From sequence record OP617745.1: a stretch of DNA of 64,000 bases, one strand, 5' to 3'. Positions 1 through 64,000 of the stretch are shown here, one piece after another. A program made the position numbers and the translations under genes. How positions within the stretch are numbered: the stretch's first letter is position 1; each line of letters opens with the position of its first letter. Below the pieces are notes generated by a model. That model ran no database searches. It worked only from the letters and a program-made list of their open reading frames with translations, and was not told the origin of the DNA.

Positions 1-218
1 GTTTTTGATTTAATTCTTTTATTTTTACCACGTTCAGGATGACCTTGTTTCATACTCAAAAATGAATTTGGCTTTATTAAAAATTCTCCATATTGTGGAT
101 CTATAATTATAATTTTAGTTCTATTATTAATATATACTGTTTTACTATAATCAAATTCCACATCTGTTCTTATTCTTTTTGCATCTATAATAAATTCTTC
201 TTGTGTTTTTCTACGCAT
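1..218 (-). CDS. N-terminal part of a repeat-containing (DUF723-like) putative homing endonuclease, truncated by the window edge
   Basis: Manual translation from ATG at 218: MRRKTQEEFIIDAKRIRTDVEFDYSKTVYINNRTKIIIIDPQYGEF...KQGHP, the same repeat as ORF 16860-17858; not in the ORF track. Confidence 0.7.
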   Translation of the reverse strand, partial: MRRKTQEEFIIDAKRIRTDVEFDYSKTVYINNRTKIIIIDPQYGEFLIKPNSFLSMKQGHPERGKNKRIKSK

Positions 219-273
219 TATTATAATCTCTTTGTCAATATATAAAAATATTTAGTTATGATGGTTTTTGTGC

Positions 274-302
274 TTGACAATTTTTTTTATATAAGTTATT
301 AT
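274..302 (+). promoter_or_regulatory. sigma70 promoter
   Basis: TTGACA-17nt-TATTAT upstream of the AAA+ ATPase. Confidence 0.75.
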
Positions 303-331
303 GTTGTTATTGAATGAAGAGGTGATTGAAA

Positions 332-1102
332 ATGCATCCACGCCTAGAAAAAGCACAACAAATTCAAAAAAACTTCGATTCCATGATGAGTGCTTTGGAA
401 TGTCTTCTTGATTATAAATCAACTATTAACTCTCTTATTATTTGTGGTAAGGGTGGTTGTGGTAAAACATACAATGTAGAAAAGCGTCTCAAAGAAGCTC
501 ATGACCGTGCTGAAATTAACTTCACTTCTATTAGTGGTAAAGTTAGTACTATGGGTTTGTATGAAACATTATATAAAACTCGTAATAGTACTGATGTATT
601 AGTACTTGATGATGTTGATGTATTCAATTCAGAAGCAAATTTTGATCTATTAAAAGCAATCCTTGATACTTCTGATGAACGTGTTGTATCATATGCTACA
701 ACAAATAAACATCTAAAAAATAATGGCATTCCAATGTCTTTTGACTATCGAGGTAAAGTCATATTCATCACAAATAAAGATTTGTCAAAAATGGCAAAAT
801 CTAATACAAAATTAGCACCACATGTTGATGCATTACTAACTCGTTCTATTTTTGTTGATCTTCAAATTTTTAGCAATGAAGAAGTTATGATTCATATTGA
901 GAATATTATGCTCAGTACTAATATTCTCAAAAATTATGGTATTAATCAAAGTGGTTCAACTCAAATTATGAATTGGATGTTGAAACATGAATCAAAATTA
1001 CGTTCTCCATCATTACGTATGCCAGTACTGATAGCATCATTGTATAATAAATTCCCATATGATTGGGAAGAACGATGTGAAAACTTATTCCTGGAGAAAT
1101 AA
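332..1102 (+). CDS. AAA+ family P-loop ATPase
   Basis: Walker A GKGGCGKT, Walker B VLVLDDVD, sensor-1-like GKVIFITN; SD GAGGTG favours ATG at 332. Confidence 0.85.
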   Translation: MHPRLEKAQQIQKNFDSMMSALECLLDYKSTINSLIICGKGGCGKTYNVEKRLKEAHDRAEINFTSISGKVSTMGLYETLYKTRNSTDVLVLDDVDVFNSEANFDLLKAILDTSDERVVSYATTNKHLKNNGIPMSFDYRGKVIFITNKDLSKMAKSNTKLAPHVDALLTRSIFVDLQIFSNEEVMIHIENIMLSTNILKNYGINQSGSTQIMNWMLKHESKLRSPSLRMPVLIASLYNKFPYDWEERCENLFLEK

Positions 1103-1416
1103 TGAAATACAAATGTACAGTGTATAAAGAAGGTATTGTATTCATAGAAGTCTATGTAGATGATGATATTTGGTTTGAAGTTGATGAATGTTTTGATACA
1201 AATGTATACGTATCAAAAAATGGATATATCTATGAATATAATTTAAATCACGATTTTGGTTCAATGCAAGATGATGAACTATTTCAAATGAGTACTGTAA
1301 TTTCTATTCCTTTTGATTTAAAAATCATTAGAGAAGCCCATAAACAATTCAGTACTATTATAAAAGAAAATTCATCATTATTGTATCATTATATATTAGT
1401 AACAGAGGACGAATAA
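1102..1416 (+). CDS. hypothetical protein, FQxS-motif family
   Basis: QDDELFQMSTV; coupled to the ATPase stop codon. Confidence 0.75.
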   Translation: MKYKCTVYKEGIVFIEVYVDDDIWFEVDECFDTNVYVSKNGYIYEYNLNHDFGSMQDDELFQMSTVISIPFDLKIIREAHKQFSTIIKENSSLLYHYILVTEDE

Positions 1417-1544
1417 TGAAACCAGAACAATGGATCATCGATGATATGCGTGCTATGCGTAAGATTGAAAATAAATCATACGAAGAACAAGCATACTTAG
1501 ATCTTCTTCAATGGTATGTTAAAGTAATCCAATCAAAGGAATAA
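1416..1544 (+). CDS. small hypothetical protein (42 aa)
   Basis: Manual ORF MKPEQWIIDD..., coupled to upstream stop, SD GAGGA. Confidence 0.55.
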   Translation: MKPEQWIIDDMRAMRKIENKSYEEQAYLDLLQWYVKVIQSKE

Positions 1545-1546
1545 TT

Positions 1547-1894
1547 ATGTTAGACTTTATGCTAAAAAGTGAACTATCTCATACTATTGGATATAGTATT
1601 GCAGTACTGATCGTATTCAGCTTTTTGTTTGAAAAAATCAATTGGCTATTCAAAACCAATATCTATAAAAAGTATTATAAAGTTAAAAGTTTTGACAGAC
1701 AAATCTTTTTGGGTATAATGTATACATTAACATTATACTGTAGTATATTCGAAGTTGGATTTGTACTGGCTGATTCACCATTAACATTATATCTTTCATT
1801 GTATACACTTTTTCTTATACCATTTTCTTTGTATATTTTTTGTACTAAAATGTTCAATAAAATTATTGAATTCCGAAATAAATTACCGGACTGA
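1547..1894 (+). CDS. small multi-TM membrane protein, paralog of 1910-2257
   Basis: About 3 hydrophobic segments; KINWLFKTNIYKKYY...NKLPD. Confidence 0.8.
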   Translation: MLDFMLKSELSHTIGYSIAVLIVFSFLFEKINWLFKTNIYKKYYKVKSFDRQIFLGIMYTLTLYCSIFEVGFVLADSPLTLYLSLYTLFLIPFSLYIFCTKMFNKIIEFRNKLPD

Positions 1895-1909
1895 TATGGA
1901 GTAATATAA

Positions 1910-2257
1910 ATGATTGAGTTTATATTCAAAAGTGATTTCGCATATAGTGTTGGGTATTGTATCTTTATTGCTATTATTTTTAATTACTTATTTGAGAAAA
2001 TTAATTATTTTTTTAAGACTAATATTCACAAAAAGTATTATACAAACAAGAGCAGTAAAAGAAAAAACATTGAATTCACTCTGTATATTAGTACTATATA
2101 TCTGGTAACAATTGAACTTCCTTCAGTACTAACTGATAAAAATGTAACAATGCTATTTTGTGTATATAGTGTAGTGATTATCTTCTTTTGGGTATATTAT
2201 ACAGTCAAAGCATTGAATCAAAAATTAACTGAATTCCATAATAAACTACCGGATTAA
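1910..2257 (+). CDS. small multi-TM membrane protein, paralog of 1547-1894
   Basis: KINYFFKTNIHKKYY...NKLPD. Confidence 0.8.
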   Translation: MIEFIFKSDFAYSVGYCIFIAIIFNYLFEKINYFFKTNIHKKYYTNKSSKRKNIEFTLYISTIYLVTIELPSVLTDKNVTMLFCVYSVVIIFFWVYYTVKALNQKLTEFHNKLPD

Positions 2258-2263
2258 TTAAAA

Positions 2264-2608
2264 ATGAATGAATTTCTACGAAGTGAACTATTGTGTTCAG
2301 TACTACAATGCTTTTTGTTGTTATTCATTGTGTACCATTTGTATATTTTAGTACTATGGTACTTTAAACGTAAATCGTATTTGACATTATGGAAAAACAA
2401 TAAGTTAGCAGTTCCATTTCTTACTACTACAACAATAGCTTATGCTCTTTCCGGGATTTTCCTGTTTCCGGTGGATGATCCTGTAATGCAAGAAAGTGGG
2501 ATAGCAATTGCTAATCTTATTAGATCATTGTTCATTAGTGCATGGTTTTTCTTTGTATTAATCAGGTACTTAGTGCGTTTACGTACTAAAATCGAAGGGG
2601 CATTCTAA
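2264..2608 (+). CDS. small multi-TM membrane protein
   Basis: Hydrophobic segments, tandem array. Confidence 0.75.
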   Translation: MNEFLRSELLCSVLQCFLLLFIVYHLYILVLWYFKRKSYLTLWKNNKLAVPFLTTTTIAYALSGIFLFPVDDPVMQESGIAIANLIRSLFISAWFFFVLIRYLVRLRTKIEGAF

Positions 2609-2609
2609 A

Positions 2610-2945
2610 ATGCTGGAGTACATTAATCTGTTTGATACATCATTTGTTATAGTTAGTACTTATTATATTTGTAGTACTATATTCTACTTTCTGATGTGGT
2701 TCTTTAAACGTAAACTGGATAACTTCATTAAGCAATATTCGTTACAACTGGCATTACAATTGTATTACTGGATTGGATTTGGTTTAATGTATTTGCATTA
2801 CTATTTTGTATTATATAATATCCGTGAAAATAATACATTTATGCTTTATATGCTACAAATTATCGGTACTACAATCTATGTAGGTTATCTAATGTCGATT
2901 GTACTGTCAAAATTAAGAAACAAAATCCCTGATATGAGGAATTAA
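2610..2945 (+). CDS. small multi-TM membrane protein
   Basis: Hydrophobic; C-terminal RNKIPD resembles the first two paralogs. Confidence 0.75.
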   Translation: MLEYINLFDTSFVIVSTYYICSTIFYFLMWFFKRKLDNFIKQYSLQLALQLYYWIGFGLMYLHYYFVLYNIRENNTFMLYMLQIIGTTIYVGYLMSIVLSKLRNKIPDMRN

Positions 2946-2948
2946 AAA

Positions 2949-3254
2949 ATGACATATATTTTTATTGCATTAGCAATGTATTACTGGATTTCGTGGACTG
3001 GATATCTCTTTGCATTAAAATCTTTTGATTATTTCAGTGCTTCCTGCAAAGAAAGTTGGGGATGGCATGTAATGGCAACTTCGTCAGTAACATACTGTGC
3101 TTATGAAAGCATCACTGATAAGACATTCAATGATATTGTATTGAGTACAGTACTGATGTATTTGTGGAGTTTTGCATTTATTGTTCATATTTCACCTTTA
3201 ATTAGAGATAAAATTGTAAAATTTCACAATAAACAAAAGGAAAAGCGTACATGA
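2949..3254 (+). CDS. small multi-TM membrane protein
   Basis: Hydrophobic; basic tail KFHNK. Confidence 0.75.
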   Translation: MTYIFIALAMYYWISWTGYLFALKSFDYFSASCKESWGWHVMATSSVTYCAYESITDKTFNDIVLSTVLMYLWSFAFIVHISPLIRDKIVKFHNKQKEKRT

Positions 3255-3604
3255 TCATTACATTAAATTTACTGACATTTTTTAGTGTATTAACGTGTTT
3301 AATCTTTATTGGAAAATTCTTTTGTGTTAAAATAGCAGAAAAGATTTATGATTCATGGGAAAACGAAATGTCTTTATGGGTTCCTATATTCTGGACTGTT
3401 AGTAATGTATTTTTAATTCCAGCCTGGATTGGTGCAACAAAGGAAATCTTCCCGCTTTTTTTATTCAGTGCAATGTTCAGTGCTGGTTTTTGTTTTATGT
3501 ATATGGCATTTGAATTGATTGTTGTACTAAATGCTGTATTAGTACCTGCATTAAAGAATGTGCATGTAAAAATTAAACTCAAGAAATCACAGGGCAAATT
3601 ATGA
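3251..3604 (+). CDS. small multi-TM membrane protein
   Basis: Hydrophobic, ATGA overlap. Confidence 0.75.
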   Translation: MIITLNLLTFFSVLTCLIFIGKFFCVKIAEKIYDSWENEMSLWVPIFWTVSNVFLIPAWIGATKEIFPLFLFSAMFSAGFCFMYMAFELIVVLNAVLVPALKNVHVKIKLKKSQGKL

Positions 3605-3990
3605 CTTACAGAGATTATTTTTGTATATTCGAAGTACTGGTTTTCACTTCAGGTAGTTTAGTATTGTTATTGCATTATTTTTGTGTTGAGCCTTTTTACA
3701 AATTATTAAAACCAAAAACCGAAATGGGTGTATTTTGTTTATTTCAGTTTTTGTATTACTATTTTCTGTCTATTCTTTCTGTTGTTGTAGAAGTAATTTT
3801 TGGAGGATTTGTTAATGCAGACAAAATGCCGTCATACGAGTTGTTTACAATCTTCAATGTAATTATGATTGCTTTAATTGTGTTCGTATCAATCCTTGCT
3901 GGAATTTACAAATTTTTTGTATTCCTTGGTAACAAACACAATGATATAGTACTAAAACGAAAAGGAACACTGACAGATGAACGTAATTGA
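3601..3990 (+). CDS. small multi-TM membrane protein
   Basis: Hydrophobic, ATGA overlap. Confidence 0.75.
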   Translation: MTYRDYFCIFEVLVFTSGSLVLLLHYFCVEPFYKLLKPKTEMGVFCLFQFLYYYFLSILSVVVEVIFGGFVNADKMPSYELFTIFNVIMIALIVFVSILAGIYKFFVFLGNKHNDIVLKRKGTLTDERN

Positions 3991-4330
3991 AATAATTGTA
4001 GTTGTGTACCACATTTTAGCAGTACTTCTTATTTTATCTGTTCTCGTGGATTATGCATTAGGATTTGATAAACTTAAATTTATCTATCAGTACTTTGATG
4101 ATAATTTCGACAGTGATAATCCAGTACACGTATTTCTTGGATTAGAATTTATGTGCTTAATTCTTGTACTGTTTATTCCCATTATCGGTACTGGAACATC
4201 TCTTTTCTTCATTACTGCAATTACATTATTGTACTTCGTAGTAATAGTTCTTATTTTAGTACTATATTCTGTTGCATATGGAATAGAAAAAATTAGAAAT
4301 AAACGCCTAACAAAAAAAAATAAAAAATAG
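3977..4330 (+). CDS. small multi-TM membrane protein
   Basis: Hydrophobic, basic C-terminal tail. Confidence 0.75.
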   Translation: MNVIEIIVVVYHILAVLLILSVLVDYALGFDKLKFIYQYFDDNFDSDNPVHVFLGLEFMCLILVLFIPIIGTGTSLFFITAITLLYFVVIVLILVLYSVAYGIEKIRNKRLTKKNKK

Positions 4331-4396
4331 TTCCTGAACTTGACAATGCGGGATTTTTTTATATATAATAACATAATAAAATAATAGAGGCACAAA

Positions 4397-4984
4397 ATGA
4401 AACGCATAACTCGCAGCAAAAATGTGATCAGGGATAGATTTCGCAAGGTAAACATTATTAAGTACAGTACTATTGCATTAGCATTAAGTACTACATTTGT
4501 ACTCACTGCATGTGATGAACCAACAAATGTAGACGTATACAAATCATTAGAACAATGCAAAACTTCTGGAAAAAATCCAGCACAATGCGAAGAAGATTAC
4601 AAAAATGCACTAAAGCAAAGTGTCAGTACTGCACCGCATTATAAATCACAAAGCGAATGCTACGCAGACTTTGATACAGTATGCCAGGAAGGTCATTACA
4701 GTACTGGTGGTATGTTCTTCTATCCTATGATGACAGGATTCCATAGTTCAGGACAAGGATATCATTCACAACCTTTATATAGTCATAAAGGTAATTACGT
4801 TGATGCTGGTGGAAATAATTACGGATCAACTTACAGTACCACTACTAACAGAACTGTACCAAGATCCGGTCTAACACAAAAAGCACCAACCAGTACTATA
4901 ACCAGAAGTGGATTTGGTAGTACTGTTTCAAGTCGTAGCTTTTCAAGTTCTCATAGTTCATCAAGCCATTCATTTGGTGGTTAA
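4397..4984 (+). CDS. ygiB: DUF1190/YgiB-like lipoprotein
   Basis: Lipobox LTAC; VYKSLEQC...QC...APHYKSQSECYADF...C...FYPMMTGF...SQPLY...TITRSGFG and Ser-rich tail, typical of DUF1190. Confidence 0.8.
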   Translation: MKRITRSKNVIRDRFRKVNIIKYSTIALALSTTFVLTACDEPTNVDVYKSLEQCKTSGKNPAQCEEDYKNALKQSVSTAPHYKSQSECYADFDTVCQEGHYSTGGMFFYPMMTGFHSSGQGYHSQPLYSHKGNYVDAGGNNYGSTYSTTTNRTVPRSGLTQKAPTSTITRSGFGSTVSSRSFSSSHSSSSHSFGG

Positions 4985-5001
4985 ACAATAAAGGAAAATA
5001 A

Positions 5002-5634
5002 ATGAAATATTCAAGCCTGAATCTTTATAATAATCCAGCAGTCGCTACTCATGCAATCACTGGTAGTATCAATGATTCTTCTTATAAAGAATTCCGTGAG
5101 TTCATCAAGGCAGTACTGGAAAATAATCAGAAAATCTCCGACGAAGAACGTATCCATAAAGAGAAAGAAGAATTCAATAAAATTCATAATCCAGAAGCTA
5201 AACCAGAATTCTTTAGCCCTAAAACTAAAGTACAACGTATTAATCTTATCGTAGATTCATATGGCGGTCAATGTTCTTCTATGACCAGTATTGTTGCACT
5301 AATGAATAGTTCTCCTATTCCTATTGATACATATTGCTTCGGTGCTGCCATGTCAGCAGGATTTATGATTTTTATTCATGGAAAAAATCGTTATGTAGGT
5401 AATGCAGCAGACCTTATGATGCATAGTTTAAGTACTGGTGTATATGATCACGCACCTGGTATTAAATCAAAAGCCGAACACCTGCTGAAAATTAATACAG
5501 TCTATCAACAAATGGTAGCAAATAAAACTGGTCTTACAATGGAATGGCTTAAAGAGCACGAAGAAAATGATATGCACTTCCTTGCAGATGATTGTATTGA
5601 ATACAAAATTGCAGATGCAATCATTGAGGAATAA
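5002..5634 (+). CDS. clpP: ClpP-like serine protease
   Basis: INLIVDSYGG, AAMSAG (catalytic Ser), LMMH (His), ENDMHFLADDCIEYKIADAI (Asp region). Confidence 0.85.
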   Translation: MKYSSLNLYNNPAVATHAITGSINDSSYKEFREFIKAVLENNQKISDEERIHKEKEEFNKIHNPEAKPEFFSPKTKVQRINLIVDSYGGQCSSMTSIVALMNSSPIPIDTYCFGAAMSAGFMIFIHGKNRYVGNAADLMMHSLSTGVYDHAPGIKSKAEHLLKINTVYQQMVANKTGLTMEWLKEHEENDMHFLADDCIEYKIADAIIEE

Positions 5635-5637
5635 TAT

Positions 5638-5838
5638 ATGACAATATTATTCAGTACCGAAGATCCATTTGGTAATAACAGTTCAGTACTTAAAAATCTT
5701 AATAACCATCTGAATAGAAAAACAAACGGATCATGGGGAAGTGATAAACATTCCCGTAAACTATTTCCACGTGGAAAAACTTATGACCGATTATTTGATA
5801 TTCACTTAGACACATATATGGAAAAAAACTTTATTTAA
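5638..5838 (+). CDS. hypothetical protein
   Basis: ORF track, operonic. Confidence 0.6.
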   Translation: MTILFSTEDPFGNNSSVLKNLNNHLNRKTNGSWGSDKHSRKLFPRGKTYDRLFDIHLDTYMEKNFI

Positions 5839-5841
5839 AAT

Positions 5842-5878
5842 AAAAGGGTTGACTTCGGTCAGCCTTTTTTGTTATTAT
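5842..5878 (+). terminator. intrinsic terminator with an embedded sigma70 promoter
   Basis: AAAAGGGTTGAC-TTCG-GTCAGCCTTTTTT; TTGACT in the stem, TATTAT downstream. Confidence 0.75.
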
Positions 5879-5908
5879 AACAGTACTATCTCAAAGAGGT
5901 AATTAATA

Positions 5909-6517
5909 ATGAAAAAAGTCAAAAAATTATACAAAGATTGGTACAACAAAATTAAACAACAACATTTAACAGAAAAACGCAACCCGCAATCTACTTATGT
6001 GTTTAGATGGACTTTCAAATCCTCTGATAGTATGAAAAAGATTAAACCGGGTGCTACATTTAAAATTGCTAAAGTACTAAAAATATTTCTCAGAGCTAAT
6101 AATATCCATCTCAATGAAGTAGGGTGGAATAATAGAGGGAAAATTACTTGTACTAATAAAATTAAATCAGCTACCTTTGATGTATATATTAAAGATATTC
6201 CGTGCTCAATTTTTGTATCCGAAAAAACAAAAGGAATTCTAATAATCATTGATTATCATAAACATAAAAAAATTTATACATTAGAAAAAAATCTCATTGC
6301 ATATAATTCATATTACGATATCTTTCTTCAGGGTCGTCAAATACTTGAAGAATTAAACATTGATTATAATAACTTAACAGAAGAAGAAATGTTTCAACTA
6401 AGTACTATATTCGATGTGTATTTCTATAAAACCGTCAAAAATATAGGAATAGAATTACACAATACCAAAAACCTAAACTGTAATAAACTCGTAGCAGTAC
6501 TAAACAAATACAAATAA
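5909..6517 (+). CDS. hypothetical protein, FQxS-motif family
   Basis: TEEEMFQLSTI; SD GAGGT. Confidence 0.8.
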   Translation: MKKVKKLYKDWYNKIKQQHLTEKRNPQSTYVFRWTFKSSDSMKKIKPGATFKIAKVLKIFLRANNIHLNEVGWNNRGKITCTNKIKSATFDVYIKDIPCSIFVSEKTKGILIIIDYHKHKKIYTLEKNLIAYNSYYDIFLQGRQILEELNIDYNNLTEEEMFQLSTIFDVYFYKTVKNIGIELHNTKNLNCNKLVAVLNKYK

Positions 6518-6522
6518 AACCA

Positions 6523-6861
6523 ATGAAGGATTTAAGTAAAATGATCATCCAAATCAATAGCTATAAAACAAAAGAAGAACTGACCACCCTTATTATTAAA
6601 GCTATTCAAAAAGGGGAAAGTTATATCAAAATTCCATTAGATAAAACAAACAATCGTAATATGGTTATTTCTCAAATTGATAAAGATTTTAATATCAATC
6701 TATGTTATATGGAAGAAACCAGTACTGATATCATTTACTCAGGTACTGAATCATTTAAACCATACCAAATCATTACAGCAGTGTATAATTGCGTCCAACG
6801 TTATTTCAGTACTGAACCAAATAAAACAATAAGAGAACAACAAAAAATATACAAGAAGTAG
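6523..6861 (+). CDS. hypothetical protein
   Basis: ORF track. Confidence 0.7.
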   Translation: MKDLSKMIIQINSYKTKEELTTLIIKAIQKGESYIKIPLDKTNNRNMVISQIDKDFNINLCYMEETSTDIIYSGTESFKPYQIITAVYNCVQRYFSTEPNKTIREQQKIYKK

Positions 6862-6890
6862 AAAAACATAGCAAAAACTTCCCCGGTGGT

Positions 6891-7085
6891 ATGACCGTCA
6901 AAGAATTAAAAGAATTAATTAAAGATTGGCCTGAAACCAATCAGTACGGAGAAGATACTTTAGTCTATATCAGTACTGAATCAGATACGGATTGTACTGT
7001 ACATTCTTCGTGGTGTTCATCAGTAAGAACTAATGATAATGGTACACTTGTGTATGACTTGACTCTTGATACAGAACAAAGATAA
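6891..7085 (+). CDS. hypothetical protein
   Basis: ORF track. Confidence 0.65.
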   Translation: MTVKELKELIKDWPETNQYGEDTLVYISTESDTDCTVHSSWCSSVRTNDNGTLVYDLTLDTEQR

Positions 7086-7087
7086 TT

Positions 7088-7135
7088 AAAAAGACTCCCC
7101 GTAAAACTCGATCAAACGGATTCTACGGGGAGTAT
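7088..7135. terminator. hairpin closing the left gene block (U-tract on the minus strand)
   Basis: ACTCCCCGTA...TACGGGGAGT stem preceded by AAAAG. Confidence 0.55.
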
Positions 7136-7240
7136 ACTATATTGGACGATATGGTCATTATAGTAGACAATTTAATGGATATAGGTGATTGTATGTGAGT
7201 AAGAATAGTATAGTACTAATAATAATGAGTAGGAATTGAT

Positions 7241-7300
7241 AAGAATGATTCAGTACTATTAAGAATGATTAAGTACTATTCAGTACTATTCAGTACTGAT
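7241..7300. repeat. tandem 10-bp-register repeat rich in AGTACT
   Basis: aagaatgatt cagtactatt aagaatgatt aagtactatt cagtactatt cagtactgat. Confidence 0.8.
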
Positions 7301-7579
7301 ATGCCACTAAGTCCGTTTATAAAGTCGCACCCAGTGGGCTACATTTGTAACTATTCAGTACTGAATAATTCAATGCATATATTATTTCAGTACTTAATCA
7401 TTAGCAAACTATTAATTTCAATATCTCCTTTAGATAATATTTCGTATCTTATATTAACAAAAATCTGAATAGCATGTCAAGAAAAATCTGGATTACCAAC
7501 GAGAAAAAATCTGGATTTTAAAAATTTTGAAATGTCGTTTATAGTTCAGGAAAAAAATGAAATTATAACAAGAAAATTG

Positions 7580-7608
7580 TTGACATGGATATGCTGCCAT
7601 TATATAAT
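7580..7608 (+). promoter_or_regulatory. consensus sigma70 promoter with no downstream ORF
   Basis: TTGACA-17nt-TATAAT. Confidence 0.8.
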
Positions 7609-7614
7609 GTAATC

Positions 7615-8080
7615 CTCAAGACGAGAGAATGTTCTCTCACAGAAAATGCGAAGAAGCCGAGTTTATCTGTCCCTGCGTGAGTGGGCTAACATTTGAATAG
7701 GACAATACGTAGATGAATGAAAAAGGTTTAAAGGGAAGTATTTGATTCCCTGTAGTATAGTTAATGAGTTAGTACTGATTTAGATGTAATCATTGAGTAG
7801 TACTACTGTCGCAAAGGGAAACCTTTGGCTTCCATGGGGAGTGATGACAGAAGGGCATTATCCTCCATATAGAGTTACTGCGAATAACTCCGTAAGTTGG
7901 GTTGTGGCAAACCTCCTAAAATAGTGAATCTACAGTACTACTGCTTGATGGATTTGTTACCCGTAGGTAGTACTGCTTTTAATTTAAAGAATACCCTCCG
8001 CCAAGAAAGGTGCATGTAACTTGAACATGTGAACTACGGGAACAGTACTGAATAATTCAGTACTGATTCCTCTCCAAATT
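7615..8080 (+). ncRNA. candidate large structured non-coding RNA
   Basis: Follows a perfect promoter; no ORF over about 25 aa seen; multiple hairpins; GC-richer than flanks. Confidence 0.4.
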
Positions 8081-8114
8081 TTGGATACAATAATGCTAGG
8101 CTTCAGTTAGTACT

Positions 8115-8232
8115 GAGTGAGAATGATAATGATTCTCATTTGAATTGGATGAGAACGATTCTCATTTACAGTTGCAAATGATAATAGATTGCATTTACGA
8201 ATGGTTCTCATTCGCAGATGATAATGATTCTT
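8115..8232. promoter_or_regulatory. array of about 5 Fur-box-like sites
   Basis: GAGAATGATAATGATTCTC at 8119-8137 (16/19 to GATAATGATAATCATTATC), TGAGAACGATTCTCA at 8150-8164, and further AATGATAAT units. Confidence 0.7.
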
Positions 8233-8376
8233 GAATTTTTTCCATTAGCTAGACTACCCCGTAGGATATATAATATCCTGGAGTATCTGCTTAATTTTTC
8301 AAAATCTGGATTAATAATATCAGTACTATCCAGGATATGCAATACCCAAAACAAAAATAAATTCTAAAAAAATCTA

Positions 8377-8405
8377 TTGACATAATATTCCAGTACTGTC
8401 ATAAT
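8377..8405 (+). promoter_or_regulatory. sigma70 promoter, left arm of a 33-bp inverted repeat
   Basis: TTGACA-17-CATAAT. Confidence 0.8.
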
Positions 8406-8411
8406 ATAAGC

Positions 8412-8459
8412 AAGTCAGAAAAATGACGTTTGCCCACAGGGTGCGGAGGAACATCTATT
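8412..8459 (+). ncRNA. two-hairpin RNA motif copy
   Basis: GTCA-GAAAAA-TGAC then GCCC-ACA-GGGT GCGGAGGAACATCTATT. Confidence 0.55.
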
Positions 8460-8463
8460 AAAT

Positions 8464-8482
8464 GAGAATGATAATCATTTAC
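8464..8482. promoter_or_regulatory. Fur box at the centre of the convergent cassette
   Basis: GAGAATGATAATCATTTAC, 16/19 to consensus. Confidence 0.7.
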
Positions 8483-8489
8483 AATATTG

Positions 8490-8533
8490 AATAGATTTCC
8501 GCACCCTGTGGGTTAAGGAATTTCGCTTCCATG
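8490..8533 (-). ncRNA. two-hairpin RNA motif copy
   Basis: Reverse complement: GGAA-GCGAAA-TTCC, ACCC-ACA-GGGT GCGGAAATCTATT. Confidence 0.55.
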
Positions 8534-8539
8534 TAAAAC

Positions 8540-8567
8540 ATTATACAGTACTGGAATATTATGTCAA
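8540..8567 (-). promoter_or_regulatory. sigma70 promoter, right arm of the inverted repeat
   Basis: Reverse complement TTGACA-16-TATAAT. Confidence 0.8.
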
Positions 8568-8632
8568 TAGATTTTTTATCTGAACAAATTATTTTTTTGT
8601 TATATAATTACATATAAAAAAGGATTAAATTT

Positions 8633-9160
8633 ATGGTATGGAAAACACTTAAAGAAAATGATTTATATGAAATAGATGAATATGGAAATATTAGAAATAA
8701 ATCAACTATGCTAATAAGGAAAACTTCATTAAATGAGAATGGATATAAACAAATTATATTATCGTACAAAGGGAAAATATCTACTTATAAAATACATAGA
8801 TTAGTAGCAAATAATTTCCTTGCTCCACCAACAAAAGAGCAATTAGAATGGGCTAAAACTACAAAATATAAAGTTGTTCAAGTAAATCATAAGGATGGAA
8901 ACAAATTAAACAATCATAAAGACAATTTAGAATGGAATACTAATAGTGAAAACATGATTCATTCTTTTAAAAATCTTAATAGATTTAGACCAGGAAAAGG
9001 AAGTTCAAATATTAATAGTAAGCTTACAAAAGAAAATGAAAAATTTATATTGACTAATTATAAAAAGCGTGATAAGAAATATGGATTAGAAGCATTGGCG
9101 AGACAATTTAATGTTAGTGCAACAACTATTGCAAGATGCATTAATAATAATAAAAAATAA
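8633..9160 (+). CDS. NUMOD4/HNH homing endonuclease
   Basis: WKTLKENDLYEIDEYGNIRN (NUMOD4); HRLVANNFL...VNHKDGNKLNNHKDNLEW (HNH). Confidence 0.9.
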   Translation: MVWKTLKENDLYEIDEYGNIRNKSTMLIRKTSLNENGYKQIILSYKGKISTYKIHRLVANNFLAPPTKEQLEWAKTTKYKVVQVNHKDGNKLNNHKDNLEWNTNSENMIHSFKNLNRFRPGKGSSNINSKLTKENEKFILTNYKKRDKKYGLEALARQFNVSATTIARCINNNKK

Positions 9161-9163
9161 TAT

Positions 9164-9192
9164 TTGACAAGATTATTCAGTACTGCTATTAT
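9164..9192 (+). promoter_or_regulatory. early sigma70 promoter, representative of more than 25 similar promoters in 9-27 kb
   Basis: TTGACA-agattattcAGTACTGc-TATTAT. Confidence 0.85.
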
Positions 9193-9213
9193 ATATTCAT
9201 ACCAAACAGCAAA

Positions 9214-9233
9214 GGGAATCAGTACTGATTCCC
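9214..9233. repeat. 20-bp palindrome GGGAATCAGTACTGATTCCC used as a leader hairpin (copies at 10124, 10539, 16649, 18974; variants at 9727, 14597, 20238)
   Basis: Direct sequence comparison; lies between promoter and AAGGAG SD in all copies except 9727. Confidence 0.9.
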
Positions 9234-9250
9234 TGTAAAGGAGAACTACC

Positions 9251-9421
9251 ATGAAATACGCATACTCTTATTTTATTGTAAACGGTGAACGTTTGACCAT
9301 CGGCCAGGCTGCTGTAAAACATGAAATCATTTGCGATGAGCTGGCGAAGATGCTACCAGGTGAAACGCAAGAGTTTTACAAAGGCTTTCAGAAAGTCACT
9401 GTAACACGCTGCGAAGATTGA
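9251..9421 (+). CDS. small early protein (56 aa)
   Basis: Manual ORF with its own promoter and AAGGAG SD. Confidence 0.75.
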   Translation: MKYAYSYFIVNGERLTIGQAAVKHEIICDELAKMLPGETQEFYKGFQKVTVTRCED

Positions 9422-9486
9422 TCCAGTACTGGGGCAGCAATGCCCCTTTAAACGTCCTGTAACGCATTGTAAGAGGTTTTTATAAT

Positions 9487-9714
9487 ATGGCTATAGAAGT
9501 TAACGCTGGGGATATAAAGGCGGCTGTACTGCGTACCCTGAAAGCATACGGCAGAAAGCTGAATGATCGCAACGTTCCCTATTATTTCCTTGCTGCTACT
9601 CATAAAATGGCAATCGCTGAGGCTCGCGGCTGGCTGAATGATCGCAGTACTGTAAAGAGTACCAGAACAAGAAACGCAATTGAGCGATGGATAAAAGAAT
9701 TAAATCATTTCTAA
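9487..9714 (+). CDS. hypothetical early protein
   Basis: ORF track. Confidence 0.75.
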   Translation: MAIEVNAGDIKAAVLRTLKAYGRKLNDRNVPYYFLAATHKMAIAEARGWLNDRSTVKSTRTRNAIERWIKELNHF

Positions 9715-9787
9715 TAGTTCAGTTAAGGGATTCAGTACTGATTCCCTGTTCAGTACTGAAATTATAAGGGGAGTTAATTAATTCCCC

Positions 9788-9802
9788 TTTACAAATCTTT
9801 AC
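9788..9802. promoter_or_regulatory. CpxR-like box (TTTAC-N5-TTTAC)
   Basis: Reverse complement GTAAAGATTTGTAAA, 10 nt upstream of the -35 at 9813. Confidence 0.55.
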
Positions 9803-9812
9803 AAAAGAATGG

Positions 9813-9895
9813 TTGACATAGTATTTCAGTACTGGTATTATGTATTCATAGACAGAACAAGTCTTTGACCCACCGGGTGCGGAGGAGTATCTATT
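9813..9895 (+). ncRNA. promoter plus two-hairpin RNA motif copy
   Basis: TTGACA-17-TATTAT; AGAC-AGAACAA-GTCT; ACCC-ACC-GGGT GCGGAGGAGTATCTATT. Confidence 0.55.
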
Positions 9896-9904
9896 AGATT
9901 GAAT

Positions 9905-9923
9905 GAGAATGATAATGATTCTC
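9905..9923. promoter_or_regulatory. Fur box
   Basis: GAGAATGATAATGATTCTC, identical to 8119-8137. Confidence 0.7.
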
Positions 9924-10161
9924 ATTTACTGTACTGAATATATTCCAGCACCCTTTTTGGGCTTTTCGATTTCTCTCTACTTGTTAATAAGTATACCATA
10001 ATCAGTACTGAATGCAATGCTCTTTACAAATCTTTACAAAAGAAAATAATTATAAAAAGTACTGAAAAAGTATTTGACGTAATAATGTAGTACTGGCATA
10101 ATACATCCATACCAAACAACAAAGGGAATCAGTACTGATTCCCTGTTAAGGAGTAACTAAA

Positions 10162-10449
10162 ATGTTTAATGCTAATGATCATATTGTTAAAGAGTTTTCT
10201 TTCAGTAAGCCGGTGCATTTAGAAAACGGTGAAACGCTGGACAATAAATTTTATGGTAGTATTATTAAGCGTTATACATCGCGTAGCAGTACTGGAATTT
10301 TGTGGGAAGTGAATAAACAGTACAATGGTAATTCGCTGGTTGTCAATGAGTGGGAAAGTTATGCAGTAGCTGAAATGGATTTTTCTAACTTCATTACTGA
10401 ATCTTTGAACGATGATATTTTTTACAAGTTCACAGCGGAAAGGGTTTAA
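10162..10449 (+). CDS. hypothetical early protein
   Basis: Own promoter, leader palindrome, SD. Confidence 0.8.
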   Translation: MFNANDHIVKEFSFSKPVHLENGETLDNKFYGSIIKRYTSRSSTGILWEVNKQYNGNSLVVNEWESYAVAEMDFSNFITESLNDDIFYKFTAERV

Positions 10450-10576
10450 AAAGTTTTAAAGAGTATTTGACAACATAAACCAGTACTGTATAATGTATTG
10501 CATAGGGCGGCACAAGTCGCCCACAACTAACCAGCAAAGGGAATCAGTACTGATTCCCTGTTAAGGAGTAATTACT

Positions 10577-11188
10577 ATGAATGTTATCGATACTATCTAT
10601 TCTAAATCTTTTGATGAATTGGATTCAGTACAGAAGAAAAAAGCAATTGATATTATGCGGGATCTGGAACGCCACGATTCAGATCCATTCTGGGCACAAT
10701 TAATTAATGAAGATAAACGCGAATTAATGAATAATGAATATGGTTTTACTGATACTGTAATTCATTATAGCGGCTTTTGCTCACAAGGTGACGGGGCGTC
10801 AATTAGTACTGAATCAATCGCCGCCGAGACGTTTTTACGCAAAATTAAAGCATGGTCGAAATTCCGTGTATTGCATAAACATTTCAATGATGGTACAATT
10901 ACATTAAAGATCGAACGCAACGATCATCGTTATTCTCATGAAAATACTGTTTCTGGTGTGGTGGATCTGGACTACGGCACTGAATTCACTGCTAAACAGG
11001 AAGAGAAAGCGGACGAACTGGAAACGCTTTTGACTGAAACTATCCGCGATCTTTCTCGCCAGCATTATCAGGTTCTGAGCGATGAAAACGATTATCAAAA
11101 TAGTGATGAAGCATTGATTGAATCGATTAATGCAAATGATTATAATTTCAAAGTTAATAGTACTGGCGACGTGTTAGGACTTGCATAA
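10577..11188 (+). CDS. conserved phage protein of unknown function (SGFxSQGDGA motif)
   Basis: HYSGFCSQGDGAS and C-terminal SDEALIESINANDYNF, recalled as a recurrent phage family. Confidence 0.75.
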   Translation: MNVIDTIYSKSFDELDSVQKKKAIDIMRDLERHDSDPFWAQLINEDKRELMNNEYGFTDTVIHYSGFCSQGDGASISTESIAAETFLRKIKAWSKFRVLHKHFNDGTITLKIERNDHRYSHENTVSGVVDLDYGTEFTAKQEEKADELETLLTETIRDLSRQHYQVLSDENDYQNSDEALIESINANDYNFKVNSTGDVLGLA

Positions 11189-11278
11189 TGACCAAATTAT
11201 ATATTCGTTTCTGTTTTGCCTGGTACTTGTATAATCTGCAAAATGGTTATACAGTGAAATAATGAACTGATATACTGT

Positions 11279-11373
11279 AAAACGTCCTGTAAACGATTAT
11301 GGGACGTTTTAAGGAATATTGGTACAATGGTTAGTACTGAATGATTTAAACGCCTTACAATCGCTTACAGGGG
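11279..11373. repeat. bipartite AAAACGTCCTGTAA... element (near-identical 40 nt at 19499; relatives at 9449, 13064, 14341, 15449, 23762, 27200)
   Basis: aaaacgtcctgtaa(a/t)cgattatgggacgttttaaggaata, 39/40 identical. Confidence 0.75.
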
Positions 11374-11382
11374 ATTATATCA

Positions 11383-11613
11383 ATGACTATTATCGCAAAA
11401 TCCAAAATCAACAATACTACAGTAAAACTTGTACAATTGAAAAACTGTTTTAAAGTTTCCTATTGTGGTTTTAAGCGTGAATTTAGTACTATCGAAAAGG
11501 CGGCAGAACATTACAGCAGTACTGTAAAATCTTTTGTTGATAATGATTCTCGTAACCTTGTTAGTGATTATAATCGTTTTAATTCAATTCAGGAACAATT
11601 AAAAGATCTGTAA
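11383..11613 (+). CDS. hypothetical early protein
   Basis: ORF track. Confidence 0.75.
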   Translation: MTIIAKSKINNTTVKLVQLKNCFKVSYCGFKREFSTIEKAAEHYSSTVKSFVDNDSRNLVSDYNRFNSIQEQLKDL

Positions 11614-11678
11614 AAAGTACTTGCTTTAATCTTTCAGTACTGTTATAATAACTACATCAACCACAAAGGAGTAACCAA

Positions 11679-11993
11679 ATGAGTACTAAAGAACTGAATG
11701 TAACTACCAACACTTATAAGACGTTAGGCGGTCGGTTGTTACGTGATTATTACGCGATTGAGATCGAAGAACGCGAATTACCCGAAGATAAACACTATTG
11801 GGAAAGTGGTGTGAGTCCTCTGTTACGGGTAACAACGTCAAAGCATGTTTTCTTTACTTCCCGCATTCATGTTAATAAGCGTGTTGAATTGACTTTCTCT
11901 TTCAGTGGTAGTTATAAAGATCATGAGATCTTGAATGATCGTATCGTTATTAATAAATTTATTCAAATGTATGGTGTAGATTCTTTCGCATAA
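11679..11993 (+). CDS. hypothetical early protein
   Basis: Own promoter, AAGGAG SD. Confidence 0.8.
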   Translation: MSTKELNVTTNTYKTLGGRLLRDYYAIEIEERELPEDKHYWESGVSPLLRVTTSKHVFFTSRIHVNKRVELTFSFSGSYKDHEILNDRIVINKFIQMYGVDSFA

Positions 11994-12056
11994 GTATTTG
12001 ACAATGCGATCCAGTACTGTATAATGTATTTCATCGAATAGATAGGAGTACTTACC

Positions 12057-12362
12057 ATGCTAACTTGGAATAAATCCAGTGTTTTAAAAGTGCAAAAAGT
12101 ACTGAATAATGATTATGGTGATATTTTAATCAGTACTGTAAACTTAACTGATACATTTATTAAAAATGTAAAAGCTGGGAATGATCTCCGGCAAGAATAT
12201 TTGAACGCAGTTCAAACTATTCTACATATTCCAGAACAATTGGTTTATTTTGTTCGTACTCTTTCACAATCAAAAATTATGATCCGTTTTAAAGAAGTAC
12301 CAGAATTCAGATCATTAGTTGCTTTTTATGAAATTTTGGTAAAACAAGCAAGATGTTTATAA
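12057..12362 (+). CDS. hypothetical early protein
   Basis: Own promoter, AGGAG SD. Confidence 0.8.
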   Translation: MLTWNKSSVLKVQKVLNNDYGDILISTVNLTDTFIKNVKAGNDLRQEYLNAVQTILHIPEQLVYFVRTLSQSKIMIRFKEVPEFRSLVAFYEILVKQARCL

Positions 12363-12451
12363 AAAGTATTTGACAATGCGATCCAGTACTGTATAATGTA
12401 TTACATCAAAGGGGATACATAGTGTATCCCTGATATAAAGGAGTAGCGACT

Positions 12452-12811
12452 ATGCGAGCTTTTAACGTTTATAAGAATGACAAGAAAATTGACGTTGTTT
12501 ATTATTCCGAAGTAATGACCGCGAAAGAAGTAACCGATTTACTGAATAGCCGTGGTGAATACAACGGTGAAGTAAAAGCATTTCGGTCATTGAATAGTGC
12601 GAATATTCGCACAGTACTGAAAAATGCTAAAACTGTTTTATTCAATGATGACGAATATTTTAATAAAGATGTTACGGGTATTAAAAACCTGGAAGATCTG
12701 AAAAGCCTTATTGGTATTAAAGGCAATGTTTATAAAGTTACTGAAGTCGGATCACGCCATGAATATAAATTAGCCAATAGTGATTATAAATTTTCAATCA
12801 TTGTAATGTAA
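12452..12811 (+). CDS. hypothetical early protein
   Basis: Own promoter, leader hairpin, SD. Confidence 0.8.
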   Translation: MRAFNVYKNDKKIDVVYYSEVMTAKEVTDLLNSRGEYNGEVKAFRSLNSANIRTVLKNAKTVLFNDDEYFNKDVTGIKNLEDLKSLIGIKGNVYKVTEVGSRHEYKLANSDYKFSIIVM

Positions 12812-12907
12812 TATGAAAGTTTATAGCGTCGATGCTTACGATATTCAGGGCGATCTTTCAGTACTGAAAAATATGTTGACATAGTTTTTTGTTACTGTAT
12901 AATAATT

Positions 12908-12932
12908 AGGGGATCAATCGATCCCCTTTTTT
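12908..12932 (+). terminator. intrinsic terminator directly after a promoter (12876-12903)
   Basis: AGGGGATC-AATC-GATCCCCT-TTTTT. Confidence 0.7.
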
Positions 12933-12951
12933 GTTTCAGTACTGAATTAAT

Positions 12952-13036
12952 AATAGATACACTACGGCACCCTATGGGTTAGTGCCTTGTGTCCGGCTTA
13001 TGTAGTTATTATGCCAGTACTGCGAACATAAGTCAA
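12952..13036 (-). ncRNA. promoter plus two-hairpin RNA motif copy
   Basis: Reverse complement TTGACT-17-CATAAT; GCC-GGACACAA-GGC; ACCC-ATA-GGGT GCCGTAGTGTATCTATT. Confidence 0.55.
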
Positions 13037-13046
13037 TAGATGATTT

Positions 13047-13061
13047 GTAAAGAAGTGTAAA
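13047..13061. promoter_or_regulatory. CpxR-like box
   Basis: GTAAA-GAAGT-GTAAA, 10 nt upstream of the minus-strand -35. Confidence 0.55.
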
Positions 13062-13494
13062 TGCACAGGAAGCGTTTTAAGGCGTTAATCTGTTGCTGGT
13101 GGCTGATAGTACAGAGAAGTGTTTTAGATTGATTGTAGGCTGTTGTAGGCGTTTATAGATAGTAAAGTACTGATAATGTTTAATGATCCAAGTATGTGCA
13201 AATTATTTTAATTTTTTTCGTATTGGGTATTGACGGATTATGTCAGTACTGGCATAATGTATCACATGAAGCGGCGAGATGGAAAGTCATCTCAGTAGCT
13301 GGCCAGTAAAGCATATGAAGTCCTGGTGTCGCCTCAAACGGTCTTAGGTATTAAATAGCACGTAACATCTAAACGTTGATGATACTGAAAACTAAAAAGA
13401 AAAAAGTAGTTGACAAGTACTAACGAGAATGAGATAATCTCACTCGTTGAAACAAACAAACAATCTTAATCAAAACTTAATGAGGATTTACAAA

Positions 13495-13995
13495 ATGGCT
13501 AAACTTAACTCTGTGATCGTTGCTCTGCTGGCTGGTGATTTCGCTGCTCTGAATACTTCTTTCGCGTCGGTATCGATGGAAGATATGAAAACTGTCCGCA
13601 ATAACTTTAACGACTTTTATTCCAAATTTAAAGCGGCAAATGAAGCGGCGGAAGCGGCTGCAAAAGAGCGTAAAGCACAGATCGAAACCGAAACTAAAGC
13701 CCTGGTAGATGCCCTGGTAACTGCTGGCCTGGATCTGGAAATGGCCGCCGAAGTCGCCAGCCAGAAAATGGCGGTGAAATATCCCGAGCTGGTCGCGAAG
13801 TCGGGAACTGGTAAAACCTGGTCGTTTGAAACGGTATTCGTTAACGTTGACGGTGAAAAACTGGAAATTGGCACCAAAGGCAACAAAGGCAGTATGAAAG
13901 CACTGGCTGCGGCACGCGAAGCAATTGCCGCCGGGCAGTACAAAGATCGTGCTGAATGGATCGCCGCTCACACCTGGACTGAAACCGAAGCGTAA
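13495..13995 (+). CDS. highly expressed early protein, tentatively H-NS-like
   Basis: SD GAGGA before ATG 13495; host-optimal codons; coiled coil then ALVDALVTAGLDLE, similar to the H-NS oligomerisation region. Confidence 0.5.
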   Translation: MAKLNSVIVALLAGDFAALNTSFASVSMEDMKTVRNNFNDFYSKFKAANEAAEAAAKERKAQIETETKALVDALVTAGLDLEMAAEVASQKMAVKYPELVAKSGTGKTWSFETVFVNVDGEKLEIGTKGNKGSMKALAAAREAIAAGQYKDRAEWIAAHTWTETEA

Positions 13996-14016
13996 TAATT
14001 CAGTACTGTAATAATT

Positions 14017-14044
14017 AGCCTCCTGTAATTAGGAGGCTTTTTAT
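14017..14044 (+). terminator. intrinsic terminator
   Basis: AGCCTCCT-GTAATT-AGGAGGCT-TTTT. Confidence 0.85.
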
Positions 14045-14135
14045 TTTGTTCAAAAAAATATTTTAATTTATTTTTTGAACGGACTTAAAAAATCGGATAT
14101 AATAATAAAGGGTGTTAATTACAGAGACCCCCATA

Positions 14136-14231
14136 GTGTTCGCTACGCTCACATAATGATCTTACTCGTTGCACTCGTAAGATCATTATCCAATCGGCCT
14201 TCGGCGATTTCTTTTTGATTTCCTACGGAAA
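14136..14231 (-). other. cluster of DNA hairpins with GNA triloops
   Basis: 13-bp stem ATAATGATCTTAC/GTAAGATCATTAT plus TTTCC-GTA-GGAAA and CC-GAA-GG on the minus strand. Confidence 0.6.
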
Positions 14232-14635
14232 CCAAACGAAACCACCAGCAAAGGCAGATCCCATTATTTGATTTAGTTAGTACTGCGATTAATTAGTAAT
14301 TCATTGCACTACATAGCAATCAATTCCTTTTGTAATAGCTCACAGGACGCAATAAGACGCGTTTAAATGACTTCCCTATGTAATGCCATTCCTTTTTAAT
14401 AAGTCCTCTTAAAACGCGTTACAGTGCGTTATACGGCGTTTAATAATACTCATCATTTCTTTTTCAAAAAGTACTTGCATTAATGATCCAGTACTGTAAT
14501 AATGTACTCACTGAAACGCAGTAAGTAAATGCAAATAAGTATTTGACAAAGTGTTGTAGTACTGGCATAATGAATACATCAAAACGAAATAGCAAAGGGA
14601 TTCAGTACTGAATCCCTGTTAAGGAGAAACACCAA

Positions 14636-15109
14636 ATGTTAAAACTTCATAAAGTACTGGATAACGCAGTTGTAACCGACTTTTTCCTGTCTCTTAACAA
14701 CGAACCGAAAACAGCGAAGGAAATTGTTTTGAGTGGTTACGTTGCCAGCAAGTCAGAGATCGCACATTTGGAAAGTGCTTTCAAGTGTGGGGATGTATTG
14801 TACAGAAAAATGCAAAATACCATTGAAGATTTGCAATATATCAATTTACGTGATATTGTAGACAACAAATTAGATATTTCGGAAGAAGCACGCGAAAACC
14901 TGGTAAGTAAATTATGTTACCGTTGCCGAACTGCAAAATGGAATCGCATTCGTAGTATTATTACTTACGATTTAAGTAATATCGATTCTAAATCAATTCT
15001 TGAACGTATGTTATTAAATTTACAAAGCAATGAATGGTTTTATACTGCTGCTCAATCTCATAGCGAAGAAATTGCATATATTCGTGATTATGTAATTTAC
15101 AGCAAGTAA
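14636..15109 (+). CDS. hypothetical early protein
   Basis: Own promoter, leader palindrome, SD. Confidence 0.8.
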   Translation: MLKLHKVLDNAVVTDFFLSLNNEPKTAKEIVLSGYVASKSEIAHLESAFKCGDVLYRKMQNTIEDLQYINLRDIVDNKLDISEEARENLVSKLCYRCRTAKWNRIRSIITYDLSNIDSKSILERMLLNLQSNEWFYTAAQSHSEEIAYIRDYVIYSK

Positions 15110-15182
15110 TTAATAATTGATTAGCCATCAATAAAGCTGGTGGCTAACAGAATATTAATAACCTGTTAGGAGAATAATCTAA

Positions 15183-15452
15183 ATGAAAGGTATTAGTACT
15201 ATAATTGATGCAAATACCCGCGTAGCTCGTTCAATGGTTGCTACGTCATTACGTGAATATACTGCAAGCGGGTATTTAGTATTCGCCGTAAATGGCAAAT
15301 TGCAAGAACGTAGAATAGCATTCAGTACTAAAGAAAATTGCCGTTATATTGTATTCAAGAAAGAAGCATACAAGATAGATTTACCAGCGAAACCGATCTC
15401 CGGTGGTTACAATGTTGAAAGTCTATATGAAAGGCCGCCATATACTGCATAG
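15183..15452 (+). CDS. hypothetical early protein
   Basis: SD AGGAG. Confidence 0.75.
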   Translation: MKGISTIIDANTRVARSMVATSLREYTASGYLVFAVNGKLQERRIAFSTKENCRYIVFKKEAYKIDLPAKPISGGYNVESLYERPPYTA

Positions 15453-15561
15453 AATCGATTTTGAGCGGCTTTAATGAAATATAGGGTATCAGTACTGATA
15501 CCCGTTTAAAACAGTGTAGAAAGGCGTATAACGCGTTATACGCCGTAAGGGAGTGGATTCT

Positions 15562-15732
15562 ATGAAGCGTGAACAAGCTTTATTGACGCCTGAAGAGGCA
15601 AGACGCTATGAAATGTTTTCAAACCAGGAAACGATCAAAGCGGCACAATATAATCCGGTTGCTTGTACAGTACAAAGAAAGAATTTTGTACTAAATGAAG
15701 TAGAAAGTATTATCAAATCAAATAAGGAGTAA
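15562..15732 (+). CDS. small early protein (56 aa)
   Basis: Manual ORF, SD GGGAG. Confidence 0.6.
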   Translation: MKREQALLTPEEARRYEMFSNQETIKAAQYNPVACTVQRKNFVLNEVESIIKSNKE

Positions 15733-15738
15733 AACGCT

Positions 15739-16011
15739 ATGCAAAATAACCGCCCAATGATCCGCAACATGCTTTTCGTATTCCAGAAAAAAGTTAATGT
15801 AACTTCGGTAAATGGTGAACGTAAATTAAATGCAGCATTCGCCAAATATACCCAAAGCAAAAACATCCATTACTTTTATCTTACTCTGAATGAGTTTAAT
15901 GATCTGGTAAAAGAAATGTTTGTCAGTACTGAAATTGTTGCACCTGTAAGCACTGATATCATTCTAAAAGAATGGGAAAGTTTTTACAAAAGTTCTGTTG
16001 TAATCGCTTGA
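15739..16011 (+). CDS. hypothetical early protein
   Basis: SD AAGGAG. Confidence 0.75.
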   Translation: MQNNRPMIRNMLFVFQKKVNVTSVNGERKLNAAFAKYTQSKNIHYFYLTLNEFNDLVKEMFVSTEIVAPVSTDIILKEWESFYKSSVVIA

Positions 16012-16091
16012 TAACATAATCCAGTACTGTATAATGTATTACATCAAAGGGAATGAATGATTCATTCCCGCATAACTAGGAGTAATTGACT

Positions 16092-16445
16092 ATGTTTGAT
16101 AAAGTTTTATTTTCTGATAACACCTCTGAAACCGAGATCCCGGAAGCGGTAAAAGCTTTTGCTCAATTAGTTGCCCAGCGTCAAACTGATAATTACGACG
16201 GGCCTTATTCTTTCCTTACTGAGATTAGTAAAGGAAAAAAGTTTATTAAACTTATTCGCCGCGAGAAGTGGAAAGATAACGGACAATTAACAGGCGGATC
16301 TGTATTTGCCTTTATTGATCCCGATGGTAACATTTACAAATCAGCGTCAGCTAAAGCACCAGCTAAAGGCATTCGCGGAAATGTTAACATCAATGGCGGC
16401 AATGATGCAATCAGACGTGATGGTTATATTCGTTACTTTCGTTAA
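16092..16445 (+). CDS. conserved phage protein of unknown function
   Basis: GKKFIKL...SVFAFIDPDGNIYKSASAKAPAKGIRGNV, recalled as a widespread phage family. Confidence 0.75.
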   Translation: MFDKVLFSDNTSETEIPEAVKAFAQLVAQRQTDNYDGPYSFLTEISKGKKFIKLIRREKWKDNGQLTGGSVFAFIDPDGNIYKSASAKAPAKGIRGNVNINGGNDAIRRDGYIRYFR

Positions 16446-16471
16446 TTGACAAATCTTTACAAATCCAGGGG

Positions 16472-16556
16472 TTGACTTCGGTCGCCCCTTTTGTTATTAT
16501 ATATTCATACCACAGAGCAAGTGGTTTAAGCCCACAGGGTGCCGAGATGTATCTAT
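16472..16556 (+). ncRNA. terminator-embedded promoter plus two-hairpin RNA motif copy
   Basis: TTGACT-17-TATTAT; ACCAC-AGAGCAA-GTGGT; GCCC-ACA-GGGT GCCGAGATGTATCTAT. Confidence 0.55.
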
Positions 16557-16687
16557 AATTTAATAATTTGAAGTACTGAAAAATAATTATAAAAGTAATT
16601 GCTTTGATTATCCAGTACTGCTATTATATATTCATACCTTAAAGCAAAGGGAATCAGTACTGATTCCCTGTATAGGAGATTATCCAA

Positions 16688-16888
16688 ATGATTAATGAAA
16701 ATACACAATTACAAAGCAAATTAAATATAAGTATCGGTAACGGGTTAGGCTCGCATAAATATGTGAAAGATCGCTCTTACACTTTACGTTTTCTTATTAA
16801 GTGTGGATTGACTAACCAACAAATATATAATTATTTCATAGTTAAAGGATTAACTAATAATGAAAGGAAAAAAATTAACGACAAGTGA
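16688..16888 (+). CDS. hypothetical early protein
   Basis: Own promoter, leader palindrome, SD. Confidence 0.65.
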   Translation: MINENTQLQSKLNISIGNGLGSHKYVKDRSYTLRFLIKCGLTNQQIYNYFIVKGLTNNERKKINDK

Positions 16889-17858
16889 ATTTATTAAACG
16901 TGCAATAGAAAAACATGGAAATTTATATGATTACCGTAATTGTAATTATATAAATGCAAAAACAAAAATATGTATTATACATCCCAAATATGGAGAACAT
17001 TGGCTATATCCGCATTGTCATTTAAAAGGGTCAGGGCATCCAATAGTAGGGCGTAAATCGTCAATTAAAAATCAATCATCAACAACTTCAGAGTTTATTA
17101 AAAAAGCCAATAAAATACATAATAATTTTTATGATTATAGTAAAACGGATTATATTAATTCTCACACAAAAGTTATTGTTATCGATCCTGTATATGGTGA
17201 ATATACTGTTTATCCTAATGATCATCTAAAATCATCTAACAAAGGAGGGCATCCACAAAGAGCAAAAGATAAAGCAATTAAACAACTATCTGCTAGAAAA
17301 ACTGATCAAGATGTTATTATAAAAAGATTTAAAGATGTCCACGGAAATTTATATGATTATTCAAAGGTTAATTATATAAATTATAGTACAAAAGTACTTA
17401 TTATTCATCCAATATATGGTGAACATTGGATAACTCCCATAAATCATATAAACAATAAACAAGGTCATCCACTAGCTAAAAATAAAAATAGAACAAGTTA
17501 TAATCCAAATAAACCTGGATATTTTTATATTAATGAAATAATATATAATAATAAAATTTATTATAAGTTTGGTATTACATCAAACTATAATGTAAGATTA
17601 AAAAGGCATCAATCTAAAAATAAATTATGTAGTACTGAAAAGTATAAATTATATTATTGTAATGATGGAATGTTTATTAAATGTATGGAATCGTATATTA
17701 AACAATATTCTAATATTAAAACAAAAGCATTGGATAAAGATATTTACAAAGAGGGATATACGGAAACTATTAATGAAAGTGAACTATTACGAATTATTTC
17801 TATCATAAATTCTTTTATAGATCTTCATTTGTGTGGTGTATATATAACAGAGATATAA
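16860..17858 (+). CDS. putative homing endonuclease: three DUF723-like repeats plus a GIY-YIG/T5orf172-like C-terminal domain
   Basis: 3x YDYSK..YIN..TK..I.HP.YGEH...HL...GHP; YFYINEI...YYKFGITSNYNVRLKRH; AT-richer than neighbours. Confidence 0.75.
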   Translation: MKGKKLTTSEFIKRAIEKHGNLYDYRNCNYINAKTKICIIHPKYGEHWLYPHCHLKGSGHPIVGRKSSIKNQSSTTSEFIKKANKIHNNFYDYSKTDYINSHTKVIVIDPVYGEYTVYPNDHLKSSNKGGHPQRAKDKAIKQLSARKTDQDVIIKRFKDVHGNLYDYSKVNYINYSTKVLIIHPIYGEHWITPINHINNKQGHPLAKNKNRTSYNPNKPGYFYINEIIYNNKIYYKFGITSNYNVRLKRHQSKNKLCSTEKYKLYYCNDGMFIKCMESYIKQYSNIKTKALDKDIYKEGYTETINESELLRIISIINSFIDLHLCGVYITEI

Positions 17859-17975
17859 AAAAATGATTAAAAAAGTATTGACTGCGATACTCAAGTACTG
17901 TATCATAACTGGTGTAGCGTTCGTGTTAGCAGTTGCTATAGTGTTTAGTACTGTAATTGTATTGGGGAACATATC

Positions 17976-18281
17976 ATGATTAAAAATATTGAATCATTTG
18001 ATAAAGCATATCTTTATACCAGTACCTTTCGGAATAGCGAAGGCGATCCGGTTGAATTTAAAAATGTAGTACTGATCCGACCTGGTTTTGATATTATTCA
18101 TATCTGTAATTCATGGAATCAGGCGGCGGGCAATCGCTATACTATTGATAAAGAAATTTCAATAGAAGAAGCGTTAAAACTTCCATCATTGCCGGATCGT
18201 TTATCCCTGGCTAGTCGTGTGGAACTGGTAGGCGATACAGCACAATATATTACACATGAGTATGAATTTAAGTACTTATAA
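17976..18281 (+). CDS. hypothetical early protein
   Basis: ORF track. Confidence 0.7.
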   Translation: MIKNIESFDKAYLYTSTFRNSEGDPVEFKNVVLIRPGFDIIHICNSWNQAAGNRYTIDKEISIEEALKLPSLPDRLSLASRVELVGDTAQYITHEYEFKYL

Positions 18282-18364
18282 GTGTTGACAACACGATTCA
18301 GTACTGTATAATGTTTATCAAAGGGGATACATAGTGTATCCCCAATTAACAGGAGTAATAACTA

Positions 18365-18595
18365 ATGACTACAATGTACTTAACCGAAGTAAAAACAGTC
18401 AAAGATACTACCACAAATAAAATTACTTATTTGCAGCGGATCTGCGGAGTATGGCAACGTATTAGTAAATCAAAATACTACAAATTAACATCATACGCCA
18501 ATCGGTCCGATTCTTTCAGTACTGTTACAAAAGGTAACAAAGTACATCAATTTGCAACATATTATTACTATAGCCTGGCATCTATTCCAGTATAA
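18365..18595 (+). CDS. hypothetical early protein
   Basis: Own promoter, leader hairpin, SD. Confidence 0.8.
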   Translation: MTTMYLTEVKTVKDTTTNKITYLQRICGVWQRISKSKYYKLTSYANRSDSFSTVTKGNKVHQFATYYYYSLASIPV

Positions 18596-18599
18596 TCCC

Positions 18600-18705
18600 T
18601 TTACAAATCTTTACAAAACCAGTACTTGATTTAATTATTGAGTACTGGTATTATATATTCATTGGCAGATAAGCCGTGACCCACAGGGTGCCGAGATGTA
18701 TCTAT
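18600..18705 (+). ncRNA. CpxR-like box plus promoter plus two-hairpin RNA motif copy
   Basis: TTTAC-N5-TTTAC at 18600-18614; TTGATT-17-TATTAT; GGC-AGATAA-GCC; ACCC-ACA-GGGT GCCGAGATGTATCTAT. Confidence 0.55.
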
Positions 18706-18799
18706 AGTTTATTGAATTGAAGTACAGAAAAATATTTCTTGTGTAATTCATTTCTTATGATATAATAGTAATCACATAAATTAATTGGAGTGAACAAAA

Positions 18800-18913
18800 A
18801 TGTTATTAGATTGGCTCAATACTTTATCCCCCGCTTCTGGCCGTCGCTGGGCTATCGGTTCGTCGGTTGCCATCGTTGTAGGCGTCATTGTACTTTTAGT
18901 GATGATTTTCTAA
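18800..18913 (+). CDS. small single-TM peptide (37 aa)
   Basis: Manual ORF, SD GGAG, hydrophobic C-terminus. Confidence 0.65.
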   Translation: MLLDWLNTLSPASGRRWAIGSSVAIVVGVIVLLVMIF

Positions 18914-19011
18914 AAAGTACTTGCTTTAATGATCCAGTACTGTATAATGTACTTATACCCAAATAACAGCAAAGGGAATCAGTACTGATTCCCTGTAAAG
19001 GAGTAAAACCA

Positions 19012-19329
19012 ATGAAAGATGTAACTTTACCAGTAGTTCAAACTAACTTTGAAAACCAATTCCTGGCCGAAGTGTTCAAGATTGATAACGGTGTTGTATC
19101 AATCAATTATGGTTTCAATAGCGGCGGTTATGAAAAATTCATTTATTTCGTTACTGCCGATGGTGGATGCCTGGCAATTGATACGGTACTGAATGAATTC
19201 AGTAAAGTAGATTTTAATGATGATAATGATCCTCAGTGGTATATTGTCGGCTATGACGTGAACTATGAAGATGAAGATCTTTATGATGATCATACTAATC
19301 AAAAAATTGAATCCGCTTATGGGGAATAA
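19012..19329 (+). CDS. conserved acidic phage protein of unknown function
   Basis: GGYEKFIYFVTADGGCL...QWYIVGYDVNYEDEDLYDDH...IESAY. Confidence 0.8.
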   Translation: MKDVTLPVVQTNFENQFLAEVFKIDNGVVSINYGFNSGGYEKFIYFVTADGGCLAIDTVLNEFSKVDFNDDNDPQWYIVGYDVNYEDEDLYDDHTNQKIESAYGE

Positions 19330-19639
19330 AAATGATCATCGTACTATCAGAGAAAGAAAAGAAATTAATTCTTTCAGTACTGAAAGAATATCCCAGAAAT
19401 ATGCGGGAGCCGTTTGAAACAAATGGTGAATTCGAAGAGCATTTAAACGATATCGATTTATTGATATCCAAGATTGAATCACAATAGTGATGTACTGTAA
19501 AACGTCCTGTAATCGATTATGGGACGTTTTAAGGAATAGCACTATGATTTATTCAGTACTGTGAAAAAACGCTTGTAAATTGATTCCAGTACTGTATAAT
19601 GTACTCATATCAAACAACGAACACTTTTAAGGAAATGCA

Positions 19640-19843
19640 ATGAAAACTTTCACTGTTATTATTCAAGATTGTTTAGATACTGTAGTTTACGATAATATCA
19701 TCGCAGATAGTCCGAAACGTGCTTTTGAAAAAGCATGTTTAGAATATGCTGGCTGCGGATCCGACGGCGAGCCGTGGAATGATTATGCTTGCGTAGCAGT
19801 GTTTGAAGGTAATCATTCTAATTTGTACCGCGACGCTATGTAA
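19640..19843 (+). CDS. hypothetical early protein
   Basis: Own promoter, SD. Confidence 0.75.
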   Translation: MKTFTVIIQDCLDTVVYDNIIADSPKRAFEKACLEYAGCGSDGEPWNDYACVAVFEGNHSNLYRDAM

Positions 19844-19948
19844 TTATTTCAAGTACTATCAATATGTTGTTGACTTATGTTGGTAGTACTTTATAATAAC
19901 TTATATAGCGAATGAAAATTATTCTCCCCATTATTAGGAGTAAAGAAT

Positions 19949-20176
19949 ATGTTTTATCTTGGAACTGTTAAAGAAAATTCGAATGTAATTGAAGCATCAT
20001 TGATTTGTACTAATAATGAAGTCGCTGGCTATGATTTTGCACAAGAGCGATTCATGAAACATTATACCGGTGATGATTCAGTGTCATTTGATTTTGAACG
20101 TATCGGTGATGGTGTTACAATTATGAAATTTGAAGATCTCCCTGAAATCGATTTTGATTTTGTCGTTACACTGTAA
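19949..20176 (+). CDS. hypothetical early protein
   Basis: Own promoter, SD. Confidence 0.75.
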   Translation: MFYLGTVKENSNVIEASLICTNNEVAGYDFAQERFMKHYTGDDSVSFDFERIGDGVTIMKFEDLPEIDFDFVVTL

Positions 20177-20275
20177 AAAAAGTACTTGCATAATTCTTTC
20201 AGTACTGTATACTGTACTTATACCAAACAAAAGCAAAGGGAATCAATACTGATTCCCTGTAAAGGAGATAGGCCA

Positions 20276-20527
20276 ATGTCAGATCGTATCACTCGCAAAA
20301 TGGTAGCAGATAAAGTTGCTGGGCTGAATCTTGCTATTGACCGTCGTGGATTGCCTGAAAAATATCAGGCAGTACTGGAAGATGGTAAATTCAATATTGA
20401 ATTACAGCCGTCTCATGTTTATACTAAACCAACGACAGTACAAGGGAATTTAAGTACACGTGAAGCATATCTTTACCTCAAAGGTATGTTTGAGATCCTT
20501 CTCAATAATGTACCATATAAAGATTAA
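20276..20527 (+). CDS. hypothetical early protein
   Basis: SD AAGGAG before ATG 20276. Confidence 0.75.
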   Translation: MSDRITRKMVADKVAGLNLAIDRRGLPEKYQAVLEDGKFNIELQPSHVYTKPTTVQGNLSTREAYLYLKGMFEILLNNVPYKD

Positions 20528-20529
20528 AG

Positions 20530-20560
20530 AAAAAGGGGAGACAATGAGTCTCCCTTTTTT
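20530..20560. terminator. bidirectional intrinsic terminator
   Basis: A-tract GGGAGAC-AATGA-GTCTCCC T-tract. Confidence 0.8.
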
Positions 20561-20581
20561 GTATTCAGTACTAATATATTT

Positions 20582-20663
20582 TAGATACAATTTGGCACCC
20601 TGTGGGTTAGTAGCTTGTTCTGCTTTATGTAGTAATTATATGATAAAGCTGGTGGCTTGTCAA
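20582..20663 (-). ncRNA. promoter plus two-hairpin RNA motif copy (discrete sRNA of about 100 nt)
   Basis: Reverse complement TTGACA-17-TATAAT; AGC-AGAACAA-GCT; ACCC-ACA-GGGT GCC; runs into the terminator at 20530-20560. Confidence 0.6.
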
Positions 20664-20755
20664 CACTTATTTTAAAATAAAAAAGTACTGAATAGTACTT
20701 GCAAAAAGTATTCAGTACTGTATAATGTTTATATTGAGATTAAGGAGTACTGACT

Positions 20756-21295
20756 ATGTTAATCAAAATGTATCACGGTTCTAATAATTTTGATCACCGC
20801 CAGGGATATCTTGGTGGAAAACCTGGCAATTTTCATATGGGTTTTGGACTATATCTAACTAACTCTTATCGCTGGGCTGATAATTATGGTCGGCGTCATT
20901 ATGAGTTAGATTTAGATTTAGATCCTGCCGGTGCTGCACATAATATATGGATTCCTACTAAACACTTTATGGAATTCATAAGAGTATATTGTACTAAAAA
21001 GTTTTATACAATGTGCTGTAAAGAATTTAAAGATCGTGAATCTTTGAATGTAGAACGTGTCGAATTGCTTATTATGAATATGGAAAGGCACGTTACGAAA
21101 ATCGCTAAACCATTTGCCGATTTTGTCGCCGCCTGGGGTTGTACACACAGTATAGAAATATCTGGTAATTATGGTGGCGTTTGTGTCCGGCTTTATGATT
21201 TCAGTACTATAAAGAATTGCATTGTAAGCAAGGAAACGCAAGATTTTTATTATCCAGATGAATTGACAAGATATCCTCAAAAAAACTTGTATTAA
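20756..21295 (+). CDS. ADP-ribosyltransferase-like protein
   Basis: MYHGS...GFGLYLTNSYRWADNYG, resembling the H-G-S / G-x-Y-x-T / A-x-x-Y core of PARP/ART folds. Confidence 0.6.
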   Translation: MLIKMYHGSNNFDHRQGYLGGKPGNFHMGFGLYLTNSYRWADNYGRRHYELDLDLDPAGAAHNIWIPTKHFMEFIRVYCTKKFYTMCCKEFKDRESLNVERVELLIMNMERHVTKIAKPFADFVAAWGCTHSIEISGNYGGVCVRLYDFSTIKNCIVSKETQDFYYPDELTRYPQKNLY

Positions 21296-21342
21296 TGATT
21301 CAGTACTGATATAATGAATTAAATTAACATGAGGAATCTTAA

Positions 21343-21471
21343 ATGAATAACCGTCAATTGATGATCGATGCATCTCGTTTCCGTTCAAAAGAAGAAAAGA
21401 AAAGTTGCATTAAATTGGTTTTGTCAACTTTAATTATTGGATTAGTAATTGTTGCTTTTGTTTATAGTTAG
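21343..21471 (+). CDS. small single-TM peptide (42 aa)
   Basis: Manual ORF, SD GAGGA. Confidence 0.65.
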   Translation: MNNRQLMIDASRFRSKEEKKSCIKLVLSTLIIGLVIVAFVYS

Positions 21472-21555
21472 TACTTGATAACGGATTTCAGTACTGTATA
21501 ATGTTTATCAAAGGGAATGAAATATTCATTCCCGATTAATCAAAGGAGTTTTGCC

Positions 21556-21780
21556 ATGATCTATATTATCAAAGTATCCCCGACTGTAGGCAAATCAGAA
21601 GTTGTAGCCGTTATCACTTCCCTGGAAGCGAAAAATCTTCATACCCCGTTTAATGTATGGGTGGAGGATAATTTCGGCCAATTCAGTACTGCTGAATATA
21701 TCGGACAATTCGCCGTCCCGGATACTGGTAAAATCAAAGTGGATCGTATCCTGGATTTTGATAACAGTAATTACTTTTAA
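21556..21780 (+). CDS. hypothetical early protein
   Basis: SD AAGGAG before ATG 21556. Confidence 0.75.
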   Translation: MIYIIKVSPTVGKSEVVAVITSLEAKNLHTPFNVWVEDNFGQFSTAEYIGQFAVPDTGKIKVDRILDFDNSNYF

Positions 21781-21867
21781 AAACGTTTGACAACTGATTT
21801 CAGTACTGTATAATGTTTATCAAAGGGAATGAATTATTCATTCCCGATTAATCAAAGGGGTTTTATC

Positions 21868-22014
21868 ATGAAAGAGTATATCTTTGAAGTAACTTTCACT
21901 TTTGGCCCGCACCAACTGATCCGGTCTTCTGGCTACAACCGCGAACAAGCATTCAGCAACCTTCGCCGTATGTATCCCAATGTCGTGACTTGGGTAAAGT
22001 GTGAAGAAGCATAA
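21868..22014 (+). CDS. small early protein
   Basis: Promoter and leader duplicated from about 21475-21555. Confidence 0.7.
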   Translation: MKEYIFEVTFTFGPHQLIRSSGYNREQAFSNLRRMYPNVVTWVKCEEA

Positions 22015-22079
22015 AATAATTAGTCAGTACTATTGACAACGGGTGATAGTACTGCTATAATTATTTTAACTTATACGGA

Positions 22080-22331
22080 ATGGAGTTAAAACAAATGTTC
22101 AGTGTCAGCAAACAAGGCGACAAATTTCTGGTTCAATACCATCATTTTGATCTGGTATACACTCAGCCAGATTGTGTATTCAGTACTCAGGAAGGTGCCG
22201 AAAAGCACAAAAAAGCCTTGATCGAAAATAGCAACAGTGGTACATTAGATTTCATCCAACAGTACTGGAATGAATCTAAGCTGGTGGACGGTTATTCCAA
22301 CACAGTTTATTATGTAGGTATCACTGATTAA
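22080..22331 (+). CDS. hypothetical early protein
   Basis: ORF track; own promoter. Confidence 0.7.
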   Translation: MELKQMFSVSKQGDKFLVQYHHFDLVYTQPDCVFSTQEGAEKHKKALIENSNSGTLDFIQQYWNESKLVDGYSNTVYYVGITD

Positions 22332-22617
22332 TCGGAAGTACTGTTAATGTATATGCCAATTATCATACCGTTAGCAGTACTGTTAATCGCCGCCGTTATC
22401 TGCGAACAATATCATTTGTTAGGAATGTAAACTATGATTCAATGTGAATTGTCAGTACTGATCACGCTGTTCTATATGTTAGGACAAAAGAAACAATATA
22501 TTTCTGGTGATAATGCATTATTGTATCAATCATTAGACCAATGGCAACGATCTGAATTAAGCAATGCATGGGCGAAAGGCTACAACGACAGTACTGCAAA
22601 ATAATTTAAAAAAGGGG

Positions 22618-22699
22618 TTGACTTATGTCAGCCCTTTTGTTATTATTAGTACATAGCAAGAACAATGCTCAAGCCCACAGGGTGCGGAGGTGTATCTAT
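22618..22699 (+). ncRNA. terminator-embedded promoter plus two-hairpin RNA motif copy
   Basis: TTGACT-17-TATTAT; AGCA-AGAACAA-TGCT; GCCC-ACA-GGGT GCGGAGGTGTATCTAT. Confidence 0.55.
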
Positions 22700-22821
22700 A
22701 GTTTATGTTGGTCTGAATCATTAATTTTTCTTGACAATTGGTTTAGTACTGGATATAATAGCCGCCATTGAATACAGAACGGGAAATTAGTACTAATTTC
22801 CCTTACAGGAGGATTTTAAAA

Positions 22822-23088
22822 ATGGCCTATCATACACCACATAGACACTTCATTGATAAACGCGGTATGGCTTTTAAAGCAATGAGTGACAATAGTAACA
22901 CACAAATGTACTTTAAAGATATGACGTTAGAAGAAGCAATTGAAGCCGTAAGGAATGATCGTAAGCTTTCCAAGAAAGTTGCATCAGTACTTAATGCTTT
23001 TTGGTTTGAACGTACTACCAACAAAGAATACAAAGAAAAGATGATTGCACTTGGTAAAGTAGTAAGAGAAGAAAAATTATATCTTTAA
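22822..23088 (+). CDS. hypothetical early protein
   Basis: SD AGGAGG before ATG 22822. Confidence 0.75.
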   Translation: MAYHTPHRHFIDKRGMAFKAMSDNSNTQMYFKDMTLEEAIEAVRNDRKLSKKVASVLNAFWFERTTNKEYKEKMIALGKVVREEKLYL

Positions 23089-23153
23089 GTACTAGACAAT
23101 GTGATTCAGTACTGCTATTATTATTACATACCAAACGAAAGGAGATTTACCAA

Positions 23154-23261
23154 ATGAAACAAGCTAAATTTAATTCAGAAATCAAAGCTGCAAAAGCACA
23201 TAAAGTACAGTTAGTAGTACTGGCTATTGTATCAATCTTTTTGCTGTGCAACATCGGCTAA
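23154..23261 (+). CDS. small single-TM peptide (35 aa)
   Basis: Manual ORF, own promoter, AAGGAG SD. Confidence 0.65.
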   Translation: MKQAKFNSEIKAAKAHKVQLVVLAIVSIFLLCNIG

Positions 23262-23359
23262 AATAATTACTCAGTACTATTGACAATATGTGATAGTACT
23301 GATATATTAATACGCATAGGGGCAAACAACTTGCCCCACTAAACAAAAGGAACTACCAA

Positions 23360-23716
23360 ATGATTACTAAATTCTATTCTTCCCGCGAAAAAGCTCGGAT
23401 CGTAGCACGTGAAGAAGGCGAAACCTTCAAAGATATGGGTAAAGATTCCCCTGCTGGTCGACGCTGGGCAGTACTGTTCCGCGAGGTCAAAGACCTGGTA
23501 GAAAACGCTAAAGCCGTTGAAATGAACGTTCCCACCAAAGAAGATAAAGATCTGACTGATGCCCTGGCCGCTGCCTTCGCCGCTATGGATAAAGCCGCAG
23601 CGGTAGTACTAAAAGTGCCGGAATTCGTAACCCGCAAAGTGCATTCAGTACTACAAAATAAATTCAACGGTAAACAGGTTCAGGTGTTTACTAAACGTAA
23701 AATTCCGGTCATGTAA
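23360..23716 (+). CDS. hypothetical early protein
   Basis: Own promoter; FYSSREKAR...KDMG...PAGRRWAV. Confidence 0.8.
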   Translation: MITKFYSSREKARIVAREEGETFKDMGKDSPAGRRWAVLFREVKDLVENAKAVEMNVPTKEDKDLTDALAAAFAAMDKAAAVVLKVPEFVTRKVHSVLQNKFNGKQVQVFTKRKIPVM

Positions 23717-23795
23717 GACCTGATTATTACAGTACTAACAAAGGGGCTTCAAAGCCCCTTTTAAACGTCCTGTAAGCCATTATAAGAGGTTTTGC

Positions 23796-24044
23796 ATGAA
23801 AAAGGTACAACTACACAAAGGAGTAATGAAAGTTCATTATAATGCCCCGCAACGCATTATAGATAGAGCCATTGAACTAGCCAATCAATATCTAGCTGGT
23901 GGATTAACTCCCAGGAAGTTAAGCAACGGGAAGTTATATGTAATCAACGTTGATACTAATAATCGTATAGTAATCAAAGGTGAAAGCATATCACTGTATG
24001 AACATCAGCAGTATAACAAGAAAGTAAAAAATATTAGTAGATAA
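23796..24044 (+). CDS. hypothetical early protein
   Basis: ORF track. Confidence 0.7.
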   Translation: MKKVQLHKGVMKVHYNAPQRIIDRAIELANQYLAGGLTPRKLSNGKLYVINVDTNNRIVIKGESISLYEHQQYNKKVKNISR

Positions 24045-24123
24045 GTGTTGACAACTCATTTCAGTACTGCCATAATGTATACATACAAGGCAATACCGCC
24101 TAATAACATAGGAGTAACTGAAA

Positions 24124-24546
24124 ATGAAAAAATCCACTAAAATTGTCTTAGGTGTATTTGTTGTTCCGACAGTCGCCTTTTTTACTTGTGCTATGATTTT
24201 TGGTGATGCTTCTCGGGTTGCCGCAAAAATCGAAAAAGAAAAACAAGTCCAAACACAAGTTAAGAAAGAAGAAAAGAAAAATTATAACACTGTATGGGAA
24301 GCAATTTGCCATACCAGTAATGGTAAAAGGATCTCAATCCTTACAGCGATGAATAATGGAAAATCAATCGTCGGAAACGAATATATGGAAGTTACTTCCA
24401 GTACTGGTAAAGAATTTGTAATGACGAACTACAATAACAATAACGTTGCAATTGTTACACAGGATTTTAAAGGTAATGCAGTACTTGAATATCATACGGA
24501 ATATGAAGTAATATTTGCAAAATGCACGTTTGAATGGGGTGCATAA
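24124..24546 (+). CDS. membrane-anchored/exported early protein
   Basis: N-terminal KK plus hydrophobic helix. Confidence 0.75.
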   Translation: MKKSTKIVLGVFVVPTVAFFTCAMIFGDASRVAAKIEKEKQVQTQVKKEEKKNYNTVWEAICHTSNGKRISILTAMNNGKSIVGNEYMEVTSSTGKEFVMTNYNNNNVAIVTQDFKGNAVLEYHTEYEVIFAKCTFEWGA

Positions 24547-24572
24547 AAATAAAAAAAAATCAAAAAGGGGGG

Positions 24573-24649
24573 TTGACACAGGTCAGCCCCTTTGCTATCA
24601 TTAATATCAAGAAAACAAGCTAACCCACAGGGTGCATAAATGTATCTAT
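24573..24649 (+). ncRNA. terminator-embedded promoter plus RNA motif copy (hairpin 1 weak)
   Basis: TTGACA-17-TATCAT; ACCC-ACA-GGGT GCATAAATGTATCTAT. Confidence 0.5.
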
Positions 24650-24727
24650 AGTTTATTAAAGAATTTTAGTACTTGACAACGTAGTACAGCAGTACTAAAA
24701 TATCTACATACAAAGGAGATTACCAAA

Positions 24728-25312
24728 ATGAACAAACATCTTAAAGTACTGAATAAATGTAAATCCAATACCGAAATGTTACTGTACTGTTACAAAAATT
24801 TAATTAAACTCGGTAAAGGTTCATCCAGAACAGTATTTTTGTTAACAAAAAACAAAGTACTGAAAGTTGCTCATAACCATATTGGCAACCAACAGAATAC
24901 GGCGGAAATCACCGCCTGGCTGTATGTTGATTATGATCGCTATTATAATAAACGCTTTTTCGCTAAAGTGTTCCCTGATATGTCACATTTTAAAGATGTA
25001 TACATAGTACAGGAGTACTGCGACAATATCAGTACTAAAGAAGCGAAGCCATACATTGAACATTACTTGACACCTCGCACTATTGAAAATGAGCGTGCTA
25101 AACGCTTCCACACGGCGTTAAGAGATGTAGACAATACCCTTAACTATAAAACGCTGGTGGACTTAAACAAGCGTAATATAGGCCGTTCTGTAAGGGGTGC
25201 AATAAAACTCCGTGATTATGGATTATCTGAACATATTGCTAAACAGTACCGAGAAGCCCGCTTCCAATACCAGAAGCTCAAAAGTATTAGTAAAATAAGT
25301 ATTGATTTATAA
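24728..25312 (+). CDS. minimal protein-kinase-like protein
   Basis: Gly loop LGKGSSRTVF, VLKV lysine, NTAE glutamate, YIVQEY hinge, DLNKRN catalytic loop, DYG. Confidence 0.7.
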   Translation: MNKHLKVLNKCKSNTEMLLYCYKNLIKLGKGSSRTVFLLTKNKVLKVAHNHIGNQQNTAEITAWLYVDYDRYYNKRFFAKVFPDMSHFKDVYIVQEYCDNISTKEAKPYIEHYLTPRTIENERAKRFHTALRDVDNTLNYKTLVDLNKRNIGRSVRGAIKLRDYGLSEHIAKQYREARFQYQKLKSISKISIDL

Positions 25313-25377
25313 TTTCAGTACTGGTATAGTACTTTCACAGGGGAGATAATCTCCCCAATCACAGAGGAGATTTTACC

Positions 25378-25740
25378 ATGAGTACTAAACCTTTTGTTAC
25401 TACCCGTTCTAATCTGACCGAAATCTATGTACACGGTGGATATGAGGAAACGTATGTCACTGGTATTATGGTAGAATTTCATCAGGGCTTCCGGTTCATG
25501 CTGGTGAATTCAGAGATCTATCACACACAGCAAGATAAACATGGTTATGTCAATAAGTACTCATCTGATGAAGTACTGAAACGACTGGATAACAAAATTA
25601 AACAAATTCAAAAACATCTTGACAACGGCGGAAAACTTAATCATTTACTTTGGGATAGTTTAGATCCCTGCTACGGTTCTGATGCATACGGCAAAAGCCG
25701 TGACACTGCAATGAAAGTACTTAAAGATTATTTCTTTTAA
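25378..25740 (+). CDS. hypothetical early protein
   Basis: Own promoter, GAGGAG SD. Confidence 0.8.
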   Translation: MSTKPFVTTRSNLTEIYVHGGYEETYVTGIMVEFHQGFRFMLVNSEIYHTQQDKHGYVNKYSSDEVLKRLDNKIKQIQKHLDNGGKLNHLLWDSLDPCYGSDAYGKSRDTAMKVLKDYFF

Positions 25741-25831
25741 GTATTGACATAGGTTATCAGTACTGTATAATGTTTTGCATACACAAGAGATTCCAGTACT
25801 GGAATCTCTAATATAAAGGAGAATACCGAAA

Positions 25832-26113
25832 ATGATTACTGGTCACATTACTAACTATGCAAAACGCCGCGATGTAGAAATAGAAGTACTGAAAGCAGGC
25901 GAAGTTGACGATGACGCTCAGGTATGGTTCTACACGGCAGACAATGACTGTGAACCAGTACTGATGTACCTGATTAATAATGATGGTTCTCTTACTTATC
26001 GTAGCAAACTGATGAAGTCCCTGGAAGATATGCCAGCACATATCAATAATAAAGAAGTACTGAAACGCGTAATCTGCTACATCTCAGACCAGCACAAAGC
26101 GGATATGATGTAA
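25832..26113 (+). CDS. hypothetical early protein
   Basis: Own promoter; 24-bp palindromic leader AGAGATTCCAGTACTGGAATCTCT at 25786-25809. Confidence 0.8.
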   Translation: MITGHITNYAKRRDVEIEVLKAGEVDDDAQVWFYTADNDCEPVLMYLINNDGSLTYRSKLMKSLEDMPAHINNKEVLKRVICYISDQHKADMM

Positions 26114-26131
26114 TCTTTACAAATATGGGGG

Positions 26132-26213
26132 TTGACTAATGTCAGCCCTTTTGGTATTATATATTCAATCCAGCGAAATGGTCTAACCCTCAAGGGTGCC
26201 GAGATGTATCTAT
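26132..26213 (+). ncRNA. terminator-embedded promoter plus two-hairpin RNA motif copy
   Basis: TTGACT-17-TATTAT; CCA-GCGAAA-TGG; ACCC-TCAA-GGGT GCCGAGATGTATCTAT. Confidence 0.55.
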
Positions 26214-26394
26214 AGTTTAATGATTTTAAGTACTCAAAAATAATTATAAAAAGTACTTGCTAGACGTGAATTCTTTTAAGAATTCACTTGTATTTGTGAT
26301 TCAGTACTGCCATAATATATCCAAACAAGGGAAACACGTTGTTTCCCGATAATCTACAGCAATAGTGCTGGTGGATGAACCAGGAGTAATAACC

Positions 26395-26691
26395 ATGCAA
26401 GACAAATCAATTCATGTTCAAGTAGTTTCAAGCCGTGGCTATGATGATGTAGTACTGGATATCATGGTTAAAGATCTGCGGGACTATGCAATCATTGCAC
26501 GTCATATCATGGTTAACTCCATTTGTATCAGTACTGGTGCAGACCTGGAAGCTAACCGCTTACATATAGAGGAACATCTATACAAAGCACGCATGAATGA
26601 TAGTAGTGTATTCATCATTGAAGGTGCTGAGGGTAAAGAGTATACCGTATACCTTCGCCAGCACCTGGAAGTAGAAAAAGAAGAAGATTAA
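26395..26691 (+). CDS. hypothetical early protein
   Basis: SD AGGAG before ATG 26395. Confidence 0.75.
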   Translation: MQDKSIHVQVVSSRGYDDVVLDIMVKDLRDYAIIARHIMVNSICISTGADLEANRLHIEEHLYKARMNDSSVFIIEGAEGKEYTVYLRQHLEVEKEED

Positions 26692-26782
26692 TTTATAAAA
26701 AGTACTTGCTTTAATAGTTCAGTACTGTATACTGTTTATCAAGGGGAAGCAATAGTGCCTCCCCACTCATAGGAGATACACC

Positions 26783-27181
26783 ATGTTTACTATCACTTCT
26801 CGCCAGGATGTTCTGTACGTTGCTAAAACTTTTGGTCTGGAAGCACTGGATCATATCATCCGCAACAGTACAATGAATGCTGATGCAAATCGGATTATCA
26901 TTGATACTCGGTCATGGGCCGCCAATGAAGTCATTGCCATTGAACATGTTAACGATGGTAACAATGTCTATGAAGTGGATGCATGTTTCAATGCTGTTAA
27001 TGTAGCAGGTATGTATATCACTGGTATTGATGATATCACTATCGTTCGATCTGGTATGGGTAACTTCTCCATGCCTTTACGTTCAGCAATGGAAAGAAAA
27101 GAGATCAGTACTGAACAATGTGCAAATTTAATCAATGAGATTACAGCACGTAATGAAGCGGCTGCTATCCTTTACCCGTAG
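26783..27181 (+). CDS. hypothetical early protein
   Basis: Own promoter, leader hairpin, SD. Confidence 0.8.
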   Translation: MFTITSRQDVLYVAKTFGLEALDHIIRNSTMNADANRIIIDTRSWAANEVIAIEHVNDGNNVYEVDACFNAVNVAGMYITGIDDITIVRSGMGNFSMPLRSAMERKEISTEQCANLINEITARNEAAAILYP

Positions 27182-27200
27182 TAGTTCAGTACAGTACTGT

Positions 27201-27235
27201 AAGCCCATAGGATAAACCCTGTGGGCTTTTTCTTT
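27201..27235 (+). terminator. intrinsic terminator ending the early region
   Basis: AGCCCATAGG...CCTGTGGGCT-TTTT. Confidence 0.75.
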
Positions 27236-27586
27236 ATGGGTAATATGATTGGGTAGGTTATGGTATAAGTACTGTCAGAATTGATTACAGGAGGATAACA
27301 GAAAAATTGATTAATTGATTTCAGTACTGAACTGTCATTGAGAAAAAATATTAGTCAAAAAATAATTGACTTAGTTTAAAAATTAGGTAGTCCCCTATGT
27401 GATCTATTTTATGCATGAACTGTGAATAATTATTCACTTGATTTAAGTGCCATTAGGCTTAGCGTCTTCGTATACTAACATATTAGTATTAAAAATGTAT
27501 AATATTAGGAAAGAAATATTTGAACAAATTTATTTTTAACGATATATTTGTATATAGAATAACTTTAAATGATCAAAGGATGGTAA

Positions 27587-28408
27587 ATGCAAACAATAGA
27601 AAGACATGGTAGAACATTTCATTATATGACATCTGATGAAATTGAATATATACCCAAGTCATCAAAAACTCGTTCTCCGCAAAGTTACATAGAACAAATT
27701 GAAGAGAAACATAAGAACATAAAAATACTTGGATATCGTATAACAGATTCATCAGAATTTCACGGTAATAGTACTGAAATACTTTATGAGTACAAGGGTA
27801 TACTTTTATCGTGTGAGACAAATCACTTACTTAAAGCTACTAAAATTGGTGGTGTAAGTTATAGAAAATGGGGTTTTGAATATGTAATAAAATGCGTATT
27901 AGATTATTACAACCCAAAGATAAAATTACTTTCATACAAAATTTCGGATGATGCATATCGTTATTCAAGTATATATGTTAAATGTGATGATTGTAATCGT
28001 GCATGGACTATATCACAAACATCACCACTTATACATAATGGAATAAAATGTAAATGTGAATGGAAAGAACGTTCTACTCGTGTTAATTTTGATGGTACTA
28101 ATAGTGCATATTTTTATGTACATAAATTCCAATACGGTACTGAAACAGTATATAAGTATGGTATAACTCATGATCCAGAAAAACGTTTTTATATGTTCGG
28201 TATCAATAATGATATTCATTTTGAAAACATCATATGTGTAAAGTTCGAAAATGAGTTATTGGCAGTTGAGCTTGAAACAACACTGAAAGGTATCAATTGC
28301 ATTAATCATATGAAACATATTGATATAAAAGATGGAAAACAAGAATTAACAGATGAAGACGGATTAAAGTTTATTATAGAAGAACTTACTTATATGGAGA
28401 AAATATAA
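27587..28408 (+). CDS. putative homing endonuclease (Zn-knuckle plus GIY-YIG/T5orf172-like domain)
   Basis: CDDC...CKC; YFYVHKFQ...VYKYGITHDPEKRF. Confidence 0.65.
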   Translation: MQTIERHGRTFHYMTSDEIEYIPKSSKTRSPQSYIEQIEEKHKNIKILGYRITDSSEFHGNSTEILYEYKGILLSCETNHLLKATKIGGVSYRKWGFEYVIKCVLDYYNPKIKLLSYKISDDAYRYSSIYVKCDDCNRAWTISQTSPLIHNGIKCKCEWKERSTRVNFDGTNSAYFYVHKFQYGTETVYKYGITHDPEKRFYMFGINNDIHFENIICVKFENELLAVELETTLKGINCINHMKHIDIKDGKQELTDEDGLKFIIEELTYMEKI

Positions 28409-28569
28409 ATTGTATATTACATTAAAAAAATAGTACTGAACTATCCATTACATCCCAATCTGAACTCTAACCCTCTACAATGGGGCTATTTTATGCCCCT
28501 CAAAAAAGTTTGACACACAATGAGATTTATTTTAAATTACATTCTAGACGCCCACGCTGGAACTTATAA

Positions 28570-28758
28570 ATGAAGATACTTACAGAAGATGAAAGAATTC
28601 TATTGGAAGCACTAATATATTCAACATTAAAGAAACAATATGTAGCCAAAGATTTGATGTTTATATTTTTGGGTACTAACTATCAGGAAATATATGTTTT
28701 GAATTATATAGATGCATTGAAAAGAAAGTTAAAAATACAAGCACTGAGTAACACATAG
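28570..28758 (+). CDS. small protein, LGTNxQ family
   Basis: FIFLGTNYQEIY. Confidence 0.75.
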   Translation: MKILTEDERILLEALIYSTLKKQYVAKDLMFIFLGTNYQEIYVLNYIDALKRKLKIQALSNT

Positions 28759-28900
28759 TACTGAACAATTTATACTATTCTGTACATCATTCTGTACTAC
28801 ACTAATTGAAATTCATGGATATAAAACCCTTGTCACCCCAATAAAACTGTGATATGATGCAATTAACATGTTTTTTTATAATTAAATCAGGGGACACAAA

Positions 28901-29101
28901 ATGAAAACCAGACCATATTATGATGAAATAGAAGAAGCTTTTTCTGATGGTAATACATTAAGAAGCATTGAATTATTTTTGCTTCGTAGTTTAGGTACAG
29001 CACTTCAAGAAGAGTATGTACAAGAATACATAAATCATTTGATAACTAAGTCAATACTAAGACATATTCAAAACAAAGAGATAGTGTTAGATGATATTTA
29101 A
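28901..29101 (+). CDS. small protein, LGTNxQ family
   Basis: LRSLGTALQEEY. Confidence 0.75.
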   Translation: MKTRPYYDEIEEAFSDGNTLRSIELFLLRSLGTALQEEYVQEYINHLITKSILRHIQNKEIVLDDI

Positions 29102-29133
29102 TGATGTAACCAATGTCTTGAACAGGAATAGTA

Positions 29134-29499
29134 ATGCAGCCTAAATTAATAAATTTTATAAAATTTGATTCAAGAGTTTTTAAATCATGTCAAGAGTATA
29201 CAAAAAGATATTCAATTCAACCTAATACTGTTAGGGTAAAAGAAATCTATCTACTTCATGCACTGGATACTAATGTACAATACGGGTACTCATTACAGTA
29301 CATTGATGCATTAATGCAAGAAATAAAAAGAAAGTGTATATGCGTGTACATTACTGGTATGAATTATGAGAAGTTCAGATTTGCAGTAAAAGACTGGAAC
29401 GATCCTGCTGTGGTACTGAAAGAATGTGAAACGATGAAAGAAGCCCTGGTGTTTATCAAGACCAACAATTATCTTTGTGTAGAAAATTTATCAATTTAA
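29134..29499 (+). CDS. LGTNxQ-family protein with C-terminal extension
   Basis: LHALDTNVQYGY; tail similar to 32814-33161. Confidence 0.75.
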   Translation: MQPKLINFIKFDSRVFKSCQEYTKRYSIQPNTVRVKEIYLLHALDTNVQYGYSLQYIDALMQEIKRKCICVYITGMNYEKFRFAVKDWNDPAVVLKECETMKEALVFIKTNNYLCVENLSI

Positions 29500-29596
29500 C
29501 TAACCTTTGTTTGCATTAAAAGTAGACAAAGGTTTTTCTTTTTGCTATGATATCAGTACTACATAATTGTATCAACTCATTGGTGAGGAATCAAAA

Positions 29597-30004
29597 ATGG
29601 CAAAGAAAAAGAAAAAGATTGACAGAACATTACGGCATCCTAAGTACAGAGTTCAATATCATGATAGTGAACAGATAGAAGTAGATTTGGGAGGTGGAAG
29701 TAGGTTAAAATATGCTAACAATGCATATGTGAATAATAAATTTGTATTAACATTGTATAAAAATTTCAAGTATCATTCAAGTAATGATCTTCTTGATTAT
29801 ACATTTATTAGTACTGAAGAAGAATTATTTCAGCATTCTTTGCTGTGTACTGTTGATATTGATTTTTCTGTACTGGTACAGTTACAGAAAGCTTTAAAGC
29901 ATCAAATGTATCAATATATTTTTCCAAATAAACTGGAAATGATTAACATGAAGAATAGATATGTTTTGGATATTACTGGTGCTGGGATTGAATTAGAAGA
30001 ATGA
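29597..30004 (+). CDS. hypothetical protein, FQxS-motif family
   Basis: TEEELFQHSLL. Confidence 0.8.
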   Translation: MAKKKKKIDRTLRHPKYRVQYHDSEQIEVDLGGGSRLKYANNAYVNNKFVLTLYKNFKYHSSNDLLDYTFISTEEELFQHSLLCTVDIDFSVLVQLQKALKHQMYQYIFPNKLEMINMKNRYVLDITGAGIELEE

Positions 30005-30189
30005 AAACAATATCGGAATCTGAGTACAATGAAATAGTTTCTGAATGTATTAGAAAACGCAATGGAAATTGTAATTTTGGTAATGTAAGAGGTAGAGAAA
30101 TTTTACTTATTGCATTTTTAGATACAAATTTACAAGAGAGCTATTATCAAGAATATATTAAACATTTAATTCATAGTTTACACAAATGA
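30001..30189 (+). CDS. small protein, LGTNxQ family
   Basis: IAFLDTNLQESY. Confidence 0.75.
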   Translation: MKTISESEYNEIVSECIRKRNGNCNFGNVRGREILLIAFLDTNLQESYYQEYIKHLIHSLHK

Positions 30190-30503
30190 AAATAAAAGAA
30201 CATAAAAAAGTACGTATAGAGAGAATGGGTAAATTATATACTTTTAATTACAATAATAATGTTATATTTTACAGTACTGTAATGAAACATTTCTATTCTA
30301 AGTACGGAGTAGTTCCTACATTTATAGATTTACCCAGTGATGAGTTATTCCAGCAATTATGTTCTTACGATGAATCAGAATTGGGATTATCTATATCTGA
30401 ATTTGAAGGATTACAGATATTGTTTAAATTCAATGAAATTCCTAATTTGTGTTATGTAAACATACAAGATGGATACAGTTATATCTATGAAGTTTTTAAC
30501 TGA
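30186..30503 (+). CDS. hypothetical protein, FQxS-motif family
   Basis: PSDELFQQLCS. Confidence 0.7.
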   Translation: MKIKEHKKVRIERMGKLYTFNYNNNVIFYSTVMKHFYSKYGVVPTFIDLPSDELFQQLCSYDESELGLSISEFEGLQILFKFNEIPNLCYVNIQDGYSYIYEVFN

Positions 30504-30694
30504 GGTCGCGTACAGCAATGAAAACTACTAAATTTGAATACAGAATTCAAGTATTTGATGAGGATATTTTGTGGTCTTACGAATATTATAAAAATGAGTA
30601 CAAGAGTGAAGCGATAGATAAGGTTCTGAGAAAAATGATACGATTAAAGTACTGAATAATCATCTAATATTAGAATTTTTTATAGAGAAGATAC

Positions 30695-30880
30695 ATGCAG
30701 GTTATTGTGTATTATACATCCTTGGAGATGACAGAGGAATATGTATTTCAATTAAGTACAGTACATGAATATTTTTCTGCTATTATAATGATTACAGAGT
30801 TAAAGAAAAGAATTAATCGCAAGATGCGTGTTCATGTACCTGATTTCAGTACTGAATTGATCAAGTACATTGAGATATAA
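30695..30880 (+). CDS. FQxS-motif family fragment
   Basis: TEEYVFQLSTV near the N-terminus; possibly truncated. Confidence 0.55.
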   Translation: MQVIVYYTSLEMTEEYVFQLSTVHEYFSAIIMITELKKRINRKMRVHVPDFSTELIKYIEI

Positions 30881-30953
30881 AATGTCTTGACATTGGCTTT
30901 TATTTTTGTTATTATAAACCATCATTATCATTTACAAAGAGTAAGAAAATAAA

Positions 30954-31598
30954 ATGACTACAAGTGAATTATCTGAACTGTTTGGAATTTTATCAGTACT
31001 GATGCCTAAGATTGAAAGTAATCCACATCATTTATTGAGTCCAAAAGCACAATCTATTTTCAGTATTGAAGAACTCGTGGATATGGAATATAATGTATAT
31101 CGTGCTTATTTCAAAGCTATTGAAAATGGTGAGATCATTCCAAAAGAATATCTTGTTAGTATTAATGAATTGAGTTCTTACACTCGTTGTGAAATCACTC
31201 GTCGTAAAAGTTATTATAATGCTACTTGTACTTGTGAGCGAGTATTAACAGTGAAAGAAAATTCACATGATTTTAATGTAATTAATCTTACTGATGATGG
31301 TAAAGTGAAAGAAGTTATGTATCATCCTACATCAGAAGAAATTATGATCAACAAAGGTGGTGTTTGGGGAAGTCGACATAAAATTAAAATTCCTAATTAC
31401 AAAGACTATGATGATGTTGATGCTTACATGTTTCAGTTAAGTACTGTAAAGAATATTAGTACTGAAGAAGAAAATATTATGAAGTTCTTTATGTTCTTAC
31501 AGAAGTTTAAAAGTTCACGAAAGCGTTTGCCTAAATTTAGTACAAACATTAAACTGATTTCATTATCTAAACTGCTGGAGTTGTATGACCAAAATTGA
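30954..31598 (+). CDS. hypothetical protein, FQxS-motif family
   Basis: DAYMFQLSTV. Confidence 0.8.
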   Translation: MTTSELSELFGILSVLMPKIESNPHHLLSPKAQSIFSIEELVDMEYNVYRAYFKAIENGEIIPKEYLVSINELSSYTRCEITRRKSYYNATCTCERVLTVKENSHDFNVINLTDDGKVKEVMYHPTSEEIMINKGGVWGSRHKIKIPNYKDYDDVDAYMFQLSTVKNISTEEENIMKFFMFLQKFKSSRKRLPKFSTNIKLISLSKLLELYDQN

Positions 31599-31863
31599 AT
31601 ACTATTCAGTACTGAATATTCAGGAAGTGTGTAATGAATTATACTTCACTCCTTATACAGAAGTATTGCGTTCTGTACTACAATCACTACAGAAGGAATT
31701 CAATGCAAAGTACAAAGGAACACCAGTACGAACAAAAAACAATGAATTTGTCTATGAGACTGTAATTGATTATTATATTATATCCTTCATTGATTGTGTG
31801 TTCAAAACTGATATTGGCTGTAACAGATATTTTGATGAAACCGTTATGATCATTGGGAAATAA
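31585..31863 (+). CDS. small protein, FNxKY family
   Basis: LQKEFNAKY; near-duplicate of 33880-34164. Confidence 0.8.
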   Translation: MTKIEYYSVLNIQEVCNELYFTPYTEVLRSVLQSLQKEFNAKYKGTPVRTKNNEFVYETVIDYYIISFIDCVFKTDIGCNRYFDETVMIIGK

Positions 31864-31866
31864 AAA

Positions 31867-32148
31867 ATGACTAAAGATGAATATAAATCTGTTTCTATTA
31901 TTAGAAAAATGTGTGATTCTTTTTACAGAAACACACAATACGGTACTGCTATGCGTTCAGTACTGAATACGTTATCAAAAGATTTTACTCATAAGTATCA
32001 TGGCCGAAAAATAAAAATTAATACTATTAATTCAGAATATTACACAAAAATTAAAAAATACAAGATTACATTAGGTGAATGTGATTTTCGTACTAACACC
32101 GGAATCAATGGTTCATTTTTTGGTGATTATGTGACGCTATGTGATTAA
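31867..32148 (+). CDS. small protein, FNxKY family
   Basis: LSKDFTHKY. Confidence 0.8.
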   Translation: MTKDEYKSVSIIRKMCDSFYRNTQYGTAMRSVLNTLSKDFTHKYHGRKIKINTINSEYYTKIKKYKITLGECDFRTNTGINGSFFGDYVTLCD

Positions 32149-32218
32149 AAATGTTTTTTTTACTTACCATGTTAGTACATAGAAAAACAACCATGATATT
32201 TAATATAAAGGAAAACGT

Positions 32219-32468
32219 TATGAAACAATTGTTTAAAACCATCTGGAATTCACTGTTTAGTAAAAATACCAGTACTGTTGATAGTACTGTTACTGTTACT
32301 ACAAATACACAAAGTACATACATTCCGGTATATAGCGATGAAAATCCATTCTATACAGAAGAAGAGAAGAAACAATGGATTGAGGATGAAGTACGTTTAC
32401 GTAAAGAAGAAGCAGAGCGTATGAAACTTGAAAAAAGTAATAAGAAATGCAACCAATGCAACAAATAA
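32219..32468 (+). CDS. hypothetical protein
   Basis: SD AAGGA before ATG 32219. Confidence 0.7.
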
Positions 32469-32638
32469 ATTCTGACTATTATTACAGTACTGTACAGTAC
32501 AATATGTATTTAAGTTCTTTTATGAATTTAAAAACGAGTTCAATAGACAAAATAAACAAAGACGTATATGAAAGTATATTGGGTTGTTTGAATCATAGTA
32601 TTCATACATTATATAAATTAAAAGGTACGTTGGGATGA
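32447..32638 (+). CDS. small hypothetical protein (LYxLxGxL tail)
   Basis: C-terminus shared with 32635 and 33576. Confidence 0.6.
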   Translation: MQPMQQINSDYYYSTVQYNMYLSSFMNLKTSSIDKINKDVYESILGCLNHSIHTLYKLKGTLG

Positions 32639-32817
32639 TTGATAATTACCAGCAAATAAAAATACTATCTGAGTATTATAAAATTGATACTAATTATATA
32701 GTACGGATGCCTGTGGAGTTGGATGAATCTTTACATAAGTGGAGATATTTTTCAGTACTACAGAATTTGAATTTTGTCATTAATAGTTTATATGAATTAC
32801 AAGGTAAATTACCATGA
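32635..32817 (+). CDS. small hypothetical protein (LYxLxGxL tail)
   Basis: NSLYELQGKLP. Confidence 0.65.
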   Translation: MIDNYQQIKILSEYYKIDTNYIVRMPVELDESLHKWRYFSVLQNLNFVINSLYELQGKLP

Positions 32818-33161
32818 AATATAAACGATGTGATGATGGATATCTGGCTGCCAGGTATTACAGTAAATTTGTATCTACAACTAATAAAGATGATCTGCTA
32901 TTACTTATGTTAGTAGGTACAATTAAACAAGAAATGGCGGCTGAAAGATATATCAACACGTTAATACATAAAATGGTACTTAAACACAGGCTGGTTAAAA
33001 TTAGAACTATTGGTGGTTATGAACCTTATAAGTTTGGTGTATTTTATCTTGACAATACCAATTTAGCTGCTTCTGATTCTATTATAATTTGTGAGTCCAT
33101 TGAAAAAGCGGTTCAGTACTGTAAAAATAATAATTATAAATTTATTGGTACAGAGGTATGA
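32814..33161 (+). CDS. LGTNxQ-family protein with C-terminal extension
   Basis: LMLVGTIKQEMA. Confidence 0.75.
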   Translation: MKYKRCDDGYLAARYYSKFVSTTNKDDLLLLMLVGTIKQEMAAERYINTLIHKMVLKHRLVKIRTIGGYEPYKFGVFYLDNTNLAASDSIIICESIEKAVQYCKNNNYKFIGTEV

Positions 33162-33164
33162 ATT

Positions 33165-33416
33165 ATGATGAGTTTAAAATTTTATGACCATTTACCGAAA
33201 AGTATAAAATTCAGTAATATACAATATTATACATTAGAAGATTGGGAAATGCATTATCGAAAGATACTCGGTTTTTCTTTGGGATTTGAAGAAACTGAGT
33301 ACCATGAAATATATTATAATTATTATATTGAAATATTAAAATGTATGATACATAAAGATTATGAAATTTTAATTTCCAGATATATAGTGCAGAGTAAAAA
33401 TGGATCAAGAAACTAA
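33165..33416 (+). CDS. hypothetical protein (degenerate LGTNxQ-like)
   Basis: ORF track. Confidence 0.65.
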   Translation: MMSLKFYDHLPKSIKFSNIQYYTLEDWEMHYRKILGFSLGFEETEYHEIYYNYYIEILKCMIHKDYEILISRYIVQSKNGSRN

Positions 33417-33567
33417 GAAGAAGTTAACAGAACTTATTGAAGCATCTATTAATGCTGAGGGTGCTTTCTTTGAGCACTACGATAAGTACGATAAAAAAGG
33501 ACGAGTATTGTGGGAGAAGCGTAATAGTACCAGGAAGGAGTTGGATGAATTTATTTCTAAATTGTGA
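33400..33567 (+). CDS. small hypothetical protein (55 aa)
   Basis: Manual ORF MDQETKKK... Confidence 0.6.
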   Translation: MDQETKKKLTELIEASINAEGAFFEHYDKYDKKGRVLWEKRNSTRKELDEFISKL

Positions 33568-33575
33568 GGAAATTA

Positions 33576-33767
33576 GTGAATAGTCCAAATGGTAGTGCAT
33601 CAAGAACCCAAGTGCATATGTTTTATATTAATTTATCTTATATTATCAAAGCAGGAAAAAACACTAAATTTAAATTGTACATAGATCTAAAGGAAAGGGA
33701 ATTAGATCAATTTAGCAAGTGTATTATAGAAATATACAAAATTCAAGGTAAGTTACCACCATTTTAA
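33576..33767 (+). CDS. small hypothetical protein
   Basis: GTG after SD GAGGA; EIYKIQGKLP tail. Confidence 0.6.
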   Translation: MNSPNGSASRTQVHMFYINLSYIIKAGKNTKFKLYIDLKERELDQFSKCIIEIYKIQGKLPPF

Positions 33768-33879
33768 TACATTCTGTGTACTTTTCACTTCAGACTCACC
33801 GTGTGTATTTTTAAACACTTGACATGTAGTAAGATCTGTGTTATTGTTATCATTGTAATAATAAAAATGGTACATTATA

Positions 33880-34164
33880 ATGACCAAAAGTGAATACTAT
33901 TCTGTACTGAATATTCAGGAAGTGTGTAAAGGTTTATACTTTACTCCTTATACTGAAGTTATGCGTTCTGTGTTACACTCATTACAGATGGAATTTAATG
34001 CAAAGTACAAAGGGACACCCATTTCCATAAAATGCTATAATGAAGATTTTGGTGTTTTAATTAATAGTTATAGTATAACATTTATTGTTTGTTATTTTGA
34101 AACATCGGGTTCTATGGCAGTGACAAGAAAATATTTTGATTCTGATACAAAGATTAGGAAATAA
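33880..34164 (+). CDS. small protein, FNxKY family
   Basis: LQMEFNAKY. Confidence 0.8.
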   Translation: MTKSEYYSVLNIQEVCKGLYFTPYTEVMRSVLHSLQMEFNAKYKGTPISIKCYNEDFGVLINSYSITFIVCYFETSGSMAVTRKYFDSDTKIRK

Positions 34165-34224
34165 AAATGGTGTAATCTTTTATACATCCAACAATCTTTA
34201 AAAATAACGGGTAATTACTGTATC

Positions 34225-34500
34225 ATGACTGAACAAGAATACAAATGCACAACGCATGTAATCGGAGTATTAGGTGATATTGAATCAAAGTATCGCAGTA
34301 CAATGCTTACTATCTTATCAATGCTACAAACTGATTTTAATAAAAAGTACGCACAAAGAAAAGTACAACTAACTGTAGGTTCAGGTGTTAAAACCAAAAC
34401 AATCAAAGGGTATTGTATTGGATTTAGATATGTGTATTTTACTATTACCAAAGGATATAAAAGAGATCATTTCAATGAATTCACTACTTTGTGTTCATAA
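34225..34500 (+). CDS. small protein, FNxKY family
   Basis: LQTDFNKKY. Confidence 0.8.
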   Translation: MTEQEYKCTTHVIGVLGDIESKYRSTMLTILSMLQTDFNKKYAQRKVQLTVGSGVKTKTIKGYCIGFRYVYFTITKGYKRDHFNEFTTLCS

Positions 34501-34509
34501 AGAGGGATT

Positions 34510-34776
34510 ATGAAAAGAGATAAACATTATAAACAAATTGAATTCATTTATAAACTCGCACGAAATAGTGATGCTTACACATATATTTCTTATGAATCAT
34601 ATCTCAAAGAAGTTGTTGTTTTGTATCTTAAAAAGTACAAATCAAAAAAGGTTGATTCTGGTACTTACATCATAGACGATATTAAATTTTTATACGGTGA
34701 ACTTCGTGTATACCAGAGAAGAGTAAGTGATGGTATGCTTTTGTGGGATTCTATCTGGAATACAAAAATAGATTAA
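34510..34776 (+). CDS. small protein, FNxKY-related
   Basis: LYLKKY. Confidence 0.7.
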   Translation: MKRDKHYKQIEFIYKLARNSDAYTYISYESYLKEVVVLYLKKYKSKKVDSGTYIIDDIKFLYGELRVYQRRVSDGMLLWDSIWNTKID

Positions 34777-34778
34777 TT

Positions 34779-35207
34779 ATGAAAACATTAGAAGAATTAA
34801 TTAGAATAAGTAAAAATATAATTTATATTAACAATATATTCAGTACTGGAAAAGGTCATCTTATTGTTGATGATGTTAGATACTTTTATTCCAACTCTAC
34901 TCATCCATGGTACAGTTCATTTTATGTTCGTGATTTTGAACCCGAGTGGGATTGTATTTCTTATTCGAGGGGTTTAAGTACAGTCACAACTATTTCTTCT
35001 ATGAAGGAACATACTCACACACTCGATTGTTCAGAATTTGATTTAAGTGAAGAGATGCTTTTTCAGTACAGTACAATGTATTCCAGTACCGAACTGGAAG
35101 CTATATTCGTTAAAGTGTACCTGGATAAATTCACTGATATAGATGAATTTTGTATAAATCTCTCACAATACCCTTCGTATTGCGAAAAACTTGGATTAAT
35201 ACCATGA
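34779..35207 (+). CDS. hypothetical protein, FQxS-motif family
   Basis: SEEMLFQYSTM. Confidence 0.8.
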   Translation: MKTLEELIRISKNIIYINNIFSTGKGHLIVDDVRYFYSNSTHPWYSSFYVRDFEPEWDCISYSRGLSTVTTISSMKEHTHTLDCSEFDLSEEMLFQYSTMYSSTELEAIFVKVYLDKFTDIDEFCINLSQYPSYCEKLGLIP

Positions 35208-35620
35208 GTTACAGGAGTTCATTATTTTTTGCACAAAAGGTATACTGTACCGTTCAGTGCTTTTATAATTCCGAATTTGATAATACCGTACTGAAAAAGA
35301 CAGGAAATGACAGTATATTTGAGTACTACGATTATCAGAATTTATTTTTTGATTACCCAGTCTTCAATACTACACAGATGGATTGTCATATTTCTCTGGA
35401 TTTTTCTTTTATGACATTCAATTCCTATAGTACAGGTTACATGTCACTTGATTCTGTTGTTAGATTAAATTCTAGTAAGATAGTACCAATTCATAGTAGT
35501 GAGGATTATGATTTCTTTAGTAATTATTATACTGAAAATGAATTGTTTGTTTGTACTGTATTTTCGTACCTAATTCTTAACAAATGTAAACCATTCTATC
35601 TGGATTTGCGTATAATTTAA
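35204..35620 (+). CDS. hypothetical protein, degenerate FQxS family
   Basis: C-terminal FSYL..KC.PFY.DLRII shared with 35691. Confidence 0.75.
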   Translation: MSYRSSLFFAQKVYCTVQCFYNSEFDNTVLKKTGNDSIFEYYDYQNLFFDYPVFNTTQMDCHISLDFSFMTFNSYSTGYMSLDSVVRLNSSKIVPIHSSEDYDFFSNYYTENELFVCTVFSYLILNKCKPFYLDLRII

Positions 35621-35690
35621 AGATAAGGATTTTAATATCATGTTAGGAATTTTCCCACTACAATTACAATGAAATATGGAATAAAGTATA

Positions 35691-36086
35691 ATGAAAAATA
35701 AAGAGTCCCTTTTTCTTGCTAAAAAGATATACAACACAGCACAACTTTTTTATAATTCAAGTTTCAACTGTACTGGATTTAAGAGAAGTTTTGTGGGGCT
35801 GGATTATGAATACAAATTTTCTAATTTAATTGTTTTCAGTACTGAAAATACTTACGGCTCTTTCTTTTCTTTTCAAAAAAATATTATACTTTTTGATAAT
35901 GAATTTACTGGTATAATTGAATGTGAATACAAAGATGGAACACGTAATTATCTTTCTGAAACATTGTCTTTACGTCAACAGTACCAGACTGCATATACAA
36001 AGGATAATATGTCAGTACTGACAATTTTTTCGTACTTAGTACAGATGAAGTGTCAACCATTCTATATGGATTTACGTATAATTTAG
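35691..36086 (+). CDS. hypothetical protein, degenerate FQxS family
   Basis: C-terminus shared with 35204. Confidence 0.75.
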   Translation: MKNKESLFLAKKIYNTAQLFYNSSFNCTGFKRSFVGLDYEYKFSNLIVFSTENTYGSFFSFQKNIILFDNEFTGIIECEYKDGTRNYLSETLSLRQQYQTAYTKDNMSVLTIFSYLVQMKCQPFYMDLRII

Positions 36087-36394
36087 GAGATATTCTTTTG
36101 CTAAAAATTCATTGTCATAACGGTCTTCTGTTTTGCAGTACTACAATACATAACGGAAGGTTGATTTACAACAAAAAAGACGATTCCTTTTTTTGTATCC
36201 ATAAGAATTCTGAAAAACCACACAAAATTATTGATTATTCTGCATTACAAGAGGATGAGCTTTTCCAGATGCATTTAGTATATGATAAAGTACTGAATTT
36301 GGATTTTCACACTTTAGTATATATTCAGAACAAAATGCGAGAATTATCAAAAATTTATACTGCTGATTTTAAGATTATAACACCTGAAATATAA
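36050..36394 (+). CDS. hypothetical protein, FQxS-motif family
   Basis: QEDELFQMHLV; start uncertain. Confidence 0.7.
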   Translation: MSTILYGFTYNLGDILLLKIHCHNGLLFCSTTIHNGRLIYNKKDDSFFCIHKNSEKPHKIIDYSALQEDELFQMHLVYDKVLNLDFHTLVYIQNKMRELSKIYTADFKIITPEI

Positions 36395-36395
36395 G

Positions 36396-36728
36396 ATGAA
36401 TAAAAATATTAGAACCAATCGTAATATGTGGTGCACTGTATATAAACTGATTTATTCTACTTTTACCCTTATACGATTAGTTAACAAAAATAATATAAAA
36501 ATTGATGTTTATTTCCATAACAACGGTAATAAAGAGTATTACTTAACAGAGGGTAACATATATGAAATTAATGATTTATCCTCTTTGAGTACTGAAGAAT
36601 ATTTTCAATTACTTACTGTATGGGACTATAAAACTGATATTGATTTTGTTATTTCTGCACATAAACGCATAGAGGAACTTAAAAAGGATGAGTTTTTCAA
36701 TCGTGTCGATACAGTGATTGAATATTAA
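36396..36728 (+). CDS. hypothetical protein, FQxS-motif family
   Basis: STEEYFQLLTV. Confidence 0.75.
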   Translation: MNKNIRTNRNMWCTVYKLIYSTFTLIRLVNKNNIKIDVYFHNNGNKEYYLTEGNIYEINDLSSLSTEEYFQLLTVWDYKTDIDFVISAHKRIEELKKDEFFNRVDTVIEY

Positions 36729-36894
36729 AAGAGTGTACTAAAAAATGATTTATGATGAAAATGTTAAGTATATAACACAATTCATAGTACTATCATACAC
36801 CAGATATGGCAGTTCTGGTTCCAGGTATATTGATAGTATACTTAAACAACATATTGAGTTTAATGTTATCGATAACAAGAAAGGTTAATTAGAA

Positions 36895-37359
36895 ATGGTT
36901 TTTGATACAAGAGAAGGTGCACTCTTTTATGCAAATCAAATATGTAATTTAGTTTTGTATTACAAAAGTAATGAAAATTTATTAGATGAATATAAATGTT
37001 TGTATTCTAAAGTCGATGATGTATTAAGAATTTCTTTAGAAATAGAACATAAAAACCCATTCCCTGAATCAATTATTGATTTTCAAGAAAAATATATTAA
37101 TTATATTCCAGGTAAAGAATGTGAATTAATTCTTTCCGATGTATTTGGTCATAGTAACAAAATCGATCCCAGTGTTCTAAATGAAGAATTGAATACCAGT
37201 ACAGAAGAAGGTTATTTCCAGAAGAGTACTATATACAATTCTGATGAATTGTTCTGTATTATTCTTTTTGAAAATATAGTGCGTAAAATTCCATTTCAAT
37301 TCTATATTGATTTAGAAATAATTAATGACATAATAAAAGAGAAAAATTGTGCGATATAA
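36895..37359 (+). CDS. hypothetical protein, FQxS-motif family
   Basis: TEEGYFQKSTI. Confidence 0.8.
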   Translation: MVFDTREGALFYANQICNLVLYYKSNENLLDEYKCLYSKVDDVLRISLEIEHKNPFPESIIDFQEKYINYIPGKECELILSDVFGHSNKIDPSVLNEELNTSTEEGYFQKSTIYNSDELFCIILFENIVRKIPFQFYIDLEIINDIIKEKNCAI

Positions 37360-37684
37360 AATATATAAAACCAACCACCTGGTTGTAGCTGAGTACCTTT
37401 GTGATAATATGTTAGATATGTTCGAAAATGAACATGATTTTGTTTTAAATTTAAGTACTAAAAAATTTAAGTTGAACTATTATGGTTCATATGCATTATC
37501 TGAACAATATTCAGTTGATTTAAATGATTGTACACAGATGCAGGATGATGAATTGTTTCAGTACTCTTTGGTTTTTGATTTTAATTTATTAAGTTTAAAG
37601 AATATTGTATTACTTCAGAAAGAAATGCTTGCAGTACAAGATGATGCAGATGGTAACATAGAAATTAATTTTCTTGACTTTTGA
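37349..37684 (+). CDS. hypothetical protein, FQxS-motif family
   Basis: QDDELFQYSLV. Confidence 0.8.
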   Translation: MRYKIYKTNHLVVAEYLCDNMLDMFENEHDFVLNLSTKKFKLNYYGSYALSEQYSVDLNDCTQMQDDELFQYSLVFDFNLLSLKNIVLLQKEMLAVQDDADGNIEINFLDF

Positions 37685-37744
37685 ATGTATACGTGATAAT
37701 ATATGTTGTATGGGTGATACAAAACCATAAAAGGGGAATATATA

Positions 37745-38119
37745 ATGCAGACAAATCAAGAAATACAAATAAAATTAAAAATTAATAATTATTTTAATAA
37801 AGTTGTTAGTGCTTCGTACAATGAAGAAGTTTTGTACGAAATAAATTATTCCATGAATTATTCATCCTTTTCATTTCGTGAGTATAATGGTATAACTTTA
37901 ATTAGATCTTATGTAATTCCAGTGATTGATTATACTGAAATGCAAGATGATGAATTGTTTCAGTACTCTTTAATATACGATCTGGAACATGTTATCCCCT
38001 TTGACTCTATGGTTGAATTACAGGGTATTATGAAATCATGTACACAATTAGACCAATTGCAGGGTGGTATTGAATACACATTTAGTACAATGAATAAGAA
38101 GAATTATTATGTACAATGA
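37745..38119 (+). CDS. hypothetical protein, FQxS-motif family
   Basis: QDDELFQYSLI. Confidence 0.8.
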   Translation: MQTNQEIQIKLKINNYFNKVVSASYNEEVLYEINYSMNYSSFSFREYNGITLIRSYVIPVIDYTEMQDDELFQYSLIYDLEHVIPFDSMVELQGIMKSCTQLDQLQGGIEYTFSTMNKKNYYVQ

Positions 38120-38348
38120 ATGTATTAAATCTCACATAGAAAAAATAACTCTAATGTCTCCTGAGTATTTTACTTTACGAAATGCAAAAATTTATCGTAA
38201 AATACAAAAAGATGTTGTGAATTATTATCTTTCATTGTACTGCAATGGAACCAAATCGAATTATATGATAATAGATATAAGGTCGATAATTGATGGTACA
38301 TTTAGTATTCAGTATAGGGTGTACCAAAGGAGTTACAATCATGACTAG
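38109..38348 (+). CDS. hypothetical protein
   Basis: ORF track. Confidence 0.65.
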   Translation: MYNECIKSHIEKITLMSPEYFTLRNAKIYRKIQKDVVNYYLSLYCNGTKSNYMIIDIRSIIDGTFSIQYRVYQRSYNHD

Positions 38349-38622
38349 AGATGAATATTTTGTATTGCAATGCATCAATTCATTTTACTACGATATTACG
38401 ATTAATTACAAATACAGGGAAGTATTATTCGAGTATATTTGTGAAGCACAGGAGTACTACAGCAAAAAAATAAAAGGTACACCATGCACAATAAAAAACA
38501 TAAATGAAGATGCTATACTGGAGAATATACACTGTATTGGATTTAAACATATATTATTCACTGTATATATGTTTAATCTAAAGAATTCGACAATAACAAG
38601 ATATGAGAATATTGAATTTTGA
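38341..38622 (+). CDS. small protein, FNxKY family
   Basis: MTRDEY...QEYYSKK. Confidence 0.75.
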   Translation: MTRDEYFVLQCINSFYYDITINYKYREVLFEYICEAQEYYSKKIKGTPCTIKNINEDAILENIHCIGFKHILFTVYMFNLKNSTITRYENIEF

Positions 38623-38840
38623 AAACAACAAAAAATATATCAAAGCAACAAAGTACTGATCTCATGTTTAAAGCTTATTTACAAGTGGAATTGGAAAGTA
38701 GTACTTCTCCAGAGTGGTCGAGTTATCGTTTATCTGAATTGTTCATGTTGTATCATTTGGGTACTACGAGTCAGAATGAAATGTCGGAGTTCTACATTTA
38801 TGCACTTATTCATAAAATGAATTATACCACAGGTAAGTAA
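38619..38840 (+). CDS. small protein, LGTNxQ family
   Basis: LYHLGTTSQNEM. Confidence 0.75.
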   Translation: MKTTKNISKQQSTDLMFKAYLQVELESSTSPEWSSYRLSELFMLYHLGTTSQNEMSEFYIYALIHKMNYTTGK

Positions 38841-39044
38841 ATGAAAACATTAACAATTCCTAAGTGGTCTAAATTATATGATTATTATCATGAAAAATAC
38901 AAAACCAATTGCAAATCCAGTAAAGACTTGATAAGATGTATTGAAGTGACATTGATTGCTTCACTTGGTACAGATAAACAAACATATTGTGTAGAGCAAT
39001 ATGTTGCAATTCTAATTGATTACACAAAGGAGTTTCAACATTAG
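38841..39044 (+). CDS. small protein, LGTNxQ family
   Basis: IASLGTDKQTYC. Confidence 0.75.
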   Translation: MKTLTIPKWSKLYDYYHEKYKTNCKSSKDLIRCIEVTLIASLGTDKQTYCVEQYVAILIDYTKEFQH

Positions 39045-39474
39045 TACAAATTTATCAAGTGCAGAATTAGATTTTTTGGTACGTAAATGTGATCCTTATG
39101 TACAAAAATTACTAAAGAAATGTAAAACATATTCATACACAAATATTAAATTACAGTTCGAATTTACTACAATAAAAATTTATTCCTCTGTGTTAATTGA
39201 TTCTGATATTATACCAAAAAGAAGTTCATGTGAAATTCCTTTGGAAATCTTTTATAAGAAACATTATAAATTATTAAAAAAGTTGAATTATATTCAGTAC
39301 TACAGTAATGCACATTTATATACTGAATTGCAATGTATGTATAATCAGTTCCTTGAAAGCATGGGGGTATCTATTGGCGATTTTGATGGATATACTTTAA
39401 GTACTGAGCAGATTAATTTATACAAATTTGTTTGCAATTTTAATTGTTCATTTTTAAGGAATGATTTGATATGA
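39016..39474 (+). CDS. hypothetical protein
   Basis: ORF track. Confidence 0.65.
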   Translation: MITQRSFNISTNLSSAELDFLVRKCDPYVQKLLKKCKTYSYTNIKLQFEFTTIKIYSSVLIDSDIIPKRSSCEIPLEIFYKKHYKLLKKLNYIQYYSNAHLYTELQCMYNQFLESMGVSIGDFDGYTLSTEQINLYKFVCNFNCSFLRNDLI

Positions 39475-39806
39475 AAAACGATTTACGTGATTTATTGAGT
39501 ACTCAACTGCTTCTTAGACAAATATCCACAGAAGAAAAAGATTTTATCAGGAAAGAATTACTAAACCAATTATTTGATGGTGCTATTAAAAATTTTGCAA
39601 ATGATTTTACTGTAATCCATAAAGATAAAACCGTATCAATTAAAATTTTGGCATGTAATACAAATACAAACACATTTGAGTACATAAAATCCGATTTTGT
39701 CATAAATGAATTCAGTTGTTCTTTATTCAATTCTACATGTTTTGTTGATAGCATGGACGGTTATAAAATAACACGAGTACACTGTAGATTAATAGTGGGT
39801 GAGTAA
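39471..39806 (+). CDS. hypothetical protein
   Basis: ORF track. Confidence 0.7.
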   Translation: MKNDLRDLLSTQLLLRQISTEEKDFIRKELLNQLFDGAIKNFANDFTVIHKDKTVSIKILACNTNTNTFEYIKSDFVINEFSCSLFNSTCFVDSMDGYKITRVHCRLIVGE

Positions 39807-40078
39807 TGCAAAAATATGAATTTGACTCAGTACATATCATCATAAGTACTTTGTGGGATATGGATCCTTCTTATACAACAGTGTATTATAAAATATTCTC
39901 TTCAATACAAGATGATTTTAATAAAAAATACGCACAAAAAGAAGTACTTATAGAATCGAATAATAAAGTAATAAAAGAAAAAATATCGTACTACATTATT
40001 TCCTTTGGTGTATTAAAATTTATTTGTACCAATACATTTAGTAGACAATACTTCAGTGACAGGTGTCAATTATTATGA
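39806..40078 (+). CDS. small protein, FNxKY family
   Basis: IQDDFNKKY. Confidence 0.8.
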   Translation: MQKYEFDSVHIIISTLWDMDPSYTTVYYKIFSSIQDDFNKKYAQKEVLIESNNKVIKEKISYYIISFGVLKFICTNTFSRQYFSDRCQLL

Positions 40079-40374
40079 CTAAAGAAGAATATATGAAAGT
40101 TTTGTACATTAAAGAAATTTTTGTCCAAATGGTATTGGGTACTGATTATTTGTACAAAAATGCATTCATTAACATTCTTGAAGTACTACAAGATGATTTT
40201 GATTCAAAGTATAATGGAATGAAAATAAATTACAAAACATATAATCAGGATTATATTAAAATTATCAAAAAATATACAATTAATTTAAGTTCTGTAAATT
40301 TTGAAACTGCACTTGGAATGAGGTTTAAACATTTTGATTATTATTTGATTCCCATTGGATTTAAAGATGAATAA
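40075..40374 (+). CDS. small protein, FNxKY family
   Basis: MTKEEY...LQDDFDSKY. Confidence 0.8.
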   Translation: MTKEEYMKVLYIKEIFVQMVLGTDYLYKNAFINILEVLQDDFDSKYNGMKINYKTYNQDYIKIIKKYTINLSSVNFETALGMRFKHFDYYLIPIGFKDE

Positions 40375-40672
40375 ATTCGAATACCAATCAATACAATTAA
40401 TTAAAGAGTATTCAAATTCTTTAAATAGTTCTTTAATTTTTAAAAATAATAATTATTTTTCTAAAATTTGTGATATAATTAATAATTATTTTAAATGTAT
40501 ATCTAAAGAATTTTCTCTAAAATATAAGAATAAAAACATAAAAACTGATGCAGATGTTTTTGTAATAGTGGGTTTCATTATACAACAAGATTTATGTGTT
40601 GTAAAATCGCTGGCGAATAGTACTAATTATTTCTTTAATTGTAAATCCCTTATAGAAGGCGAACTTTTGTGA
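40367..40672 (+). CDS. small protein, FNxKY family
   Basis: ISKEFSLKY. Confidence 0.75.
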   Translation: MNKFEYQSIQLIKEYSNSLNSSLIFKNNNYFSKICDIINNYFKCISKEFSLKYKNKNIKTDADVFVIVGFIIQQDLCVVKSLANSTNYFFNCKSLIEGELL

Positions 40673-41028
40673 ATAAACCAAACATTTATCTGGAATTTAA
40701 TAACAACATAAAGCAAGTTAATATGTTGAGATCAATTTTAAGAGATTGTTATATAGAAGCATATTACTACAAGAACTGGAATACTAAAATATATTCTAAT
40801 ACATTATATTACTCATTCAATGAATATTTAGATTACATTTCCGAAGAATTCAATGAAAAATATAATTCAATTGTACTTACCTATAATTCAAAAGAACATG
40901 TACTGAATAATATAGAAATGAGTTTGAAATATATAGAAATGAGTTTGAAATTTATCTCATTACATATGTCCAGTTCTGAATTAGCAACAACAATTATTAT
41001 TCATCCTTCATATCTGGATAAAATATAA
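40669..41028 (+). CDS. small protein, FNxKY family
   Basis: ISEEFNEKY. Confidence 0.75.
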   Translation: MNKPNIYLEFNNNIKQVNMLRSILRDCYIEAYYYKNWNTKIYSNTLYYSFNEYLDYISEEFNEKYNSIVLTYNSKEHVLNNIEMSLKYIEMSLKFISLHMSSSELATTIIIHPSYLDKI

Positions 41029-41237
41029 TGAATGATTTAGATTCCTTGTTGTGGTATACTTTATCTATTCTTTCATTTGAACGTGATAAACACAAAGTAC
41101 AAGCTTCTAAAAATCCAGACATGTTGCAGAAAAAGAAAGAATACGCATTAGTGTATTCTTTGGAAAAATCATTTATTTCTATGCATCTTGAATACAGAGA
41201 ATACAGAACATCAAATGGTATTAAAAATGAAATATAA
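41028..41237 (+). CDS. hypothetical protein
   Basis: ORF track. Confidence 0.6.
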   Translation: MNDLDSLLWYTLSILSFERDKHKVQASKNPDMLQKKKEYALVYSLEKSFISMHLEYREYRTSNGIKNEI

Positions 41238-41562
41238 ATCCATGGTACACAAAAGATTCAAGTCAATATATTATACGGAAATTTATGTTCATAAAAAAGT
41301 AAAGGGTATTGATTTTTATGTTGATAAAGTATATCTGGATTATGATGCAGATACTAATACATTCAATTGTACAGATCTATTCGATTCAATACCAGTACCT
41401 AACTTGGCTGAATTAAGTGAAGAAGAAGAATTTCAGTACTCATTAGTATATGAAGATATATGGGGATTTAAATGGGATTATTATCGAATGGTGTCTTATC
41501 AAAAAGCACTAATATCCTCTATAAAAAAACAAAATTACTTATTAATTAACCTGGAATATTAA
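41227..41562 (+). CDS. hypothetical protein, FQxS-motif family
   Basis: SEEEEFQYSLV. Confidence 0.8.
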   Translation: MKYKSMVHKRFKSIYYTEIYVHKKVKGIDFYVDKVYLDYDADTNTFNCTDLFDSIPVPNLAELSEEEEFQYSLVYEDIWGFKWDYYRMVSYQKALISSIKKQNYLLINLEY

Positions 41563-41563
41563 T

Positions 41564-42097
41564 ATGCAAAACAAGTACAACTATAATGACCCAGAATTTG
41601 CTACACTCGCATATGATATAGCAAAAATGGTAAAAGACTTAAAGGAATGTGCTATTGGTACTAAGGATATCAGTACTGTAATGAATACCGATGTGAATTT
41701 TAAGAAAGAATTACAGGTAACTGATTCGACAAACCCTTTGGCTGCATTCAAGAATTGTGTGGTAAATTTCTATGGTGTAGTACAATGTAACATCGGATAT
41801 AAATCCCACGAATGTAATATAGTAACTTTTGATGCATATGGAAATCTCCATGAAATTGATATTTGTAAGGGTCAAAAATTAATCATTAAATTTATGGATA
41901 GATATCAATGTAGCATATCATATCATTTCGAATTACCAAAAATTGATGGTGCATTCATTGATAATTATGATGCTTATATTTTTCAGTTAAGCACTACAAA
42001 TGAATATTACAGTATCATTGATTTTGTACTTAGAATGAAAATGAAATTCCAGAGTAATTTGTACTTAAAAGGAAGTATCCTTGATCTGGTGTTATAA
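41564..42097 (+). CDS. hypothetical protein, FQxS-motif family
   Basis: DAYIFQLSTT. Confidence 0.8.
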   Translation: MQNKYNYNDPEFATLAYDIAKMVKDLKECAIGTKDISTVMNTDVNFKKELQVTDSTNPLAAFKNCVVNFYGVVQCNIGYKSHECNIVTFDAYGNLHEIDICKGQKLIIKFMDRYQCSISYHFELPKIDGAFIDNYDAYIFQLSTTNEYYSIIDFVLRMKMKFQSNLYLKGSILDLVL

Positions 42098-42102
42098 AAT
42101 AT

Positions 42103-42282
42103 ATGAAAATTTTAACAAAAGAAGAAGTACAAAAACGATTAATTGTACAACAAGATTATACAACAATGCATAGATTTCTTGAGCTTCGTTTATTGAATTT
42201 TATTGGTACTAATTACCAGAAGAGTTGTGTAAATTTTTATATCAAAATGCTTCGATCTGAAATTAAACTAAAATTAAAATGA
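42103..42282 (+). CDS. small protein, LGTNxQ family (59 aa)
   Basis: Manual ORF MKILTKEE...LNFIGTNYQKS. Confidence 0.7.
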   Translation: MKILTKEEVQKRLIVQQDYTTMHRFLELRLLNFIGTNYQKSCVNFYIKMLRSEIKLKLK

Positions 42283-42464
42283 AACACATTAATAGTATTC
42301 AGTACCTTAAATTGTACAAAAAAGCACTTGATAATTCCAGTACAATGTTGGAGTTTAATGAAAACTTTTTCATATACGTATTGGGTACTAATTATCAGGA
42401 AAGGGAAATGCATCTATATTTTACGGCTCTATGTTCTTCAGTAAAGAAAAAGAAGAAAAAATGA
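42279..42464 (+). CDS. small protein, LGTNxQ family
   Basis: IYVLGTNYQERE. Confidence 0.75.
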   Translation: MKHINSIQYLKLYKKALDNSSTMLEFNENFFIYVLGTNYQEREMHLYFTALCSSVKKKKKK

Positions 42465-42652
42465 AAATGTTAACTCCAACCGAATATGACGATATAATAA
42501 GTTTAGTATATGTTTCTTTACCACGAAAATGTAGTTCTATTAGAAAATTTGAATTGTATTTAAAAGCGGTTCTTGGCACCAATTACCAGTTACAAATTAC
42601 AAATATATACATTTCCAGACTTATTCTACATATGCAAGGAAAAATTATATAA
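42461..42652 (+). CDS. small protein, LGTNxQ family
   Basis: KAVLGTNYQLQI. Confidence 0.75.
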   Translation: MKMLTPTEYDDIISLVYVSLPRKCSSIRKFELYLKAVLGTNYQLQITNIYISRLILHMQGKII

Positions 42653-42756
42653 TTCATTTGAATCAAAACCCCCCTTAATTGGGGTTTTTGTAATTGACTT
42701 TCTATATAATTTAATGTACAATAACAATAAATGTTAATAGCAAGAGGTATTATGTT

Positions 42757-43080
42757 TTGAAAATCACACTAGGCGAAGATAAGTATATCAAATTTTTAAT
42801 CAATTTATATCAATCATTTAATTCAATGCCAGAAGATACTGAATATGATAGGAATATGAAATTGATTTCTATAATTATGTCAGATACCATATGTGAACCA
42901 CACATTGAGTATTTGAACAAAAAATACAAAAACAAAAGAGTAACAGACCGACTTAATCATCCATATTATATTAGATATTTTAAAAGTACCCCACTGGCCC
43001 TCTTTGCTTATACATTTACTGTTAATTTTCATATGTTCAGTTTTAAAGATTTATATTTAACCGAGGAGTATTTCGTGTGA
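42757..43080 (+). CDS. small protein, FNxKY family (EYLxxKY variant)
   Basis: HIEYLNKKY. Confidence 0.75.
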   Translation: MKITLGEDKYIKFLINLYQSFNSMPEDTEYDRNMKLISIIMSDTICEPHIEYLNKKYKNKRVTDRLNHPYYIRYFKSTPLALFAYTFTVNFHMFSFKDLYLTEEYFV

Positions 43081-43385
43081 GTACGTATGAACGAATAGAT
43101 AAAACAGTACTAAAAACTTTACAAATGATTTATCGATTGACTAATTCAAGACACAAATACACTGAAATATTCACTTATACATTTATTGAGTATCTTAATT
43201 CCAGATACGAATATTGCACTATAAATGATGATACATTCAGGGTGGTGGAATTTAAGATTGGGTTATTTGGTATTTTGTGTGTGATTAATTGTGAAAGAAC
43301 CTGTAGAAATGAATATATTTATACCCATGATTTAGGTGATGTAGATTTTGTTGTACAAAAAAACACCATAGAGATATCACAATGA
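43077..43385 (+). CDS. small protein, FNxKY family (EYLxxKY variant)
   Basis: FIEYLNSRY. Confidence 0.75.
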   Translation: MSTYERIDKTVLKTLQMIYRLTNSRHKYTEIFTYTFIEYLNSRYEYCTINDDTFRVVEFKIGLFGILCVINCERTCRNEYIYTHDLGDVDFVVQKNTIEISQ

Positions 43386-43699
43386 AACTATCAGAAGACA
43401 AATATTATAGTACTTTAGATTTAATTTCTGAATTATTTCATGATTATAAAATAAGAAAAACATATGCTTCTTATACATTGAGTAAATTGCTAGGTATTCA
43501 TTATGAAGAATATATTCAGTACTTATCTATAAAATATAAAAATGCATTATGTGATACTACTTCTCACGGAGAAGGTGTTATTATTGAATTTTCATATGAT
43601 AAATTTGGTATTTTAATTTATTGTACCAACAATTCATATGGTTTTTGTACAAGACTGGAGTTTGTGGAAATAATTACTGATGAAAAAACTGAAAAATAG
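43382..43699 (+). CDS. small protein, FNxKY family (EYLxxKY variant)
   Basis: YIQYLSIKY. Confidence 0.75.
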   Translation: MKLSEDKYYSTLDLISELFHDYKIRKTYASYTLSKLLGIHYEEYIQYLSIKYKNALCDTTSHGEGVIIEFSYDKFGILIYCTNNSYGFCTRLEFVEIITDEKTEK

Positions 43700-44006
43700 T
43701 ATAGTACACAAAACAATAAAAATGATTAATACTTCTATCATTTATACAGATTTTGTATATTGCTCACAAACATATAAAAATTTATTTGATTTACTAATGG
43801 AACCATATATTGAATATTTGAGAGAAAAATATATCAACAAACAAGGTTCAAGTGCGTATGGTGTTTCTGTGAATCATTTTATAAACATAGTTGAAATTAA
43901 TTCAGATCACGACTGGTTAGTTATTATTAAAGGACAATCCAGTACTTCATATTCACAAACTTATGTATATTTCTCAATTGATGATTTTATTATAAAAGAT
44001 GAATAA
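43680..44006 (+). CDS. small protein, FNxKY family (EYLxxKY variant)
   Basis: YIEYLREKY. Confidence 0.75.
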   Translation: MKKLKNSIVHKTIKMINTSIIYTDFVYCSQTYKNLFDLLMEPYIEYLREKYINKQGSSAYGVSVNHFINIVEINSDHDWLVIIKGQSSTSYSQTYVYFSIDDFIIKDE

Positions 44007-44295
44007 AGAAAAAACACAAAGAACGATAGATTACATAGAAGAATTACTTTTTGATGATTTGTATATGGGTAATATTATTCCACACAATGGTTCATTTTTA
44101 CATGATATAACATATGAAATATTAAAACCATTTATGGATTATCTTTATGTAAAATATACAGGAAAATTATGTTTAATTAATTCTCTTAATACCTGTTCTT
44201 ATATTACTTCAGTTGAAATAAGAGTTGTTGTTGGTATTGTATTCCTCACCAATTCAGAAAATAGTTACAAAATGAAGGATATAACAATAATATGA
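43999..44295 (+). CDS. small protein, FNxKY family (EYLxxKY variant)
   Basis: FMDYLYVKY. Confidence 0.75.
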   Translation: MNKEKTQRTIDYIEELLFDDLYMGNIIPHNGSFLHDITYEILKPFMDYLYVKYTGKLCLINSLNTCSYITSVEIRVVVGIVFLTNSENSYKMKDITII

Positions 44296-44501
44296 AAAAG
44301 ATATCAGATTTGGTATATTATGAAATTTTTTATAAGTACTTTGACCGATTTACTAATACTATTCTGGATAAACCGTACAGAAAATATGAAATTGAATTAT
44401 TGGCGTTTATTGGAACAGATCAACAACAACAATGCCAAGATGATTATATACTATCATTGATTCGATACATGAGATTTTACCAAAATGATGAAGAATATTA
44501 A
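44292..44501 (+). CDS. small protein, LGTNxQ family
   Basis: LAFIGTDQQQQC. Confidence 0.75.
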   Translation: MKKISDLVYYEIFYKYFDRFTNTILDKPYRKYEIELLAFIGTDQQQQCQDDYILSLIRYMRFYQNDEEY

Positions 44502-44679
44502 TATATTCGAAGCAGAAAAACTTCTAAACAAATATGAAAATGAATACAAATACAACCAATGTGATAAATTAAGAAAATCCGAAATTCATTTTTTTGCGTT
44601 ACTTGGTACTAATTTTCAGGATAACGTTTATCATTTTTATTTCGGTAATTTACTTAACAAAGCGAGAAATATAAATTAA
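44485..44679 (+). CDS. small protein, LGTNxQ family
   Basis: FALLGTNFQDNV. Confidence 0.75.
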   Translation: MMKNINIFEAEKLLNKYENEYKYNQCDKLRKSEIHFFALLGTNFQDNVYHFYFGNLLNKARNIN

Positions 44680-44680
44680 T

Positions 44681-44863
44681 ATGAAACAGATTACTTTAAT
44701 GGATTTATCTACCAGAAGAATAGTTGCAAGAAGATCAATGACCGAATATAATGAAATTAGATATCATGAATTAAATTTGTTTGCATCACTTGGTACTAAT
44801 TTTCAGGAAAATCACAATCAGATTTATATTACTGCTTTAAAAGATTCATTAAAGGTAAAATAA
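44681..44863 (+). CDS. small protein, LGTNxQ family
   Basis: FASLGTNFQENH. Confidence 0.75.
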   Translation: MKQITLMDLSTRRIVARRSMTEYNEIRYHELNLFASLGTNFQENHNQIYITALKDSLKVK

Positions 44864-44991
44864 AAATAATTTTTAATTTAAACTTGACATTTGTTAATTT
44901 TGTGATATAGTATTAAAATGAAATTCAAGTACTGGTTTTCGTACTGAAAAATATTTTGTGAAATTAAATCAATACATTGGGGATTAACAAA

Positions 44992-45201
44992 ATGAAATAC
45001 ACCGTTATTGGTATTTTGGGTTCAGATATTTGTAGTACTAACACCTCACTGGAAGCAGTACAAGTTGTATTGAAACAGATTCCTTTGAGTGAAAAAAATG
45101 CGAAAAAGTTTGAAAATCGATTACAAAATGCAAAAGAAGGCTCCACGATTTATATTGAATATGGTGGAGCTTCATGTGCTGTTAAAGTTCACAAGAATTA
45201 A
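44992..45201 (+). CDS. hypothetical protein
   Basis: SD GGGGA before ATG 44992. Confidence 0.7.
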   Translation: MKYTVIGILGSDICSTNTSLEAVQVVLKQIPLSEKNAKKFENRLQNAKEGSTIYIEYGGASCAVKVHKN

Positions 45202-45209
45202 GGGTTACT

Positions 45210-45482
45210 ATGAAATTAATTAAAAATATTTTATTCTTTTTTATTTTTAGTATATGTATTACAAATAATGTATATGCCATACAAATGAATTGTGTCAATG
45301 TACAGGACAATAAATTTTGCACAAGTACAGATGAAAATGGTAATACAGTACGTACCAACATTTATCGTTTTGGCAATATTGAAACCATCGAATCATCCGG
45401 TACTGATTCTAATGGTAATACTTTTATCAACAAGTGTACTGTAATTAAAATGGATAATTATAGTACTATTAACTGCAATTAG
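45210..45482 (+). CDS. small secreted 4-Cys protein
   Basis: Sec signal ending VYA; four Cys in a Thr/Asn/Gly-rich mature part. Confidence 0.7.
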   Translation: MKLIKNILFFFIFSICITNNVYAIQMNCVNVQDNKFCTSTDENGNTVRTNIYRFGNIETIESSGTDSNGNTFINKCTVIKMDNYSTINCN

Positions 45483-45490
45483 GGTGATAT

Positions 45491-45865
45491 ATGTCATTTA
45501 AAAGAGATAAAGAATATATCGACACAATAATTAAAATTATAAAACAATTAAAAAGTCAAAATTCTGATCTAGGAACTTCAATATACAATGAATATTGCTC
45601 TTTTGGTTATTTGTGTTATAATTGCAATGAACCAACATTGACTTATTTTTATGATAAAAAAGACAAAGATTTCGAAAAGTTTTCTACTACACTTGAAGTA
45701 CCTTCATATGATATCAGTACTGAAGAAGGTTATTTCCAGGCGTCGTTGATTTATCCAGATTCACAAATGAGAGTAATGTTTTTATTTACAGAATTGAAAA
45801 AGAATTTCAAAAATGATTCATTTGTTATTCCCATGGAGTTACTAAATGATAATTTAATATATTAA
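45491..45865 (+). CDS. hypothetical protein, FQxS-motif family
   Basis: TEEGYFQASLI. Confidence 0.8.
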   Translation: MSFKRDKEYIDTIIKIIKQLKSQNSDLGTSIYNEYCSFGYLCYNCNEPTLTYFYDKKDKDFEKFSTTLEVPSYDISTEEGYFQASLIYPDSQMRVMFLFTELKKNFKNDSFVIPMELLNDNLIY

Positions 45866-45879
45866 AGGTTATAACTGTT

Positions 45880-46269
45880 ATGTCTGAATTTGAAAAAATT
45901 ATTAAACGTTGTGAAATGTATTTTTCTTTTATTACCAAAAATATAGAAAAAACAGAAAGAGAATATGTTTTAAAATGCGAATACAAAGATAATGGATTTA
46001 TCTGTTATACACCAGAAAATAATGAATACTATTTTTATTTCCCAGATCCAGAATTTGGTTCTTCTGGTATAAAAACAGAAATACCAGATGATGTTCTAAC
46101 CGAAGAAGGATATTTTCAGTACTCAACTATTTTTGATAATGAAAAATTATTCAGTATGGTTTTAATGAAATATTTTAAAGATAATTGTGATTTTAGATTT
46201 TCTGTAGAGGCTACTGATTGTCTTTTTGACTTCCTACAACGAACAGTATACAATGAAAATACTAACTGA
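45880..46269 (+). CDS. hypothetical protein, FQxS-motif family
   Basis: TEEGYFQYSTI. Confidence 0.8.
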   Translation: MSEFEKIIKRCEMYFSFITKNIEKTEREYVLKCEYKDNGFICYTPENNEYYFYFPDPEFGSSGIKTEIPDDVLTEEGYFQYSTIFDNEKLFSMVLMKYFKDNCDFRFSVEATDCLFDFLQRTVYNENTN

Positions 46270-46447
46270 GAGTGATTGCTACAGAATATGTTCTGAAGTA
46301 TCATTAAAATCGATTAATAAAAATAAAGCACAACGTGCAGAACTTATATTATTAAGATTTATGGGTACAAACTTTGAAGGAATTGCTTTGTATAATTATA
46401 TGAATTGTTTAACGGAATATTGTAATGAGTTACATAACAGAAAGTAG
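46253..46447 (+). CDS. small protein, LGTNxQ family
   Basis: MKILTE...LRFMGTNFEGI. Confidence 0.75.
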   Translation: MKILTESDCYRICSEVSLKSINKNKAQRAELILLRFMGTNFEGIALYNYMNCLTEYCNELHNRK

Positions 46448-46847
46448 TTACGAAAGAGATATTTTTATGTGTTCAGAAATAATGAGAATTCATGAACGAT
46501 TTATTGGTCTTGATTCTTCTGCGTGGAGTTTCAGGGAGGATGCATATTTAATTTTCAGCCCAGGAACCAAAAATCAAATACAGTACCATCTTTCATCACA
46601 AGAACGAAAAGAGTTATTTTTTAATGGTTCTGCTTTTCTGAGTTCAATTGATTTGGATTATCCACTCAAAGAAGACCTTGATTTGTGTACAGAAGAAGGT
46701 TATTTTCAGGGTTCATTAATTCTTGACAAAAAATATTTAACAGTATATACTATTTTTCAGTTCCTTGATAAAAATTGCAATTCTGCGTTCTCTATTGATA
46801 TGGTACCTTTTTTGAAGGGGTTTAGACGAAAATATGAAAATAGTTGA
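46425..46847 (+). CDS. hypothetical protein, FQxS-motif family
   Basis: TEEGYFQGSLI. Confidence 0.8.
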   Translation: MSYITESSYERDIFMCSEIMRIHERFIGLDSSAWSFREDAYLIFSPGTKNQIQYHLSSQERKELFFNGSAFLSSIDLDYPLKEDLDLCTEEGYFQGSLILDKKYLTVYTIFQFLDKNCNSAFSIDMVPFLKGFRRKYENS

Positions 46848-47241
46848 TTATGATTACCAAAGGGATCTAGCTATATCTAATATCATTTTGGAACTCTGTG
46901 AAGATGATCCTTATTATACTGTAGTTCGAGGGTATAGTAATAATGAATACAAAAGTGATGGATATTTGGTTTATTCGAACGGATCACCCGTAAATCAAAT
47001 TCTTGTTTTTCCAAGGTTTGACGTAATACTACAAAAGAACATGGTACCAAATAAACTTGTTAAATTAGTTCAAACCGATTTGTTGTCTGAGGAATCATAT
47101 TTTCAACACAGTACTTTATATGATGCATTTGAATTACATGTTATGTTTATTTTTCAGTACTTAATGAAATATAGTACACATTCAGTATCAATGCCAATGA
47201 AATCAATCTGGGATGAATATGAAAAATCGTTACATCTATGA
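46834..47241 (+). CDS. hypothetical protein, FQxS-motif family
   Basis: SEESYFQHSTL. Confidence 0.8.
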   Translation: MKIVDYDYQRDLAISNIILELCEDDPYYTVVRGYSNNEYKSDGYLVYSNGSPVNQILVFPRFDVILQKNMVPNKLVKLVQTDLLSEESYFQHSTLYDAFELHVMFIFQYLMKYSTHSVSMPMKSIWDEYEKSLHL

Positions 47242-47749
47242 TGAAAAAGAAAATAAAGGTGAATTAATTCGACACATGACTATACAAGAATGTTTTGAAT
47301 ACGCTGATAAAGTAATTTATTTATATAATATCTTACATAATAAACCAAAAATCAAAATACTTAATTTAGCTGAACTATCGACGGATAATAAATCTTTTGA
47401 ATACACAAGTAATGATGATTTAAATGATTTAGTTTATTCAGAAGATAATCATTATTTTATAGGTACTTCATTTATTGAGATTTATTCAGGAATACGATAT
47501 ATTCCAGAGAGTGTTCATAAAATATTAGGTATAACATCAGGTGGTGGAACATCCAACCTCATTGATATCGGTGATGTTATCATTGAAAACACGGAAGAGG
47601 ATATCTTTCAGTACAGCACAGTTTATAGTGAACACGAATTAAAGCATTTGATTATTTTAAGTGCAATTAAAAAGAATAATTGTAGAGAGTTCTTTATGGA
47701 TTTAAATTATTTGGAATTTTTATTAGATTATCAATATAACTTAAATTAA
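47213..47749 (+). CDS. hypothetical protein, FQxS-motif family
   Basis: TEEDIFQYSTV. Confidence 0.8.
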   Translation: MNMKNRYIYDEKENKGELIRHMTIQECFEYADKVIYLYNILHNKPKIKILNLAELSTDNKSFEYTSNDDLNDLVYSEDNHYFIGTSFIEIYSGIRYIPESVHKILGITSGGGTSNLIDIGDVIIENTEEDIFQYSTVYSEHELKHLIILSAIKKNNCREFFMDLNYLEFLLDYQYNLN

Positions 47750-47757
47750 AAAACACT

Positions 47758-48279
47758 ATGAAATCAATTTATACTGAAAGTATTAAAATCATTAATGACA
47801 TTGATGATTTCTTTAAATTTGTAAATTCAAATTCTTATTATGCACTTCATAATTTGAATATACTAATTTTTGATCATCCAGGTTCGGTTATTTCTGCATT
47901 TGAACCAAAAAATTTTTATCAAATCTGTTTAATTAGAGATAATGTACAGGAATCAATTTTTAAGGTATCATTGAATACAAGATATGAATACTGGAATGAA
48001 TCAAGAATGTTTTATTTCGACGCGAGCAGAAATGATTTTTCTATATGTGAAAAAACAAAAATCCAAAATACTGTTGATATTTTGGAATATGATAACAATA
48101 TAGAAGAGTTAGCATTCCAGTACAGTACTGAAGTACAACTGGAATTTGTTCCTGTTTGTGTATTGGCTTCGTACTTAAAGAAGAATCACGACCCGAAATA
48201 TCCATTATTTAAATTGATACTCAATGATGTTGATTTTTTATTAAAACGATTCAAGGAAATAGAAGATTATGATTGGTAA
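47758..48279 (+). CDS. hypothetical protein, FQxS-motif family
   Basis: IEELAFQYSTE. Confidence 0.8.
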   Translation: MKSIYTESIKIINDIDDFFKFVNSNSYYALHNLNILIFDHPGSVISAFEPKNFYQICLIRDNVQESIFKVSLNTRYEYWNESRMFYFDASRNDFSICEKTKIQNTVDILEYDNNIEELAFQYSTEVQLEFVPVCVLASYLKKNHDPKYPLFKLILNDVDFLLKRFKEIEDYDW

Positions 48280-48760
48280 TTTAATTGATTTTAATTCGGT
48301 ATTAAAATTCTCAGAGAATTTAATTAAAATTCACAAAGCATTTACTGATGGTTTCTTTTTGAAAGTACCGAACTTTTGTACTAAACTGGAAGAAGTACAA
48401 GGTGAGTATGAATATTCGGTTAATCAACCAATAAAATGTTCACAAATGTATACCAGTTTAACTGAAGAATATATTATTGATATTAATGATATATATTTTA
48501 TATCTTTTAATCCTTATTCAGTACTTGAGATATACATCAATGCCGTTAGATCAAAAGTACTTAGTACAAAAGATGTAAATTCATTTGATATATCAGAAGA
48601 GGGTTACTTCCAGGGAAGCACGATTTATGAACCAGCAATGTTAAATTCTATTTTCATTGCATCTGTTCTAAACCGAAGTGATTGTGGTAAATTTTATTTT
48701 GATTTAGATTATTACGATCTTTGTGTTGAGTATATGGAAAAATATAATTATGTTCAATGA
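48269..48760 (+). CDS. hypothetical protein, FQxS-motif family
   Basis: SEEGYFQGSTI. Confidence 0.8.
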   Translation: MIGNLIDFNSVLKFSENLIKIHKAFTDGFFLKVPNFCTKLEEVQGEYEYSVNQPIKCSQMYTSLTEEYIIDINDIYFISFNPYSVLEIYINAVRSKVLSTKDVNSFDISEEGYFQGSTIYEPAMLNSIFIASVLNRSDCGKFYFDLDYYDLCVEYMEKYNYVQ

Positions 48761-49241
48761 ACGTATCAGAACTGCACAAGAAATTATTCAAATTATAGTA
48801 GCAATAGAATCTACTGATAAAAAGTATGATGATTTCAAAAGTAATTTTACAGAAAAATATGTTCAGGACTCGGATTTTATTCAGTACTATATTAAAGGTG
48901 AAGAAAATGTATTCTATGCAAATGAAACATATATTTGTGATTATGACAATTCTTCTAGATTTAATTACATATGTTTTATTCCAAAATCAAATATTATAGT
49001 ATTTCGCCTTTGTGATGAATTCGAAACAATATATGAATATGAACTGTTTAAAGATTTTTCAGAAGAACTTGCATTTCAGTACAGTACATTGTACAATTAT
49101 GATATAATTGAAATGATGATTATGTTCTGGTATTTTAACCAGATCTACAATGGCTCTTTTTATATTAATATGAATTTATTTGAAAAAGCCAAAAAAATAT
49201 ATGAGAGATATCATGACTTCGAATACAAATCCATTAACTGA
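48750..49241 (+). CDS. hypothetical protein, FQxS-motif family
   Basis: SEELAFQYSTL. Confidence 0.8.
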   Translation: MFNERIRTAQEIIQIIVAIESTDKKYDDFKSNFTEKYVQDSDFIQYYIKGEENVFYANETYICDYDNSSRFNYICFIPKSNIIVFRLCDEFETIYEYELFKDFSEELAFQYSTLYNYDIIEMMIMFWYFNQIYNGSFYINMNLFEKAKKIYERYHDFEYKSIN

Positions 49242-49803
49242 GCACGATTGTCAATTTTTTTACGAAAAAATAACTAATAGTATAGAATTATTAAAAAATA
49301 TAGTCACTTATTTAAATCAAAATGATATGGAATATGTTGCTCATAAAACTGGTGATTTGTATTTTTATATTACAAATGAAAACCCTCGTATTATGTCATT
49401 CCATACTGGTGAATATTCTTTTATGGATTTTTATACTAGTACAGAAAAGAAAGATGGTAGAAATTCAGTAGACATATTCAATAATGAAAAGAAAACATGT
49501 ATAGATTTTAATATACTACAAAATACTGATTCTTTTTTTCTATCAGATTCCAGAAATGGTTCAGCGAATGTAATTGATGAGTCAAAAATAATCGAATTGC
49601 CTATAATTAAAGTTCAAACAGAAGAAGAAAGATTTCAGTACAGTACTGTGTATAATGATATTGAATTGCGTAGTATTGAATTGTATTATAAATTTATGAA
49701 AGAACAATTGTATTTTTACGTTACATTAGATTGTGTTGAAGAAATTCAAACTGTACTTCAAACAATACATAATGATTTACCAAAATATATAAGGAAAAAA
49801 TAA
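49213..49803 (+). CDS. hypothetical protein, FQxS-motif family
   Basis: TEEERFQYSTV. Confidence 0.8.
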   Translation: MTSNTNPLTEHDCQFFYEKITNSIELLKNIVTYLNQNDMEYVAHKTGDLYFYITNENPRIMSFHTGEYSFMDFYTSTEKKDGRNSVDIFNNEKKTCIDFNILQNTDSFFLSDSRNGSANVIDESKIIELPIIKVQTEEERFQYSTVYNDIELRSIELYYKFMKEQLYFYVTLDCVEEIQTVLQTIHNDLPKYIRKK

Positions 49804-50300
49804 TGAATAGTGAATATAAAAAATCTAAACACATCACGGATTCGTTGGTAAAATTAATCAAATCAATACTGAATGGTGCAATCGATGGACGACTAATCTA
49901 TGATGACAGTGATGACATTATTAATGTTACATTAAAATCCAACAAAAAAAGTTATAGAAATCTATTTACTACTGGGTGGTATTATAGTGAGTACTTACTT
50001 GAAGACAACTCTTCATTGGGATATTCAGAAACTCATTATTTTGCTTTTGACCCAAATGATAGTTCTCTTGTTGTGACTATTCGACAATGTAATGGTAAAA
50101 GAACAAGAGAGAAACTTAGTACAACTGGACTTAATATAGATACAGAAGAAGAGTGGTTCCAGTACAGTACTTTATATAATGATACTGAACTATTTTCTAT
50201 TATGTTATGGTGTGCATTTAAGAAAGAAAACTTCCCATCATGTTTAGTGGAATTTTCAGAATTTTTCAAATATTTGGAAGAAACAAATGATATTATCTGA
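49803..50300 (+). CDS. hypothetical protein, FQxS-motif family
   Basis: TEEEWFQYSTL. Confidence 0.8.
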   Translation: MNSEYKKSKHITDSLVKLIKSILNGAIDGRLIYDDSDDIINVTLKSNKKSYRNLFTTGWYYSEYLLEDNSSLGYSETHYFAFDPNDSSLVVTIRQCNGKRTREKLSTTGLNIDTEEEWFQYSTLYNDTELFSIMLWCAFKKENFPSCLVEFSEFFKYLEETNDII

Positions 50301-50868
50301 TATCAAATCTTTTAGTACTGAACTGGATGTAATTAAAAACATCATCATTAAGATGATTGAAATTCACAGAACCAAAAGACGATCTACGTCTTTTAGCGAA
50401 GACGGTTTTGAACTTGAGCGTGGTTTGTTTCATATTGATTTGATGATTAGTGATTATGAATGTATTTTTAGTTTGAGAAATGATTCATCTCAAATGAAAA
50501 ATACTGGGATTGATTTATCCATTATTCCACATCATCAAATTATACTTGGTGGTTCTGGAAACGTATACATTTCACCATTCGAATCTGGATTTAGTAGAAG
50601 TATAGCTTTACCAAAAAATGAAGGTAGTGAACCTTACATTTTAATTAACGATGATGCACTTGATGAATGGAAATTCCAGTTAAGTACATTATATGATCCA
50701 ATAATCGTTGATATAATCAACCTAGAAGAAGAACTAAGAGAGCACTTAGCCTCTTTGGAGCACAACAATAATGTATATGCACCTTTGTTATTGGTTGTTG
50801 ATTTAAAATGTTTAGAAAAGAAAAAACACGATTTGAATTCTATGCTAGAATTTTTAGAGAACATATAA
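50287..50868 (+). CDS. hypothetical protein, FQxS-motif family
   Basis: LDEWKFQLSTL. Confidence 0.8.
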   Translation: MILSDIKSFSTELDVIKNIIIKMIEIHRTKRRSTSFSEDGFELERGLFHIDLMISDYECIFSLRNDSSQMKNTGIDLSIIPHHQIILGGSGNVYISPFESGFSRSIALPKNEGSEPYILINDDALDEWKFQLSTLYDPIIVDIINLEEELREHLASLEHNNNVYAPLLLVVDLKCLEKKKHDLNSMLEFLENI

Positions 50869-50871
50869 AAC

Positions 50872-51480
50872 ATGAAATTAGAATATTTCCCAAATTTAGA
50901 ATACAAACATTGTATTGCTTATTCAATGTTTGTGGAAGATTTAATTAACGCATTACATGATCCAGAAATACGAAGAGAATGTAAAATTATAAGAATAGAA
51001 AATGATAGATTTTATATCAACACTGGAATTAGAAAAATAGATCTGGATATATTAAGTGTAGATACAACCTCTACACCAACCTTGATTTCTTCCAGAGTTG
51101 GTAATTTCGAATTTTACTGGACTCACTGTTATGAATTCAATAAAGATTCTAAACATGATTTTATGATAGATGGTGATTTGTGCGAAAAAATTAAGTACAG
51201 TTATGACTATACAGAAGAAATGTTCTTTCAAAACAGCTTATTATACAAAAACTGTGATTTGTTTTATATTATATTATTCAATTATTTAAAATGTAATTTA
51301 AATCATTCATTCTGTATGGCATCTGCACCCATCCCTGAAGATTTTTTTAAATTAATTCCAAATTTACTTTACATTGCTACCGAAAAGGGGTATTATGGTG
51401 ATCTGTTAGAGTTGATGAAAAATATTCATCCAAATAACAACGATAAAAGTTCATATCTATCAGGATTTAGCAATCTATGA
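50872..51480 (+). CDS. hypothetical protein, FQxS-motif family
   Basis: TEEMFFQNSLL. Confidence 0.8.
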   Translation: MKLEYFPNLEYKHCIAYSMFVEDLINALHDPEIRRECKIIRIENDRFYINTGIRKIDLDILSVDTTSTPTLISSRVGNFEFYWTHCYEFNKDSKHDFMIDGDLCEKIKYSYDYTEEMFFQNSLLYKNCDLFYIILFNYLKCNLNHSFCMASAPIPEDFFKLIPNLLYIATEKGYYGDLLELMKNIHPNNNDKSSYLSGFSNL

Positions 51481-52040
51481 CATACGAAGAATACAAAAAG
51501 ACAATACCAGTACTCGCTGAAATTGTTTCATTACTAAAAAATCATCTAAGTAAAAGAACCATATACAACGATAGATTCTTCACCTTACCCAAATCCAATT
51601 TTTATATAAAACAAATCAATGATGCTGATGTTGACATTAGAATTTCAAAAAATAGTGATTCTATTATTCGCGTTGCAAAAGAATCACAGAGTTTTGATGG
51701 CGACATTCCATTGTTACTTCGTCAGTTCGGGGATGTATATTGTTCGTCCAGAAAACACCCAGGGTACATTAAAATATATTCAAGTGAAAGTGACATAGAT
51801 TTACTGGATGTTGACTGCCCAGAAGAGCAATTATTTCAATACAGTACAATTCTTTCTAATATAGATCTTATCGTACTTGAACTTGAGTTAGAACTTCAAA
51901 AAGTACTTGACGAAAATGTTTACTGTGTAATTACATTATTCTATGATAATGATTACTATAGTGAATGTGCTTCATACAATGATTATGTAAATCTACGAGA
52001 TGATTTAAAAGATGAAAAAAGAACATGGGAACATTATTAA
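51477..52040 (+). CDS. hypothetical protein, FQxS-motif family
   Basis: PEEQLFQYSTI. Confidence 0.8.
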   Translation: MTYEEYKKTIPVLAEIVSLLKNHLSKRTIYNDRFFTLPKSNFYIKQINDADVDIRISKNSDSIIRVAKESQSFDGDIPLLLRQFGDVYCSSRKHPGYIKIYSSESDIDLLDVDCPEEQLFQYSTILSNIDLIVLELELELQKVLDENVYCVITLFYDNDYYSECASYNDYVNLRDDLKDEKRTWEHY

Positions 52041-52596
52041 TAACTTAAAAGTTATTAAAGAATTAAGCACTGCTATGATTTTGTTGTACAAAAATACAGA
52101 CAAAATTAATGCTGATAATTATATTCTAAGTACAACTAGATTAAATCCATATGAAAATGGGTCAATGTACTTGAGAACAAAAGCATCTCAAAATATCATT
52201 GGAATTTTAAATGAATCTGTTTGCTTAGATGCATATGCAAACAAAGATGAAGAGGTACCCGGTAATTACAGGGTTATTATACGAGATTCGGCATTCTTCT
52301 TATGTAGTCCGATGAATCCATTTTTCAATAAAATATATGCTGATTTTAATTATACAAACGGTGTTGAAACTTTTCCTATTCCCAGTGAAGATACATGGGA
52401 AGAAGAGATGTTTCAACTATCATTAGTAGTACCGAATATGGTATGTACTGAAGTACTTGAATTATACAAAGAAATATACAATAATATTGAAAGGGATTTT
52501 TATATTTCATATGAATATGAAAATTATGATACCACATTATTAAAAGATGCATTAAATGACGTTAACAAATTTATCAAGCACTACATCAACAAATGA
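52012..52596 (+). CDS. hypothetical protein, FQxS-motif family
   Basis: WEEEMFQLSLV. Confidence 0.8.
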   Translation: MKKEHGNIINNLKVIKELSTAMILLYKNTDKINADNYILSTTRLNPYENGSMYLRTKASQNIIGILNESVCLDAYANKDEEVPGNYRVIIRDSAFFLCSPMNPFFNKIYADFNYTNGVETFPIPSEDTWEEEMFQLSLVVPNMVCTEVLELYKEIYNNIERDFYISYEYENYDTTLLKDALNDVNKFIKHYINK

Positions 52597-53134
52597 TACT
52601 GAAATGTACTTATTGTACAAAAATATTTTACTTGAATTAAAAAGATTGTTGCATACCGATAATGTACGCGATAATTATCTACATCAAGATATAAATGGTG
52701 AAATTTATTGTATAATTTCTGATGATAAAATCGCATTATATGCTAATTCCGAAAATATAGCATTCACTTATGTTTTATTTGCTTATTCGTTTAATTCACC
52801 AAATTACGTATCAGAAAAATATAGAGTAGAATATGATTCATATGTATACTTTGATCGTGCTAATTCAACTAATGAATATATGATTAATCACGAAACAAAT
52901 AATATCATCCAATTGATTAAAGAAAATGAGTTGAGTTCAGATGAATTAGAAAGTTTATTATTCCAACACAATACATTGTATTCAGATGAAGATAAATTTT
53001 GTATTTGGATGGATTATTATATCAGAGATTACATTGAAGATAAACATTATTTCTGTGTAAACTACAACAGACTAAATGAATTCAGTACTGACATATATGA
53101 AAATATTCTATTGGAATTAAAGAAATATGATTGA
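52556..53134 (+). CDS. hypothetical protein, FQxS-motif family
   Basis: LESLLFQHNTL; start uncertain. Confidence 0.75.
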   Translation: MTLTNLSSTTSTNDTEMYLLYKNILLELKRLLHTDNVRDNYLHQDINGEIYCIISDDKIALYANSENIAFTYVLFAYSFNSPNYVSEKYRVEYDSYVYFDRANSTNEYMINHETNNIIQLIKENELSSDELESLLFQHNTLYSDEDKFCIWMDYYIRDYIEDKHYFCVNYNRLNEFSTDIYENILLELKKYD

Positions 53135-53738
53135 ATTAAAATTTAAAATACAAGAACTAAAAGAACTGGTAATTCACTTAAAGAATGTAAATGATAAATT
53201 CCATCTCTCAGAAAATTTCATGATTTATATTCCAGGTACCGAATCAACACTCATTCACGAAATGTCAACAAAAGGGATATATTCCAATATTACATTGAAA
53301 TCAAGAGATTACAAAACTAATATCTATTGCAACACCATCTCTTTAATCAGGAGTTCAGATCCCTCTGAAGAACGTATCAGGAAATCTAAAACAGTAGGTT
53401 CAATTTATAGTAGTTCATGTAATATATATTCTTTATCCGATAATACCAAAATGCAGATTGGTATATATGAAAACTATCATAGAAAGTGTGATACCAGTGA
53501 AAATGGAACTATTGAATTGCCTGATTATGTAAAAGATTCTGATGAATTTGAAGCATTATTATTTCAATACAGTACAGAGAGTGATATTAAGTACAATAGA
53601 TTATTAAAAATGCGTATCATAAAAGAAATATATGATGTACTTCAATATGAAGAAATATCAATAGATGATACATTATTTGATTTGGATTCAAATGATTTAA
53701 AAACAATTATACAGGAATTGAAATTAAAATTATGCTAA
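53127..53738 (+). CDS. hypothetical protein, FQxS-motif family
   Basis: FEALLFQYSTE. Confidence 0.8.
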   Translation: MIELKFKIQELKELVIHLKNVNDKFHLSENFMIYIPGTESTLIHEMSTKGIYSNITLKSRDYKTNIYCNTISLIRSSDPSEERIRKSKTVGSIYSSSCNIYSLSDNTKMQIGIYENYHRKCDTSENGTIELPDYVKDSDEFEALLFQYSTESDIKYNRLLKMRIIKEIYDVLQYEEISIDDTLFDLDSNDLKTIIQELKLKLC

Positions 53739-54295
53739 CATTGTCCGAAATTCTGGAATACGATAATAAAATTATCAATCTCTTGGGTGATATATACTTT
53801 GAATTCAACAAAAAAGAAGATAAAAACAACAATAAAGACACTATACTGAAAGTAAATGATAGTGAATTAGTTGTATTAGAAAATAATCTTCATTTTTATT
53901 CTGTTGTACTTAAAGTGTATAATGGTATGTCAGAAACTCCGTGGTATATGGTGAAAAACACAGATGATTATGATACATTTCGTGGTATTAAACCATTCAT
54001 CAACGAGTATGGTATTTTTTGTACTGCAAATGATTACGATGTATTATATGATGAATACGATCAATTCGGTACTGTTCATAACGTATTCACAGAAGAACAA
54101 TATTCCTGTATAGAAAGTACTGCTTTTCAGTTAAGTACAGAGTTTGATTTACAAGTAGTAAGAGCATTAGCAATGCAAACCAATTTGTATTACAACAAAA
54201 GACACTATCAAATACTGTGTAATACAAAAATTCAGGATCATTTATATAATCCAAAATTAATTTTAAATCTAGAAAAATATCTGGAAACACTATGA
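53732..54295 (+). CDS. hypothetical protein, FQxS-motif family
   Basis: IESTAFQLSTE. Confidence 0.8.
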   Translation: MLTLSEILEYDNKIINLLGDIYFEFNKKEDKNNNKDTILKVNDSELVVLENNLHFYSVVLKVYNGMSETPWYMVKNTDDYDTFRGIKPFINEYGIFCTANDYDVLYDEYDQFGTVHNVFTEEQYSCIESTAFQLSTEFDLQVVRALAMQTNLYYNKRHYQILCNTKIQDHLYNPKLILNLEKYLETL

Positions 54296-54783
54296 AAGAA
54301 ATTATTGAATTAATAGAACTGATGCAGTCAAGTATAAGTTCATGTAAACTTGCAACCGGTGAACACAATTTGAATGCGGATTTTGATTTAGTAGTCAATA
54401 ATCAAAAGAAATGTATTCACTTGATTAAAAAATCCAGTACTAAAGCAATCAAACATACAGCACTCATGATAGCTTCTTCACATCCTGCTAAAAAATATAA
54501 TTCAAATATTGCTAATATAAGTTCACTGTACAAACCAGAAAGTATATCTTCATATATCAGTTCAATTAAAAGTGAATTAGATTTTCATAAATGCACTTTG
54601 GATTCTTATGAAGAATTAGAATTTCAGTACAGTACAGTAATTACACGAAGTGATATTTTTATAATTCAATGCTTGTTATATTCAATTGATTTTAAAGATA
54701 TTGTGTACATGACAAATGATTTTATGAAATATAATTATATTGAAATACTCAGATCATTAAAGGACAAATTATGCCAAAATTAG
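54292..54783 (+). CDS. hypothetical protein, FQxS-motif family
   Basis: YEELEFQYSTV. Confidence 0.8.
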   Translation: MKEIIELIELMQSSISSCKLATGEHNLNADFDLVVNNQKKCIHLIKKSSTKAIKHTALMIASSHPAKKYNSNIANISSLYKPESISSYISSIKSELDFHKCTLDSYEELEFQYSTVITRSDIFIIQCLLYSIDFKDIVYMTNDFMKYNYIEILRSLKDKLCQN

Positions 54784-55364
54784 ATGCACAGTACTGTGAT
54801 AAATTACTGAATGCATTGATTACTATACAAAAGAATATAAAAAAAGAAAAGAGTATTCAAATTTACTATAATGATAGTTATATTATTGTACAATGTAATC
54901 CAGATGGTAATTACGTAGAGTTCAGTTTTAAGAAAGAAGATGTTCATGATTGCATTAGTATTGATTTACATGAAGCAACACCACATCAAAGTTTAAAAAA
55001 TATTATTAAAGCATATAAAAGAACTACTTATGCATTTGACACTTTAGTTCACAGATATAAAACATTTTATTGTATGTTCGATACAGACGAATATGATTTC
55101 AATTTAGTAGGATTTGATGAAAATAACATCATTAACATTCCTTATGATTTTGATGATGAATTATATTTTCAGTACAGTACTTTATATAGTTTACCACCAC
55201 AGAGTGATCTTGAGCTTCACAAAAGTATTCATAAAAAATGCAAAAATGAACTACCAAATAAAAGTGTAGTTAGAATTTCATATCTATCCATCGAATTAGA
55301 TCAACAAGAAATGGATGAAATTCTGGAATCTTTGTATTCATTGGTTCCTGTGTTTAAGCATTAA
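54771..55364 (+). CDS. hypothetical protein, FQxS-motif family
   Basis: DDELYFQYSTL. Confidence 0.8.
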   Translation: MPKLDAQYCDKLLNALITIQKNIKKEKSIQIYYNDSYIIVQCNPDGNYVEFSFKKEDVHDCISIDLHEATPHQSLKNIIKAYKRTTYAFDTLVHRYKTFYCMFDTDEYDFNLVGFDENNIINIPYDFDDELYFQYSTLYSLPPQSDLELHKSIHKKCKNELPNKSVVRISYLSIELDQQEMDEILESLYSLVPVFKH

Positions 55365-55420
55365 AATCCCCCTTGACTGGGGTTTTTTTATTTGTTATAA
55401 TAAAAAATAGAGAATATAAA

Positions 55421-56047
55421 ATGAAAAAAGAATCATATAACATACTTCGTGTATGTGAAAATTTAATATTGCTGTTACTGGCTTATAAGAAAAATATAAA
55501 TTTAAGCAAGAAAATTCTTGATTATCATATTAATATTAATATTACTTGTAGTAATCATATTTCAATATATTTAAATATTAGTAATTTTGGTTCTATTACA
55601 ACAACATCATCCAACATAATTTCATTTAATGCTGATAATATTCAACCAGTTGAATTAAATTTACCAATTGAAGATATTAAAGGTGAAATGATTTATTTTG
55701 ATGACCGATATTGTGAATATGATGTTAATAGTCCAAATTTAGTAGGAGCGTATTTAAAAAAATATGATCCTGATATTGATGGATACAATGAAACAAACTG
55801 CCATGAAGTAATGGAAAAGACGTATGATGAATGGGCTTTTCAGTACAGTACATTATACGACTTTGTTCCAGATAAAGAAGATTATTTTTACTTGAAAAAT
55901 TTCATGCATAAATTGGGTAACGAATTCGATTATACATATTCAAACATTTTATTCGAATCAAAAGTGGATATTGTGAATCTAAAATCCGCAATTGATATAT
56001 GTACTGAAACTGTTAAAAGGAAGATTGATGAAAACTCCGATATTTGA
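55421..56047 (+). CDS. hypothetical protein, FQxS-motif family
   Basis: YDEWAFQYSTL; ATG 55421 after a terminator/promoter. Confidence 0.8.
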   Translation: MKKESYNILRVCENLILLLLAYKKNINLSKKILDYHININITCSNHISIYLNISNFGSITTTSSNIISFNADNIQPVELNLPIEDIKGEMIYFDDRYCEYDVNSPNLVGAYLKKYDPDIDGYNETNCHEVMEKTYDEWAFQYSTLYDFVPDKEDYFYLKNFMHKLGNEFDYTYSNILFESKVDIVNLKSAIDICTETVKRKIDENSDI

Positions 56048-56543
56048 AAAATCAAAGAAATATGCACAACGTATATCCGATTGCATTGAACTAATACAAT
56101 CAATGAGAAAAACTTTTTACATAAATCACAAAGGTTCTTTTCGATATCAACACGAAAGTAACGGAATTATTACCATGAGCAGAGGTAAATCACCTTTTGG
56201 TGAGGTTGTATTAATATATGTACCAGATAATATTCATGTTACGTTCATTGATAATTATCTAATAGAAATATCAAATTATATTCCAGTACAAGATTATACA
56301 GAAGAAACTGAATTTCAATATAGCACTTTGTATAATAATGAAGAATTATTAATGCATTATATATATTCCATTCTATGGAATTTGGACATTAAAGGTAAAA
56401 TTCATATAAACCCAAAAATAAATTTAAGAACATATACAATGGCATTGAAAAATATCAATAATTATTTTGAGATTACAAATTATAATTTATATAAAGAATT
56501 GTGTAATAAAAAATTCAAATCAATGGAAATAAACCACTTATGA
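56028..56543 (+). CDS. hypothetical protein, FQxS-motif family
   Basis: TEETEFQYSTL. Confidence 0.8.
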   Translation: MKTPIFEKSKKYAQRISDCIELIQSMRKTFYINHKGSFRYQHESNGIITMSRGKSPFGEVVLIYVPDNIHVTFIDNYLIEISNYIPVQDYTEETEFQYSTLYNNEELLMHYIYSILWNLDIKGKIHINPKINLRTYTMALKNINNYFEITNYNLYKELCNKKFKSMEINHL

Positions 56544-57124
56544 TTGAAAGATATGAGTTTAGTACAAGAATATTAAATGAAGCACTCAAAAAAGTGCCAT
56601 CAATTGTGGAAAAACATAGTAAATTATATTCTAAGTACAATAATAATAGTACATTCAATGTTGGTATTAAAAATCAGAATTATGAAACTAACATTGATGA
56701 TAGTTCCATTGAATATGGTTCAGCAAATGGTTCTTCATGGACAATTGAATTTGACAATTCACTCCATGATTATTATAACTGGACACCAGAATATAATGAA
56801 TTTAGCTTTAATACATCATCTGTTGCTTTTTTGGTTAGTAGTGAACATATGTTGTACGCTCTTTATGATTTTAATACTGAAATTTTTATAATTGAAGATA
56901 CCGATTTAACTTTTGAAGTAAATTGTATAGATTCTCTACGTGAAATGATTTTTACATTACAACTGGAGTACTCAGATATCATTGAGACTGAATTACTATG
57001 GAGTATGCTATCACCAATGATTGAGTTTAAAAAGTTGTTGACACCTGACAAAGATGTTGCTATTATATTTGAACCATATAGACAAGAGTTTTTAGAATTA
57101 AACCCAGAGATACCAAACACATGA
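56540..57124 (+). CDS. hypothetical protein, degenerate FQxS family
   Basis: LREMIFTLQLEYS at the equivalent position. Confidence 0.75.
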   Translation: MIERYEFSTRILNEALKKVPSIVEKHSKLYSKYNNNSTFNVGIKNQNYETNIDDSSIEYGSANGSSWTIEFDNSLHDYYNWTPEYNEFSFNTSSVAFLVSSEHMLYALYDFNTEIFIIEDTDLTFEVNCIDSLREMIFTLQLEYSDIIETELLWSMLSPMIEFKKLLTPDKDVAIIFEPYRQEFLELNPEIPNT

Positions 57125-57531
57125 TTCTATATCACTGTAGTACTGTAAAAATTGACAGCTTTTATATCCCCTTTGGTGGCTTACATTTTGGTGGTATTAA
57201 TAGTGCTTTAGAAGCTGCGTTACGTAAGCTGAGAAGCCCCAGAAACACCTTGGATCACAAGGAGATATATATCCATAAATGTTTTGTGGAACTCGGTAAA
57301 ATGCAACAAAGTGAGGATTTGGGTGGTGAGGATTCGTGGAGAGTGGTTATCGAAGAATGCTCACGATTAGGATTTAATTCAGTACAATACAAGAATGTAT
57401 ACGAACCTGATTCAGTTCCTAGTTATATGATTTTGGATTCCAGTAGAGTAAAAATCATAGAAGTGGATTGTATTCATATGGATGATGCCGAACTAATACT
57501 GGAAGAATTTTATGATTCATATAGTACTTAG
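57121..57531 (+). CDS. ADP-ribosyltransferase-like (ART-PolyVal-like) protein
   Basis: LYHCS...GLHFG...A...GFNSVQYKNVYEP...SYMILDSSRVK. Confidence 0.55.
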   Translation: MILYHCSTVKIDSFYIPFGGLHFGGINSALEAALRKLRSPRNTLDHKEIYIHKCFVELGKMQQSEDLGGEDSWRVVIEECSRLGFNSVQYKNVYEPDSVPSYMILDSSRVKIIEVDCIHMDDAELILEEFYDSYST

Positions 57532-57551
57532 ACTAATACGGGTAATAATTC

Positions 57552-58103
57552 ATGTCAGAACCAATAGAATATTTTAAAGCATGTTCTCGTTTAGTTAATT
57601 CAATATCAAAGGACTTTTTATCAAGAAAACCAAAAGAATATATTGATAACGTACTTGGATATAATTTTATATTATATTGTGGTTTTAGTTCATTGAGAAT
57701 TTCAGTTGATGATGAAAACGAAACACCAGTACTTACAATTTTTAATGTTGATTACATCACATGCAACCCAGAAGTATTTCATGAACCACGTTGGTGTCTA
57801 ACTAATATAGTTAACAGTGGTATTCAATGTGGTTTGGTGAAAAAAATTACCCACCGTTTTGATTCAGACAATGAACTCATAGTTCATGAGAATGATTTTA
57901 GTTCTAAGTTATTCTCTAATACTTTAACTGAAGAAGAATTTTTCCAGTACAGTACAGTACTTAAATTAAACACATTGGAATATTATCTGGAATGGAATAA
58001 AACTATAATGCAAGACAATACAAATGAAAAAGTTGTTTGGCATTGGTATTATGGTGATTTCATTTCAAAAGAAGCTATTGATGAATTATCAAAAAGAATA
58101 TAA
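57552..58103 (+). CDS. hypothetical protein, FQxS-motif family
   Basis: TEEEFFQYSTV. Confidence 0.8.
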   Translation: MSEPIEYFKACSRLVNSISKDFLSRKPKEYIDNVLGYNFILYCGFSSLRISVDDENETPVLTIFNVDYITCNPEVFHEPRWCLTNIVNSGIQCGLVKKITHRFDSDNELIVHENDFSSKLFSNTLTEEEFFQYSTVLKLNTLEYYLEWNKTIMQDNTNEKVVWHWYYGDFISKEAIDELSKRI

Positions 58104-58115
58104 TAAGGATTAAAA

Positions 58116-58595
58116 ATGATGCTTGACATTATCGGAAATTTAGATATAGTTAATCAAATCATTCAATCAGCAATTGATGATATTAAGAAGAAGGAGATTG
58201 AAGTACGATGGAATTTCTTATCGTCTGATATTGGATACCTTGTTGATATTAGTGAACCAACAAAGAAACAAATGGTTGTACAAATCAATGCACTAAGTAA
58301 CAGGCAATCTCTCTGTAAATTTTATATTACAAAGAATGGGATAATTCTCAGATATAATAATAAATTGTTGTTTGAATACAAAAACAGTACTAAAACATTC
58401 ATTACAAATTTATTTGATAAACCATTTTATATTGATGATTTAGAAAGTACTTTCTTTACTCAAAGATGTTTAAGTTCATTAGATAATATAGTATTTGATT
58501 ATGATATCATGACTGAAACATTAAAGAAAACACAGGATTTATATTATGCCTACTTGGTGTTTACCAAAAAACGAGAAAATGCTAACACAGCCTGA
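58116..58595 (+). CDS. hypothetical protein, degenerate FQxS family
   Basis: LESTFFTQRCL. Confidence 0.75.
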   Translation: MMLDIIGNLDIVNQIIQSAIDDIKKKEIEVRWNFLSSDIGYLVDISEPTKKQMVVQINALSNRQSLCKFYITKNGIILRYNNKLLFEYKNSTKTFITNLFDKPFYIDDLESTFFTQRCLSSLDNIVFDYDIMTETLKKTQDLYYAYLVFTKKRENANTA

Positions 58596-59025
58596 CGATA
58601 GCGTATATAAGTGTATTGAGCATTTCGATTATTTTATTAATTCAAACAAAGAATTTATTGTGGTCGATTGTATACCATTGTATTTCATTAAATCCGATTC
58701 AAATACAATCAAAGAATTTAATATGTACTATGGTAGTGAATTTATATCAATTAAATTAATCAATAAATATTTGAAAAATTCTTATTCAATTGAAAGTTAT
58801 TACAATGGAATATTTTTGCTCGGTATTAGTAATGAGTACATAAATTCAGTACTATTAAAATCAAACACAAATGAACCAGTTTATGCTGATCGAGAAGCAT
58901 TCAATGAAATCGATTTCTTCCAGTATACATGTGGTGATGCTTATATACCATTACACACCAATACGATGTGTTTAGTTAAAGATAAATTGTTGGAGATTGA
59001 AAATGATTTCAAAAAATACTATTAA
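58579..59025 (+). CDS. hypothetical protein, FQxS-motif family
   Basis: NEIDFFQYTCG. Confidence 0.75.
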   Translation: MLTQPDDSVYKCIEHFDYFINSNKEFIVVDCIPLYFIKSDSNTIKEFNMYYGSEFISIKLINKYLKNSYSIESYYNGIFLLGISNEYINSVLLKSNTNEPVYADREAFNEIDFFQYTCGDAYIPLHTNTMCLVKDKLLEIENDFKKYY

Positions 59026-59494
59026 AACTGGAATGCAATGTTTGATTGATTATTTTGAAAATCCAAAACCATACACTGAGGTACTGAAAGGTGATCACAC
59101 ATTTCATTACTACGGTGATTATATTCAGATTATAGTTGGATTTCATACATTAAAACTTTGTATTATTGATAATAAAAATTCAAATTGTTTTATTTTCTCT
59201 CCAGTAAAAATGCGAGAAGATGATATTTGCACCGAATTCGGTACTATTGTTGCTGTAATTGATGATGATGGTAGAAAAACACATGTATACGATACACTAT
59301 TCATTGAAAGTTCTACTTTGTTTCAATTGAGTTTAATTCACGATATTAATATTGATGGATTGGATATATTGATGTATAAGTATAGTGAATTACTTGAATT
59401 ACTAGGGAAATCTAAAATTAATCACAATACTAAATACATTAAAGAAGCATGTGATAATTTATCAAAAGCTCACGTGCAATACTCTAACGAATAA
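59003..59494 (+). CDS. hypothetical protein, FQxS-motif family
   Basis: ESSTLFQLSLI. Confidence 0.75.
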   Translation: MISKNTIKTGMQCLIDYFENPKPYTEVLKGDHTFHYYGDYIQIIVGFHTLKLCIIDNKNSNCFIFSPVKMREDDICTEFGTIVAVIDDDGRKTHVYDTLFIESSTLFQLSLIHDINIDGLDILMYKYSELLELLGKSKINHNTKYIKEACDNLSKAHVQYSNE

Positions 59495-59535
59495 GACACT
59501 TCAGGAAGAAGTGCATTTTTTGGAAAGGATGCCCC

Positions 59536-60012
59536 ATGGAAAAGACCAGCATCATCGAAAATGGTGATATTAACGATATTTTATCTTTGAATGGATTTAA
59601 AATTCATGATATAATGTTTTCAGTGAGAGACATAATTCAGTGCTTATTTTTATGTAGTAAAACAATGTACAATTATTATCATAGTGATTTATGCAATATG
59701 TTTGTCATTACTATCAGTACTGAAAACTCTTTTGTATTATCTTTTCCAATGAATACCAATGAAGAATTCATTCAAGCAGTACTAAGAAATGATAATGTAA
59801 CTAATGCACAAACTGAAGTTCATAGAAAGAAGAATACTTATACAATTAAAGATGATAAAATCATTATGTTTGTTAGTAAAGGTTTTATCATGGATAACTT
59901 CATTGTTAAAGAATCTTATCATGATTTTAAAATTGAACCTGATAGTTCTAAAGTTATGATTTATGCTAGTGATATTGAATCAATTACAGTATCTGATCCT
60001 GAACTGGAGTAA
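59536..60012 (+). CDS. hypothetical protein
   Basis: SD AAGGA. Confidence 0.75.
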   Translation: MEKTSIIENGDINDILSLNGFKIHDIMFSVRDIIQCLFLCSKTMYNYYHSDLCNMFVITISTENSFVLSFPMNTNEEFIQAVLRNDNVTNAQTEVHRKKNTYTIKDDKIIMFVSKGFIMDNFIVKESYHDFKIEPDSSKVMIYASDIESITVSDPELE

Positions 60013-60016
60013 TATT

Positions 60017-60157
60017 ATGTCAAAGAAAAATAAAATAAACAACTACGTTGCAAAGTACTGTAATGAGTTCAATAAAGCTCAAACTCACGTAGATCGTAAA
60101 AAAGAATTCAAAAAGGGTAAAATCAAACACAAAGGCGGGAGTGAATACTTCCGCTAA
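60017..60157 (+). CDS. small basic conserved phage protein
   Basis: NYVAKYCNEFNKAQTHVDRKKEFKKGKIKHK; SD GGAG. Confidence 0.7.
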   Translation: MSKKNKINNYVAKYCNEFNKAQTHVDRKKEFKKGKIKHKGGSEYFR

Positions 60158-60191
60158 TTTTTCGCCTAAATTTCGAGAAGAATAAAATAAT

Positions 60192-61085
60192 ATGAAAGAC
60201 TTTTTAAATTTCTCTGTACTATCAGTAAAAGAGCATTTTGATATAATTAAAGGAAGCTCTTTAAGTAATCCACCATTTAATTCAATTCATAAAAAAACTT
60301 ATAGAAATGTAACAATTTATGAACTAATGGACTATGATATTTGTTTTTATAAACACGACGACAATAGTACTGAATTTAGTATTCAGGATCATTCATTTAA
60401 TCTACCGTGTTATTCATTAGTTGAATCAAGAAATTATAGTTCTTATTGTTCACATGATTATTCGTACAGAAAAGATTTATACACAAATGAATTGTCTTAC
60501 AAACAATTCACATTAAATGGTATTGATTATGCAAAAAACACATTTAATGCAAGTGTAAGATATCACAGTATTTCTGATAAAATCAAATACAACCGAATTC
60601 TTACTGACTATAATTACTGCATTCGTTCATTATATAGTGATATCAATAATATAAGTGCAACTGCAATTGAATCAGAATTCTTCAACAGAAATTTTCAAAT
60701 TTTAGAAAAATCTAAAATTAGTACTGGATTTGTATTCGAATCTAATTTTGATATTAGTATACCAAAAGAAAATAATAATAAATTATTAACAAGTGTTCAC
60801 GTTAATCTAAAGAAAGAAACAAAAGATAGTAACACATTATTTGAAATGAAATGGAATTATGATGATAGATTGGTATTTGAATTAGATACACCAGATGCAA
60901 GTATTATGCATTTATATAATACACTATACACATTTCAATCTGAATTGTTGTTTGGTAAAACCGATTATTATCATTTCAAAAATTCATTAATTTATCTGGA
61001 AAAAATATTAGAGTATTATAAATCAGAATTACCTATCATCAGTATTGTGTTAGAAAATATAAAGAGGAACAAAGATGGAAACTAA
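60192..61085 (+). CDS. hypothetical protein
   Basis: ORF track, 297 aa. Confidence 0.8.
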   Translation: MKDFLNFSVLSVKEHFDIIKGSSLSNPPFNSIHKKTYRNVTIYELMDYDICFYKHDDNSTEFSIQDHSFNLPCYSLVESRNYSSYCSHDYSYRKDLYTNELSYKQFTLNGIDYAKNTFNASVRYHSISDKIKYNRILTDYNYCIRSLYSDINNISATAIESEFFNRNFQILEKSKISTGFVFESNFDISIPKENNNKLLTSVHVNLKKETKDSNTLFEMKWNYDDRLVFELDTPDASIMHLYNTLYTFQSELLFGKTDYYHFKNSLIYLEKILEYYKSELPIISIVLENIKRNKDGN

Positions 61086-61383
61086 TTTTAAAATTGTATT
61101 CAAGGAATTTTTAATTCCATACCTTGGAAAGAGATTCATTCCTTATAATGCAAAGAAAGTACAGCATCCAGATGGTACTGAACTGTATTTGGTTGAAAGC
61201 ACAGAACAAGATGCACTTGATTTATTCCTAATGCATATCAAGAATGCTAATTCAGACGTTTATAACAAATATTTTGAGTACTTGTATAATGAATATATTC
61301 TTGAATTCCAGGATGAAAATATGTTCAGATTAGCAATGAGTGATTATTCTGAATGGTCAAATATCGTAATTGGGACAAACTAA
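61075..61383 (+). CDS. hypothetical protein
   Basis: ORF track. Confidence 0.75.
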   Translation: METNFKIVFKEFLIPYLGKRFIPYNAKKVQHPDGTELYLVESTEQDALDLFLMHIKNANSDVYNKYFEYLYNEYILEFQDENMFRLAMSDYSEWSNIVIGTN

Positions 61384-61406
61384 ACTAAACAAAGAAGGAT
61401 TAAAAT

Positions 61407-61793
61407 ATGCGTGATGAAAAGACAAGTAAAATTCTAAAAGCAATCGGTGGTGTTCTTATTATTGATGTAAAAGGAGAACCAAAACTTTGTGCTATGGAAG
61501 ATCTAAAAAAATCAAAATTCTTTGATATTGGTTCACTCTTCAATGCTATCCGAGTACTTAATGATAAAGAAGTTGAAGATTATGGTCTTAAATGGCCCAC
61601 TTACCGTGATGCTTCAGGTGAAATCAGCAATTCATGGAAAACAATTCAGGAAGTGCACAGTCGTTCCGATAATGATTGGGACTTTATCGTTGCTATCTGT
61701 GAACAACTAAATGAAGAAGTACCTGAAGTACTGGAAAAACATATTGTATTACAAAATCTGGATAGTTTTCGTAATGGAACTTTGCAGTACTAA
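61407..61793 (+). CDS. hypothetical protein
   Basis: ORF track. Confidence 0.8.
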   Translation: MRDEKTSKILKAIGGVLIIDVKGEPKLCAMEDLKKSKFFDIGSLFNAIRVLNDKEVEDYGLKWPTYRDASGEISNSWKTIQEVHSRSDNDWDFIVAICEQLNEEVPEVLEKHIVLQNLDSFRNGTLQY

Positions 61794-61822
61794 TTAACAA
61801 AAAAACATAAAGGAATATAATA

Positions 61823-62110
61823 ATGAAAGAACAAGATATGGATATGGAATACGATTTTATTAAAATTGAAGAAGGTGAAGAAAGTGAACAAGTAAGTACA
61901 CAACTTGTTGCTAATACAAAACGCTCAATGATTGCTCGTAAACCAACTAGGTCACAAGAGGAATATGAATCGTTCATTGAATCAAAATACACAGAAGTGC
62001 ATTATATGTCAGATGGTACACCATATGACGTTACTGTTACAGTACTGAAACCTGAAGTTAATGATCTTGAAGGTTTAAAACAGTGCTACGCATACCAAAC
62101 ACGTAGTTAA
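61823..62110 (+). CDS. hypothetical protein
   Basis: ORF track. Confidence 0.75.
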   Translation: MKEQDMDMEYDFIKIEEGEESEQVSTQLVANTKRSMIARKPTRSQEEYESFIESKYTEVHYMSDGTPYDVTVTVLKPEVNDLEGLKQCYAYQTRS

Positions 62111-62179
62111 TATATTAAAGGCAGAGATGTACTTCTCTGCCAATTTTTAATTCAAAACAAAATAAGGTTTAGTAGATAT

Positions 62180-63040
62180 ATGAAATTATATTTTTTATTT
62201 TCTTTTGCTGAAGATATGTATGGATTTGCAGAAGTTGCAGAAAGTGATGGAATCTCATCACATACCAGGCATCAAAAACACCCACATGAGTTTTATAATA
62301 ATTTATTCATGTTTATGCAATATAAAATTTTCTCATCTGAATTTGATAATTTAGATCACCCATGGGAATTACCTTTAATTGATATTCCAGACGAATACGT
62401 ATTTCAGTTCATGTTAATGGGTCTGGAAGACTATGACTTAGTTGTTTATAACTACAGAACTAAACGCATTATGCTTGGAACTCACGATAGTTCCATTGTA
62501 TATGTTTCAAGTACCAATGATGAGTTAGCGTCTGATGAAGGTAATTATAGAAAATCTTATGGTTATATAGAAAATGATAATGATTTTATTTTAGATTTTC
62601 GTGTATCAGAAGAAGAAAGAAGAAAAAGAGAAACTTATCAAGTGGAGTTAAAACCAGATAATGGTTATAATGAAATTTTGGAAGTACTTAAACCATACTA
62701 CCTTGATATTGTTTATAAGAAATATAAACGCCTGCTAAATCATCTTAGCGAAAAAGAACCAATTGGTTTTGAAACCAATTCATTACGTAATAGCATCATA
62801 TTTCCACCTAGAGTAATGAAATATGGTGAAGTTTCTAAACACAAGATGAAACTATATCCCGATGATATTGAAGTTCTATATCATTCGTGGTTGAATAATG
62901 ATGAACTATATGTAGAAAATAAAAAGTTAATGCGTATAAGTAATAATGATGATAGATTGCTACAAGCGTGGTATAATGATTCATATTCTGCATTTACTGA
63001 CAGTAATTCTGAGTATTGGAAGAACACAGGACAAAAATAA
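62180..63040 (+). CDS. hypothetical protein
   Basis: ORF track, 286 aa. Confidence 0.8.
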   Translation: MKLYFLFSFAEDMYGFAEVAESDGISSHTRHQKHPHEFYNNLFMFMQYKIFSSEFDNLDHPWELPLIDIPDEYVFQFMLMGLEDYDLVVYNYRTKRIMLGTHDSSIVYVSSTNDELASDEGNYRKSYGYIENDNDFILDFRVSEEERRKRETYQVELKPDNGYNEILEVLKPYYLDIVYKKYKRLLNHLSEKEPIGFETNSLRNSIIFPPRVMKYGEVSKHKMKLYPDDIEVLYHSWLNNDELYVENKKLMRISNNDDRLLQAWYNDSYSAFTDSNSEYWKNTGQK

Positions 63041-63043
63041 ACC

Positions 63044-63072
63044 AAGGACGGCGTAAAAACCGTCCTTTTTTA
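63044..63072 (+). terminator. intrinsic terminator
   Basis: AAGGACGG-loop-CCGTCCTT-TTTT. Confidence 0.8.
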
Positions 63073-63119
63073 ATACATAAATATCTGAACGAAAAATAGA
63101 TTTAAGATATAATGTTTAT

Positions 63120-63560
63120 AATTACAAGGATGTTGGATGCACAGGATGTGCATACACTAAAAACCTGATCCACTCGAAACAAGTAGAGGGCAGATGAGTA
63201 TACCAACAATACGCCGTGTAGAGGATACCCGTTTAGGCGAGTCGACACGTTAAAGGGCAAAGGTAGCACGATTGCCCCAATCTCTCAGGAGATTGATAGG
63301 ACGCGAATCCAGTTAAGTCTGGACATTAAGTGTAAAAGGGAGATTATTTTCTTTTAGATATTTTGGAAATAATCACAGTATTGAATTGCTTGAATAGTTC
63401 GGTACTGAAGTGCAAGTATGTTTAAACTTGTGACCGTTGCATGTGACTGCGATAAGGGGAAACCGGGCAACCCGCCTCTGCCTAAATAAATTGAATTTAT
63501 TAGAATTCGCAATTCAAGGAATTTCGACAGCTACGAGCTTCAAGGCTTAGCTTTTTTATT
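63120..63560 (+). ncRNA. candidate structured ncRNA with 5' CsrA-consensus sites
   Basis: TATAAT at 63108; TTACAAGGATGT, TGGATG, GCACAGGATGTGC; several hairpins; no long ORF. Confidence 0.4.
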
Positions 63561-63619
63561 TCTCTTCCCCTCCCTGTGGGGGGATGAAAATATCTCGTGC
63601 AAACGCCTTCAAGTATTGA

Positions 63620-63727
63620 AATTCACGAAGTGAATTGAAATTACTTGTTCTGTAGTCGAACGACAGTGAGACGTGAGAACAAGTAATTTCTGCATGTATC
63701 AACGAAGTGCAAACGGAGTTGATACAT
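63620..63727 (+). other. cluster of DNA hairpins with GNA triloops
   Basis: AATTCAC-GAA-GTGAATT; 15-bp stem 63637-63651/63676-63690; ATGTATCAAC...GTTGATACAT. Confidence 0.6.
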
Positions 63728-63782
63728 AGCACTTTAAAACATTATTGAATTCAATAATTAATATTATTATGGTTTTAAAGAA

Positions 63783-64000
63783 ATGAATTTAGAAGAACAG
63801 AAGAAAATCGCTTCAAGAAAACAAAAGAAAGGGATTGATATTAAGTACTACAATACTGATTTTGATTTAGTACTAAATCCAGATACCACATTTAGTGGAT
63901 ATGTAGTAAGAACAGAAAAAAATACATTGTCAAATATTAAAGAATATGAAAATGGAAAAGAGATTGGAATCATTTCATTTAGACCTACACAAACCCCCAC
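63783..64000 (+). CDS. hypothetical protein, truncated by the window edge
   Basis: Open frame from ATG 63783 to the end: MNLEEQKKIASRKQKKG... Confidence 0.65.
   Translation, partial: MNLEEQKKIASRKQKKGIDIKYYNTDFDLVLNPDTTFSGYVVRTEKNTLSNIKEYENGKEIGIISFRPTQTP

Follow-up and report, generated by a model that had tools for sequence, protein, structure and literature searches.

Introduction

Genome words of the Chi type are kept because a DNA-processing machine reads them, with a weak benefit per copy. In enterobacteria, GATC serves the Dam, SeqA, and MutH system and shows no strong genome-wide over-representation, and REP/BIME elements are extragenic palindromes of the same bacteria. Phage proteins such as phi29 p6 and SPO1 TF1 coat or mark the viral genome and also shut off early promoters. 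The cyanobacterial palindrome HIP1 (GCGATCGC) is enriched 15- to 300-fold, and a role in chromosome structure has been proposed for it (Xu, Lawrence and Durand 2018, PMC5861425). The sites (GTGAGTACTCAC) of SlmA, a dimeric helix-turn-helix protein, are scattered in the E. coli chromosome to mark the genome (Tonthat et al. 2011, PMC3020112). Here, we describe the over-abundance of the palindrome AGTACT in a jumbo phage and its relatives, of which no earlier description was found in the literature.

Abundance of AGTACT in the KP13-7 genome

The window analyzed is a 64-kb stretch of the Klebsiella jumbo phage KP13-7 (OP617745.1, record positions 124001–188000; whole genome 357.7 kb). Positions below are those of the window unless the record is named.

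1–64000, no strand assigned: AGTACT site field, 276 sites with the consensus TTCAGTACTGAA, characterized by shuffles, Markov models, and flank and cluster counts

The over-abundance is real: these 276 copies compare with 14.1 ± 4.0 (largest 26) in 100 dinucleotide-preserving shuffles. AGTACT ranks first by far among the hexamers of the window (order-1 Markov expectation 14.6, z = 68) and is its sole strongly enriched 6-bp palindrome. An order-4, i.e., maximal-order, Markov model predicts 254 copies because the pentamers AGTAC and GTACT are found mostly within AGTACT; such a model soaks up the signal and gives no explanation of it. The enrichment extends, as the first-pass annotation had claimed, over the whole genome, with 954 copies against 81.5 expected in 357.7 kb and a 7- to 24-fold excess in every piece. 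The chance rate of about 0.3 per kb proposed there lies close to the 0.23 per kb computed here for the window, while its estimate of about 27% GC falls below the measured 30.2%. Recounting gave exactly the 11 copies reported for 9179–10136 and the seven reported for 7212–7393 (7212–7394), and the longer form said to be frequent, CAGTACTG, occurs 96 times in the window against 0.47 expected.

The 276 sites form 227 flank-independent clusters, and 155 of the 165 coding sites are singletons, so the excess is not a repeat artefact. Over the whole genome, a site occurs about every 375 bp and neighboring sites lie at most 2.6 kb apart, and the spacing is slightly more even than random (CV 0.92 vs. 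0.98 ± 0.04, p = 0.035). The contrast drawn by the first-pass annotation with the palindrome avoidance usual in phages also holds, since GCGC and eight hexamer palindromes have zero copies in the KP13-7 genome. GATC stands at 0.77 of expectation. Separately, Chi is enriched in the window (9 copies vs. 0.24 expected).

Within the window, 165 sites are coding (3.2 per kb), 108 intergenic (8.9 per kb), and three lie across a boundary. The coding sites fall in all three frames, as had been noted, with 81 read as Ser-Thr, 60 as Val-Leu, and 24 as x-Tyr-x. Shuffling synonymous codons left 37.8 ± 5.7 of the 165 coding sites (z = 22), and the excess is thus not due to protein sequence; shuffling codon order left 20.1 ± 4.6 (z = 32). 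The excess clearly survives all three controls, i.e., the dinucleotide, synonymous-codon, and codon-order shuffles. Of the compatible amino-acid contexts, 51%, 24%, and 51% (by phase) actually encode AGTACT, where 14%, 5%, and 10% would be expected, and the corresponding dipeptides are themselves over-represented (Ser-Thr 2.2-fold, Val-Leu 1.85-fold). Along genes, the sites are spread uniformly, and 37 genes are site-free against 49 expected.

The full word is a 12-bp palindrome, TTCAGTACTGAA, whose flanks are symmetric though all genes lie on the plus strand. The left flank has the composition of the right one read in reverse complement (54% C at -1, 56% G at +6), with a further preference for T at -2/-3 and A at +7/+8. 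This C/G pair is found at 59%/69% in intergenic sites, 52%/57% in frame 0, and 52%/47% in frame 2; the 24 frame 1 sites keep C at -1 (54%) with G at +6 in just 25%. The excess grows with word length, reaching 200-fold for the 8-mer and over 800-fold above expectation for the 12-mer. The flank preference is graded and differs from genus to genus (Munch has A at -1), which looks more like binding affinity than like the all-or-none site of an enzyme. Among the one-step variants, the outer ones (NGTACT, AGTACN) are enriched 2- to 4-fold and the inner ones 1- to 1.7-fold, which fits a core-plus-flank affinity landscape.

Early promoters and leader palindromes

The sites are densest in a zone of repeated promoter–leader modules preceding small genes, and the homologous region is marked as a direct terminal repeat in the records of relatives.

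7100–28500, plus strand: hot zone, early region of terminal-repeat type with 151 sites (12.7 per kb intergenic, 3.7 per kb coding)
7212–7394, no strand assigned: seven-site array in a 1.5-kb gene-free stretch, with 7272, 7282, and 7292 exactly 10 bp apart
9151–10153, plus strand: 11-site stretch holding an 89-nt promoter-plus-leader module twice (9155–9243, 10065–10153) and a further promoter at 9800–9850
8392–26726, plus strand: promoter-spacer sites, family of 31, at -19 to -14 (-35 hexamer, 9 nt, AGTACT, G, -10), with starts at 8392, 8547 (minus strand), 9179, 9828, 10089, 10482, 11636, 12013, 12385, 13016, 13245, 14490, 14558, 16023, 16614, 18300, 18641, 18936, 19588, 20201, 20684, 20714, 21302, 21490, 21802, 23108, 24063, 25317, 25759, 26303, and 26721
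11616–26706, plus strand: second site exactly 20 bp upstream of a spacer site, abutting the -35 hexamer (AGTACT-TGC...), with starts at 11616, 14470, 18916, 20181, 21470, 23088, and 26701
9213–25809, plus strand: ten AGTACT-centred leader palindromes of 20–24 bp, about 30 nt before the start codon, at 9213–9234, 9726–9747, 10123–10144, 10538–10559, 14596–14617, 15484–15503, 16648–16669, 18973–18994, 22781–22802, and 25786–25809

The fixed position in early promoter spacers described by the first-pass annotation was recovered in 14 of 15 strict promoter matches, where exactly 9 nt separate AGTACT from the -35 hexamer; all matches but one lie on the gene strand. The spacer-site family extends this to 31 members, i.e., at least 31 early promoters in the window. 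The commonest distance between sites is 20 bp (11 times), about two helical turns. The same promoter architecture is present in E. coli phage phAPEC6 and Salmonella phage Munch, and was looked for and not found in PA5oct and T4. Tandem arrays of the word were likewise borne out, though the arrays are short.

AGTACT does lie at the centre of the leader palindromes. Their predicted RNA folds (n = 10) are stable stems of 9–10 bp capped by a GUAC loop, a short way upstream of the ribosome-binding site (dG -10 to -15 kcal/mol, z -2.2 to -5.1). Between copies, the arms vary and remain complementary, i.e., they covary; this retention of complementarity rather than sequence points to a hairpin over a protein half-site for the leader sub-class. 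Four of the ten lie inside a cassette of about 31 bp that is missing from 95%-identical phages.

Turnover and distribution among related phages

Among 95%-identical phages, 39 AGTACT sites were lost against about 99 expected (0.4 times the neutral estimate), and 35 were gained against about 9 (4 times); part of the gains arose through replacement of several bases or insertion of a cassette. Sites remained intact more often than other hexamers, at 88% vs. 74% in non-coding and 87% vs. 82% in coding DNA. Conservation at synonymous third positions is weakly positive, with an in-site/out-of-site mismatch ratio of about 0.7 that is not significant alone (p = 0.14–0.18). Across genera, positions turn over and density stays constant; 15 positions are shared, which does not exceed the 12.1 expected from shared opportunity (p = 0.11). 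A directional force holds AGTACT at its fixed place in the early promoters, which suggests that a protein reads it.

The excess is 12 to 20 times chance in KP13-7 and its relatives infecting enteric bacteria, and AGTACT is the top hexamer in all sampled relatives on Klebsiella, Escherichia, Salmonella, Erwinia, Pectobacterium, Cronobacter, and Yersinia. Total absence of GCGC accompanies it in every sampled Enterobacterales-infecting relative (seven host genera). No excess was found in the Pseudomonas and Agrobacterium relatives, in T4, or in the unrelated Enterobacter phage ENT1 (5 copies vs. 5.1 expected). RecA identity is 65–83% within the AGTACT-rich group and 58–60% outside it, so the correlation with host is confounded with phylogeny.

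Possible readers of the word

The first-pass annotation had taken AGTACT for a binding or modification site of a phage protein, or a signal for DNA entry or packaging. This stands in part: symmetric flanks extending to 12 bp, operator-like placement, and clade-restricted distribution favor a putative reader of duplex DNA. We tentatively propose, as a serious possibility a little short of probable, that AGTACT is the recognition word of a two-fold symmetric, clade-specific DNA-binding factor, both an early-promoter operator and a genome-wide mark or loading site. A protein of the Enterobacterales-infecting jumbo-phage clade would read TTCAGTACTGAA, with its AGTACT core, on duplex DNA. Some 31 early promoters of the window have the word overlapping their core at -19 to -14, and some of them again at -39 to -34; a dimer bound there could compete with or remodel RNA polymerase, acting most simply as a common switch, possibly a repressor, for early promoters. 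Copies elsewhere may be a density-dependent loading or marking signal for the same reader, which would set the unmodified, AT-rich phage DNA apart from host DNA. That coding and promoter copies serve one function is a step beyond what the sequence itself conveys.

One early gene of the window encodes a weak candidate for the binder.

13495–13995, plus strand: candidate reader, early protein of 166 aa that matches the N-terminal oligomerization domain of H-NS at a borderline score

The match scores 22.9 bits, below the cutoff of 24.5, and one homologue reaches 26.7; relatives annotate the product as a DNA-binding protein, and three AGTACT sites (13166, 13245, 13416) lie upstream of the gene. 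Neither the DNA-binding domain of H-NS nor any PDB structure (best E = 0.42) matched the product. Detectable homologues occur only in Escherichia, Klebsiella, and Salmonella phages; none was found in the examined stretches of an Erwinia phage, though that phage has the AGTACT excess.

Alternatively, AGTACT or its GTAC core could be the target of a phage DNA methyltransferase, with (hemi)methylated sites forming a genome-wide epigenetic mark comparable to GATC in the Dam/SeqA/MutH system of the host; such a mark could, for instance, distinguish newly made from older DNA, or phage DNA from that of the host, during replication, repair, or packaging. A predicted PF05869 N6-adenine methyltransferase is encoded just beyond the window (record 189021–189539, E = 4e-28), is 61% identical to that of Munch, and recurs at 60–80% identity in 47 records, presumably those of the jumbo clade. 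Each strand of the core contains an adenine, a signal that marks strands or self would need even spacing such as that seen here (largest gap 2.6 kb), and the authors of the RaK2 study report two methyltransferases, methylated DNA, and CpG methylation (PMC3622015). However, PF05869 is widespread in phages (1074 records) and is carried by ENT1, which lacks the excess; the second methyltransferase resembles DNMT3 and agrees with the CpG methylation of RaK2, a different motif (PMC3622015); and no MutH-, MutS-, or SeqA-like gene appears among the annotations. Methylation alone leaves the 12-fold excess, the fixed promoter position, and the 12-bp flank preferences unexplained, and we consider this reading unlikely. 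A host protein conserved in Enterobacterales that the phage exploits would fit the match with host order equally well, and it draws on the presence of the trait in all sampled clade members on seven host genera, its absence from the Pseudomonas and Agrobacterium relatives, and a further embedded host word, Chi (9 in the window vs. 0.24 expected). SlmA, the nucleoid-occlusion factor, comes to mind first: its site shares the central hexamer, and it requires G, T, and a purine at three flanking positions (PMC3020112). The phage sites argue against it: this flank occurs on 20 of 1908 half-sites (about 56 expected from base composition) and on both sides at 2 of 954 sites, and G at -1 is disfavored (5.9% vs. 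17% background). Another host DNA-binding or DNA-processing protein could take its place, but T4 and ENT1 also infect Enterobacterales without showing the excess and the host correlation is confounded as above. We judge a host reader improbable.

A functionless by-product is equally improbable in our judgment. Sequence-biased repair, nicking, or gene conversion could keep turning near-sites into AGTACT, like the very-short-patch repair that shapes E. coli words or the repair once proposed for HIP1, which would agree with the biased gains and losses, positional turnover at held density, weak per-site conservation, multi-base replacements or cassette insertions among gains, and the filling of about half of all opportunities whatever the gene. 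Nonetheless, no one-step neighbor is depleted (transition neighbors AGTATT 1.6-fold, AATACT 1.15-fold), so a very-short-patch signature is missing, and the annotations list nothing resembling Vsr or MutH. Such a drive would also leave unexplained why 31 promoters carry the word exactly at -19 to -14, why sites pair at 20 bp, and why the spacing is slightly over-even, and a pressure that distorts protein composition would be costly for a neutral by-product. It is quite doubtful that AGTACT is the preferred site of a genome-wide, two-fold symmetric phage DNA enzyme, be it a type II topoisomerase (4-bp staggered cut, A\|GTAC\|T) or a nicking, replication-priming, or packaging function. The genome encodes type II topoisomerase subunits, primase, and terminase, the palindrome has a 4-bp core, the distribution of the sites is even (gaps of at most 2.6 kb), and gyrase-serving extragenic palindromes exist in enterobacteria. 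But the examined stretches of the excess-free PA5oct and Atu_ph07 carry a RecA homologue, with a DNA primase subunit annotated in the former and terminase large-subunit genes in the latter, and promoter placement would again be unaccounted for. The least credible reading is that the word works at the RNA level, forming a hairpin loop in early transcripts or a site there for a protein or RNase, or that it reflects a peptide preference. The ten leader stems with their GUAC loop and covarying arms speak for an RNA role; however, a palindromic hexamer is simply the one form that fits any hairpin centre, the flanks are strand-symmetric despite one-directional transcription, and sites occur in all three frames, in untranscribed spacers, and uniformly along genes. 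Scanning the window with Rfam at the gathering threshold gave no hit to a known RNA family, and the synonymous-codon shuffle speaks against peptide preference; for the bulk of the sites this reading is already largely refuted.

Comparison with known systems

Like REP/BIME, AGTACT forms abundant palindromes and hairpins in transcripts, and the leader cassette resembles a small insertable palindromic unit; REP elements, however, are extragenic and 35–40 bp long, whereas 60% of AGTACT sites lie inside genes and the unit is 6–12 bp. The proposed mode of the AGTACT reader, marking viral vs. host DNA and repressing early promoters, would resemble that of phi29 p6 and SPO1 TF1, but p6 reads DNA shape and supercoiling and TF1 a modified base, neither using a hyper-abundant sequence word. 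Chi (GCTGGTGG), uptake sequences, and FtsK-orienting sequences are also over-represented genome words, yet they are asymmetric and strand-oriented while AGTACT is palindromic. With GATC in the Dam/SeqA/MutH system, AGTACT shares a short palindrome with an adenine per strand, dense genome-wide occurrence, and a methyltransferase gene in the phage. The SlmA sites are likewise genome-scattered 12-bp palindromes with an identical central AGTACT; they differ in flanks, those required by SlmA being three-fold under-represented in the phage, and in number, with tens in E. coli against about 2.7 per kb in the phage.

The closest analogue of AGTACT is HIP1. The two differ in word, length, and base composition, and AGTACT belongs to a virus clade while HIP1 occurs in cellular chromosomes; AGTACT is also fixed within core promoters, a position not reported for HIP1, and shows weaker per-site conservation with rapid turnover. 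Both are nevertheless short palindromes, hyper-abundant in coding and non-coding DNA, explained by neither codon nor peptide use, kept beyond neutrality, and forming a clade-wide trait.

AGTACT is by far the most enriched hexamer of the window

The window proved 100% identical to positions 124001-188000 of OP617745.1, the genome of Klebsiella phage KP13-7 (357,701 bp), a RaK2-like jumbo myovirus of the genus Alcyoneusvirus. All 141 complete annotated genes lie on the + strand, and nearly all are small and labelled 'hypothetical'. In relatives with known physical ends, the homologous stretch lies inside or adjoins a long direct terminal repeat, and the window was therefore assigned to the early region. 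Pfam matches were obtained for the following 'hypothetical' genes:

332-1102 (+), AAA ATPase
4397-4984 (+), DUF1190
8633-9160 (+), HNH_3 and NUMOD4 homing endonuclease
16092-16445 (+), DUF7717
24728-25312 (+), protein kinase (weak match)

Positions 47219-59494 are taken up by some two dozen genes in a row, many of them overlapping, that encode 160-200 aa each. This run looks like a putative tandem paralogue array, and similar runs occur in the annotations of phages Munch, 7t3 and phAPEC6.

AGTACT was found 276 times in the window (GC content 30.2%), compared with 14.1 ± 4.0 copies, and at most 26, in dinucleotide-preserving shuffles. No hexamer is more over-represented (z = 68 against an order-1 Markov expectation of 14.6), and the next-ranked hexamers are words that overlap it. 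Under the order-1 model the enrichment is 19-fold in the window and 11.7-fold in the whole genome; an order-4 model predicts 254 copies in the window, because the constituent pentamers are rare outside the hexamer. The local densities listed in the first-pass annotation (11 copies in 9179-10136 and 7 in 7212-7393) were exact on recount.

Within the window, 165 sites lie in genes (3.2 per kb), 108 in intergenic DNA (8.9 per kb) and 3 across a boundary. All three reading frames are used, with 81 coding sites read as Ser-Thr, 60 as Val-Leu and 24 as x-Tyr-x. The first-pass annotation had staked the enrichment on its survival under codon-preserving null models, and the excess persists there (z = 22-32): the 165 coding sites compare with 37.8 ± 5.7 after synonymous-codon shuffling that kept proteins and codon usage (z = 22) and with 20.1 ± 4.6 after shuffling codon order within genes (z = 32). 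Amino-acid contexts compatible with AGTACT are filled in 51%, 24% and 51% of cases in phases 0, 1 and 2, where codon usage predicts 14%, 5% and 10%. A codon or peptide artefact was ruled out by these shuffles and filled-context counts. The dipeptides themselves are skewed (Ser-Thr 159 vs 73 expected, Val-Leu 148 vs 80 expected), so that the pressure for AGTACT acts as far as protein composition. When sites were grouped by flank similarity, 227 independent contexts remained, and 155 of the 165 coding sites had unique contexts; repeats are therefore not the source of the signal, and a repeat artefact was likewise ruled out.

Outside the window, the genome piece L004 carries six phage tRNAs (L004:33408-36805, record 83408-86805), including a Ser(GCU) tRNA that reads the AGT codon made frequent by AGTACT.

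The excess marks the Enterobacterales-infecting jumbo-phage clade

The whole KP13-7 genome, counted in pieces, contains 954 copies of AGTACT against 81.5 expected. Enrichment ranges from 7- to 24-fold by piece, density is about 2.2-2.8 per kb outside a promoter-rich hot zone (window 7100-28500), and the largest gap is 2.6 kb. Spacing is slightly over-even (mean CV 0.92 vs 0.98 ± 0.04, p = 0.035), and 37 genes are free of the site, compared with 49 expected.

By RecA, the clade numbers 88 genomes; relatives were sampled over 9-50 kb, several of them in the same syntenic block. AGTACT again ranked first among hexamers in two further Klebsiella phages, in Escherichia coli phages phAPEC6 and A4, and in Salmonella phages Munch and 7t3, as well as in Erwinia phage Hallingskeid, Pectobacterium phage CBB, Cronobacter phage GAP32 and Yersinia phage fHe-Yen9-04. 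The excess was absent from the next relatives, Pseudomonas phage PA5oct (3 vs 11.9 expected) and Agrobacterium phage Atu_ph07 (1 vs 2.1), and from T4 (8 vs 7.1) and the unrelated Enterobacter phage ENT1 (5 vs 5.1). With the 52%-GC ENT1 used as a proxy for host word density, about 2.7 copies per kb in the jumbo phages contrast with about 0.1 per kb in ENT1. A counterpart palindrome was sought in PA5oct; the enriched-looking TGCAGA was rejected as non-palindromic, strand-biased and codon-driven. The AGTACT excess is not described in the literature consulted on the motif, RaK2, CBB, phAPEC6 and fEgEco12 or in a jumbo-phage review; the RaK2 paper uses 'SCAI' as the name of a culture medium.

AGTACT is the core of a symmetric 12-bp word

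The hexamer is preceded by C in 54% of cases and followed directly by G in 56%; further out, T is preferred on the left (-2, -3) and A on the right (+7, +8). Among the 1908 half-sites of the genome, TTC is the top flank, with 16.6%, roughly 11 times the expected share. Where 0.47 copies of the 8-mer CAGTACTG would be expected in the window, there are 96; for the full 12-mer TTCAGTACTGAA, the genome-wide count is 36 and the expectation 0.044. Taken separately, intergenic sites and those in frames 0 and 2 all show the C/G flank preference; frame 1 (24 sites) keeps only the C at -1. Although transcription is wholly one-directional, the right flank mirrors the left, which points to recognition of duplex DNA by something two-fold symmetric and argues against an RNA or peptide signal.

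Single-letter variants are enriched 2-4-fold at the outer positions and 1-1.7-fold at the inner four, with none depleted, and GTAC overall is enriched 2.8-fold. No signature of very-short-patch-type repair was seen among the one-letter variants.

Early promoters, paired sites and leader palindromes

Intergenic DNA of the hot zone holds 12.7 AGTACT per kb, and three recurrent intergenic contexts account for the zone. The early promoters have a fixed layout of a -35 hexamer, nine bases, AGTACT, G and a -10 hexamer, so that the word spans -19 to -14. Strict matches number 15 on the gene strand and 1 on the opposite strand, with identical spacing in 14 of the 15, and the flank-defined family has 31 members. 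This architecture is common to phAPEC6 and Munch; it was not found among the promoters in the supplement of the CBB paper. Elsewhere in its genome, KP13-7 has a phage sigma-factor gene whose product contains regions 2 and 3.

In extended -10 promoters of sigma-70, a conserved dinucleotide at -15/-14 stands one base ahead of the -10 hexamer. In 14 of the 15 strict phage promoters AGTACT ends at -14 and the G at -13 abuts the -10 hexamer, which departs from the extended -10 register by one base; most AGTACT sites, moreover, do not lie near any -10 element.

At least seven promoters carry a second AGTACT exactly 20 bp upstream, abutting the -35 hexamer, and 20 bp is the commonest distance between sites. 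A further ten sites form leader palindromes of 20-24 bp, about 30 nt ahead of start codons. As RNA, these would fold into stems of 9-10 bp with a GUAC loop (dG -10 to -15 kcal/mol), and their arms vary from copy to copy while complementarity is kept. From sequence, they may be read as transcript hairpins, with the word at the one position that can accommodate a palindrome. Four copies belong to leader cassettes of about 31 bp, each with an AGTACT-centred palindrome, in KP13-7:

10123-10153, leader cassette
14586-14617, leader cassette
18965-18995, leader cassette
22773-22803, leader cassette

All four are missing at the same spot from two 95%-identical phages, with clean indel boundaries; lying between promoter and ribosome-binding site, the cassette behaves as a unit that can be inserted or deleted. 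AGTACT is distributed uniformly along genes, with no bias towards their starts or ends, and no RNA family in the window reached the Rfam gathering threshold.

Other repeats were observed in the same region. A perfect 33-nt inverted repeat (8367-8399 / 8545-8577) consists of two arms facing one another, each a complete early promoter including AGTACT; the 145 nt between them contain a long hairpin. Some 25-30 nt downstream of early -10 elements there is a conserved box, CCCACAGGGTGC, with a tail of about 17 nt that is conserved as well:

7338, 8433, 8512, 9869, 12978, 16531, 18680, 20606, 22674, 24624, CCCACAGGGTGC box with tail

Besides these 10 window copies, the phAPEC6 early region has 9, and Munch and 7t3 have 7 each; the box is missing from PA5oct and T4 and nearly absent from the rest of KP13-7. 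DNA matches of 82-94% to distant genera are due to this box and its tail. Repeats based on ATGATAATGATTCT, partly as inverted pairs, were located at:

8118-8231, ATGATAATGATTCT-based repeats
8457-8486, ATGATAATGATTCT-based repeats
9898-9927, ATGATAATGATTCT-based repeats

We take these to resemble iron-regulator (Fur) boxes. A gene-free stretch of 1.5 kb holds them together with other short repeats.

Sites are maintained as a density

To follow gains and losses, the window was aligned to two phages about 5% diverged and changes were mapped on the three-taxon tree. AGTACT remained intact more often than other hexamers, both in non-coding DNA (88% vs 74%) and in coding DNA (87% vs 82%), and the mismatch rate across the six letters is about 0.6 of the flank rate. 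Conservation at synonymous positions, on which the first-pass annotation had made its proposal depend, agreed in direction (ratio about 0.7 at synonymous third positions alone), but the effect was non-significant.

Losses numbered 39 against about 99 predicted from average divergence, and gains 35 against about 9. Since the neutral rates are averages over constrained and unconstrained positions, the loss deficit is conservative and the gain excess approximate; some of the 'gains' are indels or multi-base replacements. The pattern is that of a directional force, moderate per site, either selection or biased conversion, with site numbers near equilibrium. Across genera (19 orthologue pairs, KP13-7 vs A4), 16 of 42 sites are shared; with 55% independent context filling per genome, sharing was 15 against 12.1 expected (p = 0.11). 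As sharing is no higher than expected, the force targets density and not positions.

GCGC and other palindromes are absent

In phages, 6-bp palindromes are usually subject to restriction-site avoidance, with fewer copies observed than expected. AGTACT departs from it in the opposite direction, as the first-pass annotation had pointed out; in KP13-7, by contrast, there is not one copy of GCGC or of eight hexamer palindromes: CTTAAG (83 expected), CTGCAG, GCATGC, AGGCCT, CCTAGG, GAGCTC, TCCGGA and TGCGCA. CAGCTG occurs once. GCGC is missing from the entire 357.7-kb genome (126 expected) and from every sampled Enterobacterales-infecting relative, and stands at expectation in PA5oct, Atu_ph07, T4 and ENT1 (about 7 per kb in ENT1). 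The distribution of GCGC loss across the sampled phages is thus exactly that of the AGTACT excess. The RaK2 authors reported restriction resistance of RaK2 DNA (PMC3622015); extreme site avoidance alone could be part of its cause.

A word search also located the Chi octamer in the window:

4805, 13095, 15136, 20648, 22280, 23895, 25153, 26367 (+), Chi octamer
14242 (-), Chi octamer

These 9 copies compare with 0.24 expected, 8 of them in one orientation in this early, terminal-repeat-type region; genome-wide, that strand carries 13 against 1.2 expected. The copies suggest that the entering DNA end is protected against RecBCD.

Candidate readers and writers of the word

The host protein SlmA binds GTGAGTACTCAC and requires G, T and a purine at half-site positions 1-3 (PMC3020112). 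Only 20 of 1908 phage half-sites carry that flank, and 2 of 954 sites carry it on both sides; as the phage sites avoid it, they are not SlmA sites, and this candidate was ruled out. Oriented words of the Chi or FtsK type are asymmetric and strand-biased; AGTACT is palindromic, with symmetric flanks.

KP13-7 encodes two methyltransferases:

record 189021-189539, just past the window, PF05869 N6-adenine methyltransferase
L004:22931-23818 (record 72931-73818), outside the window, C5 cytosine methyltransferase, 295 aa

The PF05869 enzyme could methylate the core adenines. The C5 enzyme, located via an Erwinia phage annotation, has as its best solved relatives the mammalian DNMT3A/B catalytic domains (full length, E = 4e-22); this fits the CpG methylation reported by the RaK2 authors (PMC3622015) and is unrelated to AGTACT. 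A second C5 candidate, at L008:42267-43436 in another piece of the genome, was a false motif-regex match, and no T4-Dam-like methyltransferase was found.

A scan of 20 early window proteins gave one lead:

13495-13995 (+), early protein of 166 aa

Encoded in the terminal repeat and annotated as a DNA-binding protein in relatives, it gave a borderline match to the H-NS N-terminal oligomerisation domain (PF22470), at 22.9 bits, under the cutoff of 24.5; the domain was matched in four of seven family members (best 26.7 bits). Homologues occur in 51 jumbo phages of Escherichia, Klebsiella and Salmonella, a small family confined to such phages, and none was detected in the Erwinia stretches examined. 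A profile search of 1.84 billion representative proteins returned 5 relatives and no true H-NS. For a C-terminal H-NS DNA-binding domain there was no Pfam, PDB-sequence or Foldseek match (best E = 0.42). Of two structure models (pLDDT 62 and 77.7), the second, of acceptable confidence, has its first helices in an H-NS-compatible order, with a beta-hairpin and further helices after them; it had no PDB match. We regard the protein as a putative reader of AGTACT, a candidate and no more.

Interpretation

Tentatively, we favour a dimeric reader of duplex DNA that would recognize the symmetric 12-bp word and act at early promoters as well as throughout the genome; it best accounts for the symmetry of the word, a placement like that of an operator, the boundary of the clade and the pressure on density. 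That AGTACT is instead a methylation mark, of the Dam/GATC type, seems rather doubtful: an adenine methyltransferase is encoded just past the window, but many phages carry members of its family, among them ENT1, which lacks the excess. A host protein as reader is improbable, SlmA being the case in which the required flank is avoided. Similarly improbable is a functionless repair or conversion drive; the gain and loss pattern would fit biased conversion, and the one-letter variants gave no repair signature. An enzyme site, for instance of the phage topoisomerase, appears slightly less probable again. An RNA role is very unlikely and would concern the leader hairpins only.

We also speculate, with considerable doubt, that in these phages self is told from non-self by sequence alone, as a code that does without hypermodified bases. 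In such AGTACT-saturated, GCGC-purged DNA, the AGTACT reader would organize, protect or direct transcription of the phage genome and switch early promoters, and a GCGC-aimed activity could act freely against the DNA of the host; the two traits would have a joint origin at the root of the clade that infects Enterobacterales.

The clade offers three extra handles: a fixed place of the word in some 30 early promoters, total GCGC loss, and a phylogenetic boundary that sharply separates the relatives with Enterobacterales hosts, which have the trait, from those of Pseudomonas and Agrobacterium, which lack it. With these, the reader and purpose of the word become answerable by occupancy, modification and expression maps. 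Such maps would expose how an unmodified, AT-rich 350-kb genome is distinguished from host DNA and its early programme switched, a layer hidden in such phages by the roughly 80% of genes without known function. In practical terms, the pressure for AGTACT skews codon and dipeptide usage, and sequence pressure leaves many common restriction enzymes with zero or very many sites in these genomes.

Comparison with known systems

REP/BIME-type elements are intergenic only, whereas 60% of AGTACT sites lie in coding sequence, and the likeness is limited to the 10 leader palindromes. The closest known phenomenon is HIP1, the hyper-abundant palindrome of cyanobacterial chromosomes, whose function is unsettled after two decades. 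AGTACT resembles it in an excess of at least 10-fold over composition-aware nulls, in its occurrence in genes and intergenic DNA without a peptide or RNA explanation, and in above-neutral site conservation, modest in effect. The HIP1 word, GCGATCGC, differs from AGTACT, which is found in a phage clade; the two are alike in kind, without AGTACT being a member of HIP1. A palindrome of this kind is now seen in a compact virus clade, and these jumbo phages provide an experimentally tractable setting for it.

Follow-up and report, generated by a model that had tools for sequence, protein, structure and literature searches.

A gene-less array of Fur-box-like palindromes in the leader of Klebsiella jumbo phage KP13-7, with counterparts in T5-like and other enterobacterial phages

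Introduction

Among the closest described systems to the locus considered here are the repeats in the injection stop region of phage T5, which have been catalogued since 1987, their function having been called 'impossible to guess' and the host protein responsible 'unsolved'. Davison's comparison of 25 T5-like phages (2020 preprint), from which the words 'Fur' and 'iron' are absent, lists these repeats, stresses their extreme conservation and proposes DnaA, and a 2023 paper on BF23 points out that experimental work on the repeat sites is lacking. No paper in the T5 literature examined calls these repeats Fur boxes, and literature searches for Fur boxes in connection with phage T5, or for Fur sites in the genomes of lytic phages, brought up no relevant paper; the Fur-box reading of these phage repeats is new within the literature searched. 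The main added value of the present analysis is the link between phage families, above all to the T5 injection stop region.

A second point of reference is offered by the Fur operators of bacteria. In classical Fur repression, the boxes overlap the -35/-10 elements. The Fur clusters of bacterial iron-uptake genes, such as those of chuT-chuA and of the genes for TonB-dependent receptors, carry the same 19-bp/7-1-7 motif as the array of Klebsiella phage KP13-7 described below, including its GAGAAT-arm variant, and they also consist of several sites side by side that overlap at a 6-bp offset. However, the bacterial clusters overlap the promoter of the repressed gene, whereas the KP13-7 array overlaps no promoter and precedes no gene. 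Clusters of Fur sites with 3- or 6-bp spacing are among the arrangements described in PMC2189734. Finally, the titration of Fur by multicopy Fur boxes is the principle of FURTA (PMC3423075), which has in common with the phage array that an extra-chromosomal replicating DNA carries Fur boxes without an attached gene. FURTA is, on the other hand, a laboratory artefact of high-copy plasmids, whereas the phage boxes are few, fixed in position and set in a promoter-rich control region, which argues for a local role.

The array and its genomic setting

The window analysed here is a stretch of 64,000 nucleotides (70% A+T) corresponding to bases 124001-188000 of record OP617745.1. Its 3-kb stretch around the array is 100% identical to Klebsiella phage KP13-7 (OP617745.1, 357.7 kb), a member of the genus Alcyoneusvirus of RaK2-like jumbo myoviruses, and the aligned parts are 93-97% identical to RaK2, K64-1, Muenster, RCIP0023, phiKp_21 and one further assembly. 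Sequence, consensus scanning, geometry, conservation and cross-family similarity define a Fur-box-like array of five palindromic units at 8118-8233, which bears out an earlier note on this DNA that had reported about five closely spaced Fur-like sites. The first unit, U1 (8118-8138), has a 7-7-7 form, with TGAGAAT and ATTCTCA arms around a 7-nt centre, equivalent to two 7-1-7 sites overlapping by 6; it is followed by U2 (8150-8164), a 7-1-7 palindrome reading TGAGAAC-G-ATTCTCA, U3 (8173-8193), a weaker 7-7-7 form, U4 (8196-8210), a degenerate 7-1-7, and U5 (8219-8233), a 7-1-7 whose left arm is perfect and whose right arm is weak. The strings quoted in the earlier note are where it had placed them: the 19-mer GAGAATGATAATGATTCTC, with 16/19 positions of the Fur consensus (three mismatches), occurs at 8119-8137 and again at 9905-9923, the U2 palindrome is at 8150-8164, and the consensus string it had given is the one used in the literature. 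The second occurrence of the 19-mer belongs to a copy of U1 that is identical over 24 nt (9904-9927).

Scans of the whole 64-kb window gave four matches to the 19-bp Fur consensus with up to three mismatches, against 0.21 expected, and all of them fall within 8119-9929. For the 7-1-7 core, nine sites were found at up to two mismatches (2.9 expected), four of the nine lying at 8124-9910, and two at up to one mismatch (0.25 expected), while occurrences of GATTCTCATTT with 0-1 mismatch are confined to 8131-9927 and those with two mismatches are at background level. The mismatches to the 7-1-7 core amount to one for the site at 8124, three for those at 8118, 8150 and 8219, and four for that at 8179. 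Consensus matching alone leaves only U1 as a strong site within the array, with U2 and U5 at three mismatches and U3 at four. Taken overall, strong consensus matches are limited to U1, a box at 8463 and the copy at 9904, U3 and U4 being weak. Weak box matches are common throughout this AT-rich DNA; at up to four mismatches the 7-1-7 cluster does not exceed chance (five observed against a simulated mean of 4.5 and maximum of 8), and outside the leader the box density stays at background across the window. The spacing of the units is irregular, at 20-32 bp, with unit centres 20-29 bp from one another, and Tandem Repeats Finder reported no tandem array at 8118-8233.

The array is nonetheless real and more than a product of chance, because its palindromic repeat structure is accompanied by near-invariance in seven phages and by a likeness to arrays of other phage families. 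In the alignment of seven Alcyoneusvirus genomes, positions 8091-8232 are almost invariant, with around five variable columns, whereas the ~70 bp that follow (8233-8300) diverge and contain an 18-bp indel. Among the Muenster copies, GAGAAT and GATAAT hexamers are exchanged, and a change in RCIP0023 shifts a box toward the consensus; the variation from copy to copy remains within the Fur pattern.

The record of phage Muenster is linear, and its first 20,030 bp constitute a terminal repeat according to a PhageTerm prediction. Base 1 of Muenster aligns to window position 7310 and the end of its repeat (20030) maps between 27374 and 28758, so that by homology the KP13-7 array would lie 805-920 bp inside the left boundary of a direct terminal repeat of ~20 kb, whose first 270 bp would be those at 7310-7579 (+ strand). 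Placement of the leader within this repeat implies two leader copies per genome. On the outer side of the boundary there are tandem ATTCAGTACT-type repeats (7240-7299; period 10/20 and 3-5 copies by Tandem Repeats Finder). Predicted promoters of sigma-70 type whose spacer carries CAGTACTG number at least 26 in the repeat; they point rightward, lie between 8377 and 29542 and each precede small genes, which gives the picture of an early region read by host polymerase. Ten early ORFs compared with Pfam yielded an HNH endonuclease, a DUF7300 protein and a sub-threshold match to an H-NS N-terminal domain, and none of the ten is a Fur-like or HTH protein.

A gene-less stretch of 1.5 kb surrounds the array, with no annotated CDS between 7086 and 8632 and only short TTG-started frames in the ORF list. 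Upstream of the array, and pointing at it, there is a predicted sigma-70 promoter with perfect TTGACA-17 nt-TATAAT elements (7580-7608, + strand), which is conserved in seven phages and is without the AGTACT spacer motif that marks the other early promoters. Just past its predicted transcription start lies a 16-bp palindrome, GAGAGAATGTTCTCTC (7623-7638), that is present in all seven genomes and whose arms resemble those of the array. From 7614 to 8114 (+ strand) extends a well-conserved non-coding leader; credible ORFs are absent from it, the predicted 7580 promoter probably drives its transcription, and it is a candidate structured RNA (fold z = -3.2 against shuffled controls); no + strand terminator was found between this promoter and the array. 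The earlier note had held that no promoter-gene unit is under the direct control of the sites. This stands insofar as neither strand has a promoter-like site overlapping 8115-8232, those closest to it being at 7580-7608 and 8377-8405, but the perfect promoter at 7580-7608 reads into the array. Rfam searches gave no match at gathering score across the window, the only match in 7000-10200 being at chance level (E ~1), and a tRNA search of the window found none; both kinds of search were also negative for the array regions of phages alia and CR8, which are described below.

Downstream of the array, the motif TTTTCAAAATCTGGAT (8296-8311, + strand) has related copies at ~7484 and ~7507, and is the exact 16-mer shared with the array regions of phages alia and J-01. 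It is followed by a nested palindrome of 211 bp (8367-8577), with outer arms of 33 nt that are 100% complementary and GC-rich inner arms of 15 nt (8433-8447 and 8498-8512). The outer arms correspond to two convergent sigma-70 promoters, on the + strand at 8377-8405 and on the - strand at 8567-8540, and a Fur-like box (8463-8483) occupies exactly the dyad of the palindrome, between the two. Adjoining this palindromic module is a KP13-7-specific insertion, an HNH_3/NUMOD4 homing endonuclease gene (8633-9160, + strand). A second box module (9813-9960) begins with an AGTACT-type early promoter (9813-9841, + strand) reading into it, and holds the 24-nt U1 copy ~65-85 nt downstream of that promoter, within an imperfect GC-rich inverted repeat. 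Modules related to the hairpin-box one occur three times each in Muenster, RaK2 and K64-1, and also in the Erwinia jumbo phage Hallingskeid.

Similar arrays in other phages

A sensitive blastn search with the array alone matched 254 phage records, and an earlier search with more flanking sequence matched 158. Outside Alcyoneusvirus, the matches correspond to T5-like Demerecviridae, to the phi92-like Stephanstirmvirinae alia, J-01 and phi1_175008, to Certrevirus CR8 and to Hallingskeid, which at only ~65% identity retains the array, the hairpin-box module and the AGTACT promoters. Four phage lineages, namely the jumbo myovirus group, the T5-like siphoviruses, the phi92-like phages and Certrevirus, thus carry such arrays. 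In the more distantly related jumbo phage CBB, the first 9 kb of the repeat have no such box.

The matches in T5-like phages reach E-values of 1e-9 (KEY) and 3e-8 (NR01) in the left terminal repeat, and always map to a non-coding stretch near its inner end. In T5 itself, the counterpart (AY587007.1, 9468-9666) comprises the annotated direct repeat C copies 1-4 and palindromes E-J, and has the DnaA-box inverted repeats (9332-9462) on one side and the 7.9% nick (9661-9668) on the other; the estimated shear point is next to it, and ~500 bp separate it from the left terminal repeat's inner end. In AY692264.1, the array falls within a feature annotated as 'injection stop signal'. Repeat Region 3 of T5 and the KP13-7 array are alike in consisting of 5-6 units, of 7-1-7 or 7-7-7 form, whose arms are of TGAGAAT type, in being highly conserved within their family, and in their setting, an extensive untranslated part of a long direct terminal repeat less than 1 kb from a repeat boundary, which for KP13-7 is placed by homology. 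They differ in what accompanies the array: in T5 there are DnaA boxes in pairs within the IRD'/IRC' inverted repeats, as well as DRD repeats and a major nick, whereas neither DnaA boxes nor DRD repeats were found at the array of KP13-7: the DnaA box TTWTNCACA is absent between 7000 and 19000 (11 in the whole window against 15.6 expected), and the T5 DRD unit, at up to three mismatches, is absent near the array. Moreover, the T5 array follows the pre-early genes and occupies the inner end of the repeat, whereas that of KP13-7 precedes the early genes and is near the outer (left) end of the left copy.

Phages alia, J-01, phi1_175008 and CR8 have 3-5 boxes at up to two mismatches within ~100-130 bp of a gene-less region, where the annotation reads only 'repeat_region'. 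As in KP13-7, a sigma-70 promoter and a GC-rich hairpin lie ahead of the phi92-like and CR8 arrays. The phi92-like phages and Certrevirus belong to virus families different from that of KP13-7. Depending on the phage, the arrays are found in both orientations relative to nearby transcription. Apart from the 16-nt motif also present in alia and J-01, KP13-7 has DNA similarity to the T5-like, phi92-like and Certrevirus phages only in the array. A tblastx comparison of T5 bases 1-12000 with the whole window gave no matches, the DNA similarity there being limited to the array, and hence no shared binding protein was found in these regions. For unrelated enterobacterial phages that share only the array, a common host partner would be the simplest explanation.

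Resemblance to Fur operators

The best match of the array among E. coli genomes supports its interpretation as a set of Fur boxes. U1 is identical at 27 of 29 positions to a site 22 bp upstream of E. coli chuT, in the divergent chuT-chuA heme-uptake intergenic region. When the array was compared by blastn with 5,426 complete E. coli genomes, this chuT site accounted for the only two matches, in a search whose E-value limit, over 28 Gb, bars short matches. Furthermore, the exact 21-mer of U1 occurs at 45 bacterial genome loci, where well under one would be expected for a random 21-mer in ~1.2e12 positions. Most of these loci belong to SAR86 gammaproteobacteria and some to other phyla, and at five of the ten loci analysed with Pfam a TonB-dependent receptor ORF starts 28-227 bp from the box, most of the remaining flanking ORFs being also of ~700 aa.

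The geometry of the units points in the same direction. With arm-pair spacers of 0-12 allowed, 11 array regions of Alcyoneusvirus, Hallingskeid, T5-like, phi92-like and Certrevirus phages showed a spacer of 1 in 35 of 44 cases, of 7 in eight and of 0 in the remaining one, and spacers of 1 and 7 are those expected because overlapping Fur sites offset by 6 bp predict them. Together, the consensus match, the 7-1-7/offset-6 geometry, the 27/29 identity at chuT and the 45 loci with the 21-mer lend sequence support to the Fur-box identity proposed in the earlier note, and the units are well supported as putative Fur-type operators.

Possible roles of the array

The reading that we favour, tentatively and as plausible while still short of probable, is that the array is an operator cluster for host Fur in the early-region leader, acting in cis as a roadblock or insulator. 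We infer Fur binding, and with it each of the consequences that follow, from the features of the DNA. The cell would have metal-loaded Fur at hand as the DNA arrives, and this protein would cover the array together with the dyad boxes. By homology, the leader makes up the initial ~1.3 kb of the direct terminal repeat of ~20 kb, and the five units in it could seat about 5-7 Fur dimers side by side, with one or two more Fur sites in each downstream promoter/hairpin module. The resulting nucleoprotein block would bring RNA polymerase from the 7580-7608 promoter to a stop or a pause, and likewise the leftward polymerase from the convergent promoters at 8540-8567 and their equivalents, and read-through across the leader would thereby become dependent on the iron status of the cell. 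A role in cis is suggested because the strong boxes are in the leader only, downstream of promoters and not on them, because one box sits exactly on the dyad between convergent promoters, because the positions of the boxes relative to promoters, dyads and repeat boundary are conserved, and because the 7580 promoter, with no terminator on its way, has nothing else to run into. A host factor is preferred over a phage protein because the T5/window tblastx comparison was empty and the DNA likeness is that of the array only. Against a cis role it counts that no box covers a -35/-10 element, that early genes have their own promoters, so that the gain from a roadblock is not obvious, that only U1 and the boxes at 8463 and 9904 match strongly in DNA where weak matches abound, that CBB is boxless in the first 9 kb of its repeat and that the spacing of the units is irregular.

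The decoy in trans put forward in the earlier note would work differently, with replicating boxes soaking up Fur and derepressing iron uptake, TonB-dependent receptors and RyhB. In Klebsiella, such a decoy could affect capsule synthesis as well, and these phages, rich in depolymerases, use the capsule as their receptor layer. In terms of numbers a decoy is conceivable. The boxes do look like genuine Fur operators and the leader would be present twice per genome; in addition, capsule production in K. pneumoniae is under the control of Fur and RyhB (PMC3423075), multicopy boxes titrate Fur as in FURTA, and Fur can be limiting relative to its targets, as argued in 10.1101/2022.05.06.490408. However, each repeat copy would offer only ~8-11 dimer sites in a single control region, the rest of the 64 kb being at background, and where the boxes lie, and which way they face, with respect to promoters, dyads and repeat boundary is conserved, although a decoy could work from any position. 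The T5 array, for its part, is located in the first-step-transfer DNA, and the pre-early genes of this phage trigger the destruction of host DNA within minutes (10.64898/2026.04.02.716235), which leaves little room for derepression of host genes by such an array. No anatomical feature requires a decoy and nothing specific supports it, and the roadblock for the upstream transcript, which the earlier note had offered as its second option, fits the anatomy better; the decoy is one of several possibilities, an unlikely one and not the best fit. Somewhat unlikely is also that the units bind a protein other than Fur, either phage-encoded, virion-borne or another host factor, the likeness to Fur boxes being coincidental or a mimic. 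It would account for arms that are mostly TGAGAAT/ATTCTCA and not the consensus TGATAAT/ATTATCA, and for the extra conserved flanks (AA...TTT) and the ~29-35 bp repeat frame that recur in T5-like phages, CR8 and phi1_175008. The early region encodes many proteins of unknown function and the H-NS-like ORF with its sub-threshold match, and T5 gene A2 encodes a DNA-binding protein. But T5 pre-early DNA and the window have no protein likeness by tblastx, yet their arrays are alike, bacteria themselves use the TGAGAAT-arm 21-mer before TonB-dependent receptor genes and, with two changes, at chuT, and a spacing of 1 or 7 follows the rule for Fur sites.

The location of the T5 and KP13-7 arrays in terminal repeats raises the further prospect, which we regard as rather unlikely, of a DNA-handling signal, either a pause or stop for stepwise entry or a mark for end-cutting or duplication during packaging, in which Fur may or may not take part. 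It is suggested by T5, where the array is inside the annotated injection stop signal, by the 7.9% nick and the estimated shear point, and the 805-920 bp that would separate the KP13-7 array from its repeat boundary, by homology, are in keeping with it. However, KP13-7 lacks, near its array, the pairs of DnaA boxes and the DRD repeats seen in T5, the two arrays lie on opposite sides of the genes in question (downstream of pre-early genes in T5, upstream of early genes in KP13-7), and RaK2-like phages are not known to enter in two steps. An element working at the RNA level, with hairpins of the leader transcript serving its processing or stability, or pairing with those host mRNAs in which operators are transcribed, seems very improbable. 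The array is probably transcribed from the predicted 7580 promoter, U1 and U2 fold as hairpins and the upstream leader reaches z = -3.2 against shuffled sequences, but the fold of the array itself has a z of only -2.1, with 9/200 shuffles folding equally well, a 7-1-7 palindrome would leave a 1-nt loop that is unfavourable for RNA, and arrays occur in both orientations to transcription, that of T5 being beyond annotated terminators. The array has, finally, a superficial likeness to transcription-primed origins, such as oriF and oriG of T4, in that a strong promoter is followed by a gene-less, AT-rich repeat block, which might represent replication iterons and an unwinding element activated by the upstream promoter. 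We consider this highly improbable: the units are irregularly spaced inverted repeats and not direct iterons, DnaA boxes are absent between 7000 and 19000, as is an initiator gene next to the array, the neighbouring ORFs are without replication domains, and the T5 origins are reported near the centre of the genome and not in the region that bears the array.

Implications

Returning to the cis-acting block by host Fur, a wider version of it would make Fur the missing host factor for the incoming DNA end of several unrelated large lytic enterobacterial phages. The T5 array would then help to set the pause of first-step transfer, and in RaK2-like, phi92-like and Certrevirus phages Fur would likewise serve as a checkpoint that senses iron, either during genome entry or during the initial wave of transcription. 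This extension is a speculative one that we hold to be quite unlikely. In any case, if Fur really binds, strictly lytic phages from at least four lineages (the jumbo myovirus group, T5-like siphoviruses, phi92-like phages and Certrevirus) would independently carry gene-less arrays of the operators of a host global regulator, in the DNA that controls the earliest phase of infection. Infection would be tied to the iron status of the cell, a tie made notable because T5-like phages enter through TonB-dependent transporters, FhuA in the case of T5. The repeats of the T5 injection stop region would gain a concrete and checkable candidate, and an iron-dependent early control would bear on the use of therapy Klebsiella phages in iron-poor host tissue. 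With regard to viral sequences at large, a pattern scan of viral contigs, which says little about arrays, matched more than 120 of them, mostly through a single box, and arrays were found in only seven.

Sequence elements around the Fur-like arrays

The perfect sigma-70 promoter of the Klebsiella jumbo phage KP13-7 (window 7580-7608, plus strand), which reads toward the array of predicted Fur boxes, is followed on its 3′ side by a conserved, ORF-free leader (7614-8114) whose predicted fold is more stable than those of shuffled sequences (z = -3.2). This leader matched no Rfam family and is a candidate for an early-expressed non-coding RNA in the RaK2-like phages. Members of two different subfamilies, phage alia (Stephanstirmvirinae) and phage CR8 (Vequintavirinae), share a GC-rich segment of about 125 nt with 83% identity (positions 2233-2355 of the alia locus and 2254-2379 of the CR8 locus), located directly 3′ of a sigma-70 promoter and immediately 5′ of a Fur-like array. 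It also lacks any match in Rfam, and may possibly correspond to a shared small RNA.

A AAATCTGGAT-type motif flanks the promoter/array unit of KP13-7 on either side (7484-7518 and 8296-8311), and similar motifs adjoin the arrays of phi92-like phages, where they contain the exact 16-mer TTTTCAAAATCTGGAT (around 2680-2760 of the alia locus), and occur as two copies of ATCTGGAAT in the Erwinia jumbo phage Hallingskeid (around 2650-2685 of its locus). This motif looks like a second shared site. A promoter-adjoining array is present in an uncultivated viral contig from IMG/VR (around 1812-1900), where a 30-bp unit containing TGAGAATCATTCTCA is perfectly repeated three times in tandem, directly 5′ of a consensus sigma-70 promoter. 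Among bacterial loci (L134-L178), the exact 21-mer TGAGAATGATAATGATTCTCA recurs in many SAR86 genomes, both single-cell and metagenome-assembled, 5′ of genes for TonB-dependent receptors.

A further Fur-like box is carried by the dyad of a nested 211-bp palindrome (8367-8577), which is composed of two convergent consensus promoters and GC-rich inner arms, and directly adjoins a gene for an HNH homing endonuclease (8633-9160) that is specific to KP13-7. The convergent promoters form the 33-nt arms of the palindrome, which are 100% complementary, and this perfection suggests a recent inverted duplication.

Early promoters and the terminal-repeat boundary

The hexamer AGTACT occurs 276 times in the window (1-64000) against 21 expected, a 13-fold excess well beyond that of every other 6-bp palindrome, and reaches its highest density at 4000-28000. 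At least 26 rightward sigma-70-type promoters (8377-29542) carry CAGTACTG in the spacer, directly 5′ of the -10 element, and many hairpin loops, such as GGGAATCAGTACTGATTCCC, contain this sequence as well. The AGTACT motif is common to KP13-7 and Hallingskeid. Several early promoters of KP13-7 also show TTTACAAATCTTTACAAA directly 5′ of the -35 element (9787-9805, 10021-10040 and one further copy), while a TTTGTAAAGAnnTGTAAAGA sequence resembling its reverse complement is found 5′ of the array-preceding promoter in alia (around 2335) and CR8 (around 2355).

Tandem ATTCAGTACT / TAAGAATGATTCAGTACTAT repeats (7240-7299) end 10 bp short of position 7310, which corresponds to the left terminus of the predicted terminal repeat of the related phage Muenster. 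In Muenster itself, a similar TATTCTGTAC-type repeat lies immediately outside the right repeat boundary. Such boundary-adjoining repeats, on the left in KP13-7 and on the right in Muenster, could constitute an end-recognition feature. Finally, an early ORF (13495-13995) weakly resembles the H-NS N-terminal domain, with a Pfam match slightly under the cut-off, and its homologue in Muenster carries the annotation "putative DNA-binding protein".

Follow-up and report, generated by a model that had tools for sequence, protein, structure and literature searches.

A convergent pair of predicted promoter and RNA-module units around a Fur-type box near the predicted genome end of the Klebsiella jumbo phage KP13-7

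The gene-free terminal region of the RaK2-like Klebsiella jumbo phage KP13-7 contains a mirror-symmetric cassette (8367-8577), in which two facing predicted promoters of the sigma70 type are each followed by a copy of the same RNA module. This promoter-module unit belongs to a real, conserved family whose first hairpin is maintained by compensatory changes, and different phage genera share both the convergent layout and its location some 1 kb from the start of the genome. We tentatively read the cassette as two overlapping early small-RNA or leader genes with a predicted operator of the host-Fur type at +52..+71 of both transcripts, a reading that comes near to an even chance without reaching it. 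All coordinates refer to the window, i.e. the entire 64,000-nt stretch of record OP617745.1 that was analyzed, which matches KP13-7 at 100%.

Genomic setting and anatomy of the cassette

Position 7310 of the window corresponds to position 1 of the 20,030-bp terminal repeat of the phage Muenster, as defined by PhageTerm, and the left end of KP13-7 is placed from relatives only. The cassette lies about 1.1 kb (about 1103 nt) from this predicted end, within the region equivalent to the ~20-kb terminal repeat. Such repeats in the RaK2-like jumbo phages consist almost wholly of short genes without annotation and, by analogy with other phages with long terminal repeats, probably hold early, host-takeover genes. 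The cassette shares the 1.3-kb gene-free stretch adjoining the predicted end with a tandem cluster of palindromic boxes and with AT-rich sequence following each motif. The principal features of this region are:

7310-7338, minus strand: predicted left physical genome end (Muenster position 1)
8118-8233, no strand assigned: tandem cluster of five Fur-like palindromic boxes upstream of the cassette (8118-8141, 8150-8164, 8174-8192, 8199-8213 and 8215-8233), ~95% conserved in RaK2, K64-1 and Muenster
8367-8399, plus strand: left inverted-repeat arm, with an A-tract, the -35 element TTGACA (8377-8382) and a spacer containing CAGTACTG (8391-8398)
8377-8405, plus strand: predicted rightward sigma70-type promoter, TTGACA-17-CATAAT with TGn before the -10 (11/12), predicted start near 8412
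8412-8462, plus strand: left RNA module (covariance-model match 46.7 bits, E 1e-14; fold)
8457-8483, no strand assigned: central palindromic Fur-type box, with the 19-mer GAGAATGATAATCATTTAC at 8464-8482
8483-8533, minus strand: right RNA module (covariance-model match 71.6 bits, E 2e-24; fold)
8567-8540, minus strand: predicted leftward sigma70-type promoter, TTGACA-16-TATAAT (12/12), predicted start near 8533
8545-8577, minus strand: right inverted-repeat arm (33 bp, perfect)
8633-9160, plus strand: ORF for a homing endonuclease with HNH_3 and NUMOD4 domains, immediately right of the cassette
9813-10017, both strands: second mirror cassette, comprising a promoter (9813-9841, plus) and module (9848-9898, plus), a central Fur-type box (9905-9929), a degenerate module (9930-9981, minus) and the promoter TTGCAT-16-TATACT (about 10017-9990, minus)

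The outer arms form the perfect 33-bp inverted repeat of the original prediction (8367-8399 / 8545-8577; complementarity 100%, arms 145 nt apart), and there is an inner perfect repeat of 15 nt (8433-8447 / 8498-8512). The two convergent sigma70-type promoters claimed earlier are also borne out as near-consensus sites (11/12 and 12/12), predicted from consensus match alone. Promoter-like sites as a whole show no enrichment in this AT-rich region (17 found versus 16.5 expected); going by the sequence, the symmetric placement of sites scoring 11-12/12 is not what chance gives. The predicted starts lie about 121 nt apart, such that the predicted transcripts overlap. No terminator-like site (a G+C-rich hairpin followed by a U-run) is found within 8367-8577, and the cassette is indeed devoid of ORFs, with none of at least 30 aa inside 8384-8607. 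Two smaller reading frames, a 12-codon ORF (ATG 8423 to TAA 8459-8461) and an ATG-TAT-CTA-stop mini-ORF seen in some module copies, were ruled out as neither is kept across copies.

Leftward from the cassette to the predicted end there is no annotated gene, and the minus strand contains only mechanical ORFs of 30-48 aa; a leftward copy of the motif (7324-7338) stops 14 nt short of the predicted end. The HNH gene to the right is specific to KP13-7 and has its own promoter, and the segment comprising it and the cassette (8348-9238) stands in place of Muenster 1036-1786.

The RNA module family and its conservation

The RNA motif CCCACAGGGTGCGGA is present on both arms, as first described, and at up to three mismatches it occurs 11 times in the window against 0.09 expected. 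The repeated unit consists of a strong predicted promoter of the host (sigma70) type, a short 5'-terminal hairpin whose stem sequence is free and whose loop is purine-rich, the invariant element CCC-loop-GGGUGC(GGAG) with a loop of N3-5, and an (A/G)TCTAT-type element. About 12 copies occur in the terminal-repeat region and none elsewhere in the window, and the RaK2-like relatives likewise have the unit in this region alone. In the left module these parts are GTCA-gaaaaa-TGAC (8414-8427), CCC-ACA-GGGTGCGGAGG (8433-8449) and ATCTATT (8452-8458), and in the right module GGAA-gcgaaa-TTCC, CCC-ACA-GGGTGCGGAA and ATCTATT. A covariance model of the module recovered 82 matches across nine related phage regions, those in the window all falling within 8412-26217. 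In about 50 of 56 instances GGGTGC is preceded by a predicted promoter scoring at least 9/12, whose end lies 27-36 nt ahead of it. The string GCGGAGG was considered as a Shine-Dalgarno sequence, a CsrA site or an RfaH ops element and was ruled out by eye, many copies having GCCGAG, GCATAA or GCCAAA instead.

The earlier description of a two-hairpin motif stands for hairpin 1, which, as it had also noted, differs in sequence between the arms while keeping its stem (GTCA/TGAC versus GGAA/TTCC); the "second hairpin" amounts merely to CCC-ACA-GGG plus one R:U pair. On an alignment that had been fitted to the model, each of the four hairpin-1 pairs shows changes on both sides, with 93.5% of cells paired. 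The covariation score of 0.282 compares with 0.066 in shuffles (0 of 500 as high as observed) and at most 0.045 with slid partners. This position-specific count was adopted after a free best-hairpin search of the 27 nt preceding the motif did not separate real from shuffled sequence. Hairpin 1 is missing from about a third of the module copies and was not recovered by RNAalifold on the module alignment, and the single 51-nt module folds no better than shuffled sequence (z -0.1 to -1.2). Since the CCC/GGG stem of hairpin 2 never varies, it offers no covariation evidence. Its loop does vary from 3 to 5 nt, and it is closed by A:U in 47 sequences and by G:U in 29, a pattern easier to reconcile with a hairpin in RNA than with a duplex DNA site.

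The module additionally occurs singly at the following locations:

12900-13036, minus strand: single module with promoter (13036-13008) and terminator-like hairpin (12927-12908), a predicted discrete RNA gene of ~100 nt
16472-16560, plus strand: single module upstream of a second, gene-proximal promoter
18662-18709, 22653-22703, 24609-24653 and 26167-26217, plus strand: further single modules, each upstream of a second, gene-proximal promoter
20528-20663, minus strand: single module, 12/12 promoter at 20663-20635, terminator at 20554-20536 followed by a T-run; likewise a predicted discrete RNA gene of ~100 nt

The two minus-strand singles possess both a predicted promoter and a predicted terminator of their own. 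The plus-strand singles and the cassette arms have no terminator, and a discrete RNA product is therefore assumed for these.

Terminator-like sites are dense in the region (31 found versus 9 expected). This, together with the promoter-proximal location of a structured RNA and the purine-rich hairpin-1 loops (GAAAAA, GCGAAA and AGAACAA) reminiscent of those of boxB, raises the possibility that the module is a cis-acting processive antitermination signal of the HK022 put or lambda nut type, which would allow polymerase started at these promoters to pass the many early-region terminators. However, minus-strand copies occur directly before the terminators bounding the ~100-nt RNAs, where antisense read-through would be harmful, the leftward arm of the cassette faces no gene, and neither a boxA-like sequence nor a match to an Rfam family was found, all of which render this proposal very unlikely. 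A scan of 6000-11000 against Rfam at E up to 1 returned only noise (a sole rne5 match of 20 bits at 10018-10152, against a threshold of 180 bits). The motif and its complement had no match in 5,426 E. coli genomes, indicating that there is no obvious host mimic or antisense target. In IMG/VR, a scan by exact 15-mers gave 78 loci, mostly chance single matches, with whole modules confined to jumbo contigs: besides CBB, BF, RaK2 and GAP32, these were only contigs of 359,777 and 366,160 bp. The literature searched on RaK2-group promoters, CAGTACTG, Fur boxes of virulent phages and transcriptomes of these genera does not mention the module.

Across the nine genomes there are 16 convergent cassettes. 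Five phages of distinct lineages have the first of these at 977-1250 nt from the start of the record, as does Munch, which is near-identical to Kae01 and hence falls outside the count of five. The cassette of the Pectobacterium phage CBB is 74.6% identical to that of KP13-7, and has compensatory changes in both hairpin-1 types (GTCA/TGAC to GCCA/TGGC and GGAA/TTCC to GGAG/CTCC). The left and right types are thus each kept in CBB, which upholds the earlier view that the arms do not result from a recent inversion copy.

That the cassette keeps to about 1.0-1.25 kb from the genome start in different genera, and that terminal sequences are conserved between independently deposited genomes, might alternatively be taken to point to an injection-pause signal comparable to the T5 injection stop signal, or a packaging or end-processing signal of the terminal repeat. 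Against such a role, which we consider extremely improbable, various phages have additional cassettes 2.4, 3.8, 7.3 and 20.8 kb away from the end.

A very improbable alternative is that function resides in the long hairpin of the read-through RNA or in the DNA palindrome itself, either as a cruciform or as a site for RNase III processing or insulation like those of the T7 early region. The RNA spanning 8412-8545 has a predicted fold of -49.6 kcal/mol (z -6.8), with a perfect 17-bp stem and a further 7-bp stem, and the minus strand one of -45.3 kcal/mol (z -6.8). Yet, the hairpin-2 loops of the two arms differ in sequence or length in 10 of the 16 cassettes and the perfect outer complementarity falls to 3-5 bp, while each arm still keeps its own CCC-loop-GGGUGC. 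Moreover, single, unpaired copies are equally conserved, and the stem is not followed by a U-tract. Since each arm evolves independently of the other, selection appears to maintain neither a long hairpin between the arms nor a cruciform.

A further alternative at the DNA level is a transcription-primed (R-loop) bidirectional origin, comparable to T4 oriF/oriG or ColE1, wherein each G-rich transcript (GGGUGCGGAGG) would stay hybridized and prime the leading strand outward, and the boxes would serve as an iteron-like initiator or architectural site. The gene-free location by the predicted end, with its tandem boxes and AT-rich sequence after the motifs, would suit an origin, and the convergent geometry would supply primers on both strands. 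The presence in CBB and GAP32 of a different repeat array and further large inverted repeats at this place is likewise reminiscent of initiator-iteron pairs. The lengths of the cassette centers (45, 56 and 67 nt) progress in steps of 11, i.e. one helical turn, but four cassettes depart from this rule. Against an origin, the promoter-plus-module unit recurs ~12 times over 19 kb, often directly upstream of genes or before a terminator. The GC-skew profile shows no switch at the cassette, which is weak evidence because all genes are on one strand. On balance an origin appears clearly unlikely.

Fur-type boxes and their candidate binding proteins

The central Fur box of the original prediction, GAGAATGATAATCATTTAC, was recovered with a score of 16/19 exactly at the cassette center. 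Windows reaching at least 16/19 to the Enterobacterales consensus used for comparison, GATAATGATAATCATTATC, number four in 64 kb versus 0.15 expected from Markov simulations, and all four fall at 8119-9929, within 2.6 kb of the predicted end. On sequence grounds, the central box is a very good, non-random match to the Fur consensus. It does not lie over a -35 or -10 element: its center (8473) is ~60 nt downstream of both predicted starts, and the box spans roughly +53..+71 in the plus transcript and +52..+70 in the minus transcript.

Boxes of 15-17/19 are present at cassette centers in KP13-7, Muenster, Kae01, Munch, Hallingskeid and BF, and thus in examined phages of Klebsiella, Salmonella, Erwinia (Hallingskeid) and Serratia. 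The original prediction favored an iron-gated device. As the core function this is not supported by the comparison, as 7 of the 16 cassettes (three in CBB, two in GAP32, the second of BF and that of vB_Ec-M-J) share the convergent architecture of the boxed ones but lack a Fur-type box, and the box covers neither promoter. Hence, iron gating is at most an add-on; judged by this distribution the box is an accessory of the cassette, and iron gating in KP13-7 itself is plausible.

The boxes might instead be bound by a phage-encoded protein or another host protein with a Fur-like site, in which case that protein would act through an operator to shut off the two early promoters of the cassette. Consistent with this, the boxes systematically show GAGAAT/ATTCTC in place of GATAAT/ATTATC of the Fur consensus, and relatives infecting Pectobacterium, Cronobacter and E. 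coli, hosts with the same Fur consensus, lack boxes and have other repeats. In CBB and GAP32, the place of the KP13-7 box cluster is taken by a GATGGATAGAC-like array, which could mean a phage-specific binding protein rather than Fur. Conversely, the central 13 nt, AATGATAATCATT, equal the Fur consensus exactly. The closest match in E. coli, GATAATGATAATCATTTAC, lies over a TATAAT in an intergenic region of ColV plasmids, and the 17/19 box of the Munch cassette is identical to that ColV-plasmid box. Tandem boxes of the same type also occur in the unrelated rV5-like phage phAPEC8, pointing to a shared host factor. We consider a binder other than Fur unlikely. A tblastn search with E. coli Fur against 50,697 phage records had no RaK2-like phage among its matches, suggesting that any Fur acting in this clade is that of the host.

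Possible mode of action and comparison with known systems

Under the favored reading of two overlapping small-RNA or leader genes, both promoters would fire upon phage entry by means of the host RNA polymerase, giving rise to two overlapping and mutually complementary transcripts whose functional part would be the first ~50 nt. The module would be a protein-binding RNA acting in trans, as suggested by its occurrence as free-standing ~100-nt RNA genes with terminators. In KP13-7, host Fur-Fe(II) on the central box, 52-71 nt downstream of both starts, might obstruct both polymerases, so that iron-replete cells would contain mainly short module RNAs. On Fur-free DNA, transcription would read through into the opposite arm and then the flanks, and the resulting RNA might form the predicted hairpin of -50 kcal/mol or a sense/antisense duplex.

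A more elaborate version, which strikes us as clearly doubtful, is that host Fur serves the phage as a sensor, as a target or in both ways. Its DNA would act as a Fur sponge that derepresses host iron uptake, and the box in the overlap of the two convergent RNA genes would tie the output of a new class of protein-binding phage RNA to iron status. At least seven high-quality Fur-type boxes lie in the first 2.6 kb (the five in tandem at 8118-8233 and one at the center of each mirror cassette), a number that the terminal repeat would double and replication would multiply. The ability of multicopy boxes to titrate Fur is well established in the laboratory (the Fur titration assay), making the sponge mechanism physically plausible.

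Strong facing promoters 60-250 bp apart with overlapping, complementary transcripts are typified by Pant/Psar of P22, pR/pL of coliphage 186 and prgQ/prgX of pCF10. Transcriptional interference and antisense pairing are expected in these systems, as they are for the cassette. In the known systems, each promoter serves a gene program such that the pair forms a switch. The cassette of KP13-7 resembles the P22 type in its two facing predicted promoters and overlapping predicted transcripts. Unlike it, the arms need no gene and there is no alternative gene set for each promoter. It further differs from facing-promoter switches in the presence on each arm of one and the same conserved 5' RNA module, which is also found singly, and in that the repressor-type box is located in the transcript overlap rather than at a promoter.

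The box itself is comparable to Fur operators of Enterobacterales in being palindromic, in its 16/19 score with identity over the central 13 nt and in the tandem or overlapping boxes nearby. Its placement within both predicted transcripts rather than over -35/-10 departs from the usual geometry of Fur repression. It also differs in occurring in the gene-free terminal region of a virulent phage, with no iron-related gene downstream.

In the early region of T7, the tandem host promoters A1-A3 near the left end all point inward, and the early transcripts contain RNase III hairpins. KP13-7 is similar in having strong host-type promoters within about 1 kb of a genome end (in T7 the one entering first) and large, in this case predicted, RNA hairpins in early transcripts, but one of its promoters is directed toward the genome end and its hairpin between the arms lacks conservation. 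The module is also akin to HK022 put and lambda nut as a promoter-proximal RNA with hairpins that is repeated downstream of early promoters, from which it differs in showing no sequence resemblance or Rfam match and in the terminators directly following some copies.

RaK2-like jumbo phages are under study for possible therapeutic use against Klebsiella, E. coli, Salmonella and plant pathogens, and to our knowledge hardly any early function is known in this group. The analysis defines a repeated, conserved RNA module outside Rfam and a conserved convergent arrangement at a fixed distance from the genome end, in which several lineages place a host Fur-type operator, as they do in an adjacent tandem array. 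Should Fur bind these boxes, they would directly link host iron status to the first minutes of infection by a virulent phage, and if the module RNA binds a host or phage protein it would offer a handle on host takeover.

A possible positional counterpart is found in the distantly related jumbo phage PA5oct, whose terminal repeat contains highly transcribed, uncharacterized ncRNAs of 236-451 nt (PMC7318152). Like these loci, the cassette of KP13-7 is gene-free and located in the terminal repeat of a member of the same broad phage group, the likeness drawn here being one of position.

Architecture and genomic location of the cassette

Klebsiella phage KP13-7 (OP617745; genus Alcyoneusvirus, RaK2-like, 357.7 kb) carries a mirror-symmetric cassette at 8367-8577 (window position being record position minus 124,000), and its description in the original prediction is accurate. 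The arms of a perfect 33-nt inverted repeat (8367-8399 / 8545-8577), the two convergent, near-consensus sigma70-type promoters, one per arm, and a central Fur-type box, GAGAATGATAATCATTTAC (8464-8482; 16/19 against the Fur consensus), are all present, and no ORF of at least 30 aa occurs in 8384-8607. Downstream of each promoter comes a short first hairpin, which differs in sequence between the arms while retaining its stem (left GTCA/TGAC, right GGAA/TTCC), and then the 15-mer CCCACAGGGTGCGGA, whose two copies (8433-8447 / 8498-8512) are again a perfect inverted repeat. The promoters are:

8377-8405, plus strand: rightward predicted promoter, TTGACA-17-CATAAT, sigma70-type consensus match
8567-8540, minus strand: leftward predicted promoter, TTGACA-16-TATAAT, sigma70-type consensus match

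The best-supported interpretation is that the cassette would be a convergent pair of early small-RNA or leader genes of a new family, with the Fur-type operator in the transcript overlap as an accessory. An origin, which the original prediction had offered as an alternative in R-loop form, is a rival to this gene pair.

KP13-7 was deposited as circular and its genome ends are derived from relatives only. Positions 1-1035 of phage Muenster align with 7310-8347 at 92% identity, and for Muenster PhageTerm predicts a terminal repeat of 20,030 bp whose left end is the start of the record. As the independently deposited records of Muenster, the Pectobacterium phage CBB and BF open with related sequences (AGTCCGTTTATAAAGTCGCA, TATCCGTTCCTGAAGTCGAA and TATCTTCTCCTGAAGTCGCA, respectively), a real and conserved terminus is supported. 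The alignment and the related starts together place the cassette ~1.1 kb away from the predicted left end, within a 1.3-kb gene-free stretch that opens the terminal-repeat equivalent (roughly 7310-27,400). Similarly, in CBB, BF, Kae01, Munch and Muenster, 977-1250 nt separate the start of the record from the first cassette. An injection or packaging signal is a further rival to the paired genes. The nearest published report concerns the distant relative PA5oct, with two highly transcribed non-coding RNAs in its terminal repeat (PMC7318152). In CBB, RpoD-like promoters were reported mainly in the neighboring short-early-gene block, with three in the terminal repeat, and nothing resembling the RNA module is described (PMC5259590). 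In the searchable literature neither the module nor the cassette is described, and neither are Fur boxes of virulent jumbo phages.

Around the predicted left end (7310) there is an AGTACT-containing repeat run just before it (7200-7309), and a leftward motif copy (7324-7338) finishing 14 nt from it. A perfect 12/12 predicted promoter (7580-7608), 270 nt from this end, precedes ~300 nt of conserved gene-free sequence, 92% identical to Muenster, which may be another non-coding RNA; the region 7580-7900 had no match in Rfam.

The cassette belongs to a KP13-7-specific segment (8348-9238), in place of which Muenster has 1036-1786, and which also includes:

8633-9160: HNH_3/NUMOD4 homing-endonuclease ORF

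Muenster's own cassettes lie at ~1210-1400 and 2330-2530, the first, at the same position as that of KP13-7, matching it at only 73%. Compared over its whole length, the KP13-7 cassette most resembles that of CBB (74.6% identity over 77% of the query), and its left half also shows an 81-84% match to the second cassettes of K64-1 and Hallingskeid. This pattern of similarity suggests exchange between lineages.

The repeated module and its convergent arrangement

With up to 3 mismatches allowed, the window contains 11 occurrences of the 15-mer, where 0.09 would be expected. A covariance model built from nine seed copies (4-bp hairpin 1, spacer, CCC-loop-GGG and 21 further positions) recovered 82 matches across nine phage regions (KP13-7, Muenster, CBB, GAP32, Kae01, Munch, Hallingskeid, BF and vB_Ec-M-J), those in the window being confined to 8412-26217; in IMG/VR complete modules occur in jumbo-size contigs only. 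In ~50 of 56 module instances GGGTGC is preceded, at a distance of 27-36 nt, by the end of a promoter scoring 9/12 or better, so that the module begins within a few nt of the predicted transcript start. Antitermination is another rival to a small-RNA or leader product.

In the model alignment, which was itself fitted to the covariance model, both-sided changes occur at 4/4 pairs of hairpin 1, the outer pair being GC 23, AU 10, UA 8 and CG 2 times and the remaining pairs similar, with 93.5% of alignment cells paired. The covariation score is 0.282, as against 0.066 in shuffles (0/500 reach the observed value) and at most 0.045 with the partners slid. In the orthologous CBB cassette (74.6% identical) the left stem changes from GTCA/TGAC to GCCA/TGGC and the right from GGAA/TTCC to GGAG/CTCC. 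RNAalifold on the model alignment recovered hairpin 2 and not hairpin 1; in about one-third of the copies the leader is shorter and hairpin 1 is missing, and single 51-nt modules show no unusual folding stability (z -0.1 to -1.2). The invariance of the CCC/GGG stem means that covariation cannot test hairpin 2. Nevertheless, its variable loop length (3-5 nt) and the A or G that precedes CCC and faces an invariant U (A:U 47, G:U 29) are more in keeping with an RNA hairpin than with a site in duplex DNA.

Convergent cassettes number 16 in the nine genomes. A read-through transcript in KP13-7 is predicted to form a very stable hairpin, with -49.6 kcal/mol (z -6.8) for the plus strand and comparable values for the minus strand. 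Pairing of the arms as an RNase III hairpin or cruciform is, however, the rival most directly weakened: in 10/16 cassettes the hairpin-2 loops differ between the arms, some in length too, and perfect outer complementarity is down to 3-5 bp, with CCC-loop-GGGUGC kept in each arm, which argues for selection on each arm separately. Thus, the convergent arrangement is conserved and inter-arm pairing is not. The perfect repeats of KP13-7 result from both arms having the consensus version, and the identity of the outer 33 bp probably also reflects local homogenization; the two promoters of the CBB cassette are unlike each other. Center lengths of 45, 56 and 67 nt, i.e. steps of 11 nt or one helical turn, account for 12/16 cassettes, the remaining four (motif-to-motif segment 88 nt) being off this pattern, which may be due to chance given the few independent lineages.

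The module also occurs singly. Plus-strand copies are without a terminator and are followed, 50-72 nt downstream, by the -35 of another promoter closer to the gene. Minus-strand copies comprise:

13036-12900, minus strand: single module with its own predicted promoter and terminator-like hairpin; predicted RNA ~100 nt
20663-20528, minus strand: single module with its own predicted promoter and terminator-like hairpin with T-run (20554-20536); predicted RNA ~100 nt

These arrangements lead us to infer that the functional product is the initial ~50 nt of the RNA, which probably acts in trans.

Fur-type boxes

Four windows score at least 16/19 against the Fur consensus in the 64 kb, versus 0.15 expected, all confined to 8119-9929. 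The same area holds:

8118-8233: tandem cluster of five related Fur-like palindromes, ~95% conserved in RaK2, K64-1 and Muenster

Cassettes with a 45-nt center (three in CBB, two in GAP32, BF no. 2 and vB_Ec-M-J) have no box, and those with a 56-, 63- or 67-nt center (two in KP13-7, Muenster, Kae01, Munch, Hallingskeid and BF no. 1) have a 15-17/19 box. The iron gating originally proposed thus survives as a lineage-specific add-on rather than a core function. The Munch box, GATAATGATAATCATTTAC, has the same sequence as the closest E. coli match, which lies over TATAAT in a ColV-plasmid intergenic region adjoining a DAHP synthase gene, near cvi. No Fur homolog was detectable by tblastn in any RaK2-like phage. 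Binding of the boxes by host Fur appears reasonably probable. The cassette box lies ~52-71 nt into both predicted transcripts and, if bound, would act as a roadblock and not by promoter occlusion. In place of the GATAAT of the Fur consensus the boxes consistently show GAGAAT, and CBB and GAP32 have an array of GATGGATAGAC-like repeats at the place of the KP13-7 cluster; both keep a phage-specific binder in play. Immediately to the right of the cassette these two phages also show a ~22-bp inverted repeat, TTCCCCTTCTATATACGTATA, whose arms are ~95 bp apart (array and repeat together: CBB 650-800 and 1163-1305; GAP32 2700-2830). Outside this clade, the unrelated rV5-like coliphage phAPEC8 has three tandem Fur-like palindromes (AAATGAGAATGATTATCATTTAC, AAATGCGAATCATTATCATTTGC and CATGAGAACTCTTCTCATTC), of a type with those of KP13-7, at 1500-1610, in a ~490-bp gene-free region.

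Other repeats in the window

The palindrome CAGTACTG has 96 sites in 1-36000 against 0.4 expected (e.g. 8043, 8058, 8391, 8546, 9178), dense to ~27.3 kb and sparse beyond 36 kb. Its sites are in intergenic sequence, in the loops of 5'-UTR hairpins and in promoter spacers, where they provide the TG for an extended -10, and it has the appearance of an independent binding site or signal. A candidate RNase E 5' UTR element at 10018-10152 was dismissed as noise (Rfam 20 bits versus a threshold of 180, E 0.006). Further elements are:

9213-9234, 10123-10144, 10538-10559, 16648-16669, 18973-18994 and four variants: hairpin AGGGAATCAGTACTGATTCCCT
9787-9805, 10022-10040, 18599-18617, 16445-16463: tandem decamer CTTTACAAATCTTTACAAA
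16466-16500, 22611-22646, 24560-24601, 26127-26160: terminator-promoter composites

The hairpin (9 occurrences, 0 expected) lies in the 5' UTR of plus-strand early genes, directly upstream of the ribosome-binding site, and its minus-strand reading scores as a terminator. The decamer (4 occurrences, 0 expected) directly precedes early promoters and is also found in Muenster, CBB and GAP32. Each composite closes the upstream gene with a G+C hairpin and trailing T's; the hairpin loop doubles as the -35 (TTGAC) for the promoter that comes next, and the T-run leads into the -10 of that promoter.
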